In this document: piece by piece, positions 1 to 48,903 of the stretch | Layout of the letters: every line of letters begins with the position of its first letter | How positions within the stretch are numbered: the stretch's first letter is position 1 | Assembly: GCA_045635845.1 (NCBI GenBank) | Contig: JAZTWL010000206.1 | Coordinates: 1 to 48,903 of the forward strand | DNA length: 48,903 nucleotides | Direction of reading: 5' to 3' | Source of the DNA: Candidatus Scatosoma sp. | GTDB taxonomy: Bacteria; Bacillota; Clostridia; Christensenellales; Borkfalkiaceae | The notes under the pieces: model-generated | Database searches by the model: none | What the model saw: only the letters and a program-made list of their open reading frames with translations | Told to the model about the DNA's origin: nothing | Program-made: the position numbers and the translations under genes

Positions 1-1010
1 CCTGCGTACTTCTTCACAGCTTCCGCCATCGTCAATCTCGTCCATTCGCCCATGTGGATTTCTTCCCCTTGATAGGTGATATCCAACGTGCCGCAAACTT
101 TGAGCGTGACCGTCTTGTACATATCTTCGATAAGGTTCATCATATCGATATAGTCGCTGTACGCTTCGTACATTTCGATCGTCGTGAATTCGGGGTTATG
201 GTAAGCGTCCATACCTTCGTTGCGGAAGATTCTGCCCACTTCGTACACCTTATCCATACCGCCAACGATCAAACGTTTCAAGAAAAGTTCCGTTTCGTTA
301 CGCATGTACATATCAAGGTCAAGCGCATTGTGGTGGGTTTTGAAAGGTCTAGCATCCGCACCGATTTCCAAAGGCAAAAGAGTGGGGGTATCTACTTCCA
401 AATAACCGCGGTTGTCCAAGAAGTTGCGGATTTCCTTCAAAATTTGCGAACGAACGCGGAAGGTATCGCGAACGTCCTTGTTCATGATAAGATCCAAGTG
501 ACGAAGACGATATTTCAAATCCTTATCTTGCAAACCGTTGTGCTTTTCGGGCAACGGGAGCAAGGATTTGCAAAGCAAAGTGATTTCCGTCACGTGCACG
601 GAAATTTCCCCCGTTTGCGTCTTGAACACAAAACCCTTAAAGCCGAAAATATCGCCGATATCGTAGTCCTTTTTGTAGGACGCGTAGTTTTCTTCGCCGA
701 TATCTTGACGGGTCACGTAGATTTGCATATTGCCGCTTCTATCCGCGATATGCGAGAAGGACGCCTTGCCCATAATACGGCGGGACATCATACGCCCAGC
801 CATGCAAACCGTCTTACCTTCATATGCTTCGTAATTCGCCTTAATCGTTTCCGAATCCGCATCTACGGGATATTTCACTTGTTCGTAAGGGTTGTTGCCT
901 TCCGAAACGAGCTTCGCGAGCTTTTCGCGGCGAATACGCGCTTGTTCAATGAGTTGTTCTTCTTCATTTGCGCCGTTTACAGGCGCGTTTACGTTCTTAT
1001 TTTCTTGCAT
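1..1010 (-). CDS. lysS: lysine--tRNA ligase (class II), N-terminal ~336 codons; C-terminus lies beyond the left window edge
   Basis: Absent from the ORF track because it runs off the window. Reverse translation from the ATG (complement of 1008-1010) reads MQENKNVNAPVNG...GRMMSRRIMGKASFSHIADRSGNMQIYV...KDLKYRLRHLDLIMN...FRNEGMDAYHNPEFTTIEMYEAY, which is typical LysRS. The + ORF 54..1016 is its antisense shadow. Confidence 0.9.
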   Translation of the reverse strand, partial: MQENKNVNAPVNGANEEEQLIEQARIRREKLAKLVSEGNNPYEQVKYPVDADSETIKANYEAYEGKTVCMAGRMMSRRIMGKASFSHIADRSGNMQIYVTRQDIGEENYASYKKDYDIGDIFGFKGFVFKTQTGEISVHVTEITLLCKSLLPLPEKHNGLQDKDLKYRLRHLDLIMNKDVRDTFRVRSQILKEIRNFLDNRGYLEVDTPTLLPLEIGADARPFKTHHNALDLDMYMRNETELFLKRLIVGGMDKVYEVGRIFRNEGMDAYHNPEFTTIEMYEAYSDYIDMMNLIEDMYKTVTLKVCGTLDITYQGEEIHMGEWTRLTMAEAVKKYA

Positions 1011-1045
1011 TTGTAAACTCCAAACGTAATGTATTTTTTTTGTTT

Positions 1046-1522
1046 TTAGTCAACGAAAATGTCACGAATGATCAAATAATATTCCCCTTGGGGTGCGGAA
1101 ACCTTCACTCTATCGCCCACTTTACCGTTCAATAGTGCCTTACCTACGGGAGATTCGTTGGAAATTTTATTGTTTTTCGGATCTGCTTCCATCGAGCCGG
1201 TCACTTCGTACACGTCTTCTTCTTCCATGTCTTCGTCGTAAACCTTCACCTTCAAGCCGATGCGAACTTTGGACGTATCCGAGCTTTCTTCTACAACGAC
1301 AGCGTTCTTGATCTTATATTCAAGCTCAAGGATTTCCCCTTCGTTTGCCGCTTGTTCGTTGCGTGCCGCATCGTATTCCGAATTTTCGGAAAGATCGCCG
1401 TGACTTCTTGCTTCTGCGAGTCTATCCAAAATTTCTTGACGCTTTACCATTTGCAAATACTTCAAATGCTTTTTCGCTTCTTCCAAACCTTTTTTGGTCA
1501 CTTCAAATTGCTGTTCAGCCAT
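1046..1522 (-). CDS. greA: transcription elongation factor GreA
   Basis: 158 aa. N-terminal coiled coil with RSHGDLSENSEYDAARNEQ, and a C-terminal FKBP-like domain with ISNESPVGKALLNGKVGD. Confidence 0.95.
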   Translation of the reverse strand: MAEQQFEVTKKGLEEAKKHLKYLQMVKRQEILDRLAEARSHGDLSENSEYDAARNEQAANEGEILELEYKIKNAVVVEESSDTSKVRIGLKVKVYDEDMEEEDVYEVTGSMEADPKNNKISNESPVGKALLNGKVGDRVKVSAPQGEYYLIIRDIFVD

Positions 1523-1665
1523 TATTCCTCCATACTCCCCGCGTTGTTTTTTCTTTGCGTTTTTTTCTCAAATACATGAAAAAAACCGCTTCGCGCGGAA
1601 AGTCAAAAATACAACCGTGACTTTTCTTCCCAAAAAAGCCACGGCGTTTTTTATTTTCTATCGTC

Positions 1666-1694
1666 ATTATAGACCATTTTCCCACTTTTGTCAA
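1666..1694 (-). promoter_or_regulatory. sigma-A type promoter for greA (TTGACA-17-TATAAT)
   Basis: Reverse strand reads TTGACA (1689-1694), a 17-nt spacer, then TATAAT (1666-1671). This leaves a leader of about 140 nt. Confidence 0.6.
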
Positions 1695-1785
1695 TCTATT
1701 TTGAATTGTTTTGACAAAGTTTTAGCGTTTCACACCGTCCTTTCACGGATATTTTACGCAATTTTCGTAGAGATTAGACCTTTCT

Positions 1786-2952
1786 TTATTGATTCGACAA
1801 AAATTTTTGCATTCTATCGAATGCTTCCGAAAGCGCGCTCATGCTCGTCGCATAGGAAATACGCACGTTGTTTTCCCCAAAATGCCCAAAGGCATTCCCG
1901 GGCACAACCGCCACCTTTTCCGCCGCCAAAAGTCCGTTCGCGAAGCCTTCGCCGTCCAAGCCGGAATTCTTCGTCGAGGGGAATGCGTAAAACGCGCCCT
2001 GCGGCTCGAAACAATCCAAGCCGATTTCCTTCAAGGAATGCAGCACGAATTTACGACGCTTGTCGTAGGAATCACGCATTTCTTCCACCGTGGAAAAACC
2101 GTCGGAAAGTCCGTCCTTCAACGCTTCGATTGCCGCGTATTGCGACATAATCGGCGCGCAAAGCATACCATATTGATGAATTTTGAACATCGCGTCGTCC
2201 ACTTCCGCAGGTCCGCAAGCAAAGCCCAAACGCCAACCCGTCATTGCAAACGCCTTCGAGAACCCGCCGATATACACCGTGCGTTCTTTCATGCCGGGCA
2301 ACGCCGCAATCGACGCGTGTTTGCGCCCATAGGTGAGCTCGGCGTAGATTTCGTCGGTAATCACGAGCAAATCGTGCTTAATAATCACCTTCGAGATTGC
2401 TTCAAGCTCTTCTTGCGTCATGATCGCGCCCGTCGGGTTGTTCGGGTAGGTGAGAATAATCGCCTTCGTCTTGGGCGTAATCGCCTTTTCAAGATATTCG
2501 GGCTTTAAGACGAAATTGTCTTCTTCGTGACATTCCACGTGCACGGGCACGCCGTCGGACATGGTGACAAGGGGAGAGTAGGAAACGTACGCGGGGTCGG
2601 GAATTAAAATTTCGTCCCCTTGTTCCACGCAAGCGCGAAGCGCAAGGTCGATCGCTTCACTGCCGCCCACCGTAATCAAGATATGCTTCGGGTCGTATTC
2701 CAAGCCGAAACGTTCCTTCAAATAACGGGAAATGAGCTCCAAAAGTTGGGGCAGACCGCGGTTGCCCGTGTACTGCGTATAGCCGCGCTGCAAGGAAGTG
2801 ATCGCCGCCGCGCGCACCTTCCAAGGCGTGACGAAATCGGGCTCACCCACACCAAGAGAGATTGCCCCTTCCGTCGTGCGCACGATATCGAAGAACTTTC
2901 GAATGCCGCTCGGCTGTAATAATTTGGCTTTTTTGTTTACAAAATCACGCAT
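1786..2952 (-). CDS. pyridoxal-phosphate-dependent aminotransferase, class I/II (AspC-like)
   Basis: 388 aa. PLP-lysine motif GGFSKAFAMTGWRLGF and NPNNPTG-like YPNNPTGA. Confidence 0.9.
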   Translation of the reverse strand: MRDFVNKKAKLLQPSGIRKFFDIVRTTEGAISLGVGEPDFVTPWKVRAAAITSLQRGYTQYTGNRGLPQLLELISRYLKERFGLEYDPKHILITVGGSEAIDLALRACVEQGDEILIPDPAYVSYSPLVTMSDGVPVHVECHEEDNFVLKPEYLEKAITPKTKAIILTYPNNPTGAIMTQEELEAISKVIIKHDLLVITDEIYAELTYGRKHASIAALPGMKERTVYIGGFSKAFAMTGWRLGFACGPAEVDDAMFKIHQYGMLCAPIMSQYAAIEALKDGLSDGFSTVEEMRDSYDKRRKFVLHSLKEIGLDCFEPQGAFYAFPSTKNSGLDGEGFANGLLAAEKVAVVPGNAFGHFGENNVRISYATSMSALSEAFDRMQKFLSNQ

Positions 2953-2975
2953 AATTCGTGTATCCTAACTCTATT

Positions 2976-3467
2976 TTACGCTTGAATGGAAAGACGCTTA
3001 TCTTCGTCGTCCTTTTCCGTAAGCACGCCTTCGATCTTATATTTCTTCAAGATGAAATGGGTAGCCGTCGAGAGTACGCCGTCGAAGGTGGAAATTCTTT
3101 CGGATACGAAACGGGAAACTTGTTGCAAGGTACGATCTTCTACGAACACCGCCAAATCGTACGCGCCGCTCATTAAATATACCGCTTTCACTTCGGGGAA
3201 TGCCGCGATTTGCTTTGCCATACCGTCAAAGCCTTCCTTTTTCTTGGGCGCAACCTTCACTTCGATCAACGCTTCTACGAGCGCGTCGTCCGCCTTTTCG
3301 CTGTTCACGATTGCGGTGTATTTTACGAGCAAACCGCTCTTTTCCATTTCGGAAATACAAGCGCTAATTTCTTTTTCGTCTTTGGAAAGCATTGCCGCGA
3401 TTTTCTTGTGCGGAATGCGCGCGTCTTCGGAAAGAATCGCCAAAACGTCTTTTTCTAATGCCGTCAT
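2976..3467 (-). CDS. Lrp/AsnC family transcriptional regulator
   Basis: 163 aa. N-terminal HTH (DARIPHKKIAAMLS...) plus a C-terminal RAM/AsnC_trans_reg-like domain. Lies immediately upstream of the aminotransferase, a common pairing. Confidence 0.85.
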   Translation of the reverse strand: MTALEKDVLAILSEDARIPHKKIAAMLSKDEKEISACISEMEKSGLLVKYTAIVNSEKADDALVEALIEVKVAPKKKEGFDGMAKQIAAFPEVKAVYLMSGAYDLAVFVEDRTLQQVSRFVSERISTFDGVLSTATHFILKKYKIEGVLTEKDDEDKRLSIQA

Positions 3468-3494
3468 ATCATTTCTCCTAAAAGTGTTTTTTTC

Positions 3495-3749
3495 TTATAC
3501 CAAGTATTCCAAGAAAAGGTGATCGTAGCCAAGCGGCTCAACGAAATCCCGCGCGGGGAATTTCACGTGATTGAACTTCGCGAAATTGAAGATATGCACC
3601 TTCGTCAAAACGGGGGTGGGAATATCCAACTTTTGACAAATCTCAATCAAGTAGTCCAAAAAATGCGAATAGGTCAATTTTTCCGGATTTTCGTAAACGA
3701 ACTGCTTTTTAATGTGTCCGTCTTCCATCAATTTCGCCCAAATTCGCAT
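3495..3749 (-). CDS. hypothetical small protein (84 aa)
   Basis: Clean ORF that fills the gap in the same orientation as its neighbours. No family recognised. Confidence 0.45.
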   Translation of the reverse strand: MRIWAKLMEDGHIKKQFVYENPEKLTYSHFLDYLIEICQKLDIPTPVLTKVHIFNFAKFNHVKFPARDFVEPLGYDHLFLEYLV

Positions 3750-3978
3750 ATTGCAACCGCCTTTTTCAAAGTTTCTTCCGTTTATTATACACTTTTTCTT
3801 TAGAAAAGTAAACCGTTTGCCCTTTATGCGCCGAGATTTTTTTCTTTTTTCGTTCTATTTTTATTGCGCGGACGAATAGCTTATTCCAAAGGCGGTTCTC
3901 AAGCGAAACGGGGTTTTCGATAAAACTCGTAAAATATCGACGAAACTTCTAAAATTTCGGGGGAAACCGCCTGCTAAA

Positions 3979-4791
3979 ATGGGGGTGTGGCGTATGCGAA
4001 AAATAAAAAAACGGTATCTTTTTAGCCTACTTTCCGCTTTTTGCGCCGCCGTGATTGCCATTCTTTCTACGTGCGTATTTTGCATCGAAAAATACGGCGA
4101 AAATAGTAAAACGACGGGGGCAGGTACGAGTTTAAGCCGTTCTTTGCCCATCTATTCAGTGGAAACGGACGAGAAAAAAGTGGCGATTAGCTTCGATTGC
4201 GCGTGGGGTATAGACCACACCGACGCGCTCCTTGAAATCATGGAAAAAAACGAGATCCGCTGCACCTTTTTTGCCGTGCAGTTTTGGGTAGAGAAATACC
4301 CCGAGTACGCCAAAAAAATCGTGGATGCGGGGCACGAGCTCGGTACGCACAGTCGCACGCATCCTTATATGAGCAAGCTTTCCAAAGCGGAAATGGTGAG
4401 CGAGCTCACCACTTCGAGTGAAGCGATTGAGAAAATCACGGGCAAGAAGGTCACCCTTTTCCGCCCGCCCTACGGGGATTATAACAATCTATTGATCGAT
4501 ACTTGCGCAGAGCTTAATCTGTACCCGATTCAATGGGACGTCGATTCGTTGGATTGGAAAAATCTTTCGGGGACGGAGATTGCCATGCGGATCATCAACG
4601 GCGCGAAAAACGGCTCGATTATTCTTTGCCACAACAACGGTTTACACACGGCGGAGGCGTTGCCTATGATTTTTTCCACGCTTAAAAATCGGGGTTTTGA
4701 ATTCGTGCCGATTTCGGAGCTTATTTATAAGGACGGGTATTATATCGACCACACCGGCCGTCAGCGGCGAGCCGCCGCGGGCAAGCGGTGA
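3979..4791 (+). CDS. polysaccharide deacetylase (NodB homology domain) family protein with N-terminal TM/signal anchor
   Basis: Motifs FDCAWG..., HELGTHSRTHPYM, LFRPPYGDYN, ILCHNN. A start at ATG 3994 (MRKIKKRY) is equally possible. The last ~10 codons run into the tandem-repeat tract, so the true C-terminus is uncertain. Confidence 0.8.
   Translation: MGVWRMRKIKKRYLFSLLSAFCAAVIAILSTCVFCIEKYGENSKTTGAGTSLSRSLPIYSVETDEKKVAISFDCAWGIDHTDALLEIMEKNEIRCTFFAVQFWVEKYPEYAKKIVDAGHELGTHSRTHPYMSKLSKAEMVSELTTSSEAIEKITGKKVTLFRPPYGDYNNLLIDTCAELNLYPIQWDVDSLDWKNLSGTEIAMRIINGAKNGSIILCHNNGLHTAEALPMIFSTLKNRGFEFVPISELIYKDGYYIDHTGRQRRAAAGKR
4108..4135 (+). repeat. dispersed 28-nt repeat, copy A (type 2), inside the deacetylase CDS
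   Basis: AAAACGACGGGGGCAGGTACGAGTTTAA, translated as KTTGAGTSL. Confidence 0.6.
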
Positions 4792-4974
4792 GCCACCGCG
4801 GGCAAGTTGTAGCGTCTTTCCGCCCACTTTTAAGATAGCTCCGCGTCTGCTTCGAGTTGCGCGTACTAAACGAGTTTTTTAGGCGGTGAGCCACCACGCC
4901 CACTTGCAAGACAGCTACGCGTCTGCTTCGGGCGGCGCGTACCAAACGAGTTTTTCAAGCGGTTGGCTCTCACG
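4766..4974. repeat. tandem repeat tract: 2 x 21 bp (GGYGAGCCRCCGCGGGCAAGY) followed by 2 x ~76 bp imperfect units
   Basis: 21-mers at 4766-4786 and 4787-4807. The 76-bp units at 4823-4898 and 4899-4974 align at roughly 80% identity (CCCACTTNNAAGANAGCTNCGCGTCTGCTTCG...GCGCGTACNAAACGAGTTTTT...GGTNNGC). Confidence 0.85.
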
Positions 4975-5084
4975 GGTCAAGGGTGGAGCACCCTTGCGAA
5001 TTTTTAAGGCACAGCCTTAAAGCCCAACGGCAGTTGTCGCCCTATGGGCGAAACATAGCCCAACCATAAGCAAACGCAGTTTGC
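4961..5084. other. compact multi-hairpin domain (possible structured ncRNA or DNA-level palindromic element)
   Basis: Perfect stems: CAAGGGT-GGAGC-ACCCTTG (4978-4996), TTAAGGC-ACA-GCCTTAA (5004-5020), TCGCCC-TAT-GGGCGA (5037-5051). These are enclosed by GGTTGGCT (4961-4968) pairing with AGCCCAACC (5057-5065). A further hairpin, GCAAAC-GCA-GTTTGC, lies at 5070-5084. Confidence 0.5.
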
Positions 5085-5150
5085 GCCTTTCGCGTAGCGA
5101 TTCTCTTAATTTCATTTGTACAAAATCACTTTTGGAGGTATCAATATACT

Positions 5151-5852
5151 ATGAACTACGTAACGGAAAAAAACAACAAGGTTTACGTTATGGGCGAAAT
5201 CGTGAGCGACGCGAGCTTCTCTCACGAAGTGTACGGCGAAGGTTTCTACGAATTTTTCGTCAAGGTAATGCGGCTTTCGGGTCAAGCGGACGTTTTGCCC
5301 GTCACCGTTTCCGAGCGGCTCATTCAAGAGAGCATGCTCGCCAAGGGCAAGACGATTTGCGCGTTAGGACAATTCCGCAGCTACAACAAAATCGACAACG
5401 GAAAGTCTCGTCTTATGCTCACCATTTTCGTACGCGAGCTACTTCCCGAGCCGCCCGATAAAAACCCGAATAGCATTCTCTTAAGCGGCTACATTTGCAA
5501 ACCGCCCGTCTATCGCACCACCCCCTTCAATCGGGAAATTGCCGACGTGCTTATCGCGGTCAATCGCGCGTACAATAAATCCGATTATATCCCCTGTATT
5601 GCTTGGGGGCGCAACGCGCGCTTCGTGAAAAACCTTTCGGTGGGGGACAAAATCGCCATTTCGGGTAGAATCCAAAGCCGTGAATATCAAAAGAAACTCT
5701 CGGAAACGGATATCCGCACGATGACGGCATACGAGGTATCCGTATCCAAACTTGCCGCTTTTGACGCGAGTGAAGATTTTGATATCGATAGCGAATTCGA
5801 CTTATATTCCTTGCAAAGCAAGGATGAAACGCTTGCCGATTGCGGCAGCTAA
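5151..5852 (+). CDS. SSB-like protein with two tandem OB-fold halves and an acidic C-terminal region
   Basis: 233 aa. Two halves with similar OB-like patterning (VYVMGEIVSD...LGQFRSYN...LMLTIFV and ILLSGYICKP...ISGRIQSREY...AYEVSV). Acidic tail DASEDFDIDSEFDLY. GGAGG RBS. Confidence 0.55.
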   Translation: MNYVTEKNNKVYVMGEIVSDASFSHEVYGEGFYEFFVKVMRLSGQADVLPVTVSERLIQESMLAKGKTICALGQFRSYNKIDNGKSRLMLTIFVRELLPEPPDKNPNSILLSGYICKPPVYRTTPFNREIADVLIAVNRAYNKSDYIPCIAWGRNARFVKNLSVGDKIAISGRIQSREYQKKLSETDIRTMTAYEVSVSKLAAFDASEDFDIDSEFDLYSLQSKDETLADCGS

Positions 5853-5856
5853 ACTA

Positions 5857-5878
5857 GGCGGCGAAAGCCGCCTTTTTT
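5857..5878 (+). terminator. rho-independent terminator
   Basis: GGCGGC-GAAA-GCCGCC followed by T6. Confidence 0.75.
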
Positions 5879-5881
5879 CAT

Positions 5882-5909
5882 TTCAACGCGTACATGGTAT
5901 GCCCATTTT
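5882..5909 (-). repeat. dispersed 28-nt repeat, copy B (type 1), intergenic
   Basis: Top strand TTCAACGCGTACATGGTATGCCCATTTT, directly after the terminator. Confidence 0.8.
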
Positions 5910-5928
5910 ATCATTTTTTGCAAAAAAC

Positions 5929-5957
5929 TTGACAAGATCACAAAGATGCGTTATAAT
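5929..5957 (+). promoter_or_regulatory. sigma-A type promoter (TTGACA-17-TATAAT)
   Basis: TTGACA at 5929-5934 and TATAAT at 5952-5957, upstream of the DUF2779-like gene. Confidence 0.6.
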
Positions 5958-5980
5958 AAAAGCGAAGGAAGGTGAAGATT

Positions 5981-6697
5981 ATGGCTGTTTCCAAAACGGA
6001 TTTTGTTCGCGGTTTACAATGCAAAAAAATGCTGTGGTTGGACGCGCACGCGCCCGAACATAAGATTATTCCGCCCGAAGTGCAAGCTCGTCTTGACGCC
6101 GGCAACGAGTTTGGCGATCAAGCTATGGGCATTTTCGGAGATTTCGTGGAAACCACCACTTTCCGCGAAGACGGGCGGTTGGATTTTGCCGCTATGCTCG
6201 AAAAAACGCAAGCGCTCGTGCGCGAGGGCGCGCCCGTCATTTGCGAGGGCTCGTTCGCGTGGTACGGCAATTTTTGCGCCGCCGATATTTTGAAAAAGGA
6301 AGGCTCGGGATATGCCCTTTACGAAGTAAAGAACACCTATTTCCCCCGCCAAGAATTTATCACCGACCTTGGTTTTCAACGCCTTGTTTTGCGCAAATGC
6401 GGCGTCACTATTACGAGTTGTAATCTCGTTTTGCGCGGCGACGAACCGCCCGAAGGCGCAAAAGATACAGGTCTTGGCGAAGGGCAAACCCTTCTCGATC
6501 ACGGAGATTTCCGCTACAAGCTCGTCAACGTGAGTAAGGGCGCGCAAAAAGCGGATTTCATGGCAAGCAACTGCGTTTTCGATCTCGGAAAACTCAAAAA
6601 GAAGGAAGCTGCTATGCCCGAAATTGAAATGGGCGAGCATTGCGATTGTCCGTACAAGTGTTGGTATTACGATTATTGTTCCAACCAAAATAAATAA
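5981..6697 (+). CDS. PD-(D/E)XK (Cas4/RecB-like) nuclease family protein, DUF2779-like, with C-terminal Cys cluster
   Basis: N-terminus MAVSKTDFVRGLQCKKMLWL is typical of DUF2779. Core ...DILKKEGSGYALYEVKN... C-terminal CDCPYKCWYYDYC resembles a Cas4-type Fe-S cluster. The ATG at 5981 has a GGAAGG RBS. Confidence 0.65.
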   Translation: MAVSKTDFVRGLQCKKMLWLDAHAPEHKIIPPEVQARLDAGNEFGDQAMGIFGDFVETTTFREDGRLDFAAMLEKTQALVREGAPVICEGSFAWYGNFCAADILKKEGSGYALYEVKNTYFPRQEFITDLGFQRLVLRKCGVTITSCNLVLRGDEPPEGAKDTGLGEGQTLLDHGDFRYKLVNVSKGAQKADFMASNCVFDLGKLKKKEAAMPEIEMGEHCDCPYKCWYYDYCSNQNK

Positions 6698-6816
6698 CCA
6701 CAAAGGAGCGTAAACGCTCCTTTTTTTCTTGAAGAAACTTTGTCCTTTTTCGTTCTAAACGGCTTGCCCACGGCATAGAATACAACGTAAGCAAAAAGCA
6801 AGTGAAGGAGAACGTT

Positions 6817-7764
6817 ATGAACGAAGAAATTGAATACGCCGAAATGCTAGAAGTACCCGTTTCCACCGTCGAAGTCACGCGCAAAACGCGCCGCCGCAAG
6901 AAACGGGATAAAGAATACGACGCCGCCCCGCTTCCGCCTTTGAAGGAAGACTTGATCGCACAAATCAACAACCGTGTGCAAGAAGCGCCCGCGCAAGAGC
7001 CCGAGACGCCGCAAATCACCGCGGATGCAAACCTTTTCACGGAAGCGGTCAATAGCGAAGGGCAAATCGACTTTGAAACGCTCGATCGGATCGATACGAT
7101 CCCCTTATTTTCCACGCCGAAAAAACGGCGTTGGTGGAAACGCCCGCGCCTATCCCCAAAGGACTTTGCATTAGACGAAACGGAAAATGAAGGTACCATG
7201 TACGAGTTGAATATGGAAAACGCCTCTTCTCGCGCCGCAAAAATTACGCTTACGGCGGAGTTTGCGCTCGCTTGCGCTTTTTGCGCGGGGATCTTTTTAA
7301 CCAACGTCTTTATGCCAAATTCGGCTATCAATACCTTCTTCCGTGCTATGAGTGAGCCCATACCCAGCGCGAAGGTGGACGATCGCACTTACGCCGATTT
7401 CACCCTTTCGCCCGTGGTTTCCGTTCTTTCGGACGCCGAGCTTTCCCTTTCTTCGACGGGCATTCTCTCTTTCACGGACGCCTGCTGCGTTTATCCGTCC
7501 GCCGACGGTAAAATTGCGCAAGTGGAACACACGGGGGAAAACGGCTACGTTGTAAAAATCGAATATTCCGATTCCTTCACGAGCGTGATTAGCGGGCTTT
7601 CCGACGTCTATTATAACGTGGGGGATCAAGCATTTGCAAATATCCCCGTCGGCTACACGGACGGCACGGGGGAAGTGCAAATGACGATGTATTCGAACGG
7701 CGAACTTTTGAATTGCTTCGAATTGACGGAAGAAAACTGTCTTGCATGGCTTGAAACGGAATAA
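6817..7764 (+). CDS. membrane protein with degenerate LytM/M23-like C-terminal domain (SpoIVFA-like by position)
   Basis: Basic N-terminus, one TM segment (ITLTAEFALACAFCAGIFLTNVF), and a C-terminus GYVVKIEYSDSFTSVISGLSDVYYNVGDQAF lacking catalytic His residues. Lies directly upstream of the spoIVFB-like M50 protease. ATG 6817 has a GAAGGAG RBS. Confidence 0.5.
   Translation: MNEEIEYAEMLEVPVSTVEVTRKTRRRKKRDKEYDAAPLPPLKEDLIAQINNRVQEAPAQEPETPQITADANLFTEAVNSEGQIDFETLDRIDTIPLFSTPKKRRWWKRPRLSPKDFALDETENEGTMYELNMENASSRAAKITLTAEFALACAFCAGIFLTNVFMPNSAINTFFRAMSEPIPSAKVDDRTYADFTLSPVVSVLSDAELSLSSTGILSFTDACCVYPSADGKIAQVEHTGENGYVVKIEYSDSFTSVISGLSDVYYNVGDQAFANIPVGYTDGTGEVQMTMYSNGELLNCFELTEENCLAWLETE
7184..7211 (+). 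repeat. dispersed 28-nt repeat, copy C (hybrid type), inside the spoIVFA-like CDS
   Basis: AAAATGAAGGTACCATGTACGAGTTGAA, translated as ENEGTMYELN. Confidence 0.7.
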
Positions 7765-7768
7765 ATTT

Positions 7769-8716
7769 ATGCAAAAACGCAACACGGTGGAGCGGCGAAA
7801 ACGCCGCTCCACTTCTTTTTTACACACCAAACCGCTTTCCATTCGTCTGCACCCGCTCTTTCTTCTCGCGGGCGTTTGGTACGCCTTCAAGGGGGAGCTT
7901 TTTCTCTTTTTTATGAGTGCGCTCGTCGCCATTCAACACGAGTGTGCTCACGCCTTTGCTAGCGCAAAACTCGGCTATAAGCTCCACAAAATTGTGCTCA
8001 TGCCCTTTGGCGCAATCATCGACGGGGATTTGCAAGGCATTTCCTTCAAGGATGAGATCTTCGTCGCCCTTTGCGGCCCGCTTTGCAACCTTTGTACCGC
8101 CTTGTTTTTTGGCGCAATTTGGTGGTTTGTGCCTACCATGTACGCGTTCACGGACACTGCGTTCTATTCTTCCGTCGCAATTGCACTCGTGAATTTACTC
8201 CCCGCCTACCCCTTGGACGGGGGAAGAATTTTGCGTTGCGCGCTCACGCGCGCACTTCTAAAATCCCGCCCGCAAGCGGAAAAAGCGGAGCGAATTGCCG
8301 ATCGGATTTGTCGTATTCTCTCCCTTCTTTTTGCTTTCGCGCTTTTATCAATCTTCGTCGCGCAAGCCGTGAAGGGTACGCCGAATCTCACCCTACTCGC
8401 CTTTTCATTGTTTTTGGGCGTGGGGGCGGTTGGCAACAAAGATAAGCTTTCCGTCTACCGCAAAATCGATTTTTCCTTGCACCGACCCATGCAAAACGGC
8501 GTGGAAATCCGTCGCGTTGCGGTGCTCGATTCGTGCACGGTAAAAACGGCGCTACGTTTTATCACGAAGGGGGCGTATCTTGTTTTGGAAATCTACGACG
8601 AAGGGGAAAATAAGCTATTCGAACTCACCCAAAACGAGCTCGCCGCACTCGTCCTGCAATCCAAGACGCCCTACGAAACTTTACGTTCTCTTTGCGAAAA
8701 TTGCAAATTTTTATAA
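7769..8716 (+). CDS. spoIVFB: M50 site-2 protease, SpoIVFB-like
   Basis: HExxH (IQHECAHAF), NLLPAYPLDGGRIL motif, multiple TM segments, C-terminal CBS-like tail. The ATG at 7769 follows the upstream stop by 4 nt. Confidence 0.8.
   Translation: MQKRNTVERRKRRSTSFLHTKPLSIRLHPLFLLAGVWYAFKGELFLFFMSALVAIQHECAHAFASAKLGYKLHKIVLMPFGAIIDGDLQGISFKDEIFVALCGPLCNLCTALFFGAIWWFVPTMYAFTDTAFYSSVAIALVNLLPAYPLDGGRILRCALTRALLKSRPQAEKAERIADRICRILSLLFAFALLSIFVAQAVKGTPNLTLLAFSLFLGVGAVGNKDKLSVYRKIDFSLHRPMQNGVEIRRVAVLDSCTVKTALRFITKGAYLVLEIYDEGENKLFELTQNELAALVLQSKTPYETLRSLCENCKFL
8131..8150 (+). repeat. dispersed repeat, partial copy D, inside spoIVFB
   Basis: GCCTACCATGTACGCGTTCA (18/20 match to the consensus core), translated as VPTMYAFT. 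Confidence 0.5.
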
Positions 8717-8814
8717 AAAATATCGCATTTTTGACCTAAAAAGAGCAAATTTTCCATAGTTTCAGGACAAAATTTCTTGCCAAAAATCGTTTGGTTTGTT
8801 ATACTACTAGTTGT

Positions 8815-8842
8815 GTGTGAAACGAGCGCATTCGTTTCACAC
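8815..8842 (+). promoter_or_regulatory. perfect 11-bp stem-loop in the rng 5' leader
   Basis: GTGTGAAACGA-GCGCAT-TCGTTTCACAC, downstream of a TTGCCA-17-TATACT promoter-like element and 30 nt before the rng start. Confidence 0.5.
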
Positions 8843-8871
8843 GCGAAAAATCCCCGAAAAGGACGGCGCGA

Positions 8872-10389
8872 ATGAAAAAAGAAATTAAAAAAGAATGGTT
8901 TTTGGATCGCTACTGCAATCAGCAGTTTGCCGCCCTTGTGGAAGACGGCAGACTGACGGAATTTGCGTGCGAGCAAGAGCCCCGCGGCGTTTGCGTTGGG
9001 GATATTTATAAAGGCAAGGTTGTCAATTTGCTTTCGGGCATGAACGCCGCCTTTATCCATTGCGGTTTGGAAAAGAACTGTTATCTTTCCACCGAAGAAA
9101 CGTACACGGACTACACGAAATACGACGGCACGTTGAAAACGACCACCGTCAAACCCCTTTCCTTAAAAATCGGCGACGAAATTATCGTTCAAGTGACGAA
9201 GCCCCCGCGTGGCACGAAGGGCGCGAAGGTGACAACCCACCTTTCCTTTGTCGGGAAACGCCTTATCTACCTTCCGAACACCGATTTTGTGGGCATTTCC
9301 CGCAAAATCACGGACGAAAACACCCGCCGAGAGCTTCTTCTCACCGCGGAAACCATGCGCACGCGCGAAGACGAAGGGTATATCGTCCGCACGCAAGCCC
9401 CTTTCGCCACGGAAGAACAATTAAAATCGGAAGCGGCGTACTTGAAAAAACTCTATCGTGAAACGCTCACGTTCGCAAACAAAATGCCCGTCGGCTCGGC
9501 AATTTATCAAGACGACGATTTACCTTGCCGCGTTATGCGCGATTGTTTCGGCGACGAAATCGACGCCATTCACGTGGGGGACAAGGAGCTCTTCGAAAGA
9601 CTTTCCCATCTTATCAAGCTCCGCAAAGACATTCCCCAAAAGAAGTTGCATTTCTATAACGACGAACGCACGATTTTTGAAAAGCACAACATTCGCACGC
9701 TCGTTTACAACGCCGCAAGCCCCGTCGTTCCTTTGGAAAAGGGCGGCTCACTCATCATTGAACACACCGAAGCCATGACGGTTATCGACGTGAACACGGG
9801 CAGCTATATCGGCGCGAACAACTTGGAAGAAACGGTTTTTGCCGTCAATCTTGCCGCCGCGGAAGAAATTGCAAGACAAGTCCGCCTTCGCAATATCGGC
9901 GGGATTGTGGTGGTAGACTTTATCGATATGCAGGACGAAGAACACCGTCTTGCCGTCACCGCCGCACTCACCGAACACCTGAAAAAGGACAGCGCGAAAT
10001 GCAACGTTTTGCCCATGAGTGAGCTTTGCTTGACGCAGTTTACCCGCAAGCGCGTGGGACACGACGCTCGTTCCTATCTCGTAAAGCCCTGCCCCCATTG
10101 TGGTGGCATAGGGCACGTACACGAAGATATTTTCGTGATCACGAGTATCCGCGCCAAGCTTTTGGATTGCTTTGCCGAAGGCAACACCTTCGCCACCGTC
10201 GATCTCAACGAGCATATTATGGAAAAAATCTTGGACGAACGCTTATTCTCTATCGAAGCGAAAAATCGTTGGAAGGATAAGAAAATCTATCTCATCCCCC
10301 ACAAGACCTACCGCGAAGATTCCTTCTTCGTCAAGGGTGGAAAAGGGGAAAGCGCGTCCCTTCCCGAAAAAGCACAGCTCCTTTATTAA
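8872..10389 (+). CDS. rng: ribonuclease G/E family endoribonuclease (Rne/Rng)
   Basis: 505 aa. S1 domain GDIYKGKVVNLLSGMNAAFIHCG, catalytic core ...TVIDVNTG...GGIVVVDFIDM, and a Zn-link-like CPHCGGIG. Confidence 0.85.
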   Translation: MKKEIKKEWFLDRYCNQQFAALVEDGRLTEFACEQEPRGVCVGDIYKGKVVNLLSGMNAAFIHCGLEKNCYLSTEETYTDYTKYDGTLKTTTVKPLSLKIGDEIIVQVTKPPRGTKGAKVTTHLSFVGKRLIYLPNTDFVGISRKITDENTRRELLLTAETMRTREDEGYIVRTQAPFATEEQLKSEAAYLKKLYRETLTFANKMPVGSAIYQDDDLPCRVMRDCFGDEIDAIHVGDKELFERLSHLIKLRKDIPQKKLHFYNDERTIFEKHNIRTLVYNAASPVVPLEKGGSLIIEHTEAMTVIDVNTGSYIGANNLEETVFAVNLAAAEEIARQVRLRNIGGIVVVDFIDMQDEEHRLAVTAALTEHLKKDSAKCNVLPMSELCLTQFTRKRVGHDARSYLVKPCPHCGGIGHVHEDIFVITSIRAKLLDCFAEGNTFATVDLNEHIMEKILDERLFSIEAKNRWKDKKIYLIPHKTYREDSFFVKGGKGESASLPEKAQLLY

Positions 10390-10399
10390 ACAAACTCAA

Positions 10400-10426
10400 C
10401 CCGTCGCAAAACGCGACGGGTTTTTT
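10400..10426 (+). terminator. rho-independent terminator of rng
   Basis: CCCGTCGC-AAAAC-GCGACGGG followed by T6. Confidence 0.85.
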
Positions 10427-10429
10427 GGT

Positions 10430-10487
10430 AAAACGGGGCTACCATGTACGCGTTGAATAAAAATGGGGCTACCATGTACGCGTTGAA
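10430..10487 (+). repeat. two head-to-tail copies (E1, E2) of the dispersed repeat
   Basis: AAAACGGGGCTACCATGTACGCGTTGAA at 10430-10457, one T, then AAAAATGGGGCTACCATGTACGCGTTGAA at 10459-10487. Confidence 0.9.
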
Positions 10488-10524
10488 ATTCTTATTTTAT
10501 AAGCTTTTAGCAATCTTTTCCTTG

Positions 10525-10543
10525 CCCGCTTCGCGGGTTTTTT
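10525..10543 (+). terminator. second small terminator-like hairpin
   Basis: CCCGC-TTC-GCGGG followed by T6. Confidence 0.45.
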
Positions 10544-10555
10544 ATTGGAAAATGC

Positions 10556-10584
10556 TTTACAATACCCTTTCAATGTGATATAAT
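10556..10584 (+). promoter_or_regulatory. sigma-A type promoter (TTTACA-17-TATAAT, TG-extended)
   Basis: TTTACA at 10556-10561 and TGTGATATAAT ending at 10584, upstream of the Wzz-like gene. Confidence 0.5.
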
Positions 10585-10689
10585 ATTACTTGACGCGGTA
10601 TTTTTTATAAAATATTTTATAAAACCCCACGTTTTAAGGCACTCGTTTGCAGTGCAAATCAAAAGGAAAAACTTATAAGGAGAATCCTA

Positions 10690-12033
10690 ATGGAAGATAA
10701 TCGTCAAGTGGAAGAAGGCAGCAGCTTATTGGATATTGTCCGCCTTCTTTTGAGCAAAATTAAGTACCTTATCCTTGCCGTAATTATCGGCGGCATTTTG
10801 GGCGGTGCTTTGGCTGTGTGGAGAACGATTGACATTAACTATTTCGGCACGCGCGTAGAATTCTACGTGAACCCCGAAAAACCCGAAGAAACGACGGGCT
10901 CGTCGAGCGGCGTAGCCGCTGGCGGTAGTCAGTATGGCGTTTACGGCGCTTACGGGCAACACGTTATGGACAACATGATCCGTCTTCTTTCTTCCGAAAG
11001 CTTCGCAGAACAACTCGTTTTGAACGGCAACGTTCTTCCCGCAAAAGGAAATTATTTCTCGAGCGAAGAGAAGAACGCGGAATTCAAAGCGCTTTACGAA
11101 GCGGCAGAACCACTTTTGGTAGACGTAGCGAATAAGGAAAAGGATTACAACGCCGCATTGGAAGCAAAGGCGCAAGCGGTAAGCGATTCCAACGAAAAGC
11201 TCCGCACGTTGAACGCTGAATGGACGCCCCTTTATTTGAGCGGTCTCGTAAACAGCAGTTCGTTTAGATTGGACGAATATCTCGCTTACGAAAAAGATGG
11301 GCACACCATTCCCGACGCGTTGGAACAAGCATACCTTGCTTATAACGTAGCACAAACGAACGTTGCAAGAGAACAAACGAACGTTAGCAACACCGAACAG
11401 GCTTGGAAGTTGGCGAAAAACAAAGCTTATAAGCCCCAAACCGAAGGCGAATCGCTCGGCGCGGTGGAAAAAGTTTTAGAGCTTTGGCGCACCTCGAACT
11501 ACTACGCTTCCCAACTTTCCCGTTATAAGTCCTGCGTTTCCTATTCCTATTTGGAAAGCGCGCCCACGGACGACGACGATACGAGCAAGCTTGCTCGCTC
11601 CTTCATTTACGTAAGAATTTCGGTTTTGAATAAGGACGTAGAAGAAGGCATTAAGATCGCGGAAGACGTTCTTGCGCGCGTTAAGAAGGTTGTTCCCGTA
11701 TACGTAGAAGAAAACATGACCGTTCCCGACGGCTACGTTGGTACGAATTGCCAAAGAATTTCCCGTATGGACGGCATTCACCAAACCGACCCGAACTACA
11801 CGAAAAATCAAGCGATTAAGACGGGTATTCTTTTCGCAGGGTTCTTCTTCGTAGTGGCATGCGTAATCATTATTATCGTAGATAAATCGGATAAGCGTTT
11901 GCGTGATCACGAAGTAATCACGAGAACCTTCAACGTTCCCGTACTCGGGATCGTACCCACGATCGATGAACTCGCGGCAGAATCTCACGCCAAGAAAAAA
12001 GGTGTGAATAAAAACAAAACGGAGGTGAAATAA
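10690..12033 (+). CDS. Wzz/CpsC-type polysaccharide co-polymerase (chain-length determinant) with a long extracytoplasmic domain
   Basis: N-terminal Wzz signature SLLDIVRLLLSKIKYLILAVIIGGILGG, a ~330-aa helical ectodomain, and a C-terminal TM ILFAGFFFVVACVIIIIV followed by the kinase-activating tail. Confidence 0.8.
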   Translation: MEDNRQVEEGSSLLDIVRLLLSKIKYLILAVIIGGILGGALAVWRTIDINYFGTRVEFYVNPEKPEETTGSSSGVAAGGSQYGVYGAYGQHVMDNMIRLLSSESFAEQLVLNGNVLPAKGNYFSSEEKNAEFKALYEAAEPLLVDVANKEKDYNAALEAKAQAVSDSNEKLRTLNAEWTPLYLSGLVNSSSFRLDEYLAYEKDGHTIPDALEQAYLAYNVAQTNVAREQTNVSNTEQAWKLAKNKAYKPQTEGESLGAVEKVLELWRTSNYYASQLSRYKSCVSYSYLESAPTDDDDTSKLARSFIYVRISVLNKDVEEGIKIAEDVLARVKKVVPVYVEENMTVPDGYVGTNCQRISRMDGIHQTDPNYTKNQAIKTGILFAGFFFVVACVIIIIVDKSDKRLRDHEVITRTFNVPVLGIVPTIDELAAESHAKKKGVNKNKTEVK

Positions 12034-12035
12034 TT

Positions 12036-12857
12036 ATGGGATTCTTCTCTAAATTTTTCCGTAAACGTCGCGATAACAAGCACGCACATAGAACGCACCG
12101 CTCGCATAGAGCAGAATATTTGTTGGACGAAAAAACCCCCTTCGACGTCACCGAAGCTTTCCGTAATTTGAAAGCGGCAATCTCCGTTTCCGTACCCAAA
12201 AAGGACGGCGGCGTTGCTATTATGATGACGTCTGCATACCCCGAAGACGGCAAAACGACGGTCACGGCAAATCTTGCTTTAATGTTCGCTCTTTCGGACG
12301 CAAAGGTTATCTTGATCGACGCCGACATTCGTAAAGGCCGCGTAGCAAAGTATTTCAAGCGCAAATCCGCGCCCGGTCTTTCCGACTATCTCTCTGGTCA
12401 AAACACTTTGGAAGAAGTTGTGCACCACTCGCACGTGAACGAAAACCTTTCGTATATCACCTGCGGTACGCACTCGCCGAAGCCCTACGAACTTTTGGAA
12501 AGCGAAGAAATGAAGAAGCTCTTGGAAGAGCTTCGTAAGACGTACGATTATATCATTATCGATACGCCACCCGTACTTCTTCTTTCCGACGCGTTGGCGC
12601 TCGCGCCCATCACGGACGGCACGGCTCTTGTTTGCCGCCACCAAGTTTCTTATATTAGCGACATTTCCCGCGCGCTTAACACCTTGAACTTCGCAAAAGC
12701 GAACGTACTCGGCGTAATCGTAAACGACTATAAAGCACCCAAGACGGCGAAGTACGGCGGCTACGGCTACGGCAAAAAATACTATTATTATTCCTATTCC
12801 TACGGCTCTACCGATCCCAAAGAAACGGACGACGAATCCCAAGAAACGGAAGAATAA
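12036..12857 (+). CDS. CpsD/CapB-family bacterial tyrosine kinase (BY-kinase)
   Basis: Walker A SAYPEDGKTT, A' VILIDADIRKG, B DYIIIDTPP, and a C-terminal Tyr cluster YGGYGYGKKYYYYSYSYG. Confidence 0.9.
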   Translation: MGFFSKFFRKRRDNKHAHRTHRSHRAEYLLDEKTPFDVTEAFRNLKAAISVSVPKKDGGVAIMMTSAYPEDGKTTVTANLALMFALSDAKVILIDADIRKGRVAKYFKRKSAPGLSDYLSGQNTLEEVVHHSHVNENLSYITCGTHSPKPYELLESEEMKKLLEELRKTYDYIIIDTPPVLLLSDALALAPITDGTALVCRHQVSYISDISRALNTLNFAKANVLGVIVNDYKAPKTAKYGGYGYGKKYYYYSYSYGSTDPKETDDESQETEE

Positions 12858-12874
12858 TCCACAAGAACAGCAAG

Positions 12875-12899
12875 GAAGGGCGGCATTTCTCCGCCCTTC
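12875..12899 (+). terminator. terminator-like hairpin
   Basis: GAAGGGCGG-CATTTCT-CCGCCCTTC, followed by a T-rich tract. Confidence 0.6.
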
Positions 12900-12978
12900 T
12901 TATCATATTTTCCCTTTCTCGCGCACACTCGCGCGTTGAAACCGTTTGAAAGCGGAAAAAAACGGGTATTAAATAGAC

Positions 12979-15417
12979 ATGGAAACGATTAAGAAAAAAG
13001 AAACCACAAATCTCTATCCCGTAATCCCTTTGCGCGGCAAAGTAGCATTCCCGAGCACCACCCTTTCCTTTGAAGTGGGCAGGGAAATCACCTTGAAAGC
13101 GATCGACTACGCATCCAACGCCACCGATCGCACCTTTTTCATTCTCTCGCAAAAGGACACGGAAAAAGAAACGATTGACGCGGAAGATTTATATTCCGTC
13201 GGCTGCGTTGCAAAGATCAAACAAATCGCACAACTCACGGGCGGTGCAGCTCGCGTATTGTGCGAAGTCCTTTACCGCGCGAAAGCGCGGGTAGTCCGCT
13301 TTGAAGACGGGTTCTTCTCGGCGGTTTGCGATCCCATTGAAACGGTACACGGCGACGAAGTGATGGAAGAAGCGTACTTCCGCACGGCAAAAGCGCTTGT
13401 GAAGGACGTCGCGGCGGTGGACGGCAAGATCGCCAAGGACGTTTTGGCGCGGCTTGAACGCTGTCAAGCGGCGGAAGAATATCTCAACGTCGCTTTGAGC
13501 GCAATGCGCGTGCGTTTGGAAATCAAGCAGTCTATCTTGGAAGAGCCCCGCTTGATCGAGCAGTTGAAGCGTATGGAAAACTGCTTGAACGACGAGCTTG
13601 AAATCTCGAAAATCGAGAAGAAAATCGCGCAAGCGGTTCGCCAAAGCATCGATAAAAACCAAAAGGAATATTTCCTTCGCGAACAAATCAAGGCCATTCA
13701 TTCCGAACTCGGCGACGATGAAAAAGAAGAAGACGAGTACCGCGCGAAGATTTTGGAAAAGGGACTTCCCGAAAAGCTCGAAATCAAGTGCTTAAAGGAA
13801 ATCGACCGCCTTTCCAAGATGCCTTCTTCTGCCGCGGAATACACGGTGATTGCAAGCTATCTCGATCAAGTGCTCGCCCTTCCTTGGACGGAAGAAACGG
13901 TGGATACCGAGAGCTTGGAAGAATGTGCGAAGGTGCTTGACGCCGACCATTTCGGTTTGGAAAAAATCAAAGAACGCATTACGGAATATTTGGCAGTCTT
14001 GAAACTTACAGGCTCGATGAAAGCCCCGATTTTGTGTTTTGTCGGCCCTCCCGGCGTGGGGAAAACGAGTATTGCGCAATCGATTGCGCGCGCGTTGGGT
14101 AGAAAGTTCGTGCGCATGAGCCTTGGCGGGGTAAAGGACGAAGCGGAAATCCGCGGTCACCGCCGCACCTATATCGGCGCGATGCCCGGCCGTATCTTAT
14201 ACGGCATGAAGAACGCGGAAACGATCAATCCCGTTTTCTTGCTCGACGAAATCGACAAAATCACTTCGGATATGCACGGCGATCCTTCGAGCGCACTTTT
14301 GGAAGTGCTTGATCCCGAGCAAAACACTACCTTCCGCGATCGGTACTTGGAATTCCCGTACGACTTGAGCAAAGTGCTCTTTATCACGACGGCAAACACC
14401 TTGGATACAATCCCCGGCCCGTTGCGCGATCGAATGGAAATTATCGAGCTTTCGGGCTATACCATGGAAGAAAAAACGGAAATTACCCGCCGTTATCTCG
14501 TTCCCAAACAACTCCGCGCAAACGGTCTTACGGACAACAACGCCACCTTCTCGGAAGAAGGGGTACGCGCGGCGATTGAAGGTTATACGAGAGAAGCGGG
14601 CGTGCGTACACTCGAACGCACGATCGGCTCGATTTGCCGCAAAATTGCGGTAAAATACGCCGTGGATAAGGACATGCCCCCCGTGTTCGTGGATAAAGCG
14701 AAAGCGGAAGAATTGCTCGGCACGCCGAAATTTAAGAAAAACGACGAACGCTTCGAGCAAGAAATCGGCACGGTGACGGGTCTTGCTTGGACGGCAGTCG
14801 GCGGTACGACGCTTATCGTGGAAGCTACGTCCATGAAGGGCAAAGGGCACTTGACGTTGACAGGTCAACTCGGCGACGTTATGAAGGAATCGGCACAAGC
14901 CGCCCTTTCCTATATCAAAGCCAACGCGGAAAAATACGGCGTTGATTTGGAAAAACTCGAAAAAACCGACTTGCACATTCACTTCCCCGAAGGGGCAACG
15001 CCGAAGGACGGCCCGAGTGCAGGTATCACGATTGCTACGGCAATTTTGTCCGTTTTGACGGGCAAAAAGGTGCGCGGCGACGTGGCTATGACGGGGGAAA
15101 TCACCTTACGCGGCAAGGTATTGCCGATCGGCGGTTTGAAGGAAAAATCTCTTGCCGCAAGGCGAGTGGGTATTAAGACGGTGCTTATTCCTGATGGGAA
15201 CAAACGCGAAATCGACGATTTGCCGCAAGTGGTGAAGGACGAAATTTCCTTCGTGCCCGTCAAGAGCGTGGACGAAGTGTTCAATATCGTTTTGGAAGGG
15301 GGCGAAGGCTACGCCCTTCCTAGCGAAACAAAACCCAAAGCGCCGAGAAAGAAGCGTATGCCCAAGGCTATGCCACCCATTCCCCACGACGACGCAAACC
15401 CTGCTGTTCGTTGCTAA
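12979..15417 (+). CDS. lon: ATP-dependent Lon protease (LonA)
   Basis: 812 aa. LON N-domain, Walker A GPPGVGKTS, catalytic PKDGPSAGIT. Confidence 0.97.
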   Translation: METIKKKETTNLYPVIPLRGKVAFPSTTLSFEVGREITLKAIDYASNATDRTFFILSQKDTEKETIDAEDLYSVGCVAKIKQIAQLTGGAARVLCEVLYRAKARVVRFEDGFFSAVCDPIETVHGDEVMEEAYFRTAKALVKDVAAVDGKIAKDVLARLERCQAAEEYLNVALSAMRVRLEIKQSILEEPRLIEQLKRMENCLNDELEISKIEKKIAQAVRQSIDKNQKEYFLREQIKAIHSELGDDEKEEDEYRAKILEKGLPEKLEIKCLKEIDRLSKMPSSAAEYTVIASYLDQVLALPWTEETVDTESLEECAKVLDADHFGLEKIKERITEYLAVLKLTGSMKAPILCFVGPPGVGKTSIAQSIARALGRKFVRMSLGGVKDEAEIRGHRRTYIGAMPGRILYGMKNAETINPVFLLDEIDKITSDMHGDPSSALLEVLDPEQNTTFRDRYLEFPYDLSKVLFITTANTLDTIPGPLRDRMEIIELSGYTMEEKTEITRRYLVPKQLRANGLTDNNATFSEEGVRAAIEGYTREAGVRTLERTIGSICRKIAVKYAVDKDMPPVFVDKAKAEELLGTPKFKKNDERFEQEIGTVTGLAWTAVGGTTLIVEATSMKGKGHLTLTGQLGDVMKESAQAALSYIKANAEKYGVDLEKLEKTDLHIHFPEGATPKDGPSAGITIATAILSVLTGKKVRGDVAMTGEITLRGKVLPIGGLKEKSLAARRVGIKTVLIPDGNKREIDDLPQVVKDEISFVPVKSVDEVFNIVLEGGEGYALPSETKPKAPRKKRMPKAMPPIPHDDANPAVRC

Positions 15418-15429
15418 ATTTTTTAATTA

Positions 15430-15445
15430 GGAGCTACCATGTACG
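15430..15445 (+). repeat. dispersed repeat, partial/degenerate copy F forming the engB translation start
   Basis: GGAGCTACCATGTACG versus consensus GGGGCTACCATGTACG. The embedded ATG (15439) is the engB start codon. Confidence 0.4.
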
Positions 15446-16104
15446 AAACGAAACGCGAAAATCAAGCGCCTGCACTGAAAATTAAAAACGCCACGTTCAT
15501 CACTTCGGCGGCGAAAAAGGAACAGTTTATCACACCCGATAAACCCATGATCGCCGTTTGCGGAAAATCGAACGTCGGCAAAAGCTCGTTTATCAATATG
15601 CTCGCCAACCAAAAGAAACTCGCAAAAACGAGTAGCGAGCCGGGTAGAACGCGGCTTGTAAACTATTTCGATTTCGGGGAATTTATTCTTGCCGACTTAC
15701 CCGGCTACGGCTTTGCAAGAGTATCGAAAGGCGAGAAGGAAAAGTGGGCGAAAACGCTCGATTCCTTCTTCAAGGATAAGGCACGTATCGCGCACGTATT
15801 CATGCTTGTGGATAGTCGTCACGATCCCACGGCGGACGACGTGCAAATGATTGAATTTTTGCACTACCACACCTTGCCGTTCACGGTTACGCTCACGAAA
15901 GCGGACAAGCTTTCCAAAATGAAATTGAAAGAGCATATCAAAGCGATTGCAGCGGACTTATATCTTGCCCCTGCGAATATGCTTGCCACGAGCTCGGAAA
16001 CGGGCTACGGCAAAGACGACGTTTTGAGAAAACTCCGCGAGATTATCGATCTCGCCAACGCCCCCATTGTGGAAATTGAAGAAGAAACGGAAGACGAAGA
16101 ATAA
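15439..16104 (+). CDS. engB: ribosome biogenesis GTP-binding protein YsxC/EngB
   Basis: G1 GKSNVGKSS, then DLPGYG and TKADK. The lon-ysxC adjacency matches Bacillus. Confidence 0.92.
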   Translation: MYETKRENQAPALKIKNATFITSAAKKEQFITPDKPMIAVCGKSNVGKSSFINMLANQKKLAKTSSEPGRTRLVNYFDFGEFILADLPGYGFARVSKGEKEKWAKTLDSFFKDKARIAHVFMLVDSRHDPTADDVQMIEFLHYHTLPFTVTLTKADKLSKMKLKEHIKAIAADLYLAPANMLATSSETGYGKDDVLRKLREIIDLANAPIVEIEEETEDEE

Positions 16105-16109
16105 AGAAT

Positions 16110-16139
16110 AGCCCCGCCCGAAATCGGGCGGGGCTTTTT
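16110..16139 (+). terminator. rho-independent terminator of engB
   Basis: AGCCCCGCCCG-AAAT-CGGGCGGGGCT followed by T5. Confidence 0.9.
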
Positions 16140-16157
16140 CATAAAAACGCAACCTAA

Positions 16158-16193
16158 AAAACCAAAAGGCTTTCCCGAAGGAAAGCCTTTTTT
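16158..16193 (-). terminator. rho-independent terminator of rqcH
   Basis: Reverse strand reads AAAGGCTTTCC-TTCG-GGAAAGCCTTT followed by a T-rich tract. Confidence 0.8.
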
Positions 16194-16194
16194 C

Positions 16195-17913
16195 TTATTC
16201 CCTATGCGCGTTGGGTTTTACGAGTATGGTTTTGTAATCGGTGTACACCACAAAACCTGCCTTGCTCTTGTTCGGTTTTTTCACAAATTTGCGCTTGCAG
16301 TAGTCCACGGGGATCTTATCCGAATCCCGTCCATCCGAGTAGTACGCGCAAAGCTCGGCGGCGTATAAAATCAATTCATCGCATACCTGCCCCCCTTGTA
16401 CGTCGATAATTACGTGGGAAGAATGGTATTTTTGTGTGTGCAACCATATATCGTCGGGACCCGCCAAACGGAGCAATCGATCGTTTTGCAAGTTGTTTCG
16501 CCCAACGTAAATCGTCGCGCCCATGTAGCTATATTCACGGAAGGGGGTGATGATTTCTTTCTTCTTTGCGCCCGCTCTTTGGGGTGCGGCACGGAGCAAA
16601 CCAAGCGCAATCAATTCCGCTTCGATTTCCTTCAAATCTTCCATATTTTCCGAACGCACGATAGACGAAATCACGCTGTCGGTGTACTCGATTTCCGCCT
16701 GCTCTTTTTGGAGCATGGGCTCTAAAATTTCCTTCGCGCGCTTGTGCTTATTGTACGTCTTGAAATACCGTTGCGCGTTTTGCGAAGGGGTGAGCGTGGT
16801 ATCAAGCGAAATCTTGATTGTGCCGTAGTTTTCGTCGTACCAGTTTTCCAGCTCCACACTGCTCGCCCCCTTTTCCAAGCGATATAAATTCGCCGTCAAA
16901 AGCTCGCCTTTAACCTTCAAATCTTCCGCTTTTTCCGCGTCCTTCAAACGCTCGAGCGTATCTTGCAGTTTCTTCGTTTGTTTCTTCTTCAACGCGCGCG
17001 CCGTGTTTTCAAGTTTGCGCTTTTTATCGTCGAAACCCTTTTTATTCTCTCTCGACGAGAAAAACTCGTCCTCCGCCTTGCAAAGTGACGGCATTTCCAC
17101 ACCCCCGTCCACGGGGAATGCGAAAAAGTCCACCACGCCGTTTTGCGCATATTTCACGCAAGGCGCGTTCGGCTCATTCAAACAAAAATCGCCCACAAAT
17201 TCCCAAATCGGGCAAGCGGACGTGAGGCACGCCGCCACCGAGCCCGCCTTTGCCACCGCGCGCGAAACAATCTCTCTCGCCGTCGGCAACGCAAGCCCCG
17301 CAACGCTTTCGAAAAGAAAGAGCGAAAGCTCTTCGCAATCGGGTGCATTTTCCCGTGTGGAAAGGTAGTTTTCCAAGCGTGAACGCATACCTGCCCCGTC
17401 GAAAGGGGATAATTTGTCCTGCGGCTCGGGGTACAAATACTTCGCCCCCGAAAGCAAAACGCGACGGGAATTGTCTTCCAACGCGGACGTTTTTAACGCA
17501 CCCAAAATAATCCCTTTTTCCGTCAAAACGATGTTTGAATATTTCCCCATGAGCTCGCAATGCAAGGTGCGCTTTGCTTGCGAGAAGTCCGTCGTACAAT
17601 GCAAATCGATTTCGATAATACGCTCGAATTCCACCTGCCGAATTTCCAAAATCTCCGCACCGAGCAGGTGTTTTCGAAGCAGCATACAAAAATTCGGCGC
17701 AACGGGCGCGGGCTCTTTTTCAAAAAGCGACAAACAAACGCGTGCATTTGACGCATTTGTGCTTAAAATGAGTTTAACAGTCGTCTTTCCGGTGTATATA
17801 ATAAAGGTAAGCTCGTCTTTATTGACCTGCGAAATGCGGTTTATTTTCCCACCGACCAAAAAATTATTCAATTCTTGCGCCAAGCGGCGAATGTGAAACG
17901 CGTCCTGCGGCAT
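16195..17913 (-). CDS. rqcH: ribosome quality-control factor RqcH (NFACT / FbpA family)
   Basis: 572 aa. NFACT-N MPQDAFHIRRLAQELNN...GGKINRISQ, a coiled-coil middle region, and a C-terminal NFACT-R/DUF814 (IYVGRNNLQNDRL...WLHTQKYHSSHVII). Confidence 0.85.
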   Translation of the reverse strand: MPQDAFHIRRLAQELNNFLVGGKINRISQVNKDELTFIIYTGKTTVKLILSTNASNARVCLSLFEKEPAPVAPNFCMLLRKHLLGAEILEIRQVEFERIIEIDLHCTTDFSQAKRTLHCELMGKYSNIVLTEKGIILGALKTSALEDNSRRVLLSGAKYLYPEPQDKLSPFDGAGMRSRLENYLSTRENAPDCEELSLFLFESVAGLALPTAREIVSRAVAKAGSVAACLTSACPIWEFVGDFCLNEPNAPCVKYAQNGVVDFFAFPVDGGVEMPSLCKAEDEFFSSRENKKGFDDKKRKLENTARALKKKQTKKLQDTLERLKDAEKAEDLKVKGELLTANLYRLEKGASSVELENWYDENYGTIKISLDTTLTPSQNAQRYFKTYNKHKRAKEILEPMLQKEQAEIEYTDSVISSIVRSENMEDLKEIEAELIALGLLRAAPQRAGAKKKEIITPFREYSYMGATIYVGRNNLQNDRLLRLAGPDDIWLHTQKYHSSHVIIDVQGGQVCDELILYAAELCAYYSDGRDSDKIPVDYCKRKFVKKPNKSKAGFVVYTDYKTILVKPNAHRE

Positions 17914-18070
17914 ACAAACTTTCCTTTTTGGGTGTTTTTATTCTTTAATTATACCCGAAAAAATGCAAAATGTAAATAAAAACGCTTTATTTTCTTGAAT
18001 AAATGTGGTAAAATATAAGGCGTGCAAAAAATAAAAGAAAAATCAACACGATTTTAGGAGAATACAAACT

Positions 18071-19369
18071 ATGAAGTACACCACCAAAGCAGCAGAAAAA
18101 AGCACGGTAAAAATCACCATCAAGTATGATGCTGAAGATTGGAAGAACGCACAACAAAAAGCGTACCTTAAGCTTCGCGGCAAGTTCGCGGTAAACGGTT
18201 TCCGTAAGGGCAAAGCACCCAAGCACGTAATCGAAAACGCATACGGTAAAGGCGTTTTCTTTGACGAAGCATTGAACGATATGTTCTCGCAAAGCTACGG
18301 CACGATCCTTGCAAAGGAAGAAAAGAAATTTGTCGTTGTTGGCGATCCCAGCGTAACCGTTGAAAAGCTCGAAGACGAAGGCGTAACGCTCGTTGCAATC
18401 GTTCCCGTGAAGCCCGAGGTAAAAATTTCCAGCTATACGGGTATGAAAATCCAACAATTCGCGTATACTGTTAAGGACGAAGACGTTGCTGCGGAACTCG
18501 CAAGAGTACAAGATAGAAACGCTCGCAAGGTAGAAGTGACCGATAGAGCAGCGCAAAATGGCGACATCGTAAATATCGATTTCGTTGGTACGGTTGACGG
18601 CGTTAAGTTCGACGGCGGCGAAGCAGAAGGTTTCGACCTTACGCTCGGCAGCGGTCAATTCATCCCCGGCTTTGAAGATCAAGTAGTTGGTATGAACATC
18701 GGCGAAACGAAGGACGTAAACGTTACCTTCCCCGAAAACTACCAAGCTGAAAACTTGAAGGGTAAAGCAGCTGTATTCGCAGTGAAGCTTAACGGCATTC
18801 AAGGCAAGGAACTTCCCGAGCTCACCGATGAATTCATCAAGGACGCAACGGGTAGCGAAACGGTTGAAGAATACAAGGCAAAAGCAAGAGAAAGATTGCA
18901 AGCGCAAGCAGACCGCAGAGCAAACGATCAAACGGAAAATAGCATCCTTGACGCAATCGCGGCAAATGCAGAAGTAGAAATTCCCCAAGCAATGATCGAA
19001 AGAGAAATCGACGGTCTTGTTCAAAAGTTCGAATATCAACTTATGTACCAAGGCTTGAAGCTTCAAGACTACCTTGACTTCTTGAAGGTTACGGTTGCTG
19101 ATTTTAGAAAGAACTACGAAGATCAAGCGAAGAAGAACGTTTTGAACCAACTCATCATTTCGCAACTTATCAAGGACGAAAAGTTGGAAGCAACGGAAGA
19201 AGAAGTGGACGCGAAGGTTGCTGAACAAGCTGCTTCCGTAAACAAATCCGCGGAAGAATACAAGAAGAACATGGATCCCCGTCAATTCGACTATATCCGT
19301 AGCGATATCGTAATCACGAAGCTCTTCAACTTCTTGAAGGCAAACAACGAAATGTACGTAGAAGCGTAA
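18071..19369 (+). CDS. tig: trigger factor
   Basis: 432 aa. GFRKGKAP ribosome-binding loop and an FKBP PPIase domain (DFVGTVDGVKFDGG). Confidence 0.97.
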   Translation: MKYTTKAAEKSTVKITIKYDAEDWKNAQQKAYLKLRGKFAVNGFRKGKAPKHVIENAYGKGVFFDEALNDMFSQSYGTILAKEEKKFVVVGDPSVTVEKLEDEGVTLVAIVPVKPEVKISSYTGMKIQQFAYTVKDEDVAAELARVQDRNARKVEVTDRAAQNGDIVNIDFVGTVDGVKFDGGEAEGFDLTLGSGQFIPGFEDQVVGMNIGETKDVNVTFPENYQAENLKGKAAVFAVKLNGIQGKELPELTDEFIKDATGSETVEEYKAKARERLQAQADRRANDQTENSILDAIAANAEVEIPQAMIEREIDGLVQKFEYQLMYQGLKLQDYLDFLKVTVADFRKNYEDQAKKNVLNQLIISQLIKDEKLEATEEEVDAKVAEQAASVNKSAEEYKKNMDPRQFDYIRSDIVITKLFNFLKANNEMYVEA

Positions 19370-19390
19370 GCTTTCTCAACGAAAAAAATC

Positions 19391-19413
19391 GGGGCGATCC
19401 TTCGGGGTCGCCC
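19391..19413 (+). terminator. GC-rich UUCG hairpin after tig (weak T-run)
   Basis: GGGGCGATCC-TTCG-GGGTCGCCC. Confidence 0.45.
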
Positions 19414-19533
19414 TATCTAATCAAAACCGTTTTAACAAAGATTTTTGGGAAAAACCCTTTCAATGTCCAAAAAACGGTACTCAAAGTATAGTATACTATA
19501 AGCAAGTAGAAAAACTTGTAAGAGGTATTAAAA

Positions 19534-20124
19534 ATGGAAAAGAACGTATTAATTCCCTATGTAGTAGAACGCACGAGCTCGGGCGAACGTACTTATGATT
19601 TGTACTCTCGCATGCTCGACGATAGAATCATTTTCCTTTCGGGTGAAATCAACGACGCAATGGCAAACGCCATCGTTGCGCAGCTCATCTATTTGGAAGG
19701 CAAGGATTCCACGAAGGATATTAGCTTGTACATCAATTCCCCCGGCGGTAGCGTTTCGGCGGGTATGGCTATTTACGACACGATGAACTATATCAAGTGC
19801 GACGTTTCGACGATTTGTATCGGTATGGCGGCATCCATGGGCGCATTCTTGCTTTCGAGTGGCGCGAAGGGCAAACGCTACGCCCTTCCGAATTCGGAAA
19901 TCATGATTCACCAACCCCTTGGCGGCGCACAAGGTCAAGCGAGCGACATTAAAATCCAAGCGGAACATATTCTTCGCACGAAAGCGAAGCTCAATCGTAT
20001 CCTTGCCGAAAATACGGGCAGAGATATCGCTACGATTGAAAGGGATACCGATCGCGATAATTATATGTCCGCCGATGAAGCGAAAAGCTACGGCTTGATC
20101 GATAGCGTTTTCGTAAAGAGATAA
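19534..20124 (+). CDS. clpP: ATP-dependent Clp protease proteolytic subunit
   Basis: 196 aa. Catalytic context [11 protein letters not shown] and IMIHQPLGG. Confidence 0.98.
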
Positions 20125-20138
20125 TCCCCGATTTTTCC

Positions 20139-20166
20139 AAAATGAAGGGGGCAGGTACGCGTTGAA
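20139..20166 (+). repeat. dispersed 28-nt repeat, copy G (type 2), between clpP and clpX
   Basis: AAAATGAAGGGGGCAGGTACGCGTTGAA. Confidence 0.8.
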
Positions 20167-20238
20167 ACCCCTTTGCACACTTTTTTGTGCGCGCGCGTAT
20201 CTTAATGGAAGAAGAAAAAATTTGGAGTGTAAGTACAC

Positions 20239-21474
20239 ATGGCAAATAAAAATCAAAGCTGTTCGTTCTGCGGTAAACCCAAGGAAGAAACGCGCCGTTT
20301 GATCACCGGTCCGGACGGGGCTTGCATTTGCGACGAGTGCGTAGAAATCTGCAAGTCCATGGTGGACGAATGGGAAAAGGAAAAAGCGCCTAAAGAGCAA
20401 GTTCCTTTGAAGAAACCCGCGGAAATCAAAGCGGAATTAGATAAATATATCGTCGGTCAAGATAAGGCGAAGCGCGTCTTGTCCGTTGCCGTTTACAACC
20501 ACTATAAGCGTATCAACGCGACGGTGGATAAGCGCGCAGACGACGAAGTGGAAATTGAAAAGAGCAATGTGCTCTTGCTCGGCCCGACGGGTAGCGGCAA
20601 AACCTTGCTTGCAAGAACGCTTGCAAAAATTCTCAACGTGCCCTTTGCTACGGCGGACGCAACGACGCTCACGGAAGCGGGCTACGTTGGCGAAGACGTT
20701 GAAAACATCCTTTTGAAGCTCATTCAAAACGCCGATTTTGATATCGAACGCGCACAACGCGGCATTATCTATATCGACGAAATCGATAAGATCGCGAGAA
20801 AGAGCGAGAACGTTTCGATCACCCGCGACGTTTCGGGTGAAGGTGTGCAGCAAGCACTTTTGAAGATCATCGAAAGCACGACGGCAAGCGTACCCCCGCA
20901 AGGCGGTAGAAAACACCCCAACCAAGAATGTTTGCGCATTGATACGACCAACATTTTGTTCATTTGCGGCGGTGCATTCGTGGGCTTGGATCGCATCGTT
21001 TCTTCGAGAAAGGACGATACGACGCTCGGCTTCGGTGGTAAGGTAAGACTTGGCGAACACGAAGCGGATTACACCGTTTTGGACGACGTAAAACCCCAAG
21101 ACTTGACGAAATTCGGCTTAATTCCCGAATTCGTTGGCCGTATTCCCATTGTTGTAAGCTTGGAACAACTCGACGAAACGGCACTCGTGAAGATTATGAC
21201 CGAGCCGAAGAATGCAATCATTAAGCAATACCAAAAACTCGTTGGTTTCGACGGCGTAAAACTTACGGTAGAAGACGATGCCGTACGCGAAATCGCGCAA
21301 ACGGCAATCCGTTTGAAGACGGGCGCGCGCGGACTTCGTACGATTATCGAAAACGTGATGACGGAAGTAATGTACCGCATTCCCTCCGAAGACAACGTAG
21401 AAGAAGTGGTTGTGACGAAGGAATGCTTGACGGACGGCGCAACGCCCAAGCTTATCTATAAACAAACGGCATAA
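20239..21474 (+). CDS. clpX: ATP-dependent Clp protease ATP-binding subunit ClpX
   Basis: 411 aa. Zinc-binding CSFCGK...CDEC, Walker A GPTGSGKT, and pore loop GYVGEDV. Confidence 0.98.
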
Positions 21475-21494
21475 AATAAAAGAGCAATAGAAAA

Positions 21495-21521
21495 GCGGAC
21501 GGCTTTGCCGTCCGCTTTTTT
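21495..21521 (+). terminator. rho-independent terminator of clpX
   Basis: GCGGACGGC-TTT-GCCGTCCGC followed by T6. Confidence 0.9.
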
Positions 21522-21524
21522 GTA

Positions 21525-21552
21525 TTCATCTCGTACACGGGTGGGTTATTTT
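21525..21552 (-). repeat. dispersed 28-nt repeat, copy H (divergent), overlapping the stop codon of the EamA gene
   Basis: Top strand TTCATCTCGTACACGGGTGGGTTATTTT. Confidence 0.6.
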
Positions 21553-22505
21553 TTATTTTTGCGCTTATAAAGCCACCATTTTAATATCGCCGCCGTAAGA
21601 ATAATCGCGTAGCCGAGCACACTCCAAGCGGTAGGGTATTCCGAGAATAAAATCATGCCCCACACCGCCGCGAAGAGCACTTGTGAATAGTCAAATACCG
21701 ACAATTCCTTTGCGGGCGCGTATTTGTACGCCGCCGTCAACGAGAATTGTGCTCCGCTTGCCGCACACCCCGCAAGGAGCAACCAACCCACCTGCGCCAT
21801 TTTCATAGGCGCGTGGTCGGCAATCACAAACGGAATCACTGCCACACAAGAAAAAAGCGAGAAAAAGAACACGATCATTTCCGCGCGTTCCCCTTGATTA
21901 CGAAGCTGTCGCACAAATGCGTACGCAAGCCCCGCGCCAAGCGCACCCAAAAGCCCGATTGCGGGCGGCAAAAGTTCCGCATAGTCCAACGTCGGACGGG
22001 AAACGAACAAAACGCCCACAAAAGCAAGCCCCACAAGCAACCAATCCACGAGTGTTGCCCTTTCCTTAATAATAAAGATTGAAAAAATCACCGTGAAGAA
22101 GGGGGAAAGCTTATTAAACATGGACGCATCCGAAATGGGCATGTGATCGATCGCATAGAAATTGCACACAATCCCCACCGTACCTGCCGCCGAGCGTAAA
22201 AGCAGGGGAACGAAGCTCCCTTTCTGTATTTTGAAAGAGCGACTCTTGACAAGCATGATAAACCCTGCAAGCGCCGCCACCGAATTTCTAAAAAGTGCCT
22301 TTTGGAAGGTGGGTAATTTCCCCGCATAACGCACGAATACGCTCATAAGTGAAAAGAAGAACGCCGAAAGGACGATAAGAAAGGCGCCAAAAAAGAGCGA
22401 GCTGTGCCCGTTTACGCCGTCGTTTTTCTCATTCAACGCGTACATGGTAGCCCCATTTTTAATTTTTTCTATATTTTTATCCTTTTTCACGTTTCGATCT
22501 TCCAT
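21546..22505 (-). CDS. EamA/DMT-family transporter
   Basis: Ten predicted TM segments and duplicated EamA halves. The start is uncertain: ATG 22505 has no SD. The alternative ATG at 22445 lies inside repeat copy I, with GGGG 5 nt upstream. Confidence 0.8.
   Translation of the reverse strand: MEDRNVKKDKNIEKIKNGATMYALNEKNDGVNGHSSLFFGAFLIVLSAFFFSLMSVFVRYAGKLPTFQKALFRNSVAALAGFIMLVKSRSFKIQKGSFVPLLLRSAAGTVGIVCNFYAIDHMPISDASMFNKLSPFFTVIFSIFIIKERATLVDWLLVGLAFVGVLFVSRPTLDYAELLPPAIGLLGALGAGLAYAFVRQLRNQGERAEMIVFFFSLFSCVAVIPFVIADHAPMKMAQVGWLLLAGCAASGAQFSLTAAYKYAPAKELSVFDYSQVLFAAVWGMILFSEYPTAWSVLGYAIILTAAILKWWLYKRKNKK
22432..22460 (-). repeat. dispersed 29-nt repeat, copy I (consensus), in the annotated 5' end of the EamA ORF
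   Basis: Top strand TTCAACGCGTACATGGTAGCCCCATTTTT, translated as KNGATMYALNE. Confidence 0.9.
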
Positions 22506-22599
22506 AATAATAGTATATGCGATTTATCAAATATCTGTCGCCGAGAAAAATAAAACCCGACGCATAAAGAGTCGGGTTTGGTCAAGTCTATATTAAGAC

Positions 22600-22875
22600 T
22601 TACGCGTTGGGATAAACGCTAGCTTTCGTTTTGTCTTTGCCCATTCTTTCGTACCGAACGATACCGTCAACGAGTGCGAACAAGGTGTCGTCTTTACCGA
22701 TGCCTACGTTCGTACCGGGATGGATCTTCGTACCTCTTTGGCGGACGAGAATGTTGCCTGCAAGAACTGCTTGACCGTCGCTACGCTTCGTGCCAAGACG
22801 TTTTGCTTCACTATCTCTACCGTTGTGAGAAGAACCGGTACCTTTTTTATGAGCGAATAAACTGATAAAAATCAT
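22600..22875 (-). CDS. rpmA: 50S ribosomal protein L27 with an N-terminal propeptide
   Basis: [37 protein letters not shown]. Confidence 0.96.
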
Positions 22876-22927
22876 CTTTATTTCTCCTTAAAATCAAAAT
22901 TTGGTTGTGCTTTTTCAAGCGGTGCGA

Positions 22928-23233
22928 TTAAAGTTCGATCTTTTCAACTTTAACTGCGGTGAAGGGTTGTCTGTGACCCTGCTTCTTACGTTCGTTCTTC
23001 TTTGCTTTGTACTTGAAGACAATGATCTTCTTCGCCTTATCTTGCTTAACGACCGTAGCGGTAACTTTTGCGGATTCAACTTCCGCGCCCGTTTTGATAC
23101 CGTTCTCGTCGGCTACCATAAGCACTTTGAAAGAAACGGTTTCGCCTTCCGCTGCTGCGAGCTTTTCCACTCTTACAACGTCGCCTTCCCCAACTTTATA
23201 TTGCTTATTGCCGTTATCGATGATAGCGTACAT
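22928..23233 (-). CDS. rplU: 50S ribosomal protein L21
   Basis: [20 protein letters not shown]... with an AGAGGAGG RBS. The track ORF start at 23275 is an upstream extension. Confidence 0.96.
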
Positions 23234-23367
23234 AAAAAGTTTTACCTCCTCTTTCCAGTCTCGAAGAATATCCAAGGCGCAGCTTTTTCCGAAAAAATTG
23301 CTGACTTAAAAAGCCCGTTTCTATCGGCTCGACTAACACTATACCACATTTTTTTCTTTTTCGTCAA
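23234..23367 (-). promoter_or_regulatory. rplU promoter (TTGACG-18-TATAGT) plus leader with an attenuator-like hairpin; possible L21-leader type element
   Basis: Reverse strand has TTGACG (23362-23367) and TGG-TATAGT (23338-23343), then GAGCCGATAGAAACGGGCTTTTT. Ribosomal-protein leaders upstream of rplU are known in Firmicutes. I cannot verify a covariance-model match. Confidence 0.35.
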
Positions 23368-23467
23368 GCATTTTTGCTATATTTTGCGTATTTTTTTACT
23401 TTTTGCGTATGTTTTTGCAACTACCTTCGCAAACTGTTTCCAAATACGAAAAAAGGAGTGAACGATT

Positions 23468-23914
23468 ATGCAAAAAACCGACCGTAAAAAAGACGAAGAA
23501 GTGCTTGCCGAAATCTACCGCAACGCACAGCTTGCCTTGCAGTCTATCTCGAATATTTTGCCGCAAGTGGAAGATAAAGGGGCGCGCGCAGAGCTTTTAT
23601 CGCAGCACGAAGAATATGAAAAACTTTCTTCCAAAGCCACACAGCTTTCCAAGGATTTGGGCATAGAATTAAAAGAACCCAACCCCTTCAAAAAAATGAT
23701 GATGTGGGGCTCGATTAAGATGAGCTCGCTCACGGATAATTCCCGTTCCCATATCGCGGAAATGATGGTGCAAGGCACGGTGATGGGGATCACCGCGTTA
23801 AAGACTTCTTATCGGGACATGCCCGAAAATGCAAACCATGAAATCCGCACCCTTTGCGAAGAAATGATTCGCTTGGAAGAAGGGTTCGAAGAAACGTGGA
23901 AATCCTATTTATAA
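23468..23914 (+). CDS. hypothetical helical protein (148 aa)
   Basis: Clean ORF with an AAAGGAG RBS and predicted all-alpha composition. No family recognised. Confidence 0.55.
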   Translation: MQKTDRKKDEEVLAEIYRNAQLALQSISNILPQVEDKGARAELLSQHEEYEKLSSKATQLSKDLGIELKEPNPFKKMMMWGSIKMSSLTDNSRSHIAEMMVQGTVMGITALKTSYRDMPENANHEIRTLCEEMIRLEEGFEETWKSYL

Positions 23915-23937
23915 TCTTTTTATCGTTGTTTCCTAAA

Positions 23938-23965
23938 AGCCACCGCTTTTTGCGGCGGCTTTTTC
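23938..23965 (+). terminator. terminator (one mismatch in the stem)
   Basis: AGCCACCGC-TTTTT-GCGGCGGCT followed by TTTTTCTATTT. Confidence 0.65.
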
Positions 23966-23968
23966 TAT

Positions 23969-23996
23969 TTCATCGCGTACACGCCCCCTTCATTTT
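23969..23996 (-). repeat. dispersed 28-nt repeat, copy J (type 2), intergenic
   Basis: Top strand TTCATCGCGTACACGCCCCCTTCATTTT, directly after the terminator. Confidence 0.75.
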
Positions 23997-24102
23997 GAAA
24001 AAATACTTACAAAAAATTCTTTTCAAAACTTTCCGTTTGCCCCTTTACTTTTTTTAGAAAATATGCTATAATATATCGTGAGAGAAAAGGGACGGATTTT
24101 TT

Positions 24103-25074
24103 ATGCAAACGCTTTTAAGAAAAACAAACGCGTATAAGCTCTTGGAACGGGAAACGCGGGAAAATAAAAATTCCCACGCGTACCTGCTTCTTTTCGACGA
24201 CGCGCGCAATTTGAGAGAGACGTTAAAGTATTTTGCGAAAGTCCTTTTTTCCTGCCAAAACGAAGAAACGGACGAAGAAAAACGCTTTTCCCGTTTGATT
24301 GATTCGGAGAGCTTTTCCGATTGTCTTTTCTTCCCCGAAACGGGCAAAAAACTTGCCGTAGAAGACGCCGATTCGATTAAGGAAGAATGTCTTTTACGCC
24401 CCGTAGAAGGTAAGAGAAAGCTCATTGTGGTAAGTGGTTTTGAAACGGCAAACCCGCCCACGCAAAATAAACTTTTGAAGCTCTTGGAAGAGCCACCCGA
24501 AGGGGTTGTGTTCTTGCTTGGCGCGATCAATTCGTTCAATATTCTCACCACCGTCCTTTCCCGCACGAAAAAATTAGAAATTCTTTCCTTTGACCCGAAG
24601 GACATTGAAGAATGTTTGGAAAGAATGTACCCGAATAAGTACGATAAAGACGCCCTTTCCCTTTGCGCGGCGGCATCCAACGGTTCGCTTGGCGGCGCGC
24701 AAAATATTCTCGAAGGGGGGTATTTTAAGTCCCTTTTAGAAAACGCTTTTTCGCTCGCGCTTTCCACTCGTCACACTTTGCCGATCGCCGTAAAAGCGGT
24801 TGGGGAAACCAAGCACGCAAAGGAACTTTTTTCCTTGCTCCGTTTGATTTATCGGGATGCGCTCGTTTTGAAAACGCAAGGCGCGAAAGGCAAACACCGC
24901 TTACTCTTAAAGAGAAGCGACGTTTCGTCTGTAGCGGAAAAGTATTCCGAACGCGCGTTGATTTTTGCGCAAGAATGTATTTCGAAAGCGGAAATGGAAT
25001 TGACGTTCAACGCGAACCTGCCCCAATGCTTGGAGCTTTGTATCGCAAAAATTTTGAGAGAAAATAAAGAATAA
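24103..25074 (+). CDS. holB: DNA polymerase III subunit delta'
   Basis: 323 aa. HAYLLLF, NKLLKLLEEPPEGVVFLL, LSRTKKL. Confidence 0.85.
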   Translation: MQTLLRKTNAYKLLERETRENKNSHAYLLLFDDARNLRETLKYFAKVLFSCQNEETDEEKRFSRLIDSESFSDCLFFPETGKKLAVEDADSIKEECLLRPVEGKRKLIVVSGFETANPPTQNKLLKLLEEPPEGVVFLLGAINSFNILTTVLSRTKKLEILSFDPKDIEECLERMYPNKYDKDALSLCAAASNGSLGGAQNILEGGYFKSLLENAFSLALSTRHTLPIAVKAVGETKHAKELFSLLRLIYRDALVLKTQGAKGKHRLLLKRSDVSSVAEKYSERALIFAQECISKAEMELTFNANLPQCLELCIAKILRENKE

Positions 25075-25111
25075 GGCTTGCCGATTTTTCAGCACGTCAT
25101 AAGGATAAATT

Positions 25112-25975
25112 ATGGTAAAAGTAGTAGGAATAAAATTCAAAAACGGCGGAAAACTTTATTATTTTTCGCCCAAAGCAGGGGATAAATACGAACGAAATAT
25201 GCCCGTCGTCGTAGAAACTTCCCGCGGCCTTGAATACGCGTGGGTGGCATACCCCGAAAAGGACGTGGAAGACGACGAAGTGGTGCAACCCTTGAAACCC
25301 GTCATTCGTATCGCAACCCAAAAAGACACCGATTTTTACAACGCTTGCGAAGCAAAAAGACCGCAAGCCATGCAAACTTGCCGTGAAAAGATTATCAAGC
25401 ACGGCTTGGAAATGAAGCTCGTGGATTGCGAATACGCCTTCGACGGCAGTAAAATCACTTTCTTCTTCACGTCGGCAAGCCGCGTGGATTTTAGAGAACT
25501 CGTAAAAGATTTGGCAACTACCTTCCACAACCGTATCGAGCTTCGTCAAGTGGGTACGCGCGACGAAACGAAATACCTTGGCGGTCTTGCTCCTTGCGGC
25601 AGAGTGTGCTGCTGCGCAGGCAATATGCCCGAATTCAAAAAGGTGAGCGTAAAAATGGCAAAAACGCAAGGTCTTTCCTTGAATCCCGGAAAAATTAGCG
25701 GGCTTTGCGGCCGCTTGATGTGCTGTTTGAGCTACGAAAACGATTACTACGCAGACGTGAGCAAGAAAATGCCAAAGGTGGGCGCGGAAGTAAGCACGCT
25801 TGAAGGCAAGGGAATCGTTGCGTCGGTGAATATGCTCAAGCTTTTAGTGAAAGTGAAATTCGACGATAAAAACGGCGGTTGGATCTACAAAGATTACCGC
25901 TTGGAAGACGTTCGTTTTAAGAAAAATACTCAACCTGAAAAGGACGATCAAAACGACGATTCCGACGTACTTTAA
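25112..25975 (+). CDS. ricT: PSP1-domain protein RicT/YaaT (stage 0 sporulation / RNA-processing complex subunit)
   Basis: 287 aa. PSP1 core with the CGRVCCC...GLCGRLMCCLSYE cysteine motifs. The holB-yaaT order matches Bacillus. Confidence 0.9.
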   Translation: MVKVVGIKFKNGGKLYYFSPKAGDKYERNMPVVVETSRGLEYAWVAYPEKDVEDDEVVQPLKPVIRIATQKDTDFYNACEAKRPQAMQTCREKIIKHGLEMKLVDCEYAFDGSKITFFFTSASRVDFRELVKDLATTFHNRIELRQVGTRDETKYLGGLAPCGRVCCCAGNMPEFKKVSVKMAKTQGLSLNPGKISGLCGRLMCCLSYENDYYADVSKKMPKVGAEVSTLEGKGIVASVNMLKLLVKVKFDDKNGGWIYKDYRLEDVRFKKNTQPEKDDQNDDSDVL

Positions 25976-25997
25976 TAGAAACTTTCGTAAAAAAAGA

Positions 25998-26031
25998 AAC
26001 GGCTTACAAAAAAATTTGTAAGCCGTTTTTT
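25998..26031 (+). terminator. rho-independent terminator of ricT
   Basis: AACGGCTTACAAA-AAAA-TTTGTAAGCCGTT followed by a T-run. Confidence 0.85.
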
Positions 26032-26034
26032 GTA

Positions 26035-26064
26035 TTCAATTCGTACACGGTACGCCCATTTTTT
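26035..26064 (-). repeat. dispersed repeat, copy K (type 1 variant), abutting the rsmG stop codon
   Basis: Top strand TTCAATTCGTACACGGTACGCCCATTTTTT. Confidence 0.7.
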
Positions 26065-26755
26065 ATAAAGGATTTTTGCGTTCCTTGCCTTGTCCGCGCG
26101 GGTATTTCGGGGGAGTAGGCTTTACCTTTTCCACCACGGCAAGCACGCGATCGCCGTACCCTTCGGGAAGGGAATATTCAATCACGTCCGTTAGTTTCCC
26201 GCCAAGCGTTTTGTAGGCGGTTTCCGCTTCGTGAATCTCCGTCGTGTCCCCGCTCTTGTAAGCAACGAATTTACCGCCCTTTTTCACGAAAGGTAAGCAG
26301 TACTCGGAAAGGGTGTTCATTCTCGCCACCGCACGCGCCGTCACAATATCATATTTTTCGCGGAATTTACCATCCCTTGCGCCGTCTTCTGCGCGAATAT
26401 TATAAATATTCACGTTTTTGAGCCCAAACTTGTCCACAACCGCGCGTAAAAATTCGCATTTTTTTCCAACGCTTTCAAATAAATCAAAGGAAAGATCGTC
26501 GCGAAGGAGCTTTAATACCATGGAAGGGAAGCCTGCACCCGAACCGATTTCGGCTACCCGCGCCCCTTTTTCAAATAAATCCATACCTGCCGCGCTATCC
26601 AAGAAATGCTTGAAATAGACATCTTTTTCTTCCAAAATCGTCGTTAAATTATACTTTTGGTTGTATTCCAAGAGCATTTCGCGGAAAATTTCTAATTTTT
26701 CCTTGTTTTTTACTATTTCGTTTTCGTAGATTTCTTCACAAATTCTAATCTTCAT
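26063..26755 (-). CDS. rsmG: 16S rRNA (guanine527-N7)-methyltransferase RsmG
   Basis: Starts at MKIRICEEIY. SAM motif VAEIGSGAGFPS. The track ORF extension to 27052 runs through the DnaA-box cluster and is rejected. Confidence 0.9.
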   Translation of the reverse strand: MKIRICEEIYENEIVKNKEKLEIFREMLLEYNQKYNLTTILEEKDVYFKHFLDSAAGMDLFEKGARVAEIGSGAGFPSMVLKLLRDDLSFDLFESVGKKCEFLRAVVDKFGLKNVNIYNIRAEDGARDGKFREKYDIVTARAVARMNTLSEYCLPFVKKGGKFVAYKSGDTTEIHEAETAYKTLGGKLTDVIEYSLPEGYGDRVLAVVEKVKPTPPKYPRGQGKERKNPL

Positions 26756-26796
26756 AGTGTCACTATTATAGCACGATTCGAAAAGAAAAGCAACTT

Positions 26797-27061
26797 TTTT
26801 CCACAAGTTGGTGTATAAAGTTGTCCACAGGTTGATAACTTTTGTGGATAACCGTTTATTTTGTATAATTATACACTCTTTGTTTTTATTTATGTATTTG
26901 CTATTTTTAGGGGGTTGGGAATAACTTCCACAATTCCACAAATCTTCCACAAAGTTATCCACACTGTAAACATGGGTTGTCCACAGCTTGGTAAAGTCTA
27001 TTTTTACTAGGAATATAAAGGGTTTGCGGGAACGAAAAATTGGGTTATCCACCTTTCCACA
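26797..27061. other. oriC-type DnaA-box cluster 1
   Basis: Perfect boxes TGTGGATAA (26843-26851) and TTATCCACA (26955-26963). One-mismatch boxes at 26797, 26821, 26977 and 27045, plus several TTCCACA-type weak boxes. An AT-rich tract lies at 26856-26910. Confidence 0.8.
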
Positions 27062-27105
27062 CGCCCTACTACTAATACTACTTTTTTAATTTAATAAATA
27101 ACAAG
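27062..27105. other. origin unwinding module: GC cluster, DnaA-trio-like CTA repeats, AT-rich DUE
   Basis: CGCC (27062-27065), then CTA CTA CTA ATA CTA CTT (27066-27083), then TTTTTTAATTTAATAAATAACAA. It lies immediately after the boxes TTATCCACC/TTTCCACA. The box, GC cluster, trio, DUE order matches the described basal unwinding system. Confidence 0.7.
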
Positions 27106-27169
27106 ACAGGAATCGGGAGTGGGTGAAGGAATTTTTTGGACTTTGGACAAAAAATATGGCAGTCCGCGC

Positions 27170-27197
27170 TTGACAAAACGCAAAGCTGTGCTATAAT
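27170..27197 (+). promoter_or_regulatory. sigma-A type promoter (TTGACA-16-TGc-TATAAT)
   Basis: TTGACA at 27170-27175 and TATAAT at 27192-27197, upstream of the SLOG gene. Confidence 0.6.
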
Positions 27198-27252
27198 AGG
27201 ACGTACGGAATTTCTTATAAATAAGAAAGCGCCAAAAAAAAGGAGGACGGGT

Positions 27253-27741
27253 ATGGAACAACTGACGATCACCTATCACAACGCAATAAAATCCTGCGCG
27301 TTCACCGGGCATAGGACGCTTGAGAAGGATTTTTCCCCGAAATTACTCAAAAAATACGTGCTTGCACTCATAAGTGACGGCGTGGACGTTTTTTATAGCG
27401 GTATGGCGCTCGGGTTTGATTTGATTGCGGCGGAAACGGTGCTTTCCTGCAAGAAAAAATTTCCAAATATTCGTTTGATCGCTTGTATTCCCCACTACGG
27501 ACAAGAAGCGCGCTATTCGGAAAAAGACAAGGCTCGCTATGCAAAGATTTTGAAAAAAGCGGACGAGCAGGTGTTGCTATCCGAAGAATTTACGAAAAAT
27601 TGCTACATGGATAGAAACCGCTATATGGCGGATCGGGCGGACGTGCTTGTGGCGTATTTGAAACAGAAGACGGGCGGCACGGCTTACACGGTAAAGTATT
27701 TCCAAAAAAAGAAACCCTTAAACCGTGTTGTTTTCGTATAA
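27253..27741 (+). CDS. SLOG-family DUF1273 (YpsA-like) protein
   Basis: CAFTGHR...VDVFYSGMALGFDLIAAE...IRLIACIPHYGQEARYSEKDKARY...YMDRNRYMADRADVLVAY...GGTAYT. AAGGAGG RBS at ATG 27253. Confidence 0.8.
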   Translation: MEQLTITYHNAIKSCAFTGHRTLEKDFSPKLLKKYVLALISDGVDVFYSGMALGFDLIAAETVLSCKKKFPNIRLIACIPHYGQEARYSEKDKARYAKILKKADEQVLLSEEFTKNCYMDRNRYMADRADVLVAYLKQKTGGTAYTVKYFQKKKPLNRVVFV

Positions 27742-27801
27742 AAAAGGTTGTGAAAAAAATAAAAAAATCCCTTAATTCAAAGGTTTTGCGCTCGTTTTTG
27801 C

Positions 27802-27830
27802 TTGCAAAAAAAAACGGCGTATGGTACAAT
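27802..27830 (+). promoter_or_regulatory. sigma-A type promoter for dnaN (TTGCAA-17-TGg-TACAAT)
   Basis: TTGCAA at 27802-27807 and TACAAT at 27825-27830. Confidence 0.55.
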
Positions 27831-27887
27831 GGATAGGAAACTAAACGGTTTTTCAATTTATTGAAAAAGCAAGGAGAGAAAAAGACT

Positions 27888-28997
27888 ATGAAATTTATTT
27901 GCGACGGTATGATTTTGGCGGATGCTTCTTTGACGGTAAGCAAGGCTTGCGCTGTTAGAACGACCACTCCTATTTTGGAATGCATCAAATTGAAAGCGGA
28001 AAACGACGGTCTTACGCTCACGGCGTACGACGGCGAAATTTCCATTGAAAAGAAGATTTTGGCGGACGTTTTGGAAGAAGGCGAACTTTGCGTTGCCGGC
28101 AAGACGTTTGCGGATTTCGTGAACAAAATTTCCGCATTCGAAGTGACGATTGCATCGGATGAAGCGGGTATCTTTATCCGTTATACGGATAGCGAAACGT
28201 ATATGCAAACCCTTTCCGCGGAAGATTACCCCAAATTCAACGTTTCGGATAATGCGGACAAGGACTACTTCACGATGAAGGAAAACGTACTTAAGGATAT
28301 CATTTCCAAGATCGTATTCTGCTGTGCGACGGATGAATCCCGTCCCATCTTGAAAGGCGCGCTTTTGGAAACGAAGAGCGGCAAACTCAACGTAGTTGCT
28401 TTGGATGGCGTGAGAATGGCTTGCGCGACCTGCGATATTGAAGAAAGCAGCGTGGATATGAAGATCGTATGCCCCGCAAGAACGCTTACGGAAATTTCCC
28501 GTATGCTTGACGGCGAAAACGACATTAAAATTTACGCGAGCAAGAATATGCTTTCCGTAGAAGTGCAAAACACGGTAATCAATTCCCGTTTGTACGCAGG
28601 CGAATTCGTAAAGAAGGAAAATATTTTCCCGATCGACTTCACGACGAAAGTGATTTTGAATAGAGCGGACGTGATCGAAAGTTTGGAACGTGCTTCCGTC
28701 ATGATTAGAACGGATAAAAATAATCTCGTATTGCTTGATATCAAACCCGGCAAGATCGTACTCACGGCAAACTCGGGTATGGGCAAGGTAGAAGAAACGA
28801 TTTCCGCGGAGCTTGACGGTAAGGAATTGAAGATTGCTATGAACGGTAAATTCTTGCTTGACGCAGTGAAAGCGCTCGAAGAAGAACAAGTGATTGCATC
28901 CTTCAATACGTCCGTTTCCCCCTTCACGCTTGAAAACATGGAGGACAAGGCTTGTCAATATTTGATTTTGCCTATGAGAACGAGAGCGGTAGAGTAA
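27888..28997 (+). CDS. dnaN: DNA polymerase III beta sliding clamp
   Basis: MKFICDGMILADASLTVSKA...PILECIKLKAENDGLTLTAYDGEISIE, with three-domain clamp length. AAGGAGAG RBS. Confidence 0.96.
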   Translation: MKFICDGMILADASLTVSKACAVRTTTPILECIKLKAENDGLTLTAYDGEISIEKKILADVLEEGELCVAGKTFADFVNKISAFEVTIASDEAGIFIRYTDSETYMQTLSAEDYPKFNVSDNADKDYFTMKENVLKDIISKIVFCCATDESRPILKGALLETKSGKLNVVALDGVRMACATCDIEESSVDMKIVCPARTLTEISRMLDGENDIKIYASKNMLSVEVQNTVINSRLYAGEFVKKENIFPIDFTTKVILNRADVIESLERASVMIRTDKNNLVLLDIKPGKIVLTANSGMGKVEETISAELDGKELKIAMNGKFLLDAVKALEEEQVIASFNTSVSPFTLENMEDKACQYLILPMRTRAVE

Positions 28998-29060
28998 GAA
29001 AAAAAACGCCAAAAAAGGGATAAAAACGCGTGGTAAACGAGAAAAACGGCGTGAAAACGC

Positions 29061-29090
29061 TTGACGGACTTCGTCGCTATGCGGTATAAT
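29061..29090 (+). promoter_or_regulatory. sigma-A type promoter for rpmH (TTGACG-18-TATAAT)
   Basis: TTGACG at 29061-29066 and TATAAT at 29085-29090. Confidence 0.6.
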
Positions 29091-29169
29091 ATGAAAGTTG
29101 TCCGCGCTGAAAGCGTGGCGGCGCATAAATAACGAAAAAAAAGATAAAAAACCATATAGGAGAAAAATC

Positions 29170-29304
29170 ATGAAAAGAACCTATCAACCCAAAAAGAGAC
29201 AAAGAAGCAAAGTACACGGTTTCCGTAAGAGAATGGCAACGACGGCTGGCAGAAAGGTGCTTAAGAGACGTAGAGCAAAAGGCCGTAAGAGACTTACGCA
29301 CTAA
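29170..29304 (+). CDS. rpmH: 50S ribosomal protein L34
   Basis: [44 protein letters not shown]. Confidence 0.97.
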
Positions 29305-29413
29305 TTAACTGAAAATAAAAAGTACAAATTCCTTTCCTTGGCATCAAGGAGAGGATTTGCCATTTTTTTATGACCGTAGGGATTTTGGAAACAAAAGCTC
29401 TCAAAGAGAAAAA

Positions 29414-29731
29414 ATGAAGTATTTAAGATTAAAAAAACAAGCGGATTTTCAAAGACTTTTCAAAAACGGAAAGCGCGCGTTTACCCCTTCTTTGACCGTA
29501 ATCTACCGTCCATCCGATAAGATGCGAATGGGAATTTCTATCGGGAAGAAGCATGGCAAAAGCGTGCAGAGAAACCGTATCAAAAGATTGATCCGAGAAG
29601 CCTTCCGTTTGACACAAGGAGAAATGAAGGGCGCGTATTCCTTCTTGCTCATTCCAAAGGTGAGCGAAGAATACTCTTTCAAAACCTTTCAATCGCAACT
29701 TCAATGGATGATTCGAAAAGAGAAGCTGTAA
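29414..29731 (+). CDS. rnpA: ribonuclease P protein component
   Basis: MKYLRLKKQADFQRLFKNGKR...GKKHGKSVQRNRIKRLIREAFR. Confidence 0.9.
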   Translation: MKYLRLKKQADFQRLFKNGKRAFTPSLTVIYRPSDKMRMGISIGKKHGKSVQRNRIKRLIREAFRLTQGEMKGAYSFLLIPKVSEEYSFKTFQSQLQWMIRKEKL

Positions 29732-29757
29732 GCGGATATTTCGCGGGGCTTTGCCGC

Positions 29758-30030
29758 GTGAATTTTAAGTATCTTCGCAAGATTATTTTTAAGCCGTACT
29801 TGAAAATAATTTGTATGCGAATGATCCGCTTTTATCAAAAGTATATTTCCAAAAATACTTGCAAATACGTTCCTTCTTGTTCGCAGTACACGATGGAATG
29901 TATCAATAATAAAGGGGTAATTCTAGGCATTTTGCTTGGCGCTTGGCGCATTTTACGGTGCAATCCTTTATCCAAAGGCGGGTACGATCCCGCGCCTTTG
30001 CCCTATTTCAAAAAAAGATGGCTTTTGTGA
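29758..30030 (+). CDS. yidD: membrane protein insertion efficiency factor YidD
   Basis: IRFYQKYIS...CKYVPSCSQYTMECI...LGAWRILRCNPLSKGGYDP. The start is ambiguous: GTG 29758 or ATG 29815. Confidence 0.85.
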   Translation: MNFKYLRKIIFKPYLKIICMRMIRFYQKYISKNTCKYVPSCSQYTMECINNKGVILGILLGAWRILRCNPLSKGGYDPAPLPYFKKRWLL

Positions 30031-30087
30031 TTTGACAAAGATAATAACCGCGTGAAAAACGCAAAAAATATAGTTTAGGAAAGTGGC

Positions 30088-31635
30088 GTGCGAGTTCTCG
30101 TGCGCTCAATTGAAAAAATGGGAAGTTTAAATATTCAAGACGTCTTTCTTCCCCTTTACGGGCAAACGTTTGACGTTTCATTGAACTGGATAGGCAACTT
30201 AATTCGCATACTCATTAGCGGAGTAGGCGTAGTTGGTGTGGGCGTTATTCTGTTCTCTTTGATTTTGAAGGGTATTACCCTTCCCCTTGATATTTATCAA
30301 AGAGTTTCCATGCGTAAACAAAACAACCGCATGAAAGAAAACAAAGACAGAATGGAAAAATTAAAGAAGCAATACGCGAACGACGAAAAGCTCTATAACC
30401 AAAAGGTTATGGAAATGCAACGCGAAGGCGGTTTTTCCGTGCTCTCCGCGTGCTTGCCTATGATCGTTTCGTTGATTATCTTTATCGTTGCGATTAACGC
30501 ATTTAACGCATACGCACAGTATTCCAACGTAAAAAATTATAACACGCTCGTGAACGCGTATAACGAACAATTCTACGAATACACGCCTGAATTCACGGAA
30601 GATACTTTCGAAATTACCAAACAAGAAACGAAGTATGATGCAGACAACGTCGTAGAAGAAATCACGGTAGAATTCAAGGTTTCCGACGACGTTGCGGATA
30701 ACTATATCTACTACACGGGCTCGTACACGGTAGAAAAAGAAGACGTTGCAAAATATGAAGCTTTAATGAGCGACGCTGAAACGGCTTTTGAAACGCAAAA
30801 ATCGTACGTAGAGCTTGCAAGAAAAATGTACTTTGCGGACGTAGAAAAAATCAAAAACTGCACGGATTCGGAAATGATCGCGCAAATTAACGCGCATTAC
30901 GACGAGCTTGCAAATGCGGATTTGACGAACGACGCTAAAATGGAAAATGCAATCCGTAACTATTTCCGTGCGCAAGCGCAAAAGGCCGTAAAAGTAGCGT
31001 ACCAAACGAAGGTTTCCAAGGATACGAAGTTCCTTTGGATTAAGAATATTTGGTCGGTTGACGCAAGCTATAAGCACCCCGTATTAAGTTATTCCGCTTT
31101 CAAATCCGAAGCAAAGCAAGAAAAGTTTAAGGTGGAAGGTGAAGGCAAGGTTTCCTACGGGAATATCGATACCTACACCGACGCATACAAGGAAGAAGCG
31201 TATAACGATATCACGAAAGAATTATCCACGTATAAGAAGCAACCGAACGGTTATTTTATCATGATCGCCCTTTCGATCGGTACGATTTTGCTTCAACAAG
31301 TGGTGATGCAACATTCGCAAAAGGAACAACAAAAATACCAAACGGTGGACGGTCAAGGTAAGGGCCAAGGCAAAATGATGATGATCATTATGACGGGTAT
31401 GTTCGCGATCTTCTCGTTCATGTACAGCTCGGCATTCTCGATCTACATGATCACGAGCAACTTGTTCTCCATGATATCGACTTTGGTAATCAATTTCTTC
31501 GTAGATAGAAGCGCATCGAAGAAGGAAGCGCTTGCAACGGAAAAGCGTTTTGCAAACACGGCGATCGATAGAGTAGAAAAGGCAAAACAAGCAGGTATTG
31601 CATCTGCGGATAAGAAACGTAATAAGAATAAATAA
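30088..31635 (+). CDS. yidC: YidC/Oxa1-family membrane insertase with a large internal insertion
   Basis: Conserved TM1 with KGITLPLDIYQRVSMRK, coiled coil, GGFSVLSACLPMIVSLIIF, and the C-terminal TM bundle MMIIMTGMFAIFSFMYSSAFSIYMITSNLFSMIST. About 240 extra residues lie between TM2 and TM3. The GTG 30088 start has an AGGAAAG SD; ATG 30118 is an alternative. Confidence 0.8.
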   Translation: MRVLVRSIEKMGSLNIQDVFLPLYGQTFDVSLNWIGNLIRILISGVGVVGVGVILFSLILKGITLPLDIYQRVSMRKQNNRMKENKDRMEKLKKQYANDEKLYNQKVMEMQREGGFSVLSACLPMIVSLIIFIVAINAFNAYAQYSNVKNYNTLVNAYNEQFYEYTPEFTEDTFEITKQETKYDADNVVEEITVEFKVSDDVADNYIYYTGSYTVEKEDVAKYEALMSDAETAFETQKSYVELARKMYFADVEKIKNCTDSEMIAQINAHYDELANADLTNDAKMENAIRNYFRAQAQKAVKVAYQTKVSKDTKFLWIKNIWSVDASYKHPVLSYSAFKSEAKQEKFKVEGEGKVSYGNIDTYTDAYKEEAYNDITKELSTYKKQPNGYFIMIALSIGTILLQQVVMQHSQKEQQKYQTVDGQGKGQGKMMMIIMTGMFAIFSFMYSSAFSIYMITSNLFSMISTLVINFFVDRSASKKEALATEKRFANTAIDRVEKAKQAGIASADKKRNKNK

Positions 31636-31679
31636 GAGAGAATTGCGCCACGCGTAGGCGCGGACGTAGGAGTAAAATA

Positions 31680-32615
31680 ATGAATTACACGGAATTTACG
31701 GGAAAGACGGTGGCGGAAGCCATTGAAAAGGGCTTGAAAGAGCTTGGAATCACCGAAGAACAAGCGGATATCCGCGTTTTGGAAGAAGGCAAGAAAAAGC
31801 TTTTCGGTTCGGTGAAAGCGCGCGTTGAAATCGCTGCAAAATGCGAAGAATGCGCAAAGGAAGAATGCGTAGAAGAAAAGTGCTGCCCCGCTGTTTGCTG
31901 CAACGGTACGGACGGCGAAAGAACGGTGGCGTTCTTGGAAGGTTTGTTCGAGCTCTTGAATATCAAGGCTTGCACGGAGCTTGTTTCGGAAGGCGAAAAG
32001 ATTGAAATCAACGTGACGACGGCAAATACGACGTCGGTTATCGGTAAAAAAGGCGCAACGCTTGATGCAATTCAAACGCTTGCAAGCGCTGTTGGCAACA
32101 CGGGCAGAGACGATTACAAGCGCGTAGTGGTTGACTGCGACAACTATCGTGAAAGCCGTGAAAACACGTTGAACAAGCTTGCGGAAAACTTGGCGCAAAA
32201 AGCAATTCGTATGGGCAAGAAGATTATGCTTGAACCCATGAATCCTTACGAAAGAAGAATTATTCACGCGGCTCTTTCCGAAAGAGAAGGTATTTCCACG
32301 GAAAGCGAAGGCAAAGAACCGAACCGCTATTTCGTGATTATTCCCGATAATTTGGAAGATCCCGATGCACCCGCAATTCCTGCAAGAAACGATCGTGAAC
32401 GTCGCGGCGGTAGAAACGATAGATCGCACGGCCGTGGCGGCAAGGGCGGTTTTAACCGCGGTAGCAACGGCAAACGCGGTGGTTTCGGCGGTAAAAAGCC
32501 TTACAACCGTGATAGAAAGCCCGCAACCGGCGCAACCGGTGGCACGTCCTTGAAGACGTCGAATGATTTCTTCGGTATCTTCCTTGGCAACAGCGGAAAT
32601 AACAGCGAAGAATAA
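31680..32615 (+). CDS. khpB: RNA-binding protein Jag/KhpB (Jag_N, KH, R3H) with a Cys-rich insert and an RGG-rich tail
   Basis: N-terminus MNYTEFTGKTVAEAIEKGLKELGI. KH IGKKGATLDAIQ. R3H MNPYERRIIHAAL. Confidence 0.85.
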   Translation: MNYTEFTGKTVAEAIEKGLKELGITEEQADIRVLEEGKKKLFGSVKARVEIAAKCEECAKEECVEEKCCPAVCCNGTDGERTVAFLEGLFELLNIKACTELVSEGEKIEINVTTANTTSVIGKKGATLDAIQTLASAVGNTGRDDYKRVVVDCDNYRESRENTLNKLAENLAQKAIRMGKKIMLEPMNPYERRIIHAALSEREGISTESEGKEPNRYFVIIPDNLEDPDAPAIPARNDRERRGGRNDRSHGRGGKGGFNRGSNGKRGGFGGKKPYNRDRKPATGATGGTSLKTSNDFFGIFLGNSGNNSEE

Positions 32616-32628
32616 AATTAAAAGAGTA

Positions 32629-32668
32629 ACCCCCGCTTGCGGAACACCGCAAGCGGGGGTTTTGTTTT
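32629..32668. terminator. strong bidirectional terminator between khpB and queT
   Basis: ACCCCCGCTTGCGG-AACA-CCGCAAGCGGGGGT followed by TTTTGTTTT. Confidence 0.9.
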
Positions 32669-32683
32669 ATTCAATATATACGG

Positions 32684-33211
32684 TTATTGCAAAAAGCGGA
32701 CGTTGCGCTGAATACGTTTTAACGAGAAATACGTAGGCACGCCGAGTGCGTACACCCAAACGCATTCCGTTAAGGCAAGCGAGCCAACAAAAGCGAAATA
32801 CGCCGTCCAAACACTAGAATAACCCGCGCCGCCATCACAAAGAAAGACGATAATAAAAGGGATAAAAAGCGAGTTAAAAAGTACGGGGAAAAATCCGCCA
32901 AGCCCCACTTTTAACGGCTCGTTTTTAATTTTTCTGCCTACCATGTACGTAGCGAGCGCGGCAAACAGCGTTGCAAGCGAGCCGATAAAGACGTCGTACA
33001 CAAGATAGGGCGAAGCCAAATTCGAAAGCATACACCCCACGTACAGCGCGGGCACGGCTTCTACGTAAAGTAGAGGCAAAATACAAAGCGCCTCTGCCGG
33101 TCGGATTTGAAAAGGGCCGAAGGCAAAGGGCGTGAATGCATAGGTGAACGCGACGTAAAGCGCGGCAATAATACCCGCGCGGCAAAGCCGCTTCGTAGTG
33201 ACGTTTTTCAT
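32684..33211 (-). CDS. queT: QueT-family queuosine-precursor transporter (ECF S-component-like)
   Basis: Starts at MKNVTTKRLCRAGIIAALYVAFTYAFTPFAFGPFQIRPAEAL. Five or six TM segments. The upstream part of the track ORF is leader sequence. Confidence 0.75.
   Translation of the reverse strand: MKNVTTKRLCRAGIIAALYVAFTYAFTPFAFGPFQIRPAEALCILPLLYVEAVPALYVGCMLSNLASPYLVYDVFIGSLATLFAALATYMVGRKIKNEPLKVGLGGFFPVLFNSLFIPFIIVFLCDGGAGYSSVWTAYFAFVGSLALTECVWVYALGVPTYFSLKRIQRNVRFLQ
32936..32949 (+). repeat. dispersed repeat, partial core only (copy L), antisense inside queT
   Basis: GCCTACCATGTACG, a 14-mer identical to copy D. Confidence 0.35.
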
Positions 33212-33318
33212 AAAATTGTACCTCGGTTTTTTTATTTGCCGACTTTCTCGGCATGGGAAGTGTTTTCCGAAAACCTTCCAACGGAGTATAGTATAGCACT
33301 TTCGGCGGGGTTTGTCAA
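33212..33318 (-). promoter_or_regulatory. queT promoter (TTGACA-17-TATACT) and ~70-nt structured leader; candidate preQ1-type riboswitch, class not verifiable
   Basis: Reverse strand has TTGACA (33313-33318) and TATACT (33290-33295). The leader contains GGAAGGTTTTC/GAAAACACTTCC and GCCGA-GAAAG-TCGGC hairpins, then AAATAAAAAAACCGAGG (an A-rich tail running into the SD). Confidence 0.3.
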
Positions 33319-33323
33319 TGCTT

Positions 33324-33980
33324 TTACGCGCCCTGTCGCTTTTTTGAGCAACGTTCCCAAAGCAGGGCGGCAATTCCGTCCGAAAGGATTTCCGCCATGG
33401 TATAGACCAAATTTAGACGGGTGCTATTCAAGAGTCCGTAATTCGCCACTGATTTTTCCGCCACGATCCCGAGCGCGGAAACGTCCCCGAGCGCACCGAG
33501 TTTTTTTTGCGCACCTGCGCCCGGTTTTAGCGGGGAATCGGAAAGCTTTATCAAGCCGATATCCCCTTCTTCCCCAACGGCGGCGTCCACGGTGAGCACT
33601 TGACTTTCGGTGTGGGTATCCCGCAAAAGCGCGCGCACGTACTTAATCTCTTTGGCGGTGACGGGGGATGCGAGTGTGCCGTAGATAAAAACGTTCAAGC
33701 CCTGCGTTTTATAGCGGAGCATAGAGCCGGTGATCGGCCCAAGACTATCCCCGATCACGAGATCACTACCCACACAAACAATCACGGGTGGAGCGTCGAA
33801 AAGAGGGTGATTTTGCGGTGAACTCGTACATGCCCCCTTCATTTTTTGTGTTTTGCGGTAAAAATCGCGTTTTAAGAGTCGGTCAAGAGATAGAGAAACG
33901 CCGTCGGCGGCGAGTTTATTAAAGACGTGAAAAGCATAATCCATAGTGGGATAAGTATTGCCGAAAGGGGCGTTTTTCAA
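33324..33980 (-). CDS. yyaC: spore protease YyaC (DUF1256, GPR/HybD-like)
   Basis: VIVCVGSDLVIGDSLGPITG...VLTVDAAVGEEGDIGLIKLSDSPLKPGAG. The start is uncertain: TTG 33980, ATG 33944, or the ATG inside repeat copy M. Confidence 0.8.
   Translation of the reverse strand: MKNAPFGNTYPTMDYAFHVFNKLAADGVSLSLDRLLKRDFYRKTQKMKGACTSSPQNHPLFDAPPVIVCVGSDLVIGDSLGPITGSMLRYKTQGLNVFIYGTLASPVTAKEIKYVRALLRDTHTESQVLTVDAAVGEEGDIGLIKLSDSPLKPGAGAQKKLGALGDVSALGIVAEKSVANYGLLNSTRLNLVYTMAEILSDGIAALLWERCSKKRQGA
33819..33845 (-). repeat. dispersed repeat, copy M (type 2), inside the yyaC 5' region
   Basis: Top strand TGAACTCGTACATGCCCCCTTCATTTT, translated as KMKGACTSS. Confidence 0.65.
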
Positions 33981-34103
33981 ACCTTTTTGAAGAATTTTCT
34001 AAAAGTTCGGGCTTACCCCTTGAAAAATGGGGAAAAGTGTGCTATACTATAACGGCGTTTAGGAAGAAGAAAAATAGGAATAATCAATAAAAGGGGGAAG
34101 AAT

Positions 34104-34811
34104 ATGTTTTTAGGACTATGCGCGGCGCAATGGCAAAATTATATTGCGGACGGGATTGCGCTCTTATTTATAATAGGTTTTACAATCGTGTGCTCAAAAC
34201 GGGGCTTTATCGACTGTTTCTTTGGGTTTATTTCCACGCTTGTGGCGTTGATCTTGGCGGTGACGATTGCAAAATCCTTCATGAATGCCACGGACGGACT
34301 TTTCGGTTTGCGAGCTTCGCTGACGAAGAGTTTGACGAAGTGGTTTTCGAAATTTGACGGTTTTGACGTAGATATTTCCGCGGTGGGTACGGAAGCCGCG
34401 CTCAACAACGCGGACTTGCCTGCGGTAATTGCAAAACTCGTTTTGAAATCGACGTCTTCGACGTTAGAACCTGGCACGACGCTCGGCATCTTGCTTGGCT
34501 CGACGGTGGCAAGATTGCTTTGTTTGCTCCTTTGCGCGCTCGTGCTTTTCATTTTAATCAAGATTGTGATAAAAATTCTTCGCAAGGCGCTTACGAAAAT
34601 TGCGGAAAGCATCCCCATTTTGGACGGCGTGAATGCGCTGCTTGGTGCGCTGGTTGGTTTATTACAAGCCATTTTAATCTTGAGTGTGATTATCGGTGTG
34701 CTTACCCTTTTCCCTTCGGATACGATCACGGAATATTTCGCGAATACCTATTTGGTGAAGGTTTTATTCGATCACAACCCGTTGGTGGCAATTTTGGGGC
34801 TTTTCCTATAA
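34104..34811 (+). CDS. cvpA: CvpA-family membrane protein
   Basis: 235 aa. N-terminus NYIADGIALLFIIGFTIVCSKRGFIDCFFGFISTLVALILAV is typical of the Colicin V production protein family. Confidence 0.8.
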   Translation: MFLGLCAAQWQNYIADGIALLFIIGFTIVCSKRGFIDCFFGFISTLVALILAVTIAKSFMNATDGLFGLRASLTKSLTKWFSKFDGFDVDISAVGTEAALNNADLPAVIAKLVLKSTSSTLEPGTTLGILLGSTVARLLCLLLCALVLFILIKIVIKILRKALTKIAESIPILDGVNALLGALVGLLQAILILSVIIGVLTLFPSDTITEYFANTYLVKVLFDHNPLVAILGLFL

Positions 34812-34828
34812 GACGAAAAATAATAAAA

Positions 34829-34851
34829 ACGGCGGTTTTCCGCCGTTTTTT
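34829..34851 (+). terminator. rho-independent terminator of cvpA
   Basis: ACGGCGG-TTTT-CCGCCGT followed by T6. Confidence 0.85.
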
Positions 34852-34895
34852 CATGCCCAAAAATACGAATATACAAATATGCTATGCGAATAACC

Positions 34896-35387
34896 TTGTG
34901 GATAACTGTGGATAACTTTTGCCGTTTTTCAAAAAAGAACGAATGTTTGTGGATAAATCCGTTATTTTCTCACAAAAACACCGATTTTCAGGGAAAAATT
35001 AACACTTTTTTCATTTTTGAAAAAAGTTATCCACGGAAAATAAAATATATTAACAAAATTAAAAACCGTAAAAATGGGGGTGTTATCCACAAAAAGAAGG
35101 AAAATTCCTAGATTTTGGCATAAAAATGGTAAGTTTTGTACAAGAATGTGGAAAAGTAGGAAAAATTATCCACAAAAAACGTGGGGGGTAGGTGGACAAC
35201 CCCTACTTATCCACAAAAACACCAAAAATGGCGGGTTTTTGCGTTTATGCAAGGATTTATAATCGTATTTTTTCCCGATTTTCGACCGCGTTTGATAGTT
35301 TTCCACAAAAACTAACGTGGGGGAATTGTGGATAACTAAACGTTTGTTCTTATTTTGTGGAAAGAGTTTTGCTGTGGATTGTGGAAA
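34896..35387. other. DnaA-box cluster 2 (non-coding, ~490 bp)
   Basis: Seven perfect 9-mers: TGTGGATAA at 34896, 34906, 34947 and 35326; TTATCCACA at 35082, 35165 and 35206. One-mismatch boxes at 35026, 35146, 35298 and 35379. AT-rich spacers. No trio run seen. Confidence 0.85.
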
Positions 35388-35393
35388 ACGGGA

Positions 35394-36620
35394 TTAGCGC
35401 ACGTTTTTGAAATGGACGGAGACGGAAATTGCGCAGTTTTGCAAAAGGGAATCGGCGAAGCGGTGGAGTTTTTTCTTGCCGTGTTTTATGAGTAAAGCTC
35501 TCGTGCCGAAGAGATCGCAGCCGCAAGCGCGGCTTTTTTCATATACGGAGAGAATTTCGCTCGCCAACTTCTTTTCGGCTGCGGAAAATACGCCGCTTGG
35601 TACGTCGCCCATGTCCGCGCCGTCGTTTAGGGGTAGGGCTTGCGAATAATCAAGCAAGCCTGCCGTGAGAGAAAGGCGAATTTTGAGTTGCGCGCGGCCG
35701 TCCGTGCCCGTTTGCAGTTGGAGCTTGGCGGCGTTATTTTTGATATTGAGCGCGCAAGTGTTTTCCCCTTTTTCCACAGAATAGGGGGCAAGGCGGAGCT
35801 TGCTTTTGACGGCGCTATACGCAAATGATTCGCTTGCGGTGAGCTGCCCCACCCGCTTGCCTTTGACAAAAAGCGCCGTTTCCCCCGCGGAAAAGACGGG
35901 TTTTTCTTCTTGGGAGCTTGGCGGTTGGTTTTGTGAGCCGCCCGCGCTGTCTTGCGCGGGGTTTTGCGGGGAATTTTGCATATTTTGGCTGTTTTGACCG
36001 ATCTTTTCTTGTTGCGGTTCGGTTTTTAGAATGGGCAAATAGGAGGACGAACTATCCGAAAAATAGGCACTCGCGAACTCGCGTAAGGTGATAGGGAGCG
36101 TCGCGCCCACGCGCTTGGCGTGCGCGGAAAGGACCTTGCCGATTGCAATCGACGAAGAAGGATCTACGAGTGCTTTGGTGTTCAAAATATCGGTGGCGAG
36201 TCCGTCGCAAGTGGCGAGAAGACAATCGTCGGAAAGGTACTCGTCCAAAAGGAAGAAATCGAGCGCGTCAAAGACGTTATATTTCGTTGTTTCCGCACCA
36301 AGCACAATCAAATTGCAAAAGACGAGCTTGGGATACCAACCCGTTTTGGCGTTGATTTGATCGAATGCGTCCGCAATCGTCTTGCCGCGGCTAACAATTT
36401 GCACCGATTCCGTTTGCTTGCCTTGCCCGGACGATTGCGGAATAGCAAGCTGTGACGTGACGATAAACTCATCCCCTTCACGATCGATTCCCGCGGCGGT
36501 GATAATCGCCGTCTTTTGCACGTCGAGTAGCCCAAAATCGTTGGAAAAGAATAAAAACGCAAGCAAAGCAATGATGAGAATATAATATCGGATTGTATTT
36601 TTTACGTGCGCTCTATGCAT
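35394..36620 (-). CDS. Ger(x)C-family spore germination protein
   Basis: 408 aa. AIITAAGIDRE...GWYPKLVFCNLIVLG... matches the GerAC fold pattern. Third gene of the gerA-type operon. Confidence 0.8.
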   Translation of the reverse strand: MHRAHVKNTIRYYILIIALLAFLFFSNDFGLLDVQKTAIITAAGIDREGDEFIVTSQLAIPQSSGQGKQTESVQIVSRGKTIADAFDQINAKTGWYPKLVFCNLIVLGAETTKYNVFDALDFFLLDEYLSDDCLLATCDGLATDILNTKALVDPSSSIAIGKVLSAHAKRVGATLPITLREFASAYFSDSSSSYLPILKTEPQQEKIGQNSQNMQNSPQNPAQDSAGGSQNQPPSSQEEKPVFSAGETALFVKGKRVGQLTASESFAYSAVKSKLRLAPYSVEKGENTCALNIKNNAAKLQLQTGTDGRAQLKIRLSLTAGLLDYSQALPLNDGADMGDVPSGVFSAAEKKLASEILSVYEKSRACGCDLFGTRALLIKHGKKKLHRFADSLLQNCAISVSVHFKNVR

Positions 36621-37746
36621 GGTCCGGCTCCTTCGTTTTTCTTGGATTTTTCGGCGGTTTTTTCGTTAAACTCGGCAATAGTATTAAAAACAAGGGGAGC
36701 ATGTCCGCAACCAAGAAAAAAATAAAAAATGTTTCACGTGAAATAATTTTATAAAAAAGGTTATAATGTCGGTTAAAAAACAGGGCGAAAAGAAAGAGCG
36801 AGATATTCAAGATTGCGGATAAAAGCGTTCGTTTTTCGGTGTGGAAGGTGGCGGATAGTAAATTTGTGGCGTATTGAACGGGTAGGCAAGTGTAAAAAAT
36901 GAGCACAACGGAGAGAAGGTAGATAAAAATTAGATCGATTCTACCAACGACCTTGAGTGCGGGGAAATACTGCGCGATTTTTGAAAAGGCGTAGTGTTCT
37001 CTCGGGGCAAGCGTACCAAAAACGGCGTAAAAAACGGCGAGAAAGAGCAAGGTAAACGCCGCGCCCACGCCGTAGCCCGCCATAATTTTTTTGCTATCCC
37101 CTTTTTGATAACGTAAGTGAAAAAGTAGGGGCAGAAGCAACACCGTATCGGAAAAATGGGGCGCGGAATAGGAAAATGCCAAGGTGTTTTGGCGGAAGCT
37201 CGTGCCGAAAAAAGGGAGTAAGTTTGAAAAATCCGCGCTTGGAATTGCCATAAAAAGCAAGGCGAGAAAGGGCAATAGAAAGAGAAAAAGACATAGATCA
37301 CCACTCCTACCGATTGCGTTGATTTTTTTGGTACAAACGTAGGCGCACACAATAAAAAATGCGCCGAAAGAAAAGGTGGTGGGCGCGGTGTCGAAGAAAG
37401 CCGCGTAGACGAATTTTTCCAAATCTAAAATGGGCAAAAGGGCAGCGAAAAGGAAAAAAACAGTAAAGACTGCATAGAAGAAAATAGCCCATTTTCCAAG
37501 CGAAAACTGCAACCGTTCGGCAAGCGTTTGCTTGGATTGTGCGCATACGTATAAGAGTGCAAGGAGAAGCAAGCCTTGCAAAAGAAGATGCATAAACGCG
37601 GGGATAAGTAAATCCCCTTTGGCGTATTTTGCGAGTAAGGAAGGAACTTCCAAAAATTTAGATACGGGCAAAAGAAAGGCGCAAATAAAAGCAATCTGTC
37701 TTGCGTGTATCGATTGTGTGGCAGATTTATTGCTAGATGAAATCAC
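36613..37746 (-). CDS. GerAB-family spore germination protein (APC-type permease-like, 10 TM)
   Basis: 377 aa polytopic membrane protein between the gerAA and gerAC homologues. GTG start. Confidence 0.8.
   Translation of the reverse strand: MISSSNKSATQSIHARQIAFICAFLLPVSKFLEVPSLLAKYAKGDLLIPAFMHLLLQGLLLLALLYVCAQSKQTLAERLQFSLGKWAIFFYAVFTVFFLFAALLPILDLEKFVYAAFFDTAPTTFSFGAFFIVCAYVCTKKINAIGRSGDLCLFLFLLPFLALLFMAIPSADFSNLLPFFGTSFRQNTLAFSYSAPHFSDTVLLLPLLFHLRYQKGDSKKIMAGYGVGAAFTLLFLAVFYAVFGTLAPREHYAFSKIAQYFPALKVVGRIDLIFIYLLSVVLIFYTCLPVQYATNLLSATFHTEKRTLLSAILNISLFLFALFFNRHYNLFYKIISRETFFIFFLVADMLPLFLILLPSLTKKPPKNPRKTKEPDHA
36729..36744. promoter_or_regulatory. parS-like site (15/16 match to TGTTNCACGTGAAACA)
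   Basis: TGTTTCACGTGAAATA inside gerAB, within 10 kb of the inferred origin. Confidence 0.5.
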
Positions 37747-37770
37747 GATAAAAATTCCTTAAGTTTTTAA

Positions 37771-37798
37771 TTCAACGCGTACATGGTGGGTGTATTTT
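37771..37798 (-). repeat. dispersed 28-nt repeat, copy N (type 1 variant), between gerAA stop and gerAB start
   Basis: Top strand TTCAACGCGTACATGGTGGGTGTATTTT, abutting the gerAA TAG. Confidence 0.8.
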
Positions 37799-39259
37799 CT
37801 ATTTTTCCTTCAAACGGGTGTAGTTTTTTGATTGTAAAACGGATGGGCGTTTATCTAAATCAGACATGTCATATTTTACGATTGTATCTCGCAAATCGTG
37901 TGTTTTTAAGGGGGAGAAGGGCGCAAGTAAAGGCGCGCCGAAGCTATCTGCTGTGATAAGGTAATATAATAGAAAAGTGAGTAAAAGGACGATGCCGAAC
38001 GGGCCGATGCTCCCCGCAACGAGCAGGAAAAGCCAACGGAGTACGCCGCCCGTTTCCACGAAGGAAGGAACGGTGTACAAACAAATACCCGAGAAGGCGA
38101 CGATAATGATAGCGGGGGTAGAAAGGAAACCCGCGGAAACCGCCGTTTCGCCGAGTACGAGCGCGCCGACGACGGAAAGACTCATGCCGACGTATTTCGG
38201 CATACGCACACTCGCTTCTTTTAGCACTTCGAGCAAAAATAGCACGACGAACATTTCCAAATTCGGGGAAAGGGGCAATTCGCGGACGCTGCTTGCGATT
38301 GTGAGCATTAATCCGAGTGGCAAAAGCTGCATTTTGAAAAGCTGTGCCGAGACGTAAAACGCGGGCAAAAGAATCGCGACGAATAAGGCAAGTAGGCGCA
38401 AAAAGCGGAAAGTCGTGGAAACGAAGGGGGAATGGAAATAGTCTTCGCTGCTTTGTAAGCCTTCCGTTAAAAGGTAGGGGGCGGTGAGTGCAATCGGCGA
38501 ACCGTCCACCAAAATCCCCACCCTGCCTTCCATGATTTTTGCGCAAAAAATATCCGGCTTTTCCGTCGTGCCGAGCGTATGGAAAAGGGAATGCTTGCGC
38601 TCGGAAATTAGCGCGGAAATATAGGAAGAATCGGGGAGATAATCGACGTCGATTTTTTGAATGCGCGCCTTAATCTCGTCAAGCACGTCTTCGTTGCTCG
38701 TTCCCGACAAATAACAAAGCGTAACGGCGGTATCCGAGCGACGGCCAACCCGCATGGTTTCAAAACGCAGCTCGGGGGTTTTGAGTCGTTTACGAACGAG
38801 CGACATGTTCGTTTTAATATCTTCGATAAAGCCTTCTCTCGGGCCTTTCACGGCAATATCTGTCGGCGGCTCGGCAACAGAGCGGACGGGCAAAAGCTTT
38901 GCGCCCACGATAAAGCCCGTGGAGAGTTCGTCCACGAGTAAAAGACTATTTCCGTCCAAGATTTCCTTAATGGAATCCGCAATTTTTTCCACCGTTTTTA
39001 ATTCGGGAAAAAGCAGGGATTTTTTCAAGTTTTCTTCATTCAACGCGTACCTGCCCCCGTCATTTTTTGCAAAAAGTCGGGAAAGGGGGCGGGCAATAAG
39101 GTCACCGAGTACTTCTTTATTCACCACCCCGTCGGCATAGACGATCGCGCACGAAACGCCGTCTTCCGTTTGGAAGTCGTAGGTTAAAACGTCTTCGGAA
39201 GGAAGGAGTTTTTTGAGTTCCGTCAAATTTTTTTGTAAGCTTTTAGAGAAAACGTTCAC
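37799..39259 (-). CDS. GerAA-family spore germination protein
   Basis: 486 aa. VRSVAEPPTDIAVKGPREGFIEDIKTNMSLVRKRL is the hallmark GerA motif. C-terminal TM bundle. Confidence 0.9.
   Translation of the reverse strand: MNVFSKSLQKNLTELKKLLPSEDVLTYDFQTEDGVSCAIVYADGVVNKEVLGDLIARPLSRLFAKNDGGRYALNEENLKKSLLFPELKTVEKIADSIKEILDGNSLLLVDELSTGFIVGAKLLPVRSVAEPPTDIAVKGPREGFIEDIKTNMSLVRKRLKTPELRFETMRVGRRSDTAVTLCYLSGTSNEDVLDEIKARIQKIDVDYLPDSSYISALISERKHSLFHTLGTTEKPDIFCAKIMEGRVGILVDGSPIALTAPYLLTEGLQSSEDYFHSPFVSTTFRFLRLLALFVAILLPAFYVSAQLFKMQLLPLGLMLTIASSVRELPLSPNLEMFVVLFLLEVLKEASVRMPKYVGMSLSVVGALVLGETAVSAGFLSTPAIIIVAFSGICLYTVPSFVETGGVLRWLFLLVAGSIGPFGIVLLLTFLLYYLITADSFGAPLLAPFSPLKTHDLRDTIVKYDMSDLDKRPSVLQSKNYTRLKEK
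39039..39066 (-). repeat. dispersed 28-nt repeat, copy O (type 2), inside gerAA
   Basis: Top strand TTCAACGCGTACCTGCCCCCGTCATTTT, translated as KNDGGRYALNE. Confidence 0.8.
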
Positions 39260-39371
39260 AAGGCTAGCGTGGGTGTTTTTTGGAAAAAGTATACGAAAGG
39301 GGTGCGCGCTATTGACATTTTCGTGATTTTATAGTAAACTATACGGGAAGAAAAGGAAAAAGGAGTGAATT

Positions 39372-40076
39372 ATGGAAGGCGTAGAGCTTGGCGAATACGA
39401 AGTGCTTGAAGATATGCTCGTGGACGGCTTGCAAATCGTGCAAGACACACGGCTTTATCGTTTCACGTCCGATTCGGTGCTTTTGTCCCGTTTCGCAAAA
39501 GCGAAAAAGCGGGATAAGGTGGCGGATTTTTGCGCGGGAAGCGGGATTGTGGCTTTCCATTTTTACGCAATCAACCGCAAGGAAATCGACGGCTTGGAAT
39601 TCACCCTTTTCGAAATGCAAAAGGAGCTTTCCGAGTTATCGAAGAAAACGGCGCTAGTGAACGGCTTTGAGAATTTTACAATTGAAAATTGTAAGCTGCA
39701 AGAAATAAGCAAAACTTATAGAGAAAGCTTTTCGCTCGTGCTTTGTAATCCGCCGTATGAACGGGCGGGGAGCGGCTTTGACAACGACGAATACCACAAG
39801 GCGGTGTGCCGCAAGGAATTGACGCTCACGTTGCAAGAAATTGCCAAGGCGGCGAATTTTGCTTTGAAGTTTGGCGGGAGAATTTGTATGCTTCACCGCG
39901 CCGATCGTTTGCCGGAAGTTTGCTATCACTTGAAAGCGGAAAATATCGAAGTGAAGAAGATTCAATTCGTGGGGGGCAGGGATGCGACGAAGCCCTATTT
40001 GGTGATGGTGGAAGGCGTGAAGGGCGGGAAGCCCGGCTGCACGATTTTGGAAACGATCGTCAACGTAAGAGAATAA
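39372..40076 (+). CDS. SAM-dependent methyltransferase, tRNA (adenine37-N6)-methyltransferase TrmN6/YabB-like
   Basis: VADFCAGSGIV and LCNPPY motifs. Lies upstream of rsmI, as for Bacillus yabB-yabC. Confidence 0.75.
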   Translation: MEGVELGEYEVLEDMLVDGLQIVQDTRLYRFTSDSVLLSRFAKAKKRDKVADFCAGSGIVAFHFYAINRKEIDGLEFTLFEMQKELSELSKKTALVNGFENFTIENCKLQEISKTYRESFSLVLCNPPYERAGSGFDNDEYHKAVCRKELTLTLQEIAKAANFALKFGGRICMLHRADRLPEVCYHLKAENIEVKKIQFVGGRDATKPYLVMVEGVKGGKPGCTILETIVNVRE

Positions 40077-40094
40077 AAAAGGAATGAGAGAAAT

Positions 40095-40898
40095 ATGGTT
40101 AGTTTTGTAGCAACGCCGATCGGTAATTTGAAAGATATTACCCTTCGTGCTTTGGAAACACTTAAGGAAGCGGACGTGATTTTCTGTGAAGACACCCGTC
40201 ATACAATCAAGCTCTTGAACGCGTACGAAATTAAAAAGCCTTTGTATGCGTGTCATAAATTCAACGAGACGGAAGCGGCGGAAAAGATTCTTGCCGCGAG
40301 TAAACGCGGGGAAAACGTGGTGGTGGTTTCGGATGCGGGTACGCCCGTCGTTTCCGACCCCGGCAATATCGTTTGCAAAATACTCCGCGAAAACAACGAG
40401 CCCTACACGTTGATTCCCGGGGCTTGCGCTTTCGTGGCGGCGCTCGTTTTGTCTGCCTTGCCCGCGGGAAGATTTGCGTTTATCGGGTTCTTGCCCGATA
40501 AAAACAGTGAGAAAAAAGAGCTCCTTGAAAAGTACAAGGATAGCGATTTGACGCTCGCTTTCCATTGCGCGCCGCAAGACGTGGATAAGGACGTGAAGGC
40601 AATGTATGAAGTTTTTGGCGACCGCAACGCATGCGCGGTGCGTGAAATTACCAAACTGCATGAAGAAGCGGTGAATTTCACGTTAAAGGAAGGTCTTTCC
40701 GGGGAAAAACGCGGGGAATACGTACTCGTCGTGGAAGGCGCGAAAGAAGGGGAAAGTCCCTTAAACGCACTCTCGGAAGTGGAACATATTAAGCACTATA
40801 TGGCGGCCGGTTTGGATAAAAAAGAAGCGCTTAAAAGGGCGGCGAAAGACCGCGGCGTGACGAAATCCGAGCTCTATCCGTTTGCGATTGATTTGTAA
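40095..40898 (+). CDS. rsmI: 16S rRNA (cytidine1402-2'-O)-methyltransferase RsmI
   Basis: FVATPIGNLKDITLRALETLKEADVIFCEDTRHT...VVVSDAGTPVVSDPG. Confidence 0.92.
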   Translation: MVSFVATPIGNLKDITLRALETLKEADVIFCEDTRHTIKLLNAYEIKKPLYACHKFNETEAAEKILAASKRGENVVVVSDAGTPVVSDPGNIVCKILRENNEPYTLIPGACAFVAALVLSALPAGRFAFIGFLPDKNSEKKELLEKYKDSDLTLAFHCAPQDVDKDVKAMYEVFGDRNACAVREITKLHEEAVNFTLKEGLSGEKRGEYVLVVEGAKEGESPLNALSEVEHIKHYMAAGLDKKEALKRAAKDRGVTKSELYPFAIDL

Positions 40899-40958
40899 TT
40901 TAGGTATAAGTGTAGATAATAGCTATGCTATTATCTAAAGTTGATATAAGGAGAGATT

Positions 40959-41690
40959 ATGGCATATTATATTGTTAGTTTTGGTGTAATGCTGCTGTGT
41001 GCGGCAATCGGCGCGAGCGCGAGCATGAAGGTGCACCGCGCATTCAATAAGTACGGGAATATTCCCACGCAATCGCGTATGTCGGGCTACGACACGGCGA
41101 CGAGATTGCTTCGCGCGAATGGTGTGAAGGATATTCGTGTGGGAAAAGTGCGCGGGACACTTTCCGATCACTATCACCCGACGAAAAAGGAAGTGAATCT
41201 TTCGGACAGCACGTACGGCGATACGTCGATTGCGTCCGTGGCGGTGGCGGCGCACGAAATCGGGCACGTTATGCAAAACAAGAAGGGCTATCCCCTTTAT
41301 AAGCTTCGCCGTGTGCTCGTTCCGATCACGAATATCGGTACGGCGTTGGCGGTTCCGCTCGTATTGATCGGCTTGGTGTTGGATTTTGCCGTGGCATCCA
41401 CGCAAAACTCGGATATGGGTTGGTACTTGGCGCTTGCAGGCGTTGCGCTTTACGGACTTTCGACGGTGTTTGCACTCGTCACGTTGCCCGTGGAGTTGGA
41501 CGCAAGCAGACGGGCGAAGAAAATGCTTGTGGCGGAAGGGATTTTGACGGACGAAGAACTGCCTTATGCGGACAAAATGTTGGACGCGGCGGCGAATACC
41601 TACGTAGCGTCGCTCTTGACGTCGATGATTTATTTCTTGCGTTTTGCCCTTTGGGTATTTATAATGTTCGGCAATAGAAAAGACGATTAA
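40959..41690 (+). CDS. membrane zinc metallopeptidase (Zn_peptidase_2 / YugP family)
   Basis: SVAVAAHEIGHVMQ, N- and C-terminal TM segments, ELDASRRA. Confidence 0.85.
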   Translation: MAYYIVSFGVMLLCAAIGASASMKVHRAFNKYGNIPTQSRMSGYDTATRLLRANGVKDIRVGKVRGTLSDHYHPTKKEVNLSDSTYGDTSIASVAVAAHEIGHVMQNKKGYPLYKLRRVLVPITNIGTALAVPLVLIGLVLDFAVASTQNSDMGWYLALAGVALYGLSTVFALVTLPVELDASRRAKKMLVAEGILTDEELPYADKMLDAAANTYVASLLTSMIYFLRFALWVFIMFGNRKDD

Positions 41691-41698
41691 AAGAAGAA

Positions 41699-41726
41699 GG
41701 AAGGCCTTGCGGCTTTCCTTTTTTTG
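41699..41726 (+). terminator. terminator (one mismatch)
   Basis: GGAAGGCC-TTGC-GGCTTTCC followed by T7. Confidence 0.7.
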
Positions 41727-41970
41727 TTGGGGAGTGCGTGGGGCAAAAGACGTGCGACTGTGGTGCGCGGAGACGGAGAAGCGAGTTGTTTTCGTTTACA
41801 AAAAATGGGATTTGGCATCGGTATGGACGAAAAATGGAAATTATGGGAAATGATGACTTTTTCTCATAGAGAAAGGGAGATTTTTTACACAGTTCGTATA
41901 GAGAAAGTGGAAAAGCCAAAAATTGTTTAATAAAAAACAATGAAACTTTCAAAAAGTGGGATAAAAATCG

Positions 41971-41998
41971 TTGACAAAGATTTGCAAAAGTATATAAT
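41971..41998 (+). promoter_or_regulatory. sigma-A type promoter (TTGACA-16-TATAAT) for the large secreted protein gene
   Basis: TTGACA at 41971-41976 and TATAAT at 41993-41998. The ~80-nt AT-rich leader contains the hairpin CACTAT-GCGTT-ATAGTG. Confidence 0.6.
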
Positions 41999-42078
41999 AG
42001 ACACTATGCGTTATAGTGAAACTATAAATAGCATATAAATAAGACACAATTTTTTTCTATCTTTTAGGAGAAGTGACA

Positions 42079-45000
42079 ATGAAAAACAAAATGAAAAAAT
42101 GGAGCACGTGGCTTTGCGGGATCGTTGCGGCGGTTTGCTTGGGCGGCGCGGGCGTAGCTTTGGCGACGTCGGCGGAAACGACGGGCGTCGTGGCTTCGGC
42201 AGAAACCTTTACGGTAACCGCAATCAAAGCGGAAAGTGATAGTAGTGCAACCACATTGTATATCACAGACAAAGACGGCGACGGCAACTCTTGGGGCGCG
42301 GGCGATTGGGATAACAAATATTCCTTGGAAGCGGATAGCGGCGTGGGCTTGACTTTGAACGGTCAAATTCTTACGACGACGGATATTAAACAACCCGGTT
42401 CGTTTTTTATCGGTTTGGGTGTTGTGGCGCAAGAAGGCGACGTGTTCATCATCGATGGTACGTATTCCAACGCAACGACGGGCAAGAGTATTTCGTTTGA
42501 TAACTGCGGTTTGAAATTTAACGGTACGGCATGGGAAAGCTGCACGGCGATTTCGCTTGGTTCTATGGCGGCACAAGAAGGCGGCGATGATTTCATCAAC
42601 TTAAAGGGTGAAAACGACACTGCAAACGGCAAAACGTTGACGCTTGTGAAGGGTAGCGGTATTCGTATGAATGAAGAAGCCGTAAACAGCTACGTAAAGA
42701 GCATTACGACGGAAAACGGCGGCGTAACTTTCACTGCGGCAAACATAAAAGACGTAGTTGCGGACGTTATTCGTATTAGCGGTCTTTTCCAAGACGGCGA
42801 AGGTACGTATTATTCGATTACGGACTCCTACTTGATGTGGACGGGCGAATTTTGGAGAACGCTTTCGGGCTACCAAGCGATTATCAGTAAGATTACGACG
42901 GCGGACGCAGGGCTTGACGCGGACGGCAAGAGCCGCTTCTACGTTCCTCTTGAAAAGCGCGCGATTGCTGAAGACGACTGGAATACGAAGCTTACGCTTG
43001 TAAACGGTACGGGCTTCAAATTGAACGGCGTGGAAATCAAGGGTTATATCAAACTAATGAAGAACAGCTTGTACGTGAGCTTGGGCGTAACGGCAAAAGA
43101 GAACGATATATTGACGATTAACGGTTTGTACGCGCACACGAACGGCACGAAATTCCTTTTTGCACCGACGCAAGCGTTGATCTTTAACGGTAGCACGTGG
43201 GAATGCCTCGATTACAATTTCTGGATCACGTACGATTTGGATGAATTGATCGTGGACGGCACGAGCAGTGCGGTTGAAACGGCAGCGTCGAATGAATTGT
43301 ACTTGACGAGAGCGGACGCGGGTTGGATTCCCGTTTCCGATTTGGAAGAAGCCTTCGAATATGAAAGCGGTTTGGGTGTGAAAGTAAACGGCGACGTCGT
43401 AGATTATACCCTTAAAAGTGTGAACAGCCGTGTTTACTTGGAAATTCCTTCCTTGCAAGAGGGGGACATCGTTTCCGTAGGCGGTACGTTTACCTACAAT
43501 AATCAAAAATCGAGATACGTAATCCAAGAAGGATACTACAAGTGGAACGGTTCTGCTTGGGAAGCGGGCGAAGCGTATTTCAAGCAAGAAATTAGCGGCG
43601 GCGTAATCGAAGAAGAAGGCTTATCGAAAGACGGTTTCTTCTTTGCGTGTGGCAAGAGCGTGGGCGCAGTAAGTTGGGATGACGCGTACGAATACACGAA
43701 CGCGACCGTGAAATTGAACGGCAAATCGATCAACAACGTCGTGATCAAACCCCAAGGTTCGAAATTATACTTTGACGTACACGCACTTAACGTTCATAAC
43801 GGCGACGTTTTAACGATAGAAGGTACGTTTATTTGCAAAGTAGGCGCGGCAACGTCGGAAATTACGTTCACGACGGCGCAAGCGTTCGTTTATAACAACG
43901 GTACTTGGTCGGTGGATGAATATCAAACCTACGACATCGGCAAATTTATCTTGCACGTAAATAGTACCATCGGCGGCGGGAAAAACTTGAACGACACGTT
44001 GTACTTGACGAGAGCGGATGGCGAAGCACTTCCCGTTTTGAGCTGGGATTATTTCTTCATTTTGGAAAAGGGTGACGGTCTTACGGTCAACGGCGAACAA
44101 AAATCGATGGATACGATTAAGAGTACGGGCGACGGTTTCTACGTGCACTTTGAAGGGGTAGAAGCTGGTGACGAGCTTGTGGTTGGCGGCGTATTCGTAT
44201 GCGCATCGCAAGGCGTGAGATATCTTGTGGAAGAAAGCTCCTTCGTATGGGACGGTAGCAAGTGGGAAAGCGTAAACTACACCAAGCATACCATTAAAAA
44301 CTTGCAGCCTACGTCGCCGAGTACGAGTGCGGGTGCTGCAAATTCGCAAATTTACTTAAAGATTAACGGTTCGACGGGCTTGCCTGTGCAAACGTGGGAT
44401 TATAAATTCTACATGCAAAGGGGCGAAGGCTTGAAGGTGGACGGCGTAGCGCGCAACATCAACGAAATGAAGAGTGCGCCGGAAGGTTTGTGGTTATCGT
44501 TTGAAGGCGTACAAGTGGGCGCAACGGTTTCCCTTTCGGGTGTATTCGTTTGCAAGGAATTGAACGTACAATATACGATTGAAGAAATCAACGTTACGTG
44601 GGATGGTAGCAAGTGGATGGCGAAGTCCTTCTCGGAAGATCAGCTTGAATTTGCCGATACGATCACCAACGTAGATTTGGGTTGGGATTTAACGCAAGCG
44701 TTTAACGGTACGCACGATTATATGGGTGCGACCTATCAAAAGAGTGAAGAAAATACGACGGGTTCGGTTAGATTCCGCTTTATTTACAACTCGACGAACA
44801 CGGAAGCGGGTGAAATCAATTTCCGTATGCGTACGCCTACCAACGACGTTTGGGATACGACGTTCTCGGTACGTCTTATTTGGGGCGGTATTGAATTTTG
44901 TGGCAAGGGTCCCGCGGTGAAGTTTGCGAACAACACCGATTATTTGGTGGAAATCGGCACGATTAACCTTAAAGATAGCACGAGCGTTTGGATGTATATT

Positions 45001-45906
45001 AAGGTGGACAACATTATCGTCGATTCGCAAATCATTGAAAGCAACGTGTTGGGTTCGAATGCGTTTAGAGTGTATTTTGGCGACGTTGCGGCTGGCACTT
45101 TCAAAGATCCCGATCACGTAGGCGTGCAATACGAAGGTTCGGATACGCAAGTTTTTGCGAAGGGGAGCGAATTGACGCTTATGGACGCAACGAGCGATAT
45201 GTTCGTTGGTTGGATTGTAAATGGCGAGCTTTACGCGGCAGGCGATACACTTATCGTGGAAGAAAGCGATTTGGCGATTTCCGCGTTTGAAATGGATTTC
45301 AAGCTTAAGTACGGCGCGGCAATTCGTCTTACGAATACGGTGGAAGAATCGGGTATTCGTTTTACGCCTATGATCAACACGGCGGATTTGAATGCGCTTA
45401 ACGGCTATGACGTGCGCGTAGGCTTCGGTACGTTGATTATGCCTAACGATTATCTCGCGGCAGGTCAAGCGCCGAACTTGGTAGATTTCGTGGCAGGCTC
45501 GACGATTTTGAAGATCGAAAACACCGGTTATACGGAAACGGATAAAGACGAAGCGAACTACACGGCGTACTACGGTGCAATGAACCAAATTAAAACGAAG
45601 AACTACGGCAGAGAATTTGCGGGACGTGGGTACATGGAAATCACCTTCGAAAGCGGTGCTGTAAGAACGATTTACACGCCTTTCTCGGCGGATAACGTGC
45701 GCTCCGTGAAGTGGGTTGCTAACGCGGTAATCAACGATACGCCTGCATACGAAAAATTGAGCGACGCGAAGAAAGCAATCGTGGAAGGTTACGCAAACAG
45801 CGAAGATTATAGCAAGAGTGCAAAGGCGGCGCGTACGTCCGTTGCGCAAATGGAAGAAAATTATGCTGCGGCATTCGTTGCCGGCGGTAAAAAGGAGAGC
45901 GTGTGA
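42079..45906 (+). CDS. large secreted repeat protein (1275 aa): signal peptide, seven divergent ~106-120-aa modules, jelly-roll-like region, one Listeria-Bacteroides-repeat-like segment
   Basis: Signal MKNKMKKWSTWLCGIVAAVCLGGAGVALATSAE. Modules end with FNGTAWES, WTGEFWRT, FNGSTWEC, WNGSAWEA, YNNGTWSV, WDGSKWES and WDGSKWMA. No LPXTG, SLH or choline-binding anchor seen. AGGAGA RBS before ATG 42079. Confidence 0.85.
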   Translation: MKNKMKKWSTWLCGIVAAVCLGGAGVALATSAETTGVVASAETFTVTAIKAESDSSATTLYITDKDGDGNSWGAGDWDNKYSLEADSGVGLTLNGQILTTTDIKQPGSFFIGLGVVAQEGDVFIIDGTYSNATTGKSISFDNCGLKFNGTAWESCTAISLGSMAAQEGGDDFINLKGENDTANGKTLTLVKGSGIRMNEEAVNSYVKSITTENGGVTFTAANIKDVVADVIRISGLFQDGEGTYYSITDSYLMWTGEFWRTLSGYQAIISKITTADAGLDADGKSRFYVPLEKRAIAEDDWNTKLTLVNGTGFKLNGVEIKGYIKLMKNSLYVSLGVTAKENDILTINGLYAHTNGTKFLFAPTQALIFNGSTWECLDYNFWITYDLDELIVDGTSSAVETAASNELYLTRADAGWIPVSDLEEAFEYESGLGVKVNGDVVDYTLKSVNSRVYLEIPSLQEGDIVSVGGTFTYNNQKSRYVIQEGYYKWNGSAWEAGEAYFKQEISGGVIEEEGLSKDGFFFACGKSVGAVSWDDAYEYTNATVKLNGKSINNVVIKPQGSKLYFDVHALNVHNGDVLTIEGTFICKVGAATSEITFTTAQAFVYNNGTWSVDEYQTYDIGKFILHVNSTIGGGKNLNDTLYLTRADGEALPVLSWDYFFILEKGDGLTVNGEQKSMDTIKSTGDGFYVHFEGVEAGDELVVGGVFVCASQGVRYLVEESSFVWDGSKWESVNYTKHTIKNLQPTSPSTSAGAANSQIYLKINGSTGLPVQTWDYKFYMQRGEGLKVDGVARNINEMKSAPEGLWLSFEGVQVGATVSLSGVFVCKELNVQYTIEEINVTWDGSKWMAKSFSEDQLEFADTITNVDLGWDLTQAFNGTHDYMGATYQKSEENTTGSVRFRFIYNSTNTEAGEINFRMRTPTNDVWDTTFSVRLIWGGIEFCGKGPAVKFANNTDYLVEIGTINLKDSTSVWMYIKVDNIIVDSQIIESNVLGSNAFRVYFGDVAAGTFKDPDHVGVQYEGSDTQVFAKGSELTLMDATSDMFVGWIVNGELYAAGDTLIVEESDLAISAFEMDFKLKYGAAIRLTNTVEESGIRFTPMINTADLNALNGYDVRVGFGTLIMPNDYLAAGQAPNLVDFVAGSTILKIENTGYTETDKDEANYTAYYGAMNQIKTKNYGREFAGRGYMEITFESGAVRTIYTPFSADNVRSVKWVANAVINDTPAYEKLSDAKKAIVEGYANSEDYSKSAKAARTSVAQMEENYAAAFVAGGKKESV

Positions 45907-46019
45907 TGAAAAAGATTTATATTGAATTAGAATTAAACGTAATTCTTTTTACGGCGGAAGATATCCTTACTTTGTCCGACAACGAAAAGGACGACGTAAT
46001 GGGTGATATTTTCGATTGA
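45906..46019 (+). CDS. candidate 37-aa acidic small protein, translationally coupled (TGATG overlap)
   Basis: MKKIYIELELNVILFTAEDILTLSDNEKDDVMGDIFD. Its ATG overlaps the TGA of the large ORF by 1 nt, and the terminator follows at 46046. Too short to appear in the ORF track. Confidence 0.35.
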   Translation: MKKIYIELELNVILFTAEDILTLSDNEKDDVMGDIFD

Positions 46020-46045
46020 TCGAAAGCAAGCGGTCAAAAAAAGTA

Positions 46046-46076
46046 CGGCGAAAGCGGGAAGCTTTCGCCGTTTTTT
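46046..46076 (+). terminator. rho-independent terminator
   Basis: CGGCGAAAGC-GGGAA-GCTTTCGCCG followed by T6. Confidence 0.9.
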
Positions 46077-46101
46077 CATGCAAAAAAAGAAAATTTGGGG
46101 A

Positions 46102-46130
46102 TTGACAAGGGTGATTTTCGGGGGTATAAT
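46102..46130 (+). promoter_or_regulatory. sigma-A type promoter (TTGACA-17-TATAAT)
   Basis: TTGACA at 46102-46107 and TATAAT at 46125-46130. Confidence 0.65.
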
Positions 46131-46174
46131 AAAAGGGAAGAAAATTACGAAGGAATGGAGTGGAAAGAAAGAGT

Positions 46175-46492
46175 ATGATGCACTTTTTTACGATGAAAAA
46201 CATTAACAGCGGGGTGGAAGAATTTCGAAAAAATCCCGATTCGGTGCTTTTGGACGTGCGGACGGAAGAAGAATATTTGGATGGGCATATTTGCGGGAGT
46301 GTGAACGTGCCTTTGCAAAAAATCGAAGGGATTTTGGAAAAAGTGACCGATCCGCGCAAGGTGATTTACGTATATTGTCGAAGCGGGGTGCGTAGTGAAA
46401 AAGCGGTGACGATTCTAAAACAAATGGGCTACGCGAACGCCATTGATATCGGCGGGATTCTCGCGTTTAAGAAGAAGGACGAGATTGAGTGA
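46175..46492 (+). CDS. rhodanese-like domain protein
   Basis: LLDVRTEEEYLDGHICGSVNVP and the active-site loop YCRSGVRS. The start is chosen at ATG 46175; 46160 and 46178 are also possible. Confidence 0.85.
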   Translation: MMHFFTMKNINSGVEEFRKNPDSVLLDVRTEEEYLDGHICGSVNVPLQKIEGILEKVTDPRKVIYVYCRSGVRSEKAVTILKQMGYANAIDIGGILAFKKKDEIE

Positions 46493-46497
46493 GAAAG

Positions 46498-47343
46498 ATG
46501 ATTAGGTTAAACGAATTATTACATATTAAAGAAGAAGACTTTTGTGCATATAAGGTGCATTTTGCAACGGATGCAAATGAGAAAAAGAAGCCCTACAACG
46601 CTTTTTTAATTGATGAATTTAAGGAATGGCAAGAATGTCAAACAAACAAAAATTTTGGCAGAGAATATATTTTGTCTTTAATTTATTATGATAAAGACGT
46701 TTGGATGTTTGGTGGAATTTACAAAGTTTTGCCTATTCCACCCACCCCGATAAAAAGAGTGGATGGTTGGAAGGGGTGGAAATATCAAACGCAATTAACC
46801 GATCAAGCGAAGGATTATATAGGCAGAGCCTTTTTTAGATTTAAGAAGGAGTTTCGTGCATCCTATCCTTTATTAGAGTTGGTGCCTAAAAAAGGCGATC
46901 CTATTGCGCGAATGCCGTTAGCATATATTTTAGAAAAACGGGCAAGGCTTACGGATTTTTTGGGTTTTGATCAAGTGAATATAGATTACAAAACCTTAAA
47001 ACATATTATATCCGATAACGTACAATCTTGGAAAACGGCTTTGTCGAACGTAAAAGGTGTTTATTTGATAGCCGATACTTTTTCGGGTAAGCAATACGTT
47101 GGCAGTGCTTATGGGGAAAATTGCCTTTGGCAACGTTGGCTTGAATATGTAAAAAACGGGCACGGTGGAAATGCGGAACTCAAAGAGCTTTTAAGACTGA
47201 ATGGGGATGATTATAAATATAATTTTAAGTATGCAATTTTGGAAGTTTGCAATATGAATTTAGGAAGCGAGTATATCATTGAAAGAGAAACGCATTGGAA
47301 AGAAGTTTTGCAGACGAGAAAGTTTGGCTTAAATAAGAATTAA
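46498..47343 (+). CDS. GIY-YIG nuclease-domain protein with an uncharacterised ~190-aa N-terminal domain
   Basis: C-terminus VKGVYLIADTFSGKQYVGSAYGENCLWQRWLEY...NFKYAILEV...IIERETHWKEVL is a GIY-YIG pattern. The gene is visibly AT-richer than its neighbours. GTG 46489 is an alternative start overlapping the rhodanese stop. Confidence 0.8.
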   Translation: MIRLNELLHIKEEDFCAYKVHFATDANEKKKPYNAFLIDEFKEWQECQTNKNFGREYILSLIYYDKDVWMFGGIYKVLPIPPTPIKRVDGWKGWKYQTQLTDQAKDYIGRAFFRFKKEFRASYPLLELVPKKGDPIARMPLAYILEKRARLTDFLGFDQVNIDYKTLKHIISDNVQSWKTALSNVKGVYLIADTFSGKQYVGSAYGENCLWQRWLEYVKNGHGGNAELKELLRLNGDDYKYNFKYAILEVCNMNLGSEYIIERETHWKEVLQTRKFGLNKN

Positions 47344-47365
47344 GGATTGTGGCGGGGTTAAAATT

Positions 47366-47926
47366 ATGAGAAAGAACTTAAAGCCGAAAGCGTATATTTA
47401 TCCGTTGCCCGTGCTGATTATTGGTACGTACGACGAAAACGGTGTGCCCAACGCCATGAATGCCGCGTGGGGTACGGTGTGCGATACGGCGCAGGTTTCC
47501 GTGTGCTTGAGTGCGGGACATAAAACCGTCCAAAACCTTTTGAAAAGTGGTGCTTTCACCCTTTCTATTGCCGATAAAAAGAACGTTGTGCCTGCCGATT
47601 ACGTGGGCGTGGTTTCCGCGAATAAAGTGCCAAATAAACTCGAAAAAACAGGTTGGCATATCGTAAAGAGTGAGTTTGTCAATGCGCCTATTTTCGAAGA
47701 ATTACCGCTCGTTTTGGAATGTAAACTCGTAAGCTACGATACGGAAACGGAAATTTGTATCGGGGACGTGGTGAACGTTTCGGTGGACGAGTCTATCTTG
47801 GATGAAAAGGGGAAAATTGATTTGAGTAAGTTCAAGCCCCTTTGCTATGATACGGACGGACACGGCTACTATACGCTCGGCGAAAGGGTAGGGAATGCCT
47901 TTTCCGACGGCTTGAAATTGAAATAA
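47366..47926 (+). CDS. flavin reductase-like (FMN-binding split-barrel) protein
   Basis: YIYPLPVLIIGTYDENGVPNAMNAAWGTVCD...FTLSI... is typical of the Flavin_Reduct family. Confidence 0.85.
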   Translation: MRKNLKPKAYIYPLPVLIIGTYDENGVPNAMNAAWGTVCDTAQVSVCLSAGHKTVQNLLKSGAFTLSIADKKNVVPADYVGVVSANKVPNKLEKTGWHIVKSEFVNAPIFEELPLVLECKLVSYDTETEICIGDVVNVSVDESILDEKGKIDLSKFKPLCYDTDGHGYYTLGERVGNAFSDGLKLK

Positions 47927-47937
47927 GGGCAAGAAAA

Positions 47938-48336
47938 ATGCGGTTAGAGATAGAGTTTCAAGAAGCCTATAAAAGATTGGATAAGCTATGCAAGGAAATT
48001 TTTTCGAGCGAGACGGGTGTTACGGAATATATAAAACAAATGGAAAGCGCGCCCGTTGCTTATCAAAAAGCTGTGCCTACGTGGGAGAGAGATTATAAAA
48101 GCTTGAAGCATATCCGTTGGGTGCGCAATAAATTGGCGCACGAAGTCGGCGCGTTGGAAGCGGGGATTTGCACGAAAGAAGATTTGCTTTGCGCGCAGGA
48201 ATTCTATAAAAGAATTATGAAAGCGGAAGATCCTTTTGCGTTGGCAAGAAAGAGCCAAGAGCCGCCCAAAAAGAAAAAACGCGCACCGTGGATCGTGCGC
48301 TTCTTCAAAGGAATTTTCAAATTTTTGAATTGGTAA
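47938..48336 (+). CDS. hypothetical protein (132 aa) with basic/amphipathic C-terminus
   Basis: Clean ORF, helical, ending KKKKRAPWIVRFFKGIFKFLNW. No family recognised. Confidence 0.5.
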   Translation: MRLEIEFQEAYKRLDKLCKEIFSSETGVTEYIKQMESAPVAYQKAVPTWERDYKSLKHIRWVRNKLAHEVGALEAGICTKEDLLCAQEFYKRIMKAEDPFALARKSQEPPKKKKRAPWIVRFFKGIFKFLNW

Positions 48337-48356
48337 AACGTTGAATAGACGAAAAA

Positions 48357-48392
48357 CAAACCCCCTATCCTTAAAAAGGATAGGGGGTTTGT
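48357..48392. terminator. strong hairpin; T-run is better on the minus strand
   Basis: ACAAACCCCCTATCCTT-AAA-AAGGATAGGGGGTTTGT. The minus strand continues TTTTTCG. Confidence 0.75.
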
Positions 48393-48541
48393 GGTGCCGC
48401 TGACCGGACTTGTTCCTTTAGCGGAGACGCCCCGCTCCGCCATTATCAATGGCGTCCTTTGCCGTCAAGTTTTCCATTATTCAAGCTCCGTAAAGCAAAG
48501 CGTTTTGCTCCCACAAAACGGCTCCCACCCACAAGTCCGGT
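48392..48541 (-). other. structured ~150-nt element ending in a copy of the tRNA-Leu 3' end (tRNA-like tail or att-site scar)
   Basis: The minus-strand 3' end CAAGTCCGGTCAGCGGCACCA is identical to the last 21 nt of tRNA-Leu. An 11-bp closing helix pairs ACCGGACTTGT (48531-48541 rc) with 48403-48413. Internal perfect hairpins: GCGGAG/CTCCGC (48421-48440) and CGCCATT/AATGGCG (48438-48454). No 5' acceptor strand is present, so it is not a tRNA. Confidence 0.4.
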
Positions 48542-48552
48542 CGGATAAGCGA

Positions 48553-48594
48553 AAAAAACAAAAAAGGATAACCCAACTTCGGGTTATCCTTTTT
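48553..48594 (-). terminator. rho-independent terminator after tRNA-Leu
   Basis: Minus strand reads AAGGATAACCC-GAAGTT-GGGTTATCCTT followed by TTTTGTTTTTTT. Confidence 0.85.
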
Positions 48595-48681
48595 TGGTGC
48601 CGCTGACCGGACTTGAACCGGTACGAACTCTCGTTCGAGGGATTTTAAGTCCCTTGCGTCTGCCTATTCCACCACAGCGGC
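48595..48681 (-). tRNA. tRNA-Leu (anticodon UAA), CCA-encoded, long variable arm
   Basis: GCCGCTGTGGTGGAATAGGCAGACGCAAGGGACTTAAAATCCCTCGAACGAGAGTTCGTACCGGTTCAAGTCCGGTCAGCGGCACCA. The 7-bp acceptor, AGGGA/TCCCT anticodon stem with loop CTTAAAA, CGAAC/GTTCG variable arm and ACCGG/CCGGT T-stem all fold. Confidence 0.93.
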
Positions 48682-48705
48682 GTGGTGATATGGAAATTTG
48701 AATAA

Positions 48706-48739
48706 GAAAACTCTGCACCGTTTGGTGCAGAGTTTTTCT
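48706..48739 (-). terminator. hairpin between tRNA-Cys and tRNA-Leu (terminator-like or processing element)
   Basis: Minus strand reads AAAACTCTGCACC-AAAC-GGTGCAGAGTTTT followed by CTTATT. Confidence 0.5.
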
Positions 48740-48813
48740 TGGAGGCGCCACCCGGATTTGAACCGGGGATAAGGGTTTTGCAGACCCGTGCCTTACCACT
48801 TGGCCATGGCGCC
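48740..48813 (-). tRNA. tRNA-Cys (anticodon GCA), CCA-encoded
   Basis: GGCGCCATGGCCAAGTGGTAAGGCACGGGTCTGCAAAACCCTTATCCCCGGTTCAAATCCGGGTGGCGCCTCCA. GGCGCCA/TGGCGCC acceptor and loop CTGCAAA. Confidence 0.93.
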
Positions 48814-48832
48814 ATATTTACAATGCCCTACT

Positions 48833-48861
48833 ATTATAGCAAGGTGAAGGGGATTTGTCAA
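48833..48861 (-). promoter_or_regulatory. sigma-A type promoter for the tRNA genes (TTGACA-17-TATAAT)
   Basis: Reverse strand has TTGACA (48856-48861) and TATAAT (48833-48838), about 20 nt upstream of tRNA-Cys. Confidence 0.7.
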
Positions 48862-48903
48862 GGGGTTTTTGAAATATTTTTGATAAAATTGAAAGGCGAG
48901 AGG

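Follow-up and report, generated by a model that had tools for sequence, protein, structure and literature searches.

A dispersed 29-base word as the putative core of a DNA-architecture site in a lineage of gut Clostridia

Introduction

A stretch of 48,903 nucleotides from Candidatus Scatosoma sp. was analyzed as a whole and is referred to here as the window. One word of 28–29 nt recurs in it many times, inside genes as well as between them, and the question is what the chromosome uses this word for. A sequence-only reading of the window offered several possibilities: a protein or RNA recognition site, an uptake- or architecture-type signal, and the footprints or targets of a mobile system. A protein recognition or architecture signal is now favored, while mobile footprints or targets are argued against and the RNA reading is weakened. 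The main point missed by that reading is that the 29-mer is merely the core of a phased A/T-tract domain of ~200 bp; the strands of the copies, several coding copies, the conservation in many species and the depletion at divergent promoters were missed as well. With a probability of about one half, the 29-mer serves as recognition core in a ~200 bp DNA-architecture site, selected throughout the chromosomes of one Clostridia lineage.

Results

Copies of the Repeat

The dispersed repeat in the window is genuine, as pattern search and shuffles both bear out. All 13 starts previously listed as "full-length" and the three partial cores were located again. For the pattern AAAAT-N12-GTACGMGTTGAA with at most two mismatches, 10 matches were found against 0.05 expected, and none of 100 shuffles reached 10. 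For GTACGCGTTGAA with at most one mismatch, 11 matches were observed in the window against 0.44 expected. Profile search of both strands recognized approximately 19 copies between 4.1 and 39.1 kb. All 16 listed sites are among them; the list had no strands and lacked three coding copies (16375–16403, 17379–17407, and 25006–25034, all on the minus strand). The features of the window are as follows.

3990..39190, unstranded: zone with all copies, each centered in ~200 bp of A/T tracts with a period of ~11.6 bp
4107..4135, plus strand: type-2 copy (TAAAACGACGGGGGCAGGTACGAGTTTAA) inside a polysaccharide-deacetylase gene, profile E 0.006; TTGAA is changed to TTTAA, removing an in-frame TGA
5882..5910, minus strand: type-1 copy between terminator 5856–5873 and promoter 5929–5957 (a perfect TTGACA-17-TATAAT), antisense to both flanking genes
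7183..7211, plus strand: copy in the ATG frame inside a spoIVFA-like gene, linker peptide ENEGTMYELN; kept at the equivalent place in L019 and L032
8123..8151, plus strand: partial copy (CCTACCATGTACGCGTTC) inside spoIVFB, encoding PTMYAF
10429..10487, plus strand: tandem type-1 pair (10429 and 10459), 30 nt apart, after the RNase G terminator 10398–10422 and before a promoter-like site at 10556–10584; the orthologous intergenic region of L019 also has two copies
15424..15452, plus strand: partial copy (GGAGCTACCATGTACGAA) overlapping the engB start codon and ribosome-binding site
16375..16403, minus strand: type-2 copy inside rqcH, peptide QGGQVCDEL
17379..17407, minus strand: weak type-2 copy inside rqcH, peptide PFDGAGMRS, E 0.49
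20138..20166, plus strand: type-2 copy between clpP and clpX, 13 nt past the stop of the former and with 72 nt left to the start of the latter; identical in the strain relatives L074–L077
21525..21553, minus strand: degenerate copy overlapping the EamA stop codon, followed by a bidirectional terminator, in a region convergent with clpX
22432..22460, minus strand: perfect type-1 copy at the EamA 5′ end, ATG in frame and probably the start codon of the gene
23969..23997, minus strand: type-2 copy between terminator 23943–23958 and the holB promoter-like site 24044–24072, antisense to both genes
25006..25034, minus strand: type-2 copy, antisense, inside the 3′ end of holB, E 0.014
26035..26063, minus strand: type-1 copy that begins at the stop codon of gidB, then terminator 26028–25997; no copy is found at the orthologous site of L012
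32928..32956, plus strand: partial core (GCCTACCATGTACG) within the queT ORF, antisense to it and downstream of jag, E 0.4
33818..33846, minus strand: type-2/intermediate copy (GGGGGCATGTACGAGTTCAC), 5′-terminal in a DUF1256/yyaC-like gene
37771..37799, minus strand: type-1 copy that takes up the intercistronic gap between gerAA and gerAB, beginning with the final base of the gerAA TAG stop
39039..39067, minus strand: type-2 copy in frame inside gerAA, peptide KNDGGRYALNE

No credible copy is present at 1–4.1 kb or, as had been noted, at 39.1–48.9 kb (P ~0.002 under a uniform distribution). Within the occupied part, the dispersed copies are 0.9–6.9 kb apart, and the spacing of separate window sites is over-dispersed: one gap (the tandem pair) is shorter than 880 bp against 6.3 expected (P = 0.0008).

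The same word was found in approximately 20 species represented by metagenome-assembled genomes (MAGs), from Candidatus Scatosoma and further Clostridia. In loci collected around exact matches, the word, 19–29 bases long, occurs approximately once per gene in this uncultured gut lineage. The word has no match in Rfam or in the literature, in agreement with the earlier statement that no described repeat family has this sequence, and it is absent from viral contigs beyond chance matches.

Core Sequence

The core, C-A-K-G-T-A-Y-G-C-G-W-T-G-A-A, is asymmetric and nearly invariant. It is preceded by AAAAY, a short G+C-rich stretch and then CTAC or GGGG, and an A5 tract directly follows it. The two alternative centers described before were recovered as CTACCAT (type 1) and GGGGCAG (type 2), with occasional intermediates; type 2 does not contain the ATG. 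The G-run before the core is as often a C-run. Neither dyad symmetry, which had been denied on inspection, nor a stable fold was found: RNAalifold predicted 0 pairs in 20 copies, with no covariation, and the DNA folds of the copies have z-scores from −0.15 to −0.74, none of them significant. Terminal inverted repeats, hairpins and target-site duplications were not found at the copies. In head-to-tail arrays, copies abut at 30–32 nt without a spacer. Genomes show apparent dialects, such as GCGATGAA, which is frequent in one MAG. In L053, one inverted pair of copies forms a terminator.

Phased A/T Tracts around the Core

Each copy is the center of mirror-symmetric A/T tracts that extend ~100 bp per side, ~200 bp in total. 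Counted from the G of GTACGCG, AT peaks are found at −92, −81, −69, −57, −45, −33, −22, and −14 on the left and at +10, +18, +30, +42, +53, +64, +74, and +89 on the right. The fitted period is 11.6 bp (bootstrap CI 11.45–11.75), and the center of symmetry is at −2.0 (CI −2.2 to −1.8), at the CATG of the core. The Fourier power at ~11.5 bp is 0.20/0.22, whereas 300 random-anchor sets reach at most 0.024/0.044 and control anchors, A-tract pairs without the core, give 0.004/0.011. The window copies alone (n = 18) show a power of 0.27/0.31 against a null 95th percentile of 0.08, which none of 500 random sets reached. The phasing was replicated with 29 copies from an independent set of metagenome contigs.

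Coding (n = 40) and intergenic copies (n = 56) show the phasing with equal strength. Between peak and trough phases, AT differs by 0.216 at third, 0.162 at first, and 0.078 at second codon positions, and by 0.192 in non-coding DNA. This ordering, strongest at the third position, indicates selection on DNA and not on protein.

These genomes also have a weak periodicity of ~11 bp in their background. Like the genome-wide ~11-bp A/T periodicity and A-tract clusters of bacterial genomes, the repeat has a period longer than one helical turn of B-DNA, a feature commonly interpreted as adaptation to negative supercoiling. Unlike them, its phasing is tied to one particular word and exceeds by an order of magnitude what background autocorrelation can yield.

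Placement and Orientation

Genes contain about half of the copies in the window. In the multi-species loci, 41 of 138 copies (~30%) are inside called genes and intergenic DNA is enriched 12-fold for copies, but because these loci were gathered around exact matches, their densities and class frequencies describe that sample and not an unbiased genome-wide one. The same holds for the share of intergenic regions (60 nt or longer) that are occupied, which is 45% for convergent, 29% for co-directional and 6% for divergent regions. Copies are depleted ~10-fold between divergent genes and enriched at gene 3′ ends and in convergent gaps, and intergenic copies are nearer to the 3′ end of the upstream gene. 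In the window, terminators adjoin copies (5856–5873, 10398–10422, 23943–23958, and 25997–26028) and stop codons are overlapped at 21525, 26035, and 37771, both as first described; at three window sites the order is terminator, motif, promoter.

Approximately 77% of the copy clusters are co-oriented with transcription (28:11 for intergenic and 21:4 for coding). In the window, the ratio is 15:4 relative to the gene strand and, assuming an origin near 27 kb, 9:10 relative to the replichore. Chi- and KOPS-type skewed words, by comparison, are oriented with replication and are 5–8 nt long, against 15–29 nt for this word. A purely symmetric DNA function does not predict the co-orientation or the preference for the ATG frame among coding copies (22 of 33). 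Purine-rich coding strands could be the cause of both.

Coding Copies, Conservation and DNA Uptake

Where checked, the coding copies are overlaid on genes with little or no change in length, rather than inserted. At both copies in RqcH, the length differs from Bacillus subtilis RqcH by only two residues. The L019 orthologue of the gene at 5972–6697 contains a copy inside a segment of equal length, and the Pfam match of GerA is colinear (residues 19–473 against profile positions 8–465). The coding copies lie mostly in poorly conserved protein segments.

Some copies are kept at orthologous positions in species whose proteins are 50–65% identical. The spoIVFB copy at 8123 is conserved in three species, including most synonymous sites, with one TAC/TAT difference, and perfect antisense copies are conserved across four species. 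The peptide KNDGGRYALNE is retained in most of 120 GerAA homologues (73–94% identity). Upstream of holB, copies are also found in L012 and L032 with a different number and orientation; that they are kept in three species despite this change fits a function at the DNA level. The strain relatives show no presence/absence difference at 20138 and 21525, the two copies covered.

If the competence machinery favored DNA with the word, point mutation fixed through biased uptake and recombination could spread it over coding and non-coding DNA in this manner, as for the USS of Pasteurellaceae and the DUS of Neisseriaceae. The repeat is likewise a lineage-specific word far over chance, overlaid without matching indels and with a reading-frame bias, mostly in poorly conserved segments; its positions are conserved across species, its spacing is more even than random, and its core is flanked by A/T tracts, as in USS. 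The apparent dialects and the inverted pair acting as a terminator have counterparts there too. The repeat is, however, much longer and richer in information, with 15 nearly invariant positions, and its symmetric phasing, ~100 bp on each side and into synonymous sites, would be hard for uptake drive to produce; to our knowledge, such phasing has not been described for USS or DUS. It is also biased to intergenic DNA and 3′ ends, depleted in divergent regions and oriented with genes, and its host is a Gram-positive spore former; we know of no uptake specificity, and found no paper on one, in Firmicutes. Uptake signals have no orientation preference and use coding and intergenic DNA more or less evenly, and in these respects (77% co-oriented, 12-fold intergenic) the repeat differs from them. 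An uptake signal is considered unlikely.

Start and Stop Codons and an RNA-Level Function

The co-orientation with transcription and the preference for the ATG frame could instead reflect an RNA element, either a portable cassette for translation (re)initiation or coupling, or a site that a nuclease or other RNA-binding protein would recognize where genes meet. Read as a cassette, the word would provide a stop codon in TAAAAT, a Shine-Dalgarno-like G-run and then AUG or UUG. Among 42 co-oriented intergenic copies, 15 share bases with the stop codon of the upstream gene and 8 contain a candidate start codon, and several genes, including engB and EamA in the window, plausibly begin at the ATG or TTG of the motif. 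On the other hand, the distance to the next start codon varies from −13 to ~390 nt, the ATG is missing from type 2, and the presumed Shine-Dalgarno run is a C-run in as many copies. Small ORFs from the motif ATG are geometrically distributed in length and therefore do not encode a conserved peptide. Perfect antisense copies are conserved in four species, and there is no RNA rationale for mirror-symmetric phasing of double-stranded DNA that is strongest at third codon positions. An RNA-level function is improbable on this evidence. A structured RNA family was rejected as no conserved structure, covariation, significant fold or match to a curated family was found.

Comparison with Mobile and REP-Like Repeats

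A miniature mobile or REP-like selfish repeat, copied to gene ends by a transposase or recombinase encoded elsewhere, would account for identical 29–30-mers at distant sites (e.g., 10459 and 22432), for the head-to-tail arrays, for the copies adjoining terminators and for the changes of number and orientation in one intergenic region between species. A few GerAA homologues also have deletions of 4–8 residues exactly at the motif. Coding copies show no matching indel, however, and their retention at orthologous positions across species, together with the lack of presence/absence differences among strain relatives at the two covered copies, speaks against mobility. Insertion of 30 bp cannot make phased flanks of 200 bp inside genes, no transposase gene is present in the window, and viral contigs do not carry the word beyond chance. 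This origin is doubtful, at low probability.

The earlier separation from known repeat classes holds. The repeat is not a MITE, with no terminal inverted repeats or target duplication and with coding copies that lack a matching indel, and not a REP/BIME-type palindrome, with no fold; it is not a CRISPR, as its copies are dispersed and its tandem copies abut with no spacer.

Similarity to REP/BIME is still seen in placement. Both are high-copy dispersed families with clusters or arrays in variable orientation, found at gene 3′ ends and in convergent gaps and essentially absent from divergent promoter regions, and a link to supercoiling is plausible in both. In enterobacteria, BIME-2 binds gyrase and BIME-1 binds IHF. 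REPs, in contrast, are hairpin-forming imperfect palindromes and extragenic, whereas 30% of the copies of this word are inside genes; phased flanks are not described for REPs, and no RAYT association is known for the word. MIRUs share the intergenic placement co-oriented with flanking genes, the frequent tandem copies and the ends overlapping stop or start codons, but they are tandem repeats of 40–100 bp within operons with conserved small ORFs, while the small ORFs here are not conserved and copies are also antisense or deep inside genes.

A promoter for an alternative sigma factor or another polymerase, or an operator of a global or sporulation regulator, is very unlikely despite the nearby sporulation genes (spoIVFA/FB, gerA, a yyaC-like gene, and a deacetylase), the TAAAAT-like hexamer opening the motif and the co-oriented genes downstream of many copies, since there is no conserved −35 or extended −10 at a fixed distance and no fixed distance to the start codon, promoter-only divergent regions are depleted (6% occupancy) and convergent ones enriched, three window copies adjoin separate sigma-70-like promoters, and many copies are antisense or deep inside genes; a sigma-70-type or alternative promoter was rejected on these grounds.

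Comparison with DNA Gyrase Sites

The E. coli Topo-Seq motif and Mu SGS were used as reference gyrase sites. The gyrase motif has a symmetric layout around the point of cleavage, in which periodic flanks enclose a central part of ~36 bp (PMC6379681), and its periodic arms are read as DNA wrapping (PMC6379681, PMC12324340, PMC12630141). Regions downstream of transcription units are enriched for the motif, as is BIME-2 (PMC6379681, PMC12630141, PMC12324340). The repeat resembles it in the symmetry about a central point, in the central block of ~30–36 bp with helically periodic A/T-G/C arms on both sides, and in its concentration downstream of transcription units, where gyrase activity is concentrated as well. 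The gyrase motif is degenerate and palindromic, whereas the core of the repeat is asymmetric, nearly invariant over 15–19 bp and more selective by far than the sequence preference known for any type II topoisomerase. The period reported for gyrases is 10–11 bp, with 10–10.75 bp for the known motifs, against 11.6 bp here, the arms are ~65 bp (~130 bp in total) against ~100 bp on each side, and the periodic amplitude of the repeat is far larger.

The universal cleavage rule is −4G/−2A/+1G/+4C, with the palindromic pairs −4G/+8C, −2A/+6T, and +1G/+4C (PMC12324340). If GTAC is taken as the cleaved tetrad, the left half matches at −4G (type 2), −2A, +1G, and +4C, while the right half has C and T where +6T and +8C are expected, and the center of symmetry is 3.5 bp away from the center of GTAC. 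The favored reading of the repeat is a DNA-architecture site under selection, in which arms that are bent or wrapped flank an asymmetric core for recognition; it resembles BIME in genomic placement and the gyrase motif in symmetric periodicity, but is far more sequence-specific.

Discussion

The core sequence, the phasing, the placement of the copies and their selection as DNA are demonstrated by the results above, whereas the docking protein and the topological role are inferred. Under the architectural-site reading, a sequence-specific protein or complex would dock on the core, and the phased arms would then take a right-handed superhelical path. Such a path could arise from wrapping in the manner of a type II topoisomerase, or it could correspond to both arms of a negative plectoneme that is pinned. 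The sites may handle or insulate the supercoiling that transcription generates between neighboring transcription units. This proposal is suggested by the placement of the copies at gene ends (after stop codons, beside terminators, in terminator-promoter gaps and in convergent gaps) and by their spacing of at least ~0.9 kb.

A word that occurs about once per gene and is centered in phased tracts even inside genes looks like an undescribed docking site for a putative chromosome-bending or chromosome-wrapping protein. If this is true, the repeat would be a hard-wired counterpart, in this lineage of Clostridia, of strong gyrase sites and BIME-2.

Occurrence of the Repeat in the Window and in Related Genomes

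The dispersed repeat proposed by the sequence-only reading exists. The pattern AAAAT-N12-GTACGMGTTGAA with up to two mismatches has 10 matches in the window against 0.05 expected, and the 3' dodecamer with up to one mismatch has 11 against 0.44. A fuzzy search and a profile search with nhmmer recovered every coordinate listed in that reading, and added coding copies at 16375, 17379, and 25006. There are about 19 credible copies, distributed on both strands and all located between 4.1 and 39.1 kb. The copy-free stretch pointed out earlier at 39.1–48.9 kb is real, and the emptiness of the outer 13.9 kb has a probability of ~0.002 under a uniform distribution of copies. The sites are at least 890 bp apart with the exception of one tandem pair, and only one gap shorter than 880 bp was seen versus 6.3 expected (P = 0.0008).

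Pfam assignments indicated that the window is ordinary chromosome of spore-forming Clostridia. It encodes a polysaccharide deacetylase, spoIVFA/spoIVFB-like proteins, RNase G, Lon, EngB, RqcH, trigger factor, ClpP, ClpX, L27, holB, gidB, dnaN, rpmH, rnpA, yidC, jag, queT, and a gerA operon. A word oriented by replichore was considered; in this single 48.9-kb window, the orientation of the copies follows the gene strand, not GC skew. A GC skew of replication type changes sign near 26–27 kb, and the genes at 26063–32615 are ordered gidB(-), a YpsA/SLOG gene, dnaN, rpmH, rnpA, yidC, and jag, with no dnaA adjacent to dnaN. The replication origin is probably nearby, in which case most genes between 4 and 21 kb would be head-on to replication.

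Several other features of the window were recognized. Two 76-nt units, 80% identical, are in tandem at 4821–4972, directly downstream of the polysaccharide deacetylase gene. The SSB-domain protein (5151–5852) has an N-terminal extension of ~100 residues, and its gene is followed by one for a 241-residue protein (5972–6697) with a cysteine-rich C-terminus and no Pfam match. Upstream of the QueT transporter gene (32684–33373), neither a preQ1 riboswitch nor another Rfam match was found.

The exact 19-mer CTACCATGTACGCGTTGAA was found at 55 loci in a collection of species-representative genomes and in 20 metagenome contigs. Nearly all of the 55 loci are from metagenome-assembled genomes (MAGs) of animal-gut origin labelled Candidatus Scatosoma or "Clostridia bacterium". 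Synteny with the window was seen for only 4 of them, and the word is therefore dispersed across these genomes. The loci used below were collected around exact matches of the word. An Rfam search with the motif gave no match, and the literature on the sequence and on uptake signals in Clostridia yielded nothing relevant. In the viral contigs of IMG/VR, a 16-mer had only chance or unrelated coding matches and a type-2 17-mer had none, and a phage, plasmid, or mobile origin was rejected. The earlier statement that no described repeat family in Firmicutes is known with this sequence was upheld, as it has no counterpart among curated families, papers, or viral or plasmid elements.

Core and Phased A/T Flanks

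The alignment of 107 copies revealed a nearly invariant core, C-A-K-G-T-A-Y-G-C-G-W-T-G-A-A. It is preceded by CTAC in type 1 or GGGG in type 2, with some intermediates. Further upstream are 3–4 G/C bases, either G or C alike, and then AAAAY at −16 to −12 (positions are counted from the G of GTACGCG). Farther out lie an A/T tract on the left (−24 to −20) and an A5 tract on the right (+16 to +20). The copies show no dyad symmetry, as the sequence-only reading had noted, and they have neither a consensus fold nor covariation. In half of the tandem pairs, the spacing is 30–32 nt.

Some loci have unusual arrangements. In one MAG of another species (L012), where the core is mainly the GCGATGAA variant, two paralogous small genes ending with C(V/A)DEL are each followed by three copies, in the order type 1, type 2, and type 1 (regions 5700–5830 and 7820–7960). 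At locus L053 (3610–3690), two type-2 copies overlapping tail to tail form a near-perfect hairpin with a 12-bp stem followed by a T-run, so the pair makes a terminator; two more copies lie beyond it.

Averaging of the flanks clarified that every copy is centred in helically phased A/T tracts. AT content oscillates between ~0.38 and 0.75, with peaks at −92, −81, −69, −57, −45, −33, −22, and −14 in the left arm, and at +10, +18, +30, +42, +53, +64, +74, and +89 in the right arm. Fitting gave a period of 11.6 bp (bootstrap CI 11.45–11.75), and the centre of mirror symmetry is −2.0 (CI −2.2 to −1.8), which corresponds to CATG within the core. The Fourier power of the flanks is 0.20/0.22, versus a maximum of 0.024/0.044 across 300 random-anchor sets and 0.004/0.011 for control anchors consisting of A-tract pairs without the core. 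A background periodicity of ~11 bp is present genome-wide, but it is far too weak to explain the phasing. The 18 window copies show the phasing by themselves (matched by 0 of 500 random sets), and it was replicated with 29 copies from independent metagenome contigs.

The phasing is equally strong around copies within genes (n = 40) and intergenic copies (n = 56). In coding flanks, AT content is higher at peaks than at troughs by 0.216, 0.162, and 0.078 for codon positions 3, 1, and 2, respectively, the order expected if the DNA is constrained as far as the protein permits. Terminator hairpins were rejected as the origin of the periodicity, as a lax hairpin count is near the random level and the phasing persists in coding flanks and out to ~100 bp. 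Spore DNA bound by SASP, which may have a helical repeat near 11.6 bp, was considered as a source of the period.

Placement Relative to Genes and Conservation

Genes were called with our own codon-usage-based method, which reproduces the Pfam-supported genes of the window. Intergenic copies account for 97 of 138, while 84% of the DNA is coding, a 12-fold enrichment. Intergenic regions of 60 nt or longer are occupied in 45% of convergent, 29% of co-directional, and 6% of divergent cases, although those of the divergent class are the longest. Copies in co-directional regions are closer to the end of the upstream gene, and 15 of 42 overlap its stop codon, with TAA or TGA contributed by the A-rich 5' part. 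A terminator-like hairpin lies within 60 nt on either side of ~40% of intergenic copies. Three regions of the window are ordered gene end, terminator, one or more motif copies, sigma-70-like promoter, and next gene, with the motif in either orientation:

5856–5957: terminator, motif, and promoter matching the consensus at 12/12 positions
10398–10584: terminator, motif, and promoter matching at 11/12 positions
23943–24072: terminator, motif, and promoter matching at 10/12 positions

After orthologues and tandem copies were collapsed into clusters, 77% of clusters were co-oriented with transcription (28:11 for intergenic and 21:4 for coding), and the ATG of the motif is in phase in 22 of 33 coding copies. 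These biases of orientation and frame may reflect the fit of the A-rich motif strand to purine-rich coding strands.

Sequence comparison indicates that the copies are overlaid on genes rather than inserted, and that some are old. At both copies in rqcH, the length differs by only 2 residues from B. subtilis RqcH. The orthologue of the 5972–6697 gene at L019, from another species, has a copy at a place where the window sequence differs but is equally long, and the Pfam match of GerA is colinear. The copy in the spoIVFA linker is retained in three species, while the surrounding linker differs in sequence and length. Over three species, the spoIVFB copy keeps most synonymous sites, with one TAC/TAT difference, and the neighbouring codons are more variable. 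For the copy in gerAA, the encoded peptide can be recognized in most of 120 homologues (73–94% identity), and a few have a deletion exactly there. Upstream of holB, three species have copies differing in number and orientation; orientation changes are tolerated within this one intergenic region. The copy at the 3' end of gidB is missing in L012.

Among strain relatives with 96.5–99.5% identity (L074–L077), the copies at 20138 and 21525, the two covered, are unchanged. In two of these strains (L074/L075, 96.5% identical), the loop of the clpX/EamA bidirectional terminator (~21490–21515) is flipped, TTT versus AAA, and the stem and adjoining motif copy are identical to the window.

Possible Function of the Motif

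The phasing extends symmetrically over ~200 bp and into synonymous sites. Together with the overlay on genes, the conservation, and the tolerance of orientation, it argues that selection acts on the structure of the double-stranded DNA surrounding a sequence-specific core. The motif would be a DNA-architecture or topology site, to which we assign a probability of about one half; among the options in the sequence-only reading, the evidence favours an architecture or protein-recognition signal. This interpretation also follows from the gyrase-like architecture and from where the copies lie, at gene ends and between convergent genes. Such placement, with avoidance of divergent regions, matches the places where positive supercoils accumulate, and it resembles that of REP/BIME. 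Since the sequence period exceeds the helical repeat of B-DNA, DNA geometry points to a right-handed superhelical path, in which the DNA would be positively wrapped or would form the arms of a negative plectoneme.

By analogy, the most concrete candidate is a strong type II topoisomerase site. The published gyrase motif is symmetric about the cleavage site, with a central part of ~36 bp and periodic flanks, and occurs preferentially at BIME-2 and downstream of transcription units (PMC6379681, PMC12630141, PMC12324340). The motif here is likewise symmetric, with periodic flanks around a central block. However, the core itself lacks symmetry and is far too specific, only the left half fits the universal gyrase preferences −4G/−2A/+1G/+4C (PMC12324340), and both the 11.6 bp period and the ~100 bp per arm are above published values. 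A sequence-specific bending protein pinning a plectoneme is an alternative of the same class.

An uptake signal is one rival to an architecture site. Over-representation, A/T tracts, and overlay on coding DNA are common to both, but an uptake signal predicts neither the symmetric 200-bp phasing nor the 3'-end and orientation biases. An RNA or translation element is suggested by the co-orientation, the preferred ATG frame, and the copies that overlap stop or start codons. This is opposed by the phasing of the DNA, the conservation of antisense copies, the frequent replacement of G-runs by C-runs, and the lack of structure and of conserved small ORFs. A mobile system, also listed in the sequence-only reading, is contradicted: terminal inverted repeats, target duplications, and hairpins are absent, coding copies lack indels, and the flanks are phased. 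A promoter function is contradicted by the genomic distribution.

In comparison with promoter consensus sequences (sigma-70, extended −10, sigma-54, sigma-H, sigma-D, ECF, sigma-I, and sporulation sigmas), the profile has no consistent second element. Resemblance to tRNA 3' ends, att sites, or T-boxes was rejected because of unfitting flanks and no Rfam match, and a conserved small ORF (MYALN/MYALK) because ORF lengths follow a geometric distribution and the stops lack a conserved position. A hub of restriction sites (CATG, GTAC, ACGCGT) was also rejected, as the rest of the genome shows no avoidance of these words. CCGG, GGCC, and CTAG occur at just 0.18–0.24 of the Markov expectation in the window and loci L001–L097, which suggests restriction avoidance in the lineage.

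As a more speculative extension of the architecture interpretation, which we consider less likely than not, the sites could be hard-wired supercoil-positioning elements, a bacterial counterpart of nucleosome-positioning sequences. A putative lineage-specific and sequence-specific protein would nucleate a right-handed superhelix of ~200 bp on the site, as a wrapped particle or a pinned plectoneme tip. With about one superhelix per gene, the chromosome would be split into gene-sized topological units, and the selective pressure favouring such an architecture would suffice to remodel synonymous sites and loop residues in ordinary housekeeping genes.

In kind, the motif belongs with dispersed protein-recognition words such as REP/BIME, USS/DUS, and strong gyrase sites, although it lacks defining features of each. 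Its added property, which we have not seen described, is the coupling of a word of high information content to A-tracts that are long, symmetric, and phased, both in and outside genes. Even if the mechanism differs, for example uptake or RNA, no description of a word with at least 15 invariant bases tied to phased A-tracts over 200 bp was found in the literature searched. If the architecture interpretation is true, a sequence-specific signal about once per gene would visibly constrain coding sequences at synonymous sites, which would be a new source of selection on codon choice. With the core and the arms as well-defined probes, it would also make the positioning of topoisomerases, nucleoid proteins, or plectonemes on bacterial chromosomes directly testable, and it would provide a sharp genomic marker for this lineage of uncultured gut Clostridia.

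Follow-up and report, generated by a model that had tools for sequence, protein, structure and literature searches.

What keeps a short repeat in place across a bacterial chromosome when some of its copies are read through as protein? The question arises from a stretch of Candidatus Scatosoma sp. DNA, 48,903 nucleotides long and analysed as a whole (the window). An earlier note on it had described a repeat embedded in frame in six protein-coding genes, always in the sense orientation and in two reading frames; it took the nucleotide sequence, not a peptide motif, to be the conserved unit, and suggested orientation-specific insertion or selection at the mRNA level.

The motif is 28 nt long, asymmetric and purine-rich, with the window consensus AAAA(T/C)G-N7-CCAK-GTACGCGTTGAA. 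It is built of two blocks, an A4 block and the 16-nt core CCAK-GTACGCGTTGAA, separated by a loosely constrained spacer of 7–8 nt; the commonest spacer is GGGGCAGG, and many copies have TACCAT or CACCCAT in place of this G-rich type. The window holds 13 clear and two or three weak copies (Table 1), the 13 being found by an nhmmer profile with E values from 1.6e-11 to 1e-6. Allowing up to one mismatch, the window contains 11 matches to the 12-nt core GTACGCGTTGAA, whereas shuffles predict 0.44 and not one of 100 reached 11. About 40% of the window copies are in genes, whereas the loci selected by pattern contain mostly intergenic sites. An antisense match in queT (about 32937-32949) is not significant (nhmmer E=3.3).

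Table 1 Copies of the motif in the window, with nhmmer E values; L numbers denote comparison loci.
Copy	Position	Strand	E	Setting	Other loci
Deacetylase	4099..4154	+	1.6e-8	In gene 3979-4791; ..GGT ACG.. frame, peptide KTTGAGTSL; linker between N-terminal membrane helix and Polysacc_deac_1 domain (Pfam)	Same position in L022, L027, L061, L064, L078, L092; L039 without
Intergenic	5864..5916	-	6.6e-11	Antisense to both flanking + strand genes; A-tract, then terminator hairpin, downstream in the copy's own orientation	Retained in L035, L092; missing from five other syntenic loci
spoIVFA-like	7178..7229	+	1.7e-11	In gene 6802-7764; ..ATG TAC GCG.. frame, NEGTMYELN, directly before membrane helix	Same position in L022, L027, L035, L078, L103; linker around copy diverges; spacer alternates between GGGGCAG and TACCAT types
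spoIVFB, partial and weak (CTACCATGTACGCGTT)	8130..8151	+	0.003	In gene 7742-8716; 16-22 nt match, no AAAATG block; PTMYAFT, loop between membrane segments	Conserved in L022, L035, L078, L103; not in L039
Tandem pair, head-to-tail, 30-nt period	10423..10492	+	5.7e-9 and 2.2e-9	Downstream of RNase E/G gene and its terminator	Pair also in L117, L118, L035
rqcH/NFACT, weak and degenerate	16360..16397	-	0.0064	Sense, near 3' end of gene (16195-17913)	Weak match at equivalent place in L118
clpP-clpX intergenic	20130..20174	+	5e-10	Sense	Retained in L113, L115, L117, L119, L046; L071 without
EamA 3' end	21511..21561	-	9.6e-7	Then terminator hairpin; between convergent genes	Conserved in L046, L071, L113, L115, L117; hairpin sequence varies
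EamA 5' end	22418..22466	-	1.6e-11	In gene 21546-22505; KNGATMYALNE	L071 intact, L046 decayed
Intergenic	23952..24006	-	7.7e-11	Antisense to flanking + strand genes; adjoins two-way terminator	Retained in L113, L117, L046
Weak	24998..25023
rsmG/gidB	26021..26070	-	3.7e-10	Directly 3' of gene (26063-27052), then terminator	89-96% identity in L113, L115, L117, L046
yyaC (DUF1256)	33799..33852	-	2.2e-9	..GGT ACG.. frame, KMKGACTSS	Intact at same position in L125; L126 degenerate, 5 aa shorter
gerAA-gerAB spacer	37758..37807	-	1.7e-8	Short spacer; copy begins at gerAA stop codon	In L056, L125; L126 without copy, its gerAA and gerAB overlap
gerAA	39027..39074	-	1.9e-10	In gene 37799-39259; KNDGGRYALNE, N-terminal-domain loop within Pfam GerA match	K-N/K-E/D-G-G-R/M... 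in most of 120 orthologues; a few shorter there by 4-6 residues

Translation of the window confirms the six in-frame copies with the peptides proposed for them, the spoIVFB copy being partial, and the use of two reading frames. That the nucleotide sequence and not the peptide is the conserved unit also held up, on the grounds of the two frames, the occurrence of both orientations across the lineage and the retention of rare codons. Copies in the ..ATG TAC GCG.. frame always include the rare AGG (5% of Arg codons) and GGG (16% of Gly codons), and both copies in the ..GGT ACG.. frame lack the in-frame TGA contained in the consensus TTGAA, reading TTTAA in the deacetylase gene and TTCAC in yyaC. 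The statement that in-gene copies are always sense is correct for the six in the window but fails lineage-wide, where 5 of 19 independent in-gene sites are antisense. These five lie in bona fide genes, encoding SpoIIE, a rhamnosidase, TatD, RF1 and a YetF-like protein. In TatD, a full-length antisense copy is located in the conserved segment ..VQRVPAxxILSETD; the codons GTT CAA CGC (G/A)TA CCT GCx ... ATT TTA are common to eight species at about 70% protein identity (five of the eight picked without regard to the motif), whereas flanking synonymous sites vary, and the rare TTA (13% of Leu codons) is retained in seven of them. In RF1, a copy of the core is spelled within the universal motif VQRVPA. 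In-gene copies, found in loops, linkers and N-termini, sit in tolerant loops or peptide-compatible segments in either orientation, and the sequence comparisons show that what is retained between species is their nucleotide sequence. Whether the copy at the 5' end of EamA is embedded in its gene depends on the start codon: the motif ATG is in frame, is taken as the start by one gene caller in L115 (299 versus 319 aa) and may be the true start, and start-codon calls vary among orthologues.

The motif is common to at least 29 species-level metagenome-assembled genomes (MAGs) of Candidatus Scatosoma and related Clostridia. Searching 185,579 species genomes with an exact 19-base pattern returned at least 112 loci; the first 80 listed include 29 different MAG assemblies, and 79 of these loci belong to Candidatus Scatosoma or unclassified Clostridia MAGs, the other being an unrelated match in a Flavobacterium. 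A search of 2.9 million viral contigs gave no match, a weak null because the phages of the lineage may be unsampled. Copies occupy orthologous positions in genomes that are 70-93% identical. In the 10-31 kb stretch, every window copy is retained in three loci (L113, L115 and L117) that are 82-93% identical, and each of the six in-gene window copies has counterparts at the matching position in other species. Between orthologous intergenic copies, identity is 85% in the motif and 75% in the 45-nt flanks; most comparison loci (8-21 kb pieces) were chosen by exact consensus match, so that apparent conservation is inflated and degenerate in-gene copies are understated.

The view of the in-gene copies as insertions did not survive comparison with distant homologues, to which the copies in GerAA, SpoIVFB, TatD and RF1 add no length. 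Neither GerAA nor SpoIVFB contains a lineage-specific insertion of 9-10 residues: the GerAA loop aligns without gaps to Bacillus megaterium GerK3A (PDB 6O59), in which K-N-D is already there, and the SpoIVFB stretch does not exceed in length those of MJ0392 and B. subtilis SpoIVFB. The TatD segment is likewise ungapped against 2GZX, and the RF1 copy also lies in an ungapped, conserved segment. Motif-free GerAA proteins from the lineage itself are shorter by only 4-6 residues, not 10. No gain or loss of the motif was seen among genomes 82-93% identical, and intergenic presence or absence differs only between distant species with unalignable flanks (for example, sites 5882 and 20153). A mobile insertion was rejected on the absence of added length in the four proteins and of gain or loss at this identity; judged from these alignments, copies arise and persist in place.

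A weaker form of the same idea, in which the copies are ancient, now immobile remnants of a tiny non-autonomous element of the REP/MITE or Rickettsia palindromic element (RPE) kind that spread early with a preference for gene ends, we consider unlikely. In-gene copies would then go back to old insertions in frame or to short tracts of ectopic gene conversion. Such an origin fits the preference for 3' gene ends and terminator regions (intergenic sites cluster directly past stop codons and near terminators), the differences in presence between the more distant species, the head-to-tail pairs with an exact 30-nt period at about eight sites, and the arrangement in L113, where the EamA 3'-end copy and its hairpin are duplicated and flank a 1.2-kb cassette as direct repeats. 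Against it, the copies have no terminal inverted repeats, target duplications or similarity beyond 28-30 nt, and the motif is not palindromic, forming a hairpin in only about 5-9% of copies and then with a separate downstream arm. The consensus is moreover identical in at least 29 species despite saturated synonymous sites. Neither a RAYT nor an insertion-sequence transposase was seen among the annotated neighbours within the 8-21 kb pieces. REP/BIME (RAYT) elements and small MITEs resemble the motif in being short (about 30-35 nt), high in copy number, directly downstream of genes and of a consensus shared by related species. However, REPs are imperfect palindromes, strictly outside genes and mobilised as hairpins, whereas the motif lies inside genes in both orientations and, unlike REPs and MITEs, has no insertion signature or recent turnover. 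RPEs share with it the in-frame read-through in tolerant surface or linker regions of genes but are palindromic insertions of 100-150 bp that add residues.

Orientation was counted at 123 independent sites. Inside genes, 14 sites are sense and five antisense, that is, 74% sense observed against 77% expected from composition (n=19). Outside genes, 66 sites versus 17 are on the regionally G-rich strand (80% observed, 76-82% expected from composition), so that no strand skew relative to replication beyond base composition was found. IS200/IS605-type single-strand transposition also shows strand bias relative to replication, which would suit a mobile origin, but the bias here is not above the compositional prediction. 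The sense excess is inferred to be a by-product of base composition: a coding or leading strand rich in purines suits the purine-rich strand of the motif, and the A-rich flanks are translated as the hydrophilic residues Lys, Asn and Glu in sense but as Phe, Leu and Ile in antisense. An 'always sense' pattern can thus arise from base composition alone.

Neither orientation-specific insertion nor mRNA-level selection is borne out, given that antisense sites are common and conserved, that the bias lies within compositional expectation and that there is no shared fold. It is improbable that the motif is a cis-acting RNA element (a stability or processing signal in 3' untranslated regions, an RNA-binding-protein site or a small-RNA target) kept in the sense orientation by selection on transcripts. 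In the window, 11 of the 13 copies are sense to local genes, and across loci many sense intergenic copies lie between stop codon and terminator, the stop often being inside the A-rich 5' end of the motif, as an RNA element would predict. Yet 31% of the sites between co-directional genes and 26% of in-gene sites are antisense, and antisense copies are conserved both in intergenic regions and in TatD, there in eight species. Folding of the motif copies as RNA gave z-scores from -2.6 to +2.5 with structures that differ between copies, and a search of Rfam returned no family.

Less probable still is a polar chromosome-maintenance signal of the Chi or KOPS/SRS type, read directionally by a translocase or helicase-nuclease. 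Chi in Escherichia coli has a density similar to the one per 4-10 kb of the motif, the G-rich strand of the region carries most sites outside genes (16 versus 3 for those between convergent genes), and the spacer GGGGCAGG resembles, by eye, the KOPS sequence GGGNAGGG. That skew is nevertheless what composition predicts, the polar signals known elsewhere measure 5-8 nt, the very part exchanged in many copies is the G-rich spacer, and window copies track the direction of the local gene, not GC skew.

Retention that is indifferent to orientation relative to genes points to a word read on double-stranded DNA by a protein. One candidate reader, somewhat unlikely in our estimation, would be an abundant, lineage-specific chromosomal DNA-binding protein whose sites are each kept by ordinary selection rather than by an uptake drive; it could organise the nucleoid, anchor or capture the chromosome during sporulation, or relieve supercoiling at gene ends, or its sites could be recombination or repair signals. 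Orientation-independent retention and nucleotide constraint inside genes agree with this, as does the layout of an A-tract plus 16-nt core, which is typical of a protein footprint, and the 30-nt tandem pairs would put two proteins on roughly the same helix face. Sites are 2.1-fold enriched between convergent genes and 3.7-fold depleted between divergent genes, and they are denser in the origin-proximal window (one per 3.8 kb) than around tatD (about one per 9.5 kb, at loci chosen without regard to the motif). On the other hand, it is hard to see why selection would keep the TatD or GerAA site in every species. Known sites of this type (parS, NBS, ram, matS and RBM) are short, mostly palindromic and present in tens, not hundreds.

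We tentatively favour, at somewhat short of even confidence, a word of the uptake-signal type, akin to the USS of Pasteurellaceae (Haemophilus) and the DUS of Neisseriaceae, that accumulates and persists in place. In these best-understood precedents, a competence receptor favours word-bearing DNA, whose recombination then drives the word to accumulate and be conserved. Like USS and DUS, the motif has a lineage-specific consensus in many related species, with copies both between and inside genes. Uptake signals inside genes favour one orientation and are biased to gene ends (PMC2346458), are located at poorly conserved residues (PMC2817400), and show conservation above their flanks and occupancy of permissive core regions (PMC2397512); similarly, in-gene copies of the motif occupy permissive positions without added length and with one orientation favoured, and the motif is more conserved than its flanks at orthologous sites. 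As inverted pairs, uptake signals form terminator hairpins, 81% being reported for Neisseria meningitidis (PMC1852404); the motif, too, provides one arm of a terminator hairpin with an inverted partner, as in L047 (GGGCAGGTACGCG-TTGAA-CGCGTACCTGCCC, then a T-run), but at only 9 of 97 intergenic sites (about 9%). Its core with A/T-rich flanks also recalls the extended USS of about 30 nt.

There are differences from the known uptake signals. The constrained part of the motif is 16 nt plus the A4 block, compared with 10-12 nt for DUS and 9 nt for the USS core, and it occurs once per 4-10 kb, compared with about once per kb. Its host is an uncultured, Gram-positive, spore-forming anaerobe, and to our knowledge uptake specificity is known in no Gram-positive bacterium. 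In addition, the exact 30-nt tandem pairs and the L113 cassette would come more readily from a duplicating or recombining element than from a drive acting on point mutations, which speaks against an uptake signal. HIP1 (GCGATCGC) of cyanobacteria offers another precedent: it too builds up in place, also within genes, is conserved at orthologous sites and has an unsettled function; HIP1 is an 8-nt palindrome, unlike the 28-nt, asymmetric, two-block motif. The more specific proposal that the motif tags self-DNA in the manner of an uptake signal, which would be a first for Gram-positive bacteria, is doubtful: it would entail sequence-specific uptake, or some other genome-wide recognition of a 28-nt two-block word, with a drive strong enough to fix codons in tatD and to shape loops in GerAA, SpoIVFA and YyaC.

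The motif is a clean taxonomic marker, of use for binning and for assigning contigs to the lineage, and could serve directly as a probe in pull-down or DAP-seq. For annotation it carries a warning, as the oddly coded conserved peptides KNxGGRYALN and VQRVPA..IL in this lineage are imposed by DNA and not by protein function. If the motif is a tag read on DNA, it would reveal an undescribed protein-DNA recognition system in widespread, uncultured gut Clostridia, possibly one of sequence-biased natural transformation, bearing on recombination and on the exclusion of foreign DNA.

The window carries a dispersed motif, recovered by repeat finding and core searching. With the clear copies as input, a profile search of the window detects 13 of these (E values of 1.6e-11 to 1e-6) and also returns three weak ones (Table). 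Allowing up to one mismatch, the 12-nt core GTACGCGTTGAA is present 11 times; dinucleotide-preserving shuffles give an expectation of 0.44. The logo, drawn from 67 copies (those of the window plus copies at other loci that do not match the search pattern), defines a 28-nt unit in which AAAA(T/C)G is followed by a spacer under loose constraint and by C-C-A-K-GTACGCGTTGAA; weak runs of A adjoin the unit at either end. Three spacer types are seen, GGGGCAG, (C/G/A)TACCAT and CACCCAT, and head-to-tail pairs of motifs have a period of exactly 30 nt. By eye, the core form CATGTACGCGT is an unbroken alternating purine–pyrimidine run built of the overlapping short palindromes CATG, GTAC, CGCG and ACGCGT; alternating runs of this kind are flexible and prone to Z-DNA. 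A sub-variant, GGGGCAG-GGTTGCGTTGAA, has GTT in place of TAC and yields ..GGRVALN.. in GerAA. It is present at loci L035, L059, L085, L109, L120 and L121 from related Clostridia metagenome-assembled genomes (MAGs), and at locus L126 it accounts for both recognisable copies, with no canonical copy in 21.6 kb. It may represent a dialect or a decay in the L126 species, its recurrence being too sparse to call.

A scan for AAAATG-N7-C-NN-GTACGCGTTGAA in 185,579 species, each represented by a single genome, returned at least 112 loci. Among the 80 matches listed, 79 belong to Candidatus Scatosoma or unclassified Clostridia/Clostridiales MAGs and one to Flavobacterium; the listed MAGs amount to 29 different assemblies, from the gut of humans, chickens, roe deer, sheep and water deer. 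A search of 2.9 million viral contigs was negative, also when the pattern was relaxed. Rfam holds no family for the motif, its only matches in the window being two tRNAs. The motif sequence was not found in the literature searched, where mentions of Scatosoma are taxonomic or survey work.

Table. Positions of motif copies and other features in the window and in two related loci.
Feature	Position	Strand	Description
Deacetylase copy	gene 3979-4791		between membrane helix and catalytic domain
spoIVFA-like copy			ahead of membrane helix
spoIVFB copy	gene 7742-8716		partial, 16-22 nt; loop between membrane segments
EamA copy	gene 21546-22505	-	5' end of gene; motif's own ATG in frame
yyaC copy			between N-terminal helix and conserved core
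gerAA copy			within GerA domain match
Weak copy	8130-8151 (spoIVFB copy)		profile search of window
Weak copy	16360-16397		profile search of window
Weak copy	24998-25023		profile search of window
Core CATGTACGCGT, example	10441-10452
Tandem 76-nt units	4821-4972	+	two units, 80% identical; deacetylase stop to SSB-domain gene
447-aa ORF	10690-12033	+	good coding score, no Pfam match
Window/L113 indel	16105-16195		motif not involved
Motif plus hairpin	21487-21552		single copy, no cassette
Origin-type genes	26063-32615		rsmG/gidB (26063-27052, -), ypsA, dnaN, rnpA, yidD, yidC, jag
1277-aa ORF	42073-45906	+	good coding score, no Pfam match
Two tRNA genes	48598-48813	-	right-hand end of window
Sub-variant copies	L126 10321 and 15575		GGGGCAG-GGTTGCGTTGAA
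Two-gene cassette	L113 11250-12590		Zn-ribbon protein and HTH regulator

An earlier note on this DNA had described six copies embedded in genes, always sense and in two reading frames, and Pfam matches and translation bear this out. Copies inside genes make up 6-7 of 15 in the window. One EamA orthologue has its start called at the motif's ATG. The consensus would create a TGA when read in the ..GGT ACG.. frame, and this TGA is gone from both copies that use it. The antisense match in queT is noise (E=3.3), and the PDB contains no homologue of yyaC.

The note had taken these copies for insertions, a view that the host proteins contradict: there is no added length in GerAA or SpoIVFB. The motif region of GerAA aligns without gaps to B. 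megaterium GerK3A (6O59), where the sequence ..QKNDLNDQNALE.. is already present, and in GerAA orthologues of the lineage without the motif the deficit is 4-6 residues, not 10. The corresponding stretch of both MJ0392 and B. subtilis SpoIVFB is longer than that of the window's SpoIVFB. The genes hosting antisense copies are real (Pfam); the TatD segment ..ECVQRVPAxxILSETD.. corresponds to a full-length antisense copy and is ungapped relative to S. aureus TatD (2GZX), and a copy of the motif core lies within the codons of the universal RF1 peptide VQRVPA.

Many of the loci retrieved share synteny with the window, at 70-85% nucleotide identity, and closer relatives (82-93%) were reached through ClpX, GerAA and TatD homologues. 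All window copies at 10-31 kb stand at the same place in loci L113, L115 and L117. The deacetylase copy recurs in six of seven other species, that of spoIVFA in 5/5, of spoIVFB in 4/5, of EamA in 2/2 (one decayed) and of gerAA in 3/3; L125 has an intact yyaC copy and L126 a degenerate one. At the protein level, the motif-derived peptide is visible in most of 120 GerAA orthologues. Orthologues of the spoIVFA-like gene keep the motif in the linker while its flanks diverge freely and its spacer switches type. Orthologous intergenic copies show 85% identity in the motif versus 75% in 45-nt flanks, and at site 21525 L115 keeps the motif next to a wholly different terminator hairpin. Motif copies arose and are maintained in place.

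Descent from an ancient REP/MITE-like element, distinctly unlikely in our estimate, would fit the 30-nt tandem pairs and a 1.2-kb cassette that separates clpX from EamA in L113. This cassette is flanked by a direct repeat of ~66-70 nt consisting of a motif copy and its terminator hairpin, at a place where the window, 91-93% identical in nucleotides, has one such unit. A second indel between the two sequences does not involve the motif (Table).

That the conserved unit is the nucleotide element and not a peptide, as the note had argued, is upheld by codon conservation in TatD and by rare codons. We compared TatD from eight species at ~70% protein identity, five of them picked by protein homology irrespective of the motif. 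Over the motif, all eight use GTT CAA CGC (G/A)TA CCT GCx ... ATT TTA, while neighbouring codons vary synonymously; TTA is found in 7/8 species versus 13% of Leu codons (p=4e-6), and CGC in 8/8 (p=1e-4). The antisense copy in TatD is thus kept just as firmly. Copies in the ..ATG TAC GCG.. frame always encode Arg by AGG (5% usage) and their first Gly by GGG (16%). A peptide motif is ruled out by this rare-codon use together with the two frames and two orientations. We also rejected a seven-codon mini-ORF (ATG-N18-TGA, MxxxxTR*): it has no Shine-Dalgarno sequence, conservation of its ATG is low (information content 0.55 and 0.86), several copies having ACG or ATA instead, and copies in antisense are conserved.

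For placement, genes were called with a codon-usage scorer made for this analysis, which missed some genes (83% coding). The 188 profile hits (147 intergenic, 29 in-gene sense and 12 in-gene antisense) were merged by flank similarity of orthologous copies into 123 independent sites. Co-directional genes flank 40 sense and 18 antisense sites, convergent genes 19 and divergent genes 5; a further 14 sense and 5 antisense sites lie inside genes, where degenerate copies are under-counted because most loci were picked by exact consensus match. Per intergenic length, convergent regions are 2.1-fold enriched and divergent regions 3.7-fold depleted (p=2.5e-5). Sense intergenic copies cluster ~10-30 nt from the upstream stop codon, which often falls inside the A-rich 5' end of the motif. 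A terminator adjoins ~40-50% of intergenic sites, and the motif forms the left arm of its hairpin at 9 of 97. A promoter was rejected: copies are depleted between divergent genes, and spacings and hexamers misfit sigma-70, sigma-H, sigma-G and ECF consensus by eye in both orientations. An integron attC R' site (GTTRRRY, matching GTTGAAT) or IHF-like core has too little information and the wrong layout.

Purines predominate on the consensus strand. In these genomes, coding strands contain 27.8% A, 24.4% T, 26.0% G and 21.8% C, and the regionally G-rich strand is also A- and G-rich, more strongly between genes. Scored under these two compositions, the motif matrix is predicted to lie 77% sense in genes and 76-82% on the G-rich strand. 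We observe 14/19 sense sites inside genes (74%), 66/83 on the G-rich strand outside genes (80%) and, in convergent regions, where local transcription cannot set a strand preference, 16/19 on the G-rich strand; none of these figures departs from prediction, and six of six sense in one window has a probability of 0.21 under 77%. Neither oriented insertion nor mRNA-level selection, the note's explanations for the sense excess, is therefore needed. Sense copies encode K/N/E/G-rich loops; antisense copies encode F/L/I-rich or V-Q-R-V-P strings and occupy a SpoIIE membrane segment, TatD and RF1, where such peptide suits. Window copies track the local gene and not GC skew, in agreement with codability ruling inside genes.

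An RNA element is quite improbable: eight folded copies share no common fold, antisense copies are conserved too and the sense excess is that predicted from composition. The 80% G-rich-strand bias had looked promising for a replication-polar signal, but composition likewise accounts for it; that reading was rejected, and a Chi/KOPS-type polar signal is very improbable.

The window lies close to a replication origin. It holds origin-type genes, with rpmH-rnpA-yidC co-directional with dnaN, and the sign of the GC skew switches at about 24-28 kb; dnaA is absent beside dnaN. With the origin near the skew switch, the left-hand genes (lon, tig, clpP, clpX and rng) would be head-on to replication. 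The 447-aa gene immediately precedes a gene for a ParA/MinD-like ATPase and is conserved in relatives. On the + strand both 76-nt units fold into similar nested stems, with z-scores that are not significant and no Rfam match, and the RNase G protein of the window has no exact match on record.

The word is over-represented throughout the lineage, prefers gene ends and avoids promoter regions, and no hairpin, insertion signature or recent turnover was found for it. From these properties, its upkeep in place and the nucleotide constraint in both orientations, we infer that a protein would read it on double-stranded DNA. Uptake specificity is not known from Gram-positive bacteria. A binding site for another chromosomal protein, the reading ranked second, seems rather unlikely. 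The uptake signals of Pasteurellaceae and Neisseriaceae (USS/DUS) favour one orientation in genes and are biased to gene termini (PMC2346458), lie at poorly conserved residues in frames that follow codon preference (PMC2817400), show 97% versus 85% conservation and sit in permissive core regions (PMC2397512), and serve in terminator stems (PMC1852404). By analogy, they are the only well-understood precedent sharing all these properties, and for this reason we rank first, tentatively, the possibility that the word may be a USS/DUS-like tag of self-DNA.

Follow-up and report, generated by a model that had tools for sequence, protein, structure and literature searches.

A 497-bp gap that separates rsmG from a YpsA-family SLOG gene (positions 26756-27252) on a contig of Candidatus Scatosoma is very probably a working oriC of the bacterial basal unwinding system (BUS) type, fired by a DnaA protein encoded elsewhere and accompanied by a second, satellite cluster of DnaA boxes. 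The DNA analysed here, referred to as the window, is a single stretch of 48,903 nucleotides, which was compared computationally with the corresponding region of related genomes. The gap carries a complete BUS-type sequence module that is strongly conserved, and it coincides with the position at which the GC skew of the window switches; no dnaA gene lies nearby. From these features, we infer that DnaA binds, unwinds and fires at this site.

DnaA boxes were scanned with the consensus TTATCCACA. Matches with at most one mismatch number 35 in the window, compared with 7.0 expected, a count reached in 0 of 100 shuffles, and perfect copies number nine, compared with 0.19 expected. The preliminary description of this DNA had placed at least six strong boxes between rsmG and dnaN, and six with at most one mismatch are indeed found in the rsmG–SLOG gap, two of them perfect. 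Their density in the gap is 12 per kb, whereas outside both clusters it is 0.38 per kb. An upstream array (26797-26985) includes the boxes at 26797+, 26821+, 26843- (perfect), 26955+ (perfect) and 26977+, as well as boxes with two mismatches. The sixth box, at 27045+, opens a tandem pair on the plus strand (27045-27061) that matches BUS boxes 6 and 7 of B. subtilis. This pair consists of TTATCCACC (27045-27053, one mismatch) and CTTTCCACA (27053-27061, two mismatches), which overlap by 1 nt.

The box pair is joined by a GC-rich spacer, CGCC (27062-27065, plus strand), to seven DnaA-trios (27066-27086), so that the first box and the first trio are 12 nt apart. The trios lie on the bottom strand as 3'-GAT-5'-type repeats with a central A and read CTA CTA CTA ATA CTA CTT TTT on the top strand, where four of the seven are CTA. 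They run into an uninterrupted A/T run of 20 nt (27082-27101), the predicted DNA unwinding element, for which a length of 23 nt had been given earlier. Otherwise, the order of boxes, CGCC, CTA CTA CTA ATA CTA CTT and A/T tract had been described exactly. Of all 40-mer duplexes in the 48.9-kb window, the one that spans the trios and the A/T run (27066-27105) is the least stable.

Published rules for finding a BUS ask for a box with no more than two mismatches, separated by 0-16 nt from three or more trios that have A in the middle; a second tandem box with at most four mismatches is a further criterion, and the commonest spacing between box and trios is 13 nt (PMC8287927). The scan applied here to both strands was stricter than these rules, requiring at least five to six trios, at least three of them CTA. 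It returned a single match in the window, the module at 27045, and 0 of 30 shuffles yielded one. The module combines a box within two mismatches, a tandem second box, at least three central-A trios and an adjoining AT-rich element. By sequence, the rsmG–SLOG gap is therefore supported as a putative origin core of the B. subtilis incC type.

Base composition, examined in stretches of at most 49 kb, points to the same site. The cumulative GC-skew check that the preliminary description had proposed was run on the window, where the minimum of the cumulative G-C count falls at 27102 and the best single change-point at 27100, inside the predicted unwinding element. That description had reported a top strand that is C-rich on the left and G-rich on the right, as expected of an origin. 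This part stands, whereas its view that the switch is not sharply resolved does not. Genes to the left of 25.9 kb, on either strand, have negative top-strand GC3 skew, and beyond 27.2 kb most genes, the minus-strand gerA operon included, have positive values. The exception is rpmH-rnpA-yidD-yidC-jag (29-32.6 kb), which is near zero or negative. In 56 of 56 related loci, the dnaN side has the higher GC skew (mean +0.10, versus -0.04 on the rsmG side), and in one relative skew is still negative 20-43 kb to the left of dnaN. The median distance between change-point and BUS box is 71 bp (interquartile range 60-119 bp, 48 loci), although this local measure is partly confounded because transcription of rsmG and of SLOG-dnaN diverges at the site.

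A cleaner test than the local change-point is provided by inversions across the clade, which place the same orthologues in both orientations relative to the BUS. Copies read in the direction of a fork that departs from the BUS have a higher coding-strand GC3 skew than head-on copies: +0.21 versus -0.17 for eamA, +0.14 versus 0.00 for holB, +0.14 versus -0.09 for yyaC and +0.15 versus -0.06 for SLOG. The Mann-Whitney p value lies between 0.0001 and 0.05 for lon, eamA, holB, ricT, queT, yyaC and SLOG. The effect has the same direction, without reaching significance, for engB (p = 0.064) and cvpA (p = 0.054), and the highly expressed tig, clpP and L27 genes show no effect of orientation on GC3 skew.

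Gene arrangement gives a more mixed picture. In 58 of 58 related loci, rsmG is transcribed in the direction in which replication would proceed from the BUS. Blocks of genes such as tig-clpP-clpX and queT-yyaC-cvpA swap sides of the BUS between species, which fits inversions around an origin. The orientation of the left flank of the window, however, counts against the origin reading. Approximately 17 of the 24 genes left of the site (3979-25975), tig, clpP, clpX, lon, engB, holB and ricT among them, are on the plus strand and are therefore head-on to the proposed leftward fork, a bias that is atypical for a Firmicute. In several relatives, the left-flank gene blocks are inverted and hence co-directional.

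The module was followed through related genomes in a comparative set of ±10 kb around dnaN from 80 species-level genomes of Candidatus Scatosoma, an uncultured genus of gut Clostridia. Searches with SLOG and DnaN assign the window to this genus, and the closest record is a 374-kb MAG contig whose DnaN is 91% identical. In all relatives, dnaN-rpmH-rnpA-yidD-yidC-jag run in a single direction. The box array, box pair, GC spacer, trios, A/T run and SLOG promoter can be aligned across relatives in which SLOG is 60-73% identical, and the tandem box pair is nearly invariant in relatives. A strict BUS is present in about 60 of the 80 species-level loci, and it is always intergenic and at the 5' end of rsmG.

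The placement of SLOG is far less constant, with four positions or orientations, or no detectable gene, among about 80 related species. Most species share the arrangement of the window, rsmG(-)/oriC/SLOG(+) dnaN(+). In nine species, the order is SLOG(+), then unwinding element, trios and boxes, then rsmG(+) dnaN(+). SLOG is inverted in place in two or three species and was undetected in two more. In the most divergent species, Ca. S. pullicola among them, the order is SLOG(-) rsmG(-)/oriC/dnaN(+), and the BUS directly precedes dnaN at a distance of about 220 bp. Two deeper lineages, with DnaN 48% and 42% identical, share this order with Ca. S. pullicola. Since SLOG varies in placement and rsmG stays on the box side, the constant unit is rsmG-boxes-BUS.

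Outside this group, the nearest lineages, labelled Christensenellales, carry dnaA at the origin, divergent from dnaN. The arrangement is dnaA(-)/BUS→/dnaN(+) in outgroup L094, dnaN(-)/←BUS/dnaA(+) in L095, and parB parA rsmG mnmG mnmE jag yidC yidD rnpA dnaN(-)/←BUS/dnaA recF … gyrB gyrA(+) in L096. A further lineage has recF, dnaA and dnaN in series, and yet another carries dnaN but no dnaA. In every outgroup case, the unwinding side is the one turned towards dnaN. Because the dnaN-rpmH-…-jag string also occurs in L096, it is ancestral to the order. Judged by these arrangements, rsmG stands where dnaA was, both in Scatosoma and in the two deeper lineages, and the position of SLOG between the unwinding element and dnaN is derived and variable. 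L095 also has a YpsA/SLOG gene near dnaN.

Searches for dnaA were negative throughout the region. Its absence from the window, already reported in the preliminary description, was borne out by tblastn with B. subtilis DnaA as the query (PDB 8BTG across all 446 residues; E>2), by a scan of the six frames that found no DHTTV motif, and by Pfam, which found no Bac_DnaA domain in the larger ORFs tested. Four Christensenellales DnaA proteins gave no tblastn match in the window or in 89 Scatosoma-type loci, and B. subtilis DnaA likewise gave none. No DnaA homologue lies within ±10 kb of dnaN in about 80 Scatosoma species-level genomes, and none was seen in approximately 1.6 Mb of origin-proximal Scatosoma sequence, which represents less than 5% of each genome. 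The gyrBA pair, found after dnaA in outgroups, was examined as a possible companion of dnaA; in one Scatosoma contig that includes the origin, it lies 30-35 kb to the left of dnaN with no dnaA or recF alongside. A database search with the DnaA of L094 gave, among the best 120 matches, none tied to Scatosoma; two large clusters of matches, with one look-up each, belonged to other genera in which dnaN adjoins dnaA. A metagenome scan with a DnaA alignment had unrelated taxa among the matches listed, and nothing on replication was found in the literature on Scatosoma. The strong conservation of consensus boxes and trios nevertheless argues that a DnaA exists, and its cognate dnaA gene would be encoded at an unlinked locus.

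The genes around the putative origin are readily assigned. rsmG (26063-26755, minus strand; Pfam GidB E=4e-47), which encodes 16S rRNA m7G methyltransferase G, is transcribed away from the origin and is the constant neighbour on the DnaA-box side. On the other side lies a sigma-70-type promoter (27170-27197, plus strand) with TTGACA, a 16-nt spacer and TG-n-TATAAT. This is the sole 12/12 match with an extended -10 in 26-36 kb, and it is kept in relatives. It precedes the SLOG gene (27253-27741, plus strand), whose 162-aa product scores 66.4 bits with Pfam YpsA (PF06908; cut-off 27.7) and matches B. subtilis YpsA (PDB 2NX2) with E=1.8e-11. The earlier account of a YpsA-like SLOG protein with its own consensus promoter agrees with these results, which indicate a genuine homologue of YpsA. 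The dnaN gene for the beta sliding clamp (27888-28997, plus strand; three Pfam beta-clamp domains) has its own promoter-like site at 27802-27830 in a promoter scan. Downstream and co-oriented lie rpmH-rnpA-yidD-yidC-jag (29171-32615, plus strand), identified by Pfam and, for rpmH, by translation. The resulting order, rsmG(-)/oriC/SLOG dnaN rpmH rnpA yidD yidC jag, lacks dnaA, and the canonical Firmicute origin context, rnpA-rpmH-dnaA-dnaN, is not found in the window.

That SLOG occupies the slot of dnaA, as first described, is literally true of the window genome; across the clade, however, its place is variable, and it is rsmG that holds the side on which the outgroups carry dnaA. SLOG was also considered as a substitute for dnaA and rejected, given its varying placement and the two species in which it was undetected. 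Its distribution shows it to be linked to the origin across the clade but mobile.

Other features of the window concern its flanks. The pairs holB-ricT (24103-25975) and yabB-like methyltransferase-rsmI (39372-40898), which are contiguous in B. subtilis, are split here by a 13-kb block, rsmG-oriC-dnaN-gerA. This hints that the origin block is an old insertion or translocation. A recent insertion between holB-ricT and methyltransferase-rsmI was also considered, but the flanks show extensive rearrangement throughout the clade. The lysS gene listed among the left-hand genes in the preliminary description does not correspond to any of the ORFs tested in the window; the ORF at 8872-10389 encodes an RNase E/G family protein (Pfam E=4e-85). 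At 10690-12857, a 447-aa protein to which Pfam assigns no family precedes a ParA/MinD-like P-loop ATPase, and the two adjoin rsmG at the origin in many relatives; ParB is rare among the origin-proximal loci (4 of 89). A 233-aa protein (5151-5852) has an SSB domain at residues 107-190 alone, preceded by an N-terminal extension of about 100 residues. Towards the right end, a 1277-aa ORF (42073-45906) and a neighbouring 284-aa ORF (46489-47343) have no Pfam domain. Two tRNA genes on the minus strand close the window (48598-48813), and an Rfam scan of the window found these two tRNAs and nothing else.

A second DnaA-box cluster, on which the preliminary description is silent, lies at 34897-35388 and contains seven perfect and four one-mismatch boxes distributed over both strands. 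It lies in a non-coding gap of 582 bp (34812-35393) that is flanked on both sides by the 3' ends of convergent genes, cvpA and gerAC. It outnumbers the origin in boxes, with 11 versus six at up to one mismatch and seven versus two perfect, and it includes the third least stable 40-mer of the window (35036-35075). The cluster is kept in about 50 related loci, with 7-15 boxes, and moves with the 3' end of gerAC; it is found 4-12.5 kb from the BUS and on either side of it. It was not detected within ±10 kb in basal type-C species, in several others or in the outgroups. As the site of unwinding the second cluster was rejected: it has no strict BUS, and the skew switches at 27.1 kb rather than at 35 kb. 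A role as a promoter is unlikely because both neighbouring genes converge on it. What it does display are the characteristics of B. subtilis DnaA-box clusters (DBCs) and of datA-like sites, namely dense high-affinity boxes outside oriC, near the origin and without an unwinding module. In B. subtilis, DBCs near oriC restrain initiation (PMC3245932). By analogy, the second cluster most likely serves to buffer or regulate DnaA by binding it close to the origin.

An alternative view of the same cluster is that the two sites are the oriC2 and oriC1 halves of a bipartite origin, parted when dnaA was lost and brought together by DnaA looping over 4-12 kb. Such an arrangement would need both clusters for unwinding at 27.07-27.10 kb and would refine, rather than replace, the main reading. 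Two conserved clusters, with a BUS and an unwinding element in one alone, are also the pattern of B. subtilis and C. difficile, and the oriC1 of C. difficile is needed for melting in vitro (PMC7561715). The larger number of perfect boxes in the second cluster, and its persistence near the origin in about 50 loci despite shuffled flanking genes, argue in the same direction. We nonetheless consider a split origin rather unlikely. The defining layout of a bipartite origin, two clusters parted by dnaA, is not what is seen here, where 7.8 kb and 10 unrelated genes separate the clusters with no dnaA between them. Because the distance, side and orientation of the second cluster vary between species, a DnaA-binding cluster near the origin is a likelier reading than a fixed bipartite origin. 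In the outgroups with divergent dnaA<oriC>dnaN, the one intergenic origin is not accompanied by a second cluster. Undetected within ±10 kb both there and in basal species, the cluster looks more like a late acquisition than the remnant of a half origin.

More radical readings place the origin elsewhere or dispense with DnaA. If the true origin lay beside an unlocated dnaA, the boxes in the gap would serve to regulate rsmG, SLOG or dnaN or to titrate DnaA. dnaA is normally linked to the origin in Firmicutes (PMC7561715), and box clusters outside oriC do exist near origins (PMC3245932). A complete and conserved module of box pair, spacer, trios and A/T run is, however, atypical of regulatory clusters. 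The module is, moreover, unique in the window, lies exactly at the skew minimum of that stretch and has a homologous counterpart that serves as the dnaA-dnaN origin in the outgroups, and the GC3 skew of orthologues tracks their orientation to the BUS across species, all of which makes a non-origin region very unlikely. It is harder still to credit that dnaA has been lost from the clade altogether, leaving boxes that another protein recognises or that are simply decaying remnants. The failure to find dnaA in origin-proximal Scatosoma sequence, or to recognise it among the best 120 Christensenellales DnaA matches, speaks for such a loss, but less than 5% of each genome was covered and the searches were not aimed at the Scatosoma clade. 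Consensus boxes and trios have also been kept under obvious selection across lineages with DnaN 42-59% identical. We know of no Firmicute that lacks DnaA. A more far-reaching version of the main reading holds that Scatosoma and at least two deeper branches have permanently uncoupled dnaA, that the dense second cluster compensates for this and is required, as the distal half of a loop over 4-12 kb or as a DnaA reservoir, and that SLOG is an origin-linked cell-cycle factor. Taken as a whole, this version is improbable.

Under the preferred reading, a BUS-type oriC in the rsmG–SLOG gap, DnaA supplied from an unlinked locus would occupy the upstream box array. The box pair at 27045-27061 would then nucleate a DnaA filament that extends onto the bottom-strand trios (27066-27086) and opens the adjacent 20-nt A/T run, after which forks would leave in both directions. 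The loss of dnaA linkage is probably an old rearrangement, in which rsmG replaced dnaA on the box side in Scatosoma and the two deeper lineages, whereas Christensenellales relatives have the divergent dnaA<oriC>dnaN arrangement. SLOG would have entered the space between the unwinding element and dnaN later, in the sub-lineage of the window. The mechanism of this origin is ordinary, being of the BUS type, and its gene context is unusual for Bacillota.

This combination has practical consequences. Origin predictors take dnaA as an indicator gene, and Scatosoma appears to keep a textbook BUS-type origin with dnaA unlinked. Origin calling and peak-to-trough estimates of replication rate in Scatosoma MAGs should accordingly be anchored on rsmG-dnaN rather than on dnaA. 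In Firmicutes, linkage between dnaA and oriC underlies dnaA autoregulation and bipartite looping. The species-rich, uncultured gut genus Scatosoma, together with Christensenellales intermediates in which dnaA is divergent from dnaN, offers a natural series for the study of this cis-linkage, and the conserved second cluster is a candidate for maintaining the supply of DnaA at the origin.

Among known systems, the module most resembles incC (oriC2) of B. subtilis and oriC2 of C. difficile, with which it shares tandem boxes followed by a short GC spacer, then 3'-GAT-5'-type trios and, towards dnaN, an AT-rich element. The trio stretch of C. difficile, CACCTACTACTATTACTACTATGA (PMC7561715), is nearly the same as that of the window, and the spacing of 12 nt compares with the 13 nt typical of a BUS. 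Unlike these origins, the module is flanked by rsmG rather than dnaA, and a YpsA/SLOG gene stands between its unwinding element and dnaN. The order rnpA-rpmH-dnaA-dnaN has been described as conserved in Bacillota (PMC7561715). In B. subtilis rpmH-rnpA-yidC-jag precede dnaA, whereas in the window they follow dnaN. Bipartite origins of Firmicutes and H. pylori, in which oriC1 and oriC2 flank dnaA, likewise have two clusters of which one carries a BUS; they are separated by dnaA (about 1.4 kb), in contrast to the wider and variable separation seen here. The second cluster resembles the DBCs of B. subtilis (Okumura et al., PMC3245932) and datA of E. coli in its dense high-affinity boxes near the origin, but differs from them in being single, dominant and genus-wide and in having more perfect boxes than oriC. 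Finally, the gidA-mioC origin of E. coli and the dnaN-linked origins of cyanobacteria provide precedents for an unlinked dnaA acting in trans, as proposed for the window. Compared with those origins, the present case lies within Bacillota, and its module is of the Firmicute BUS type.
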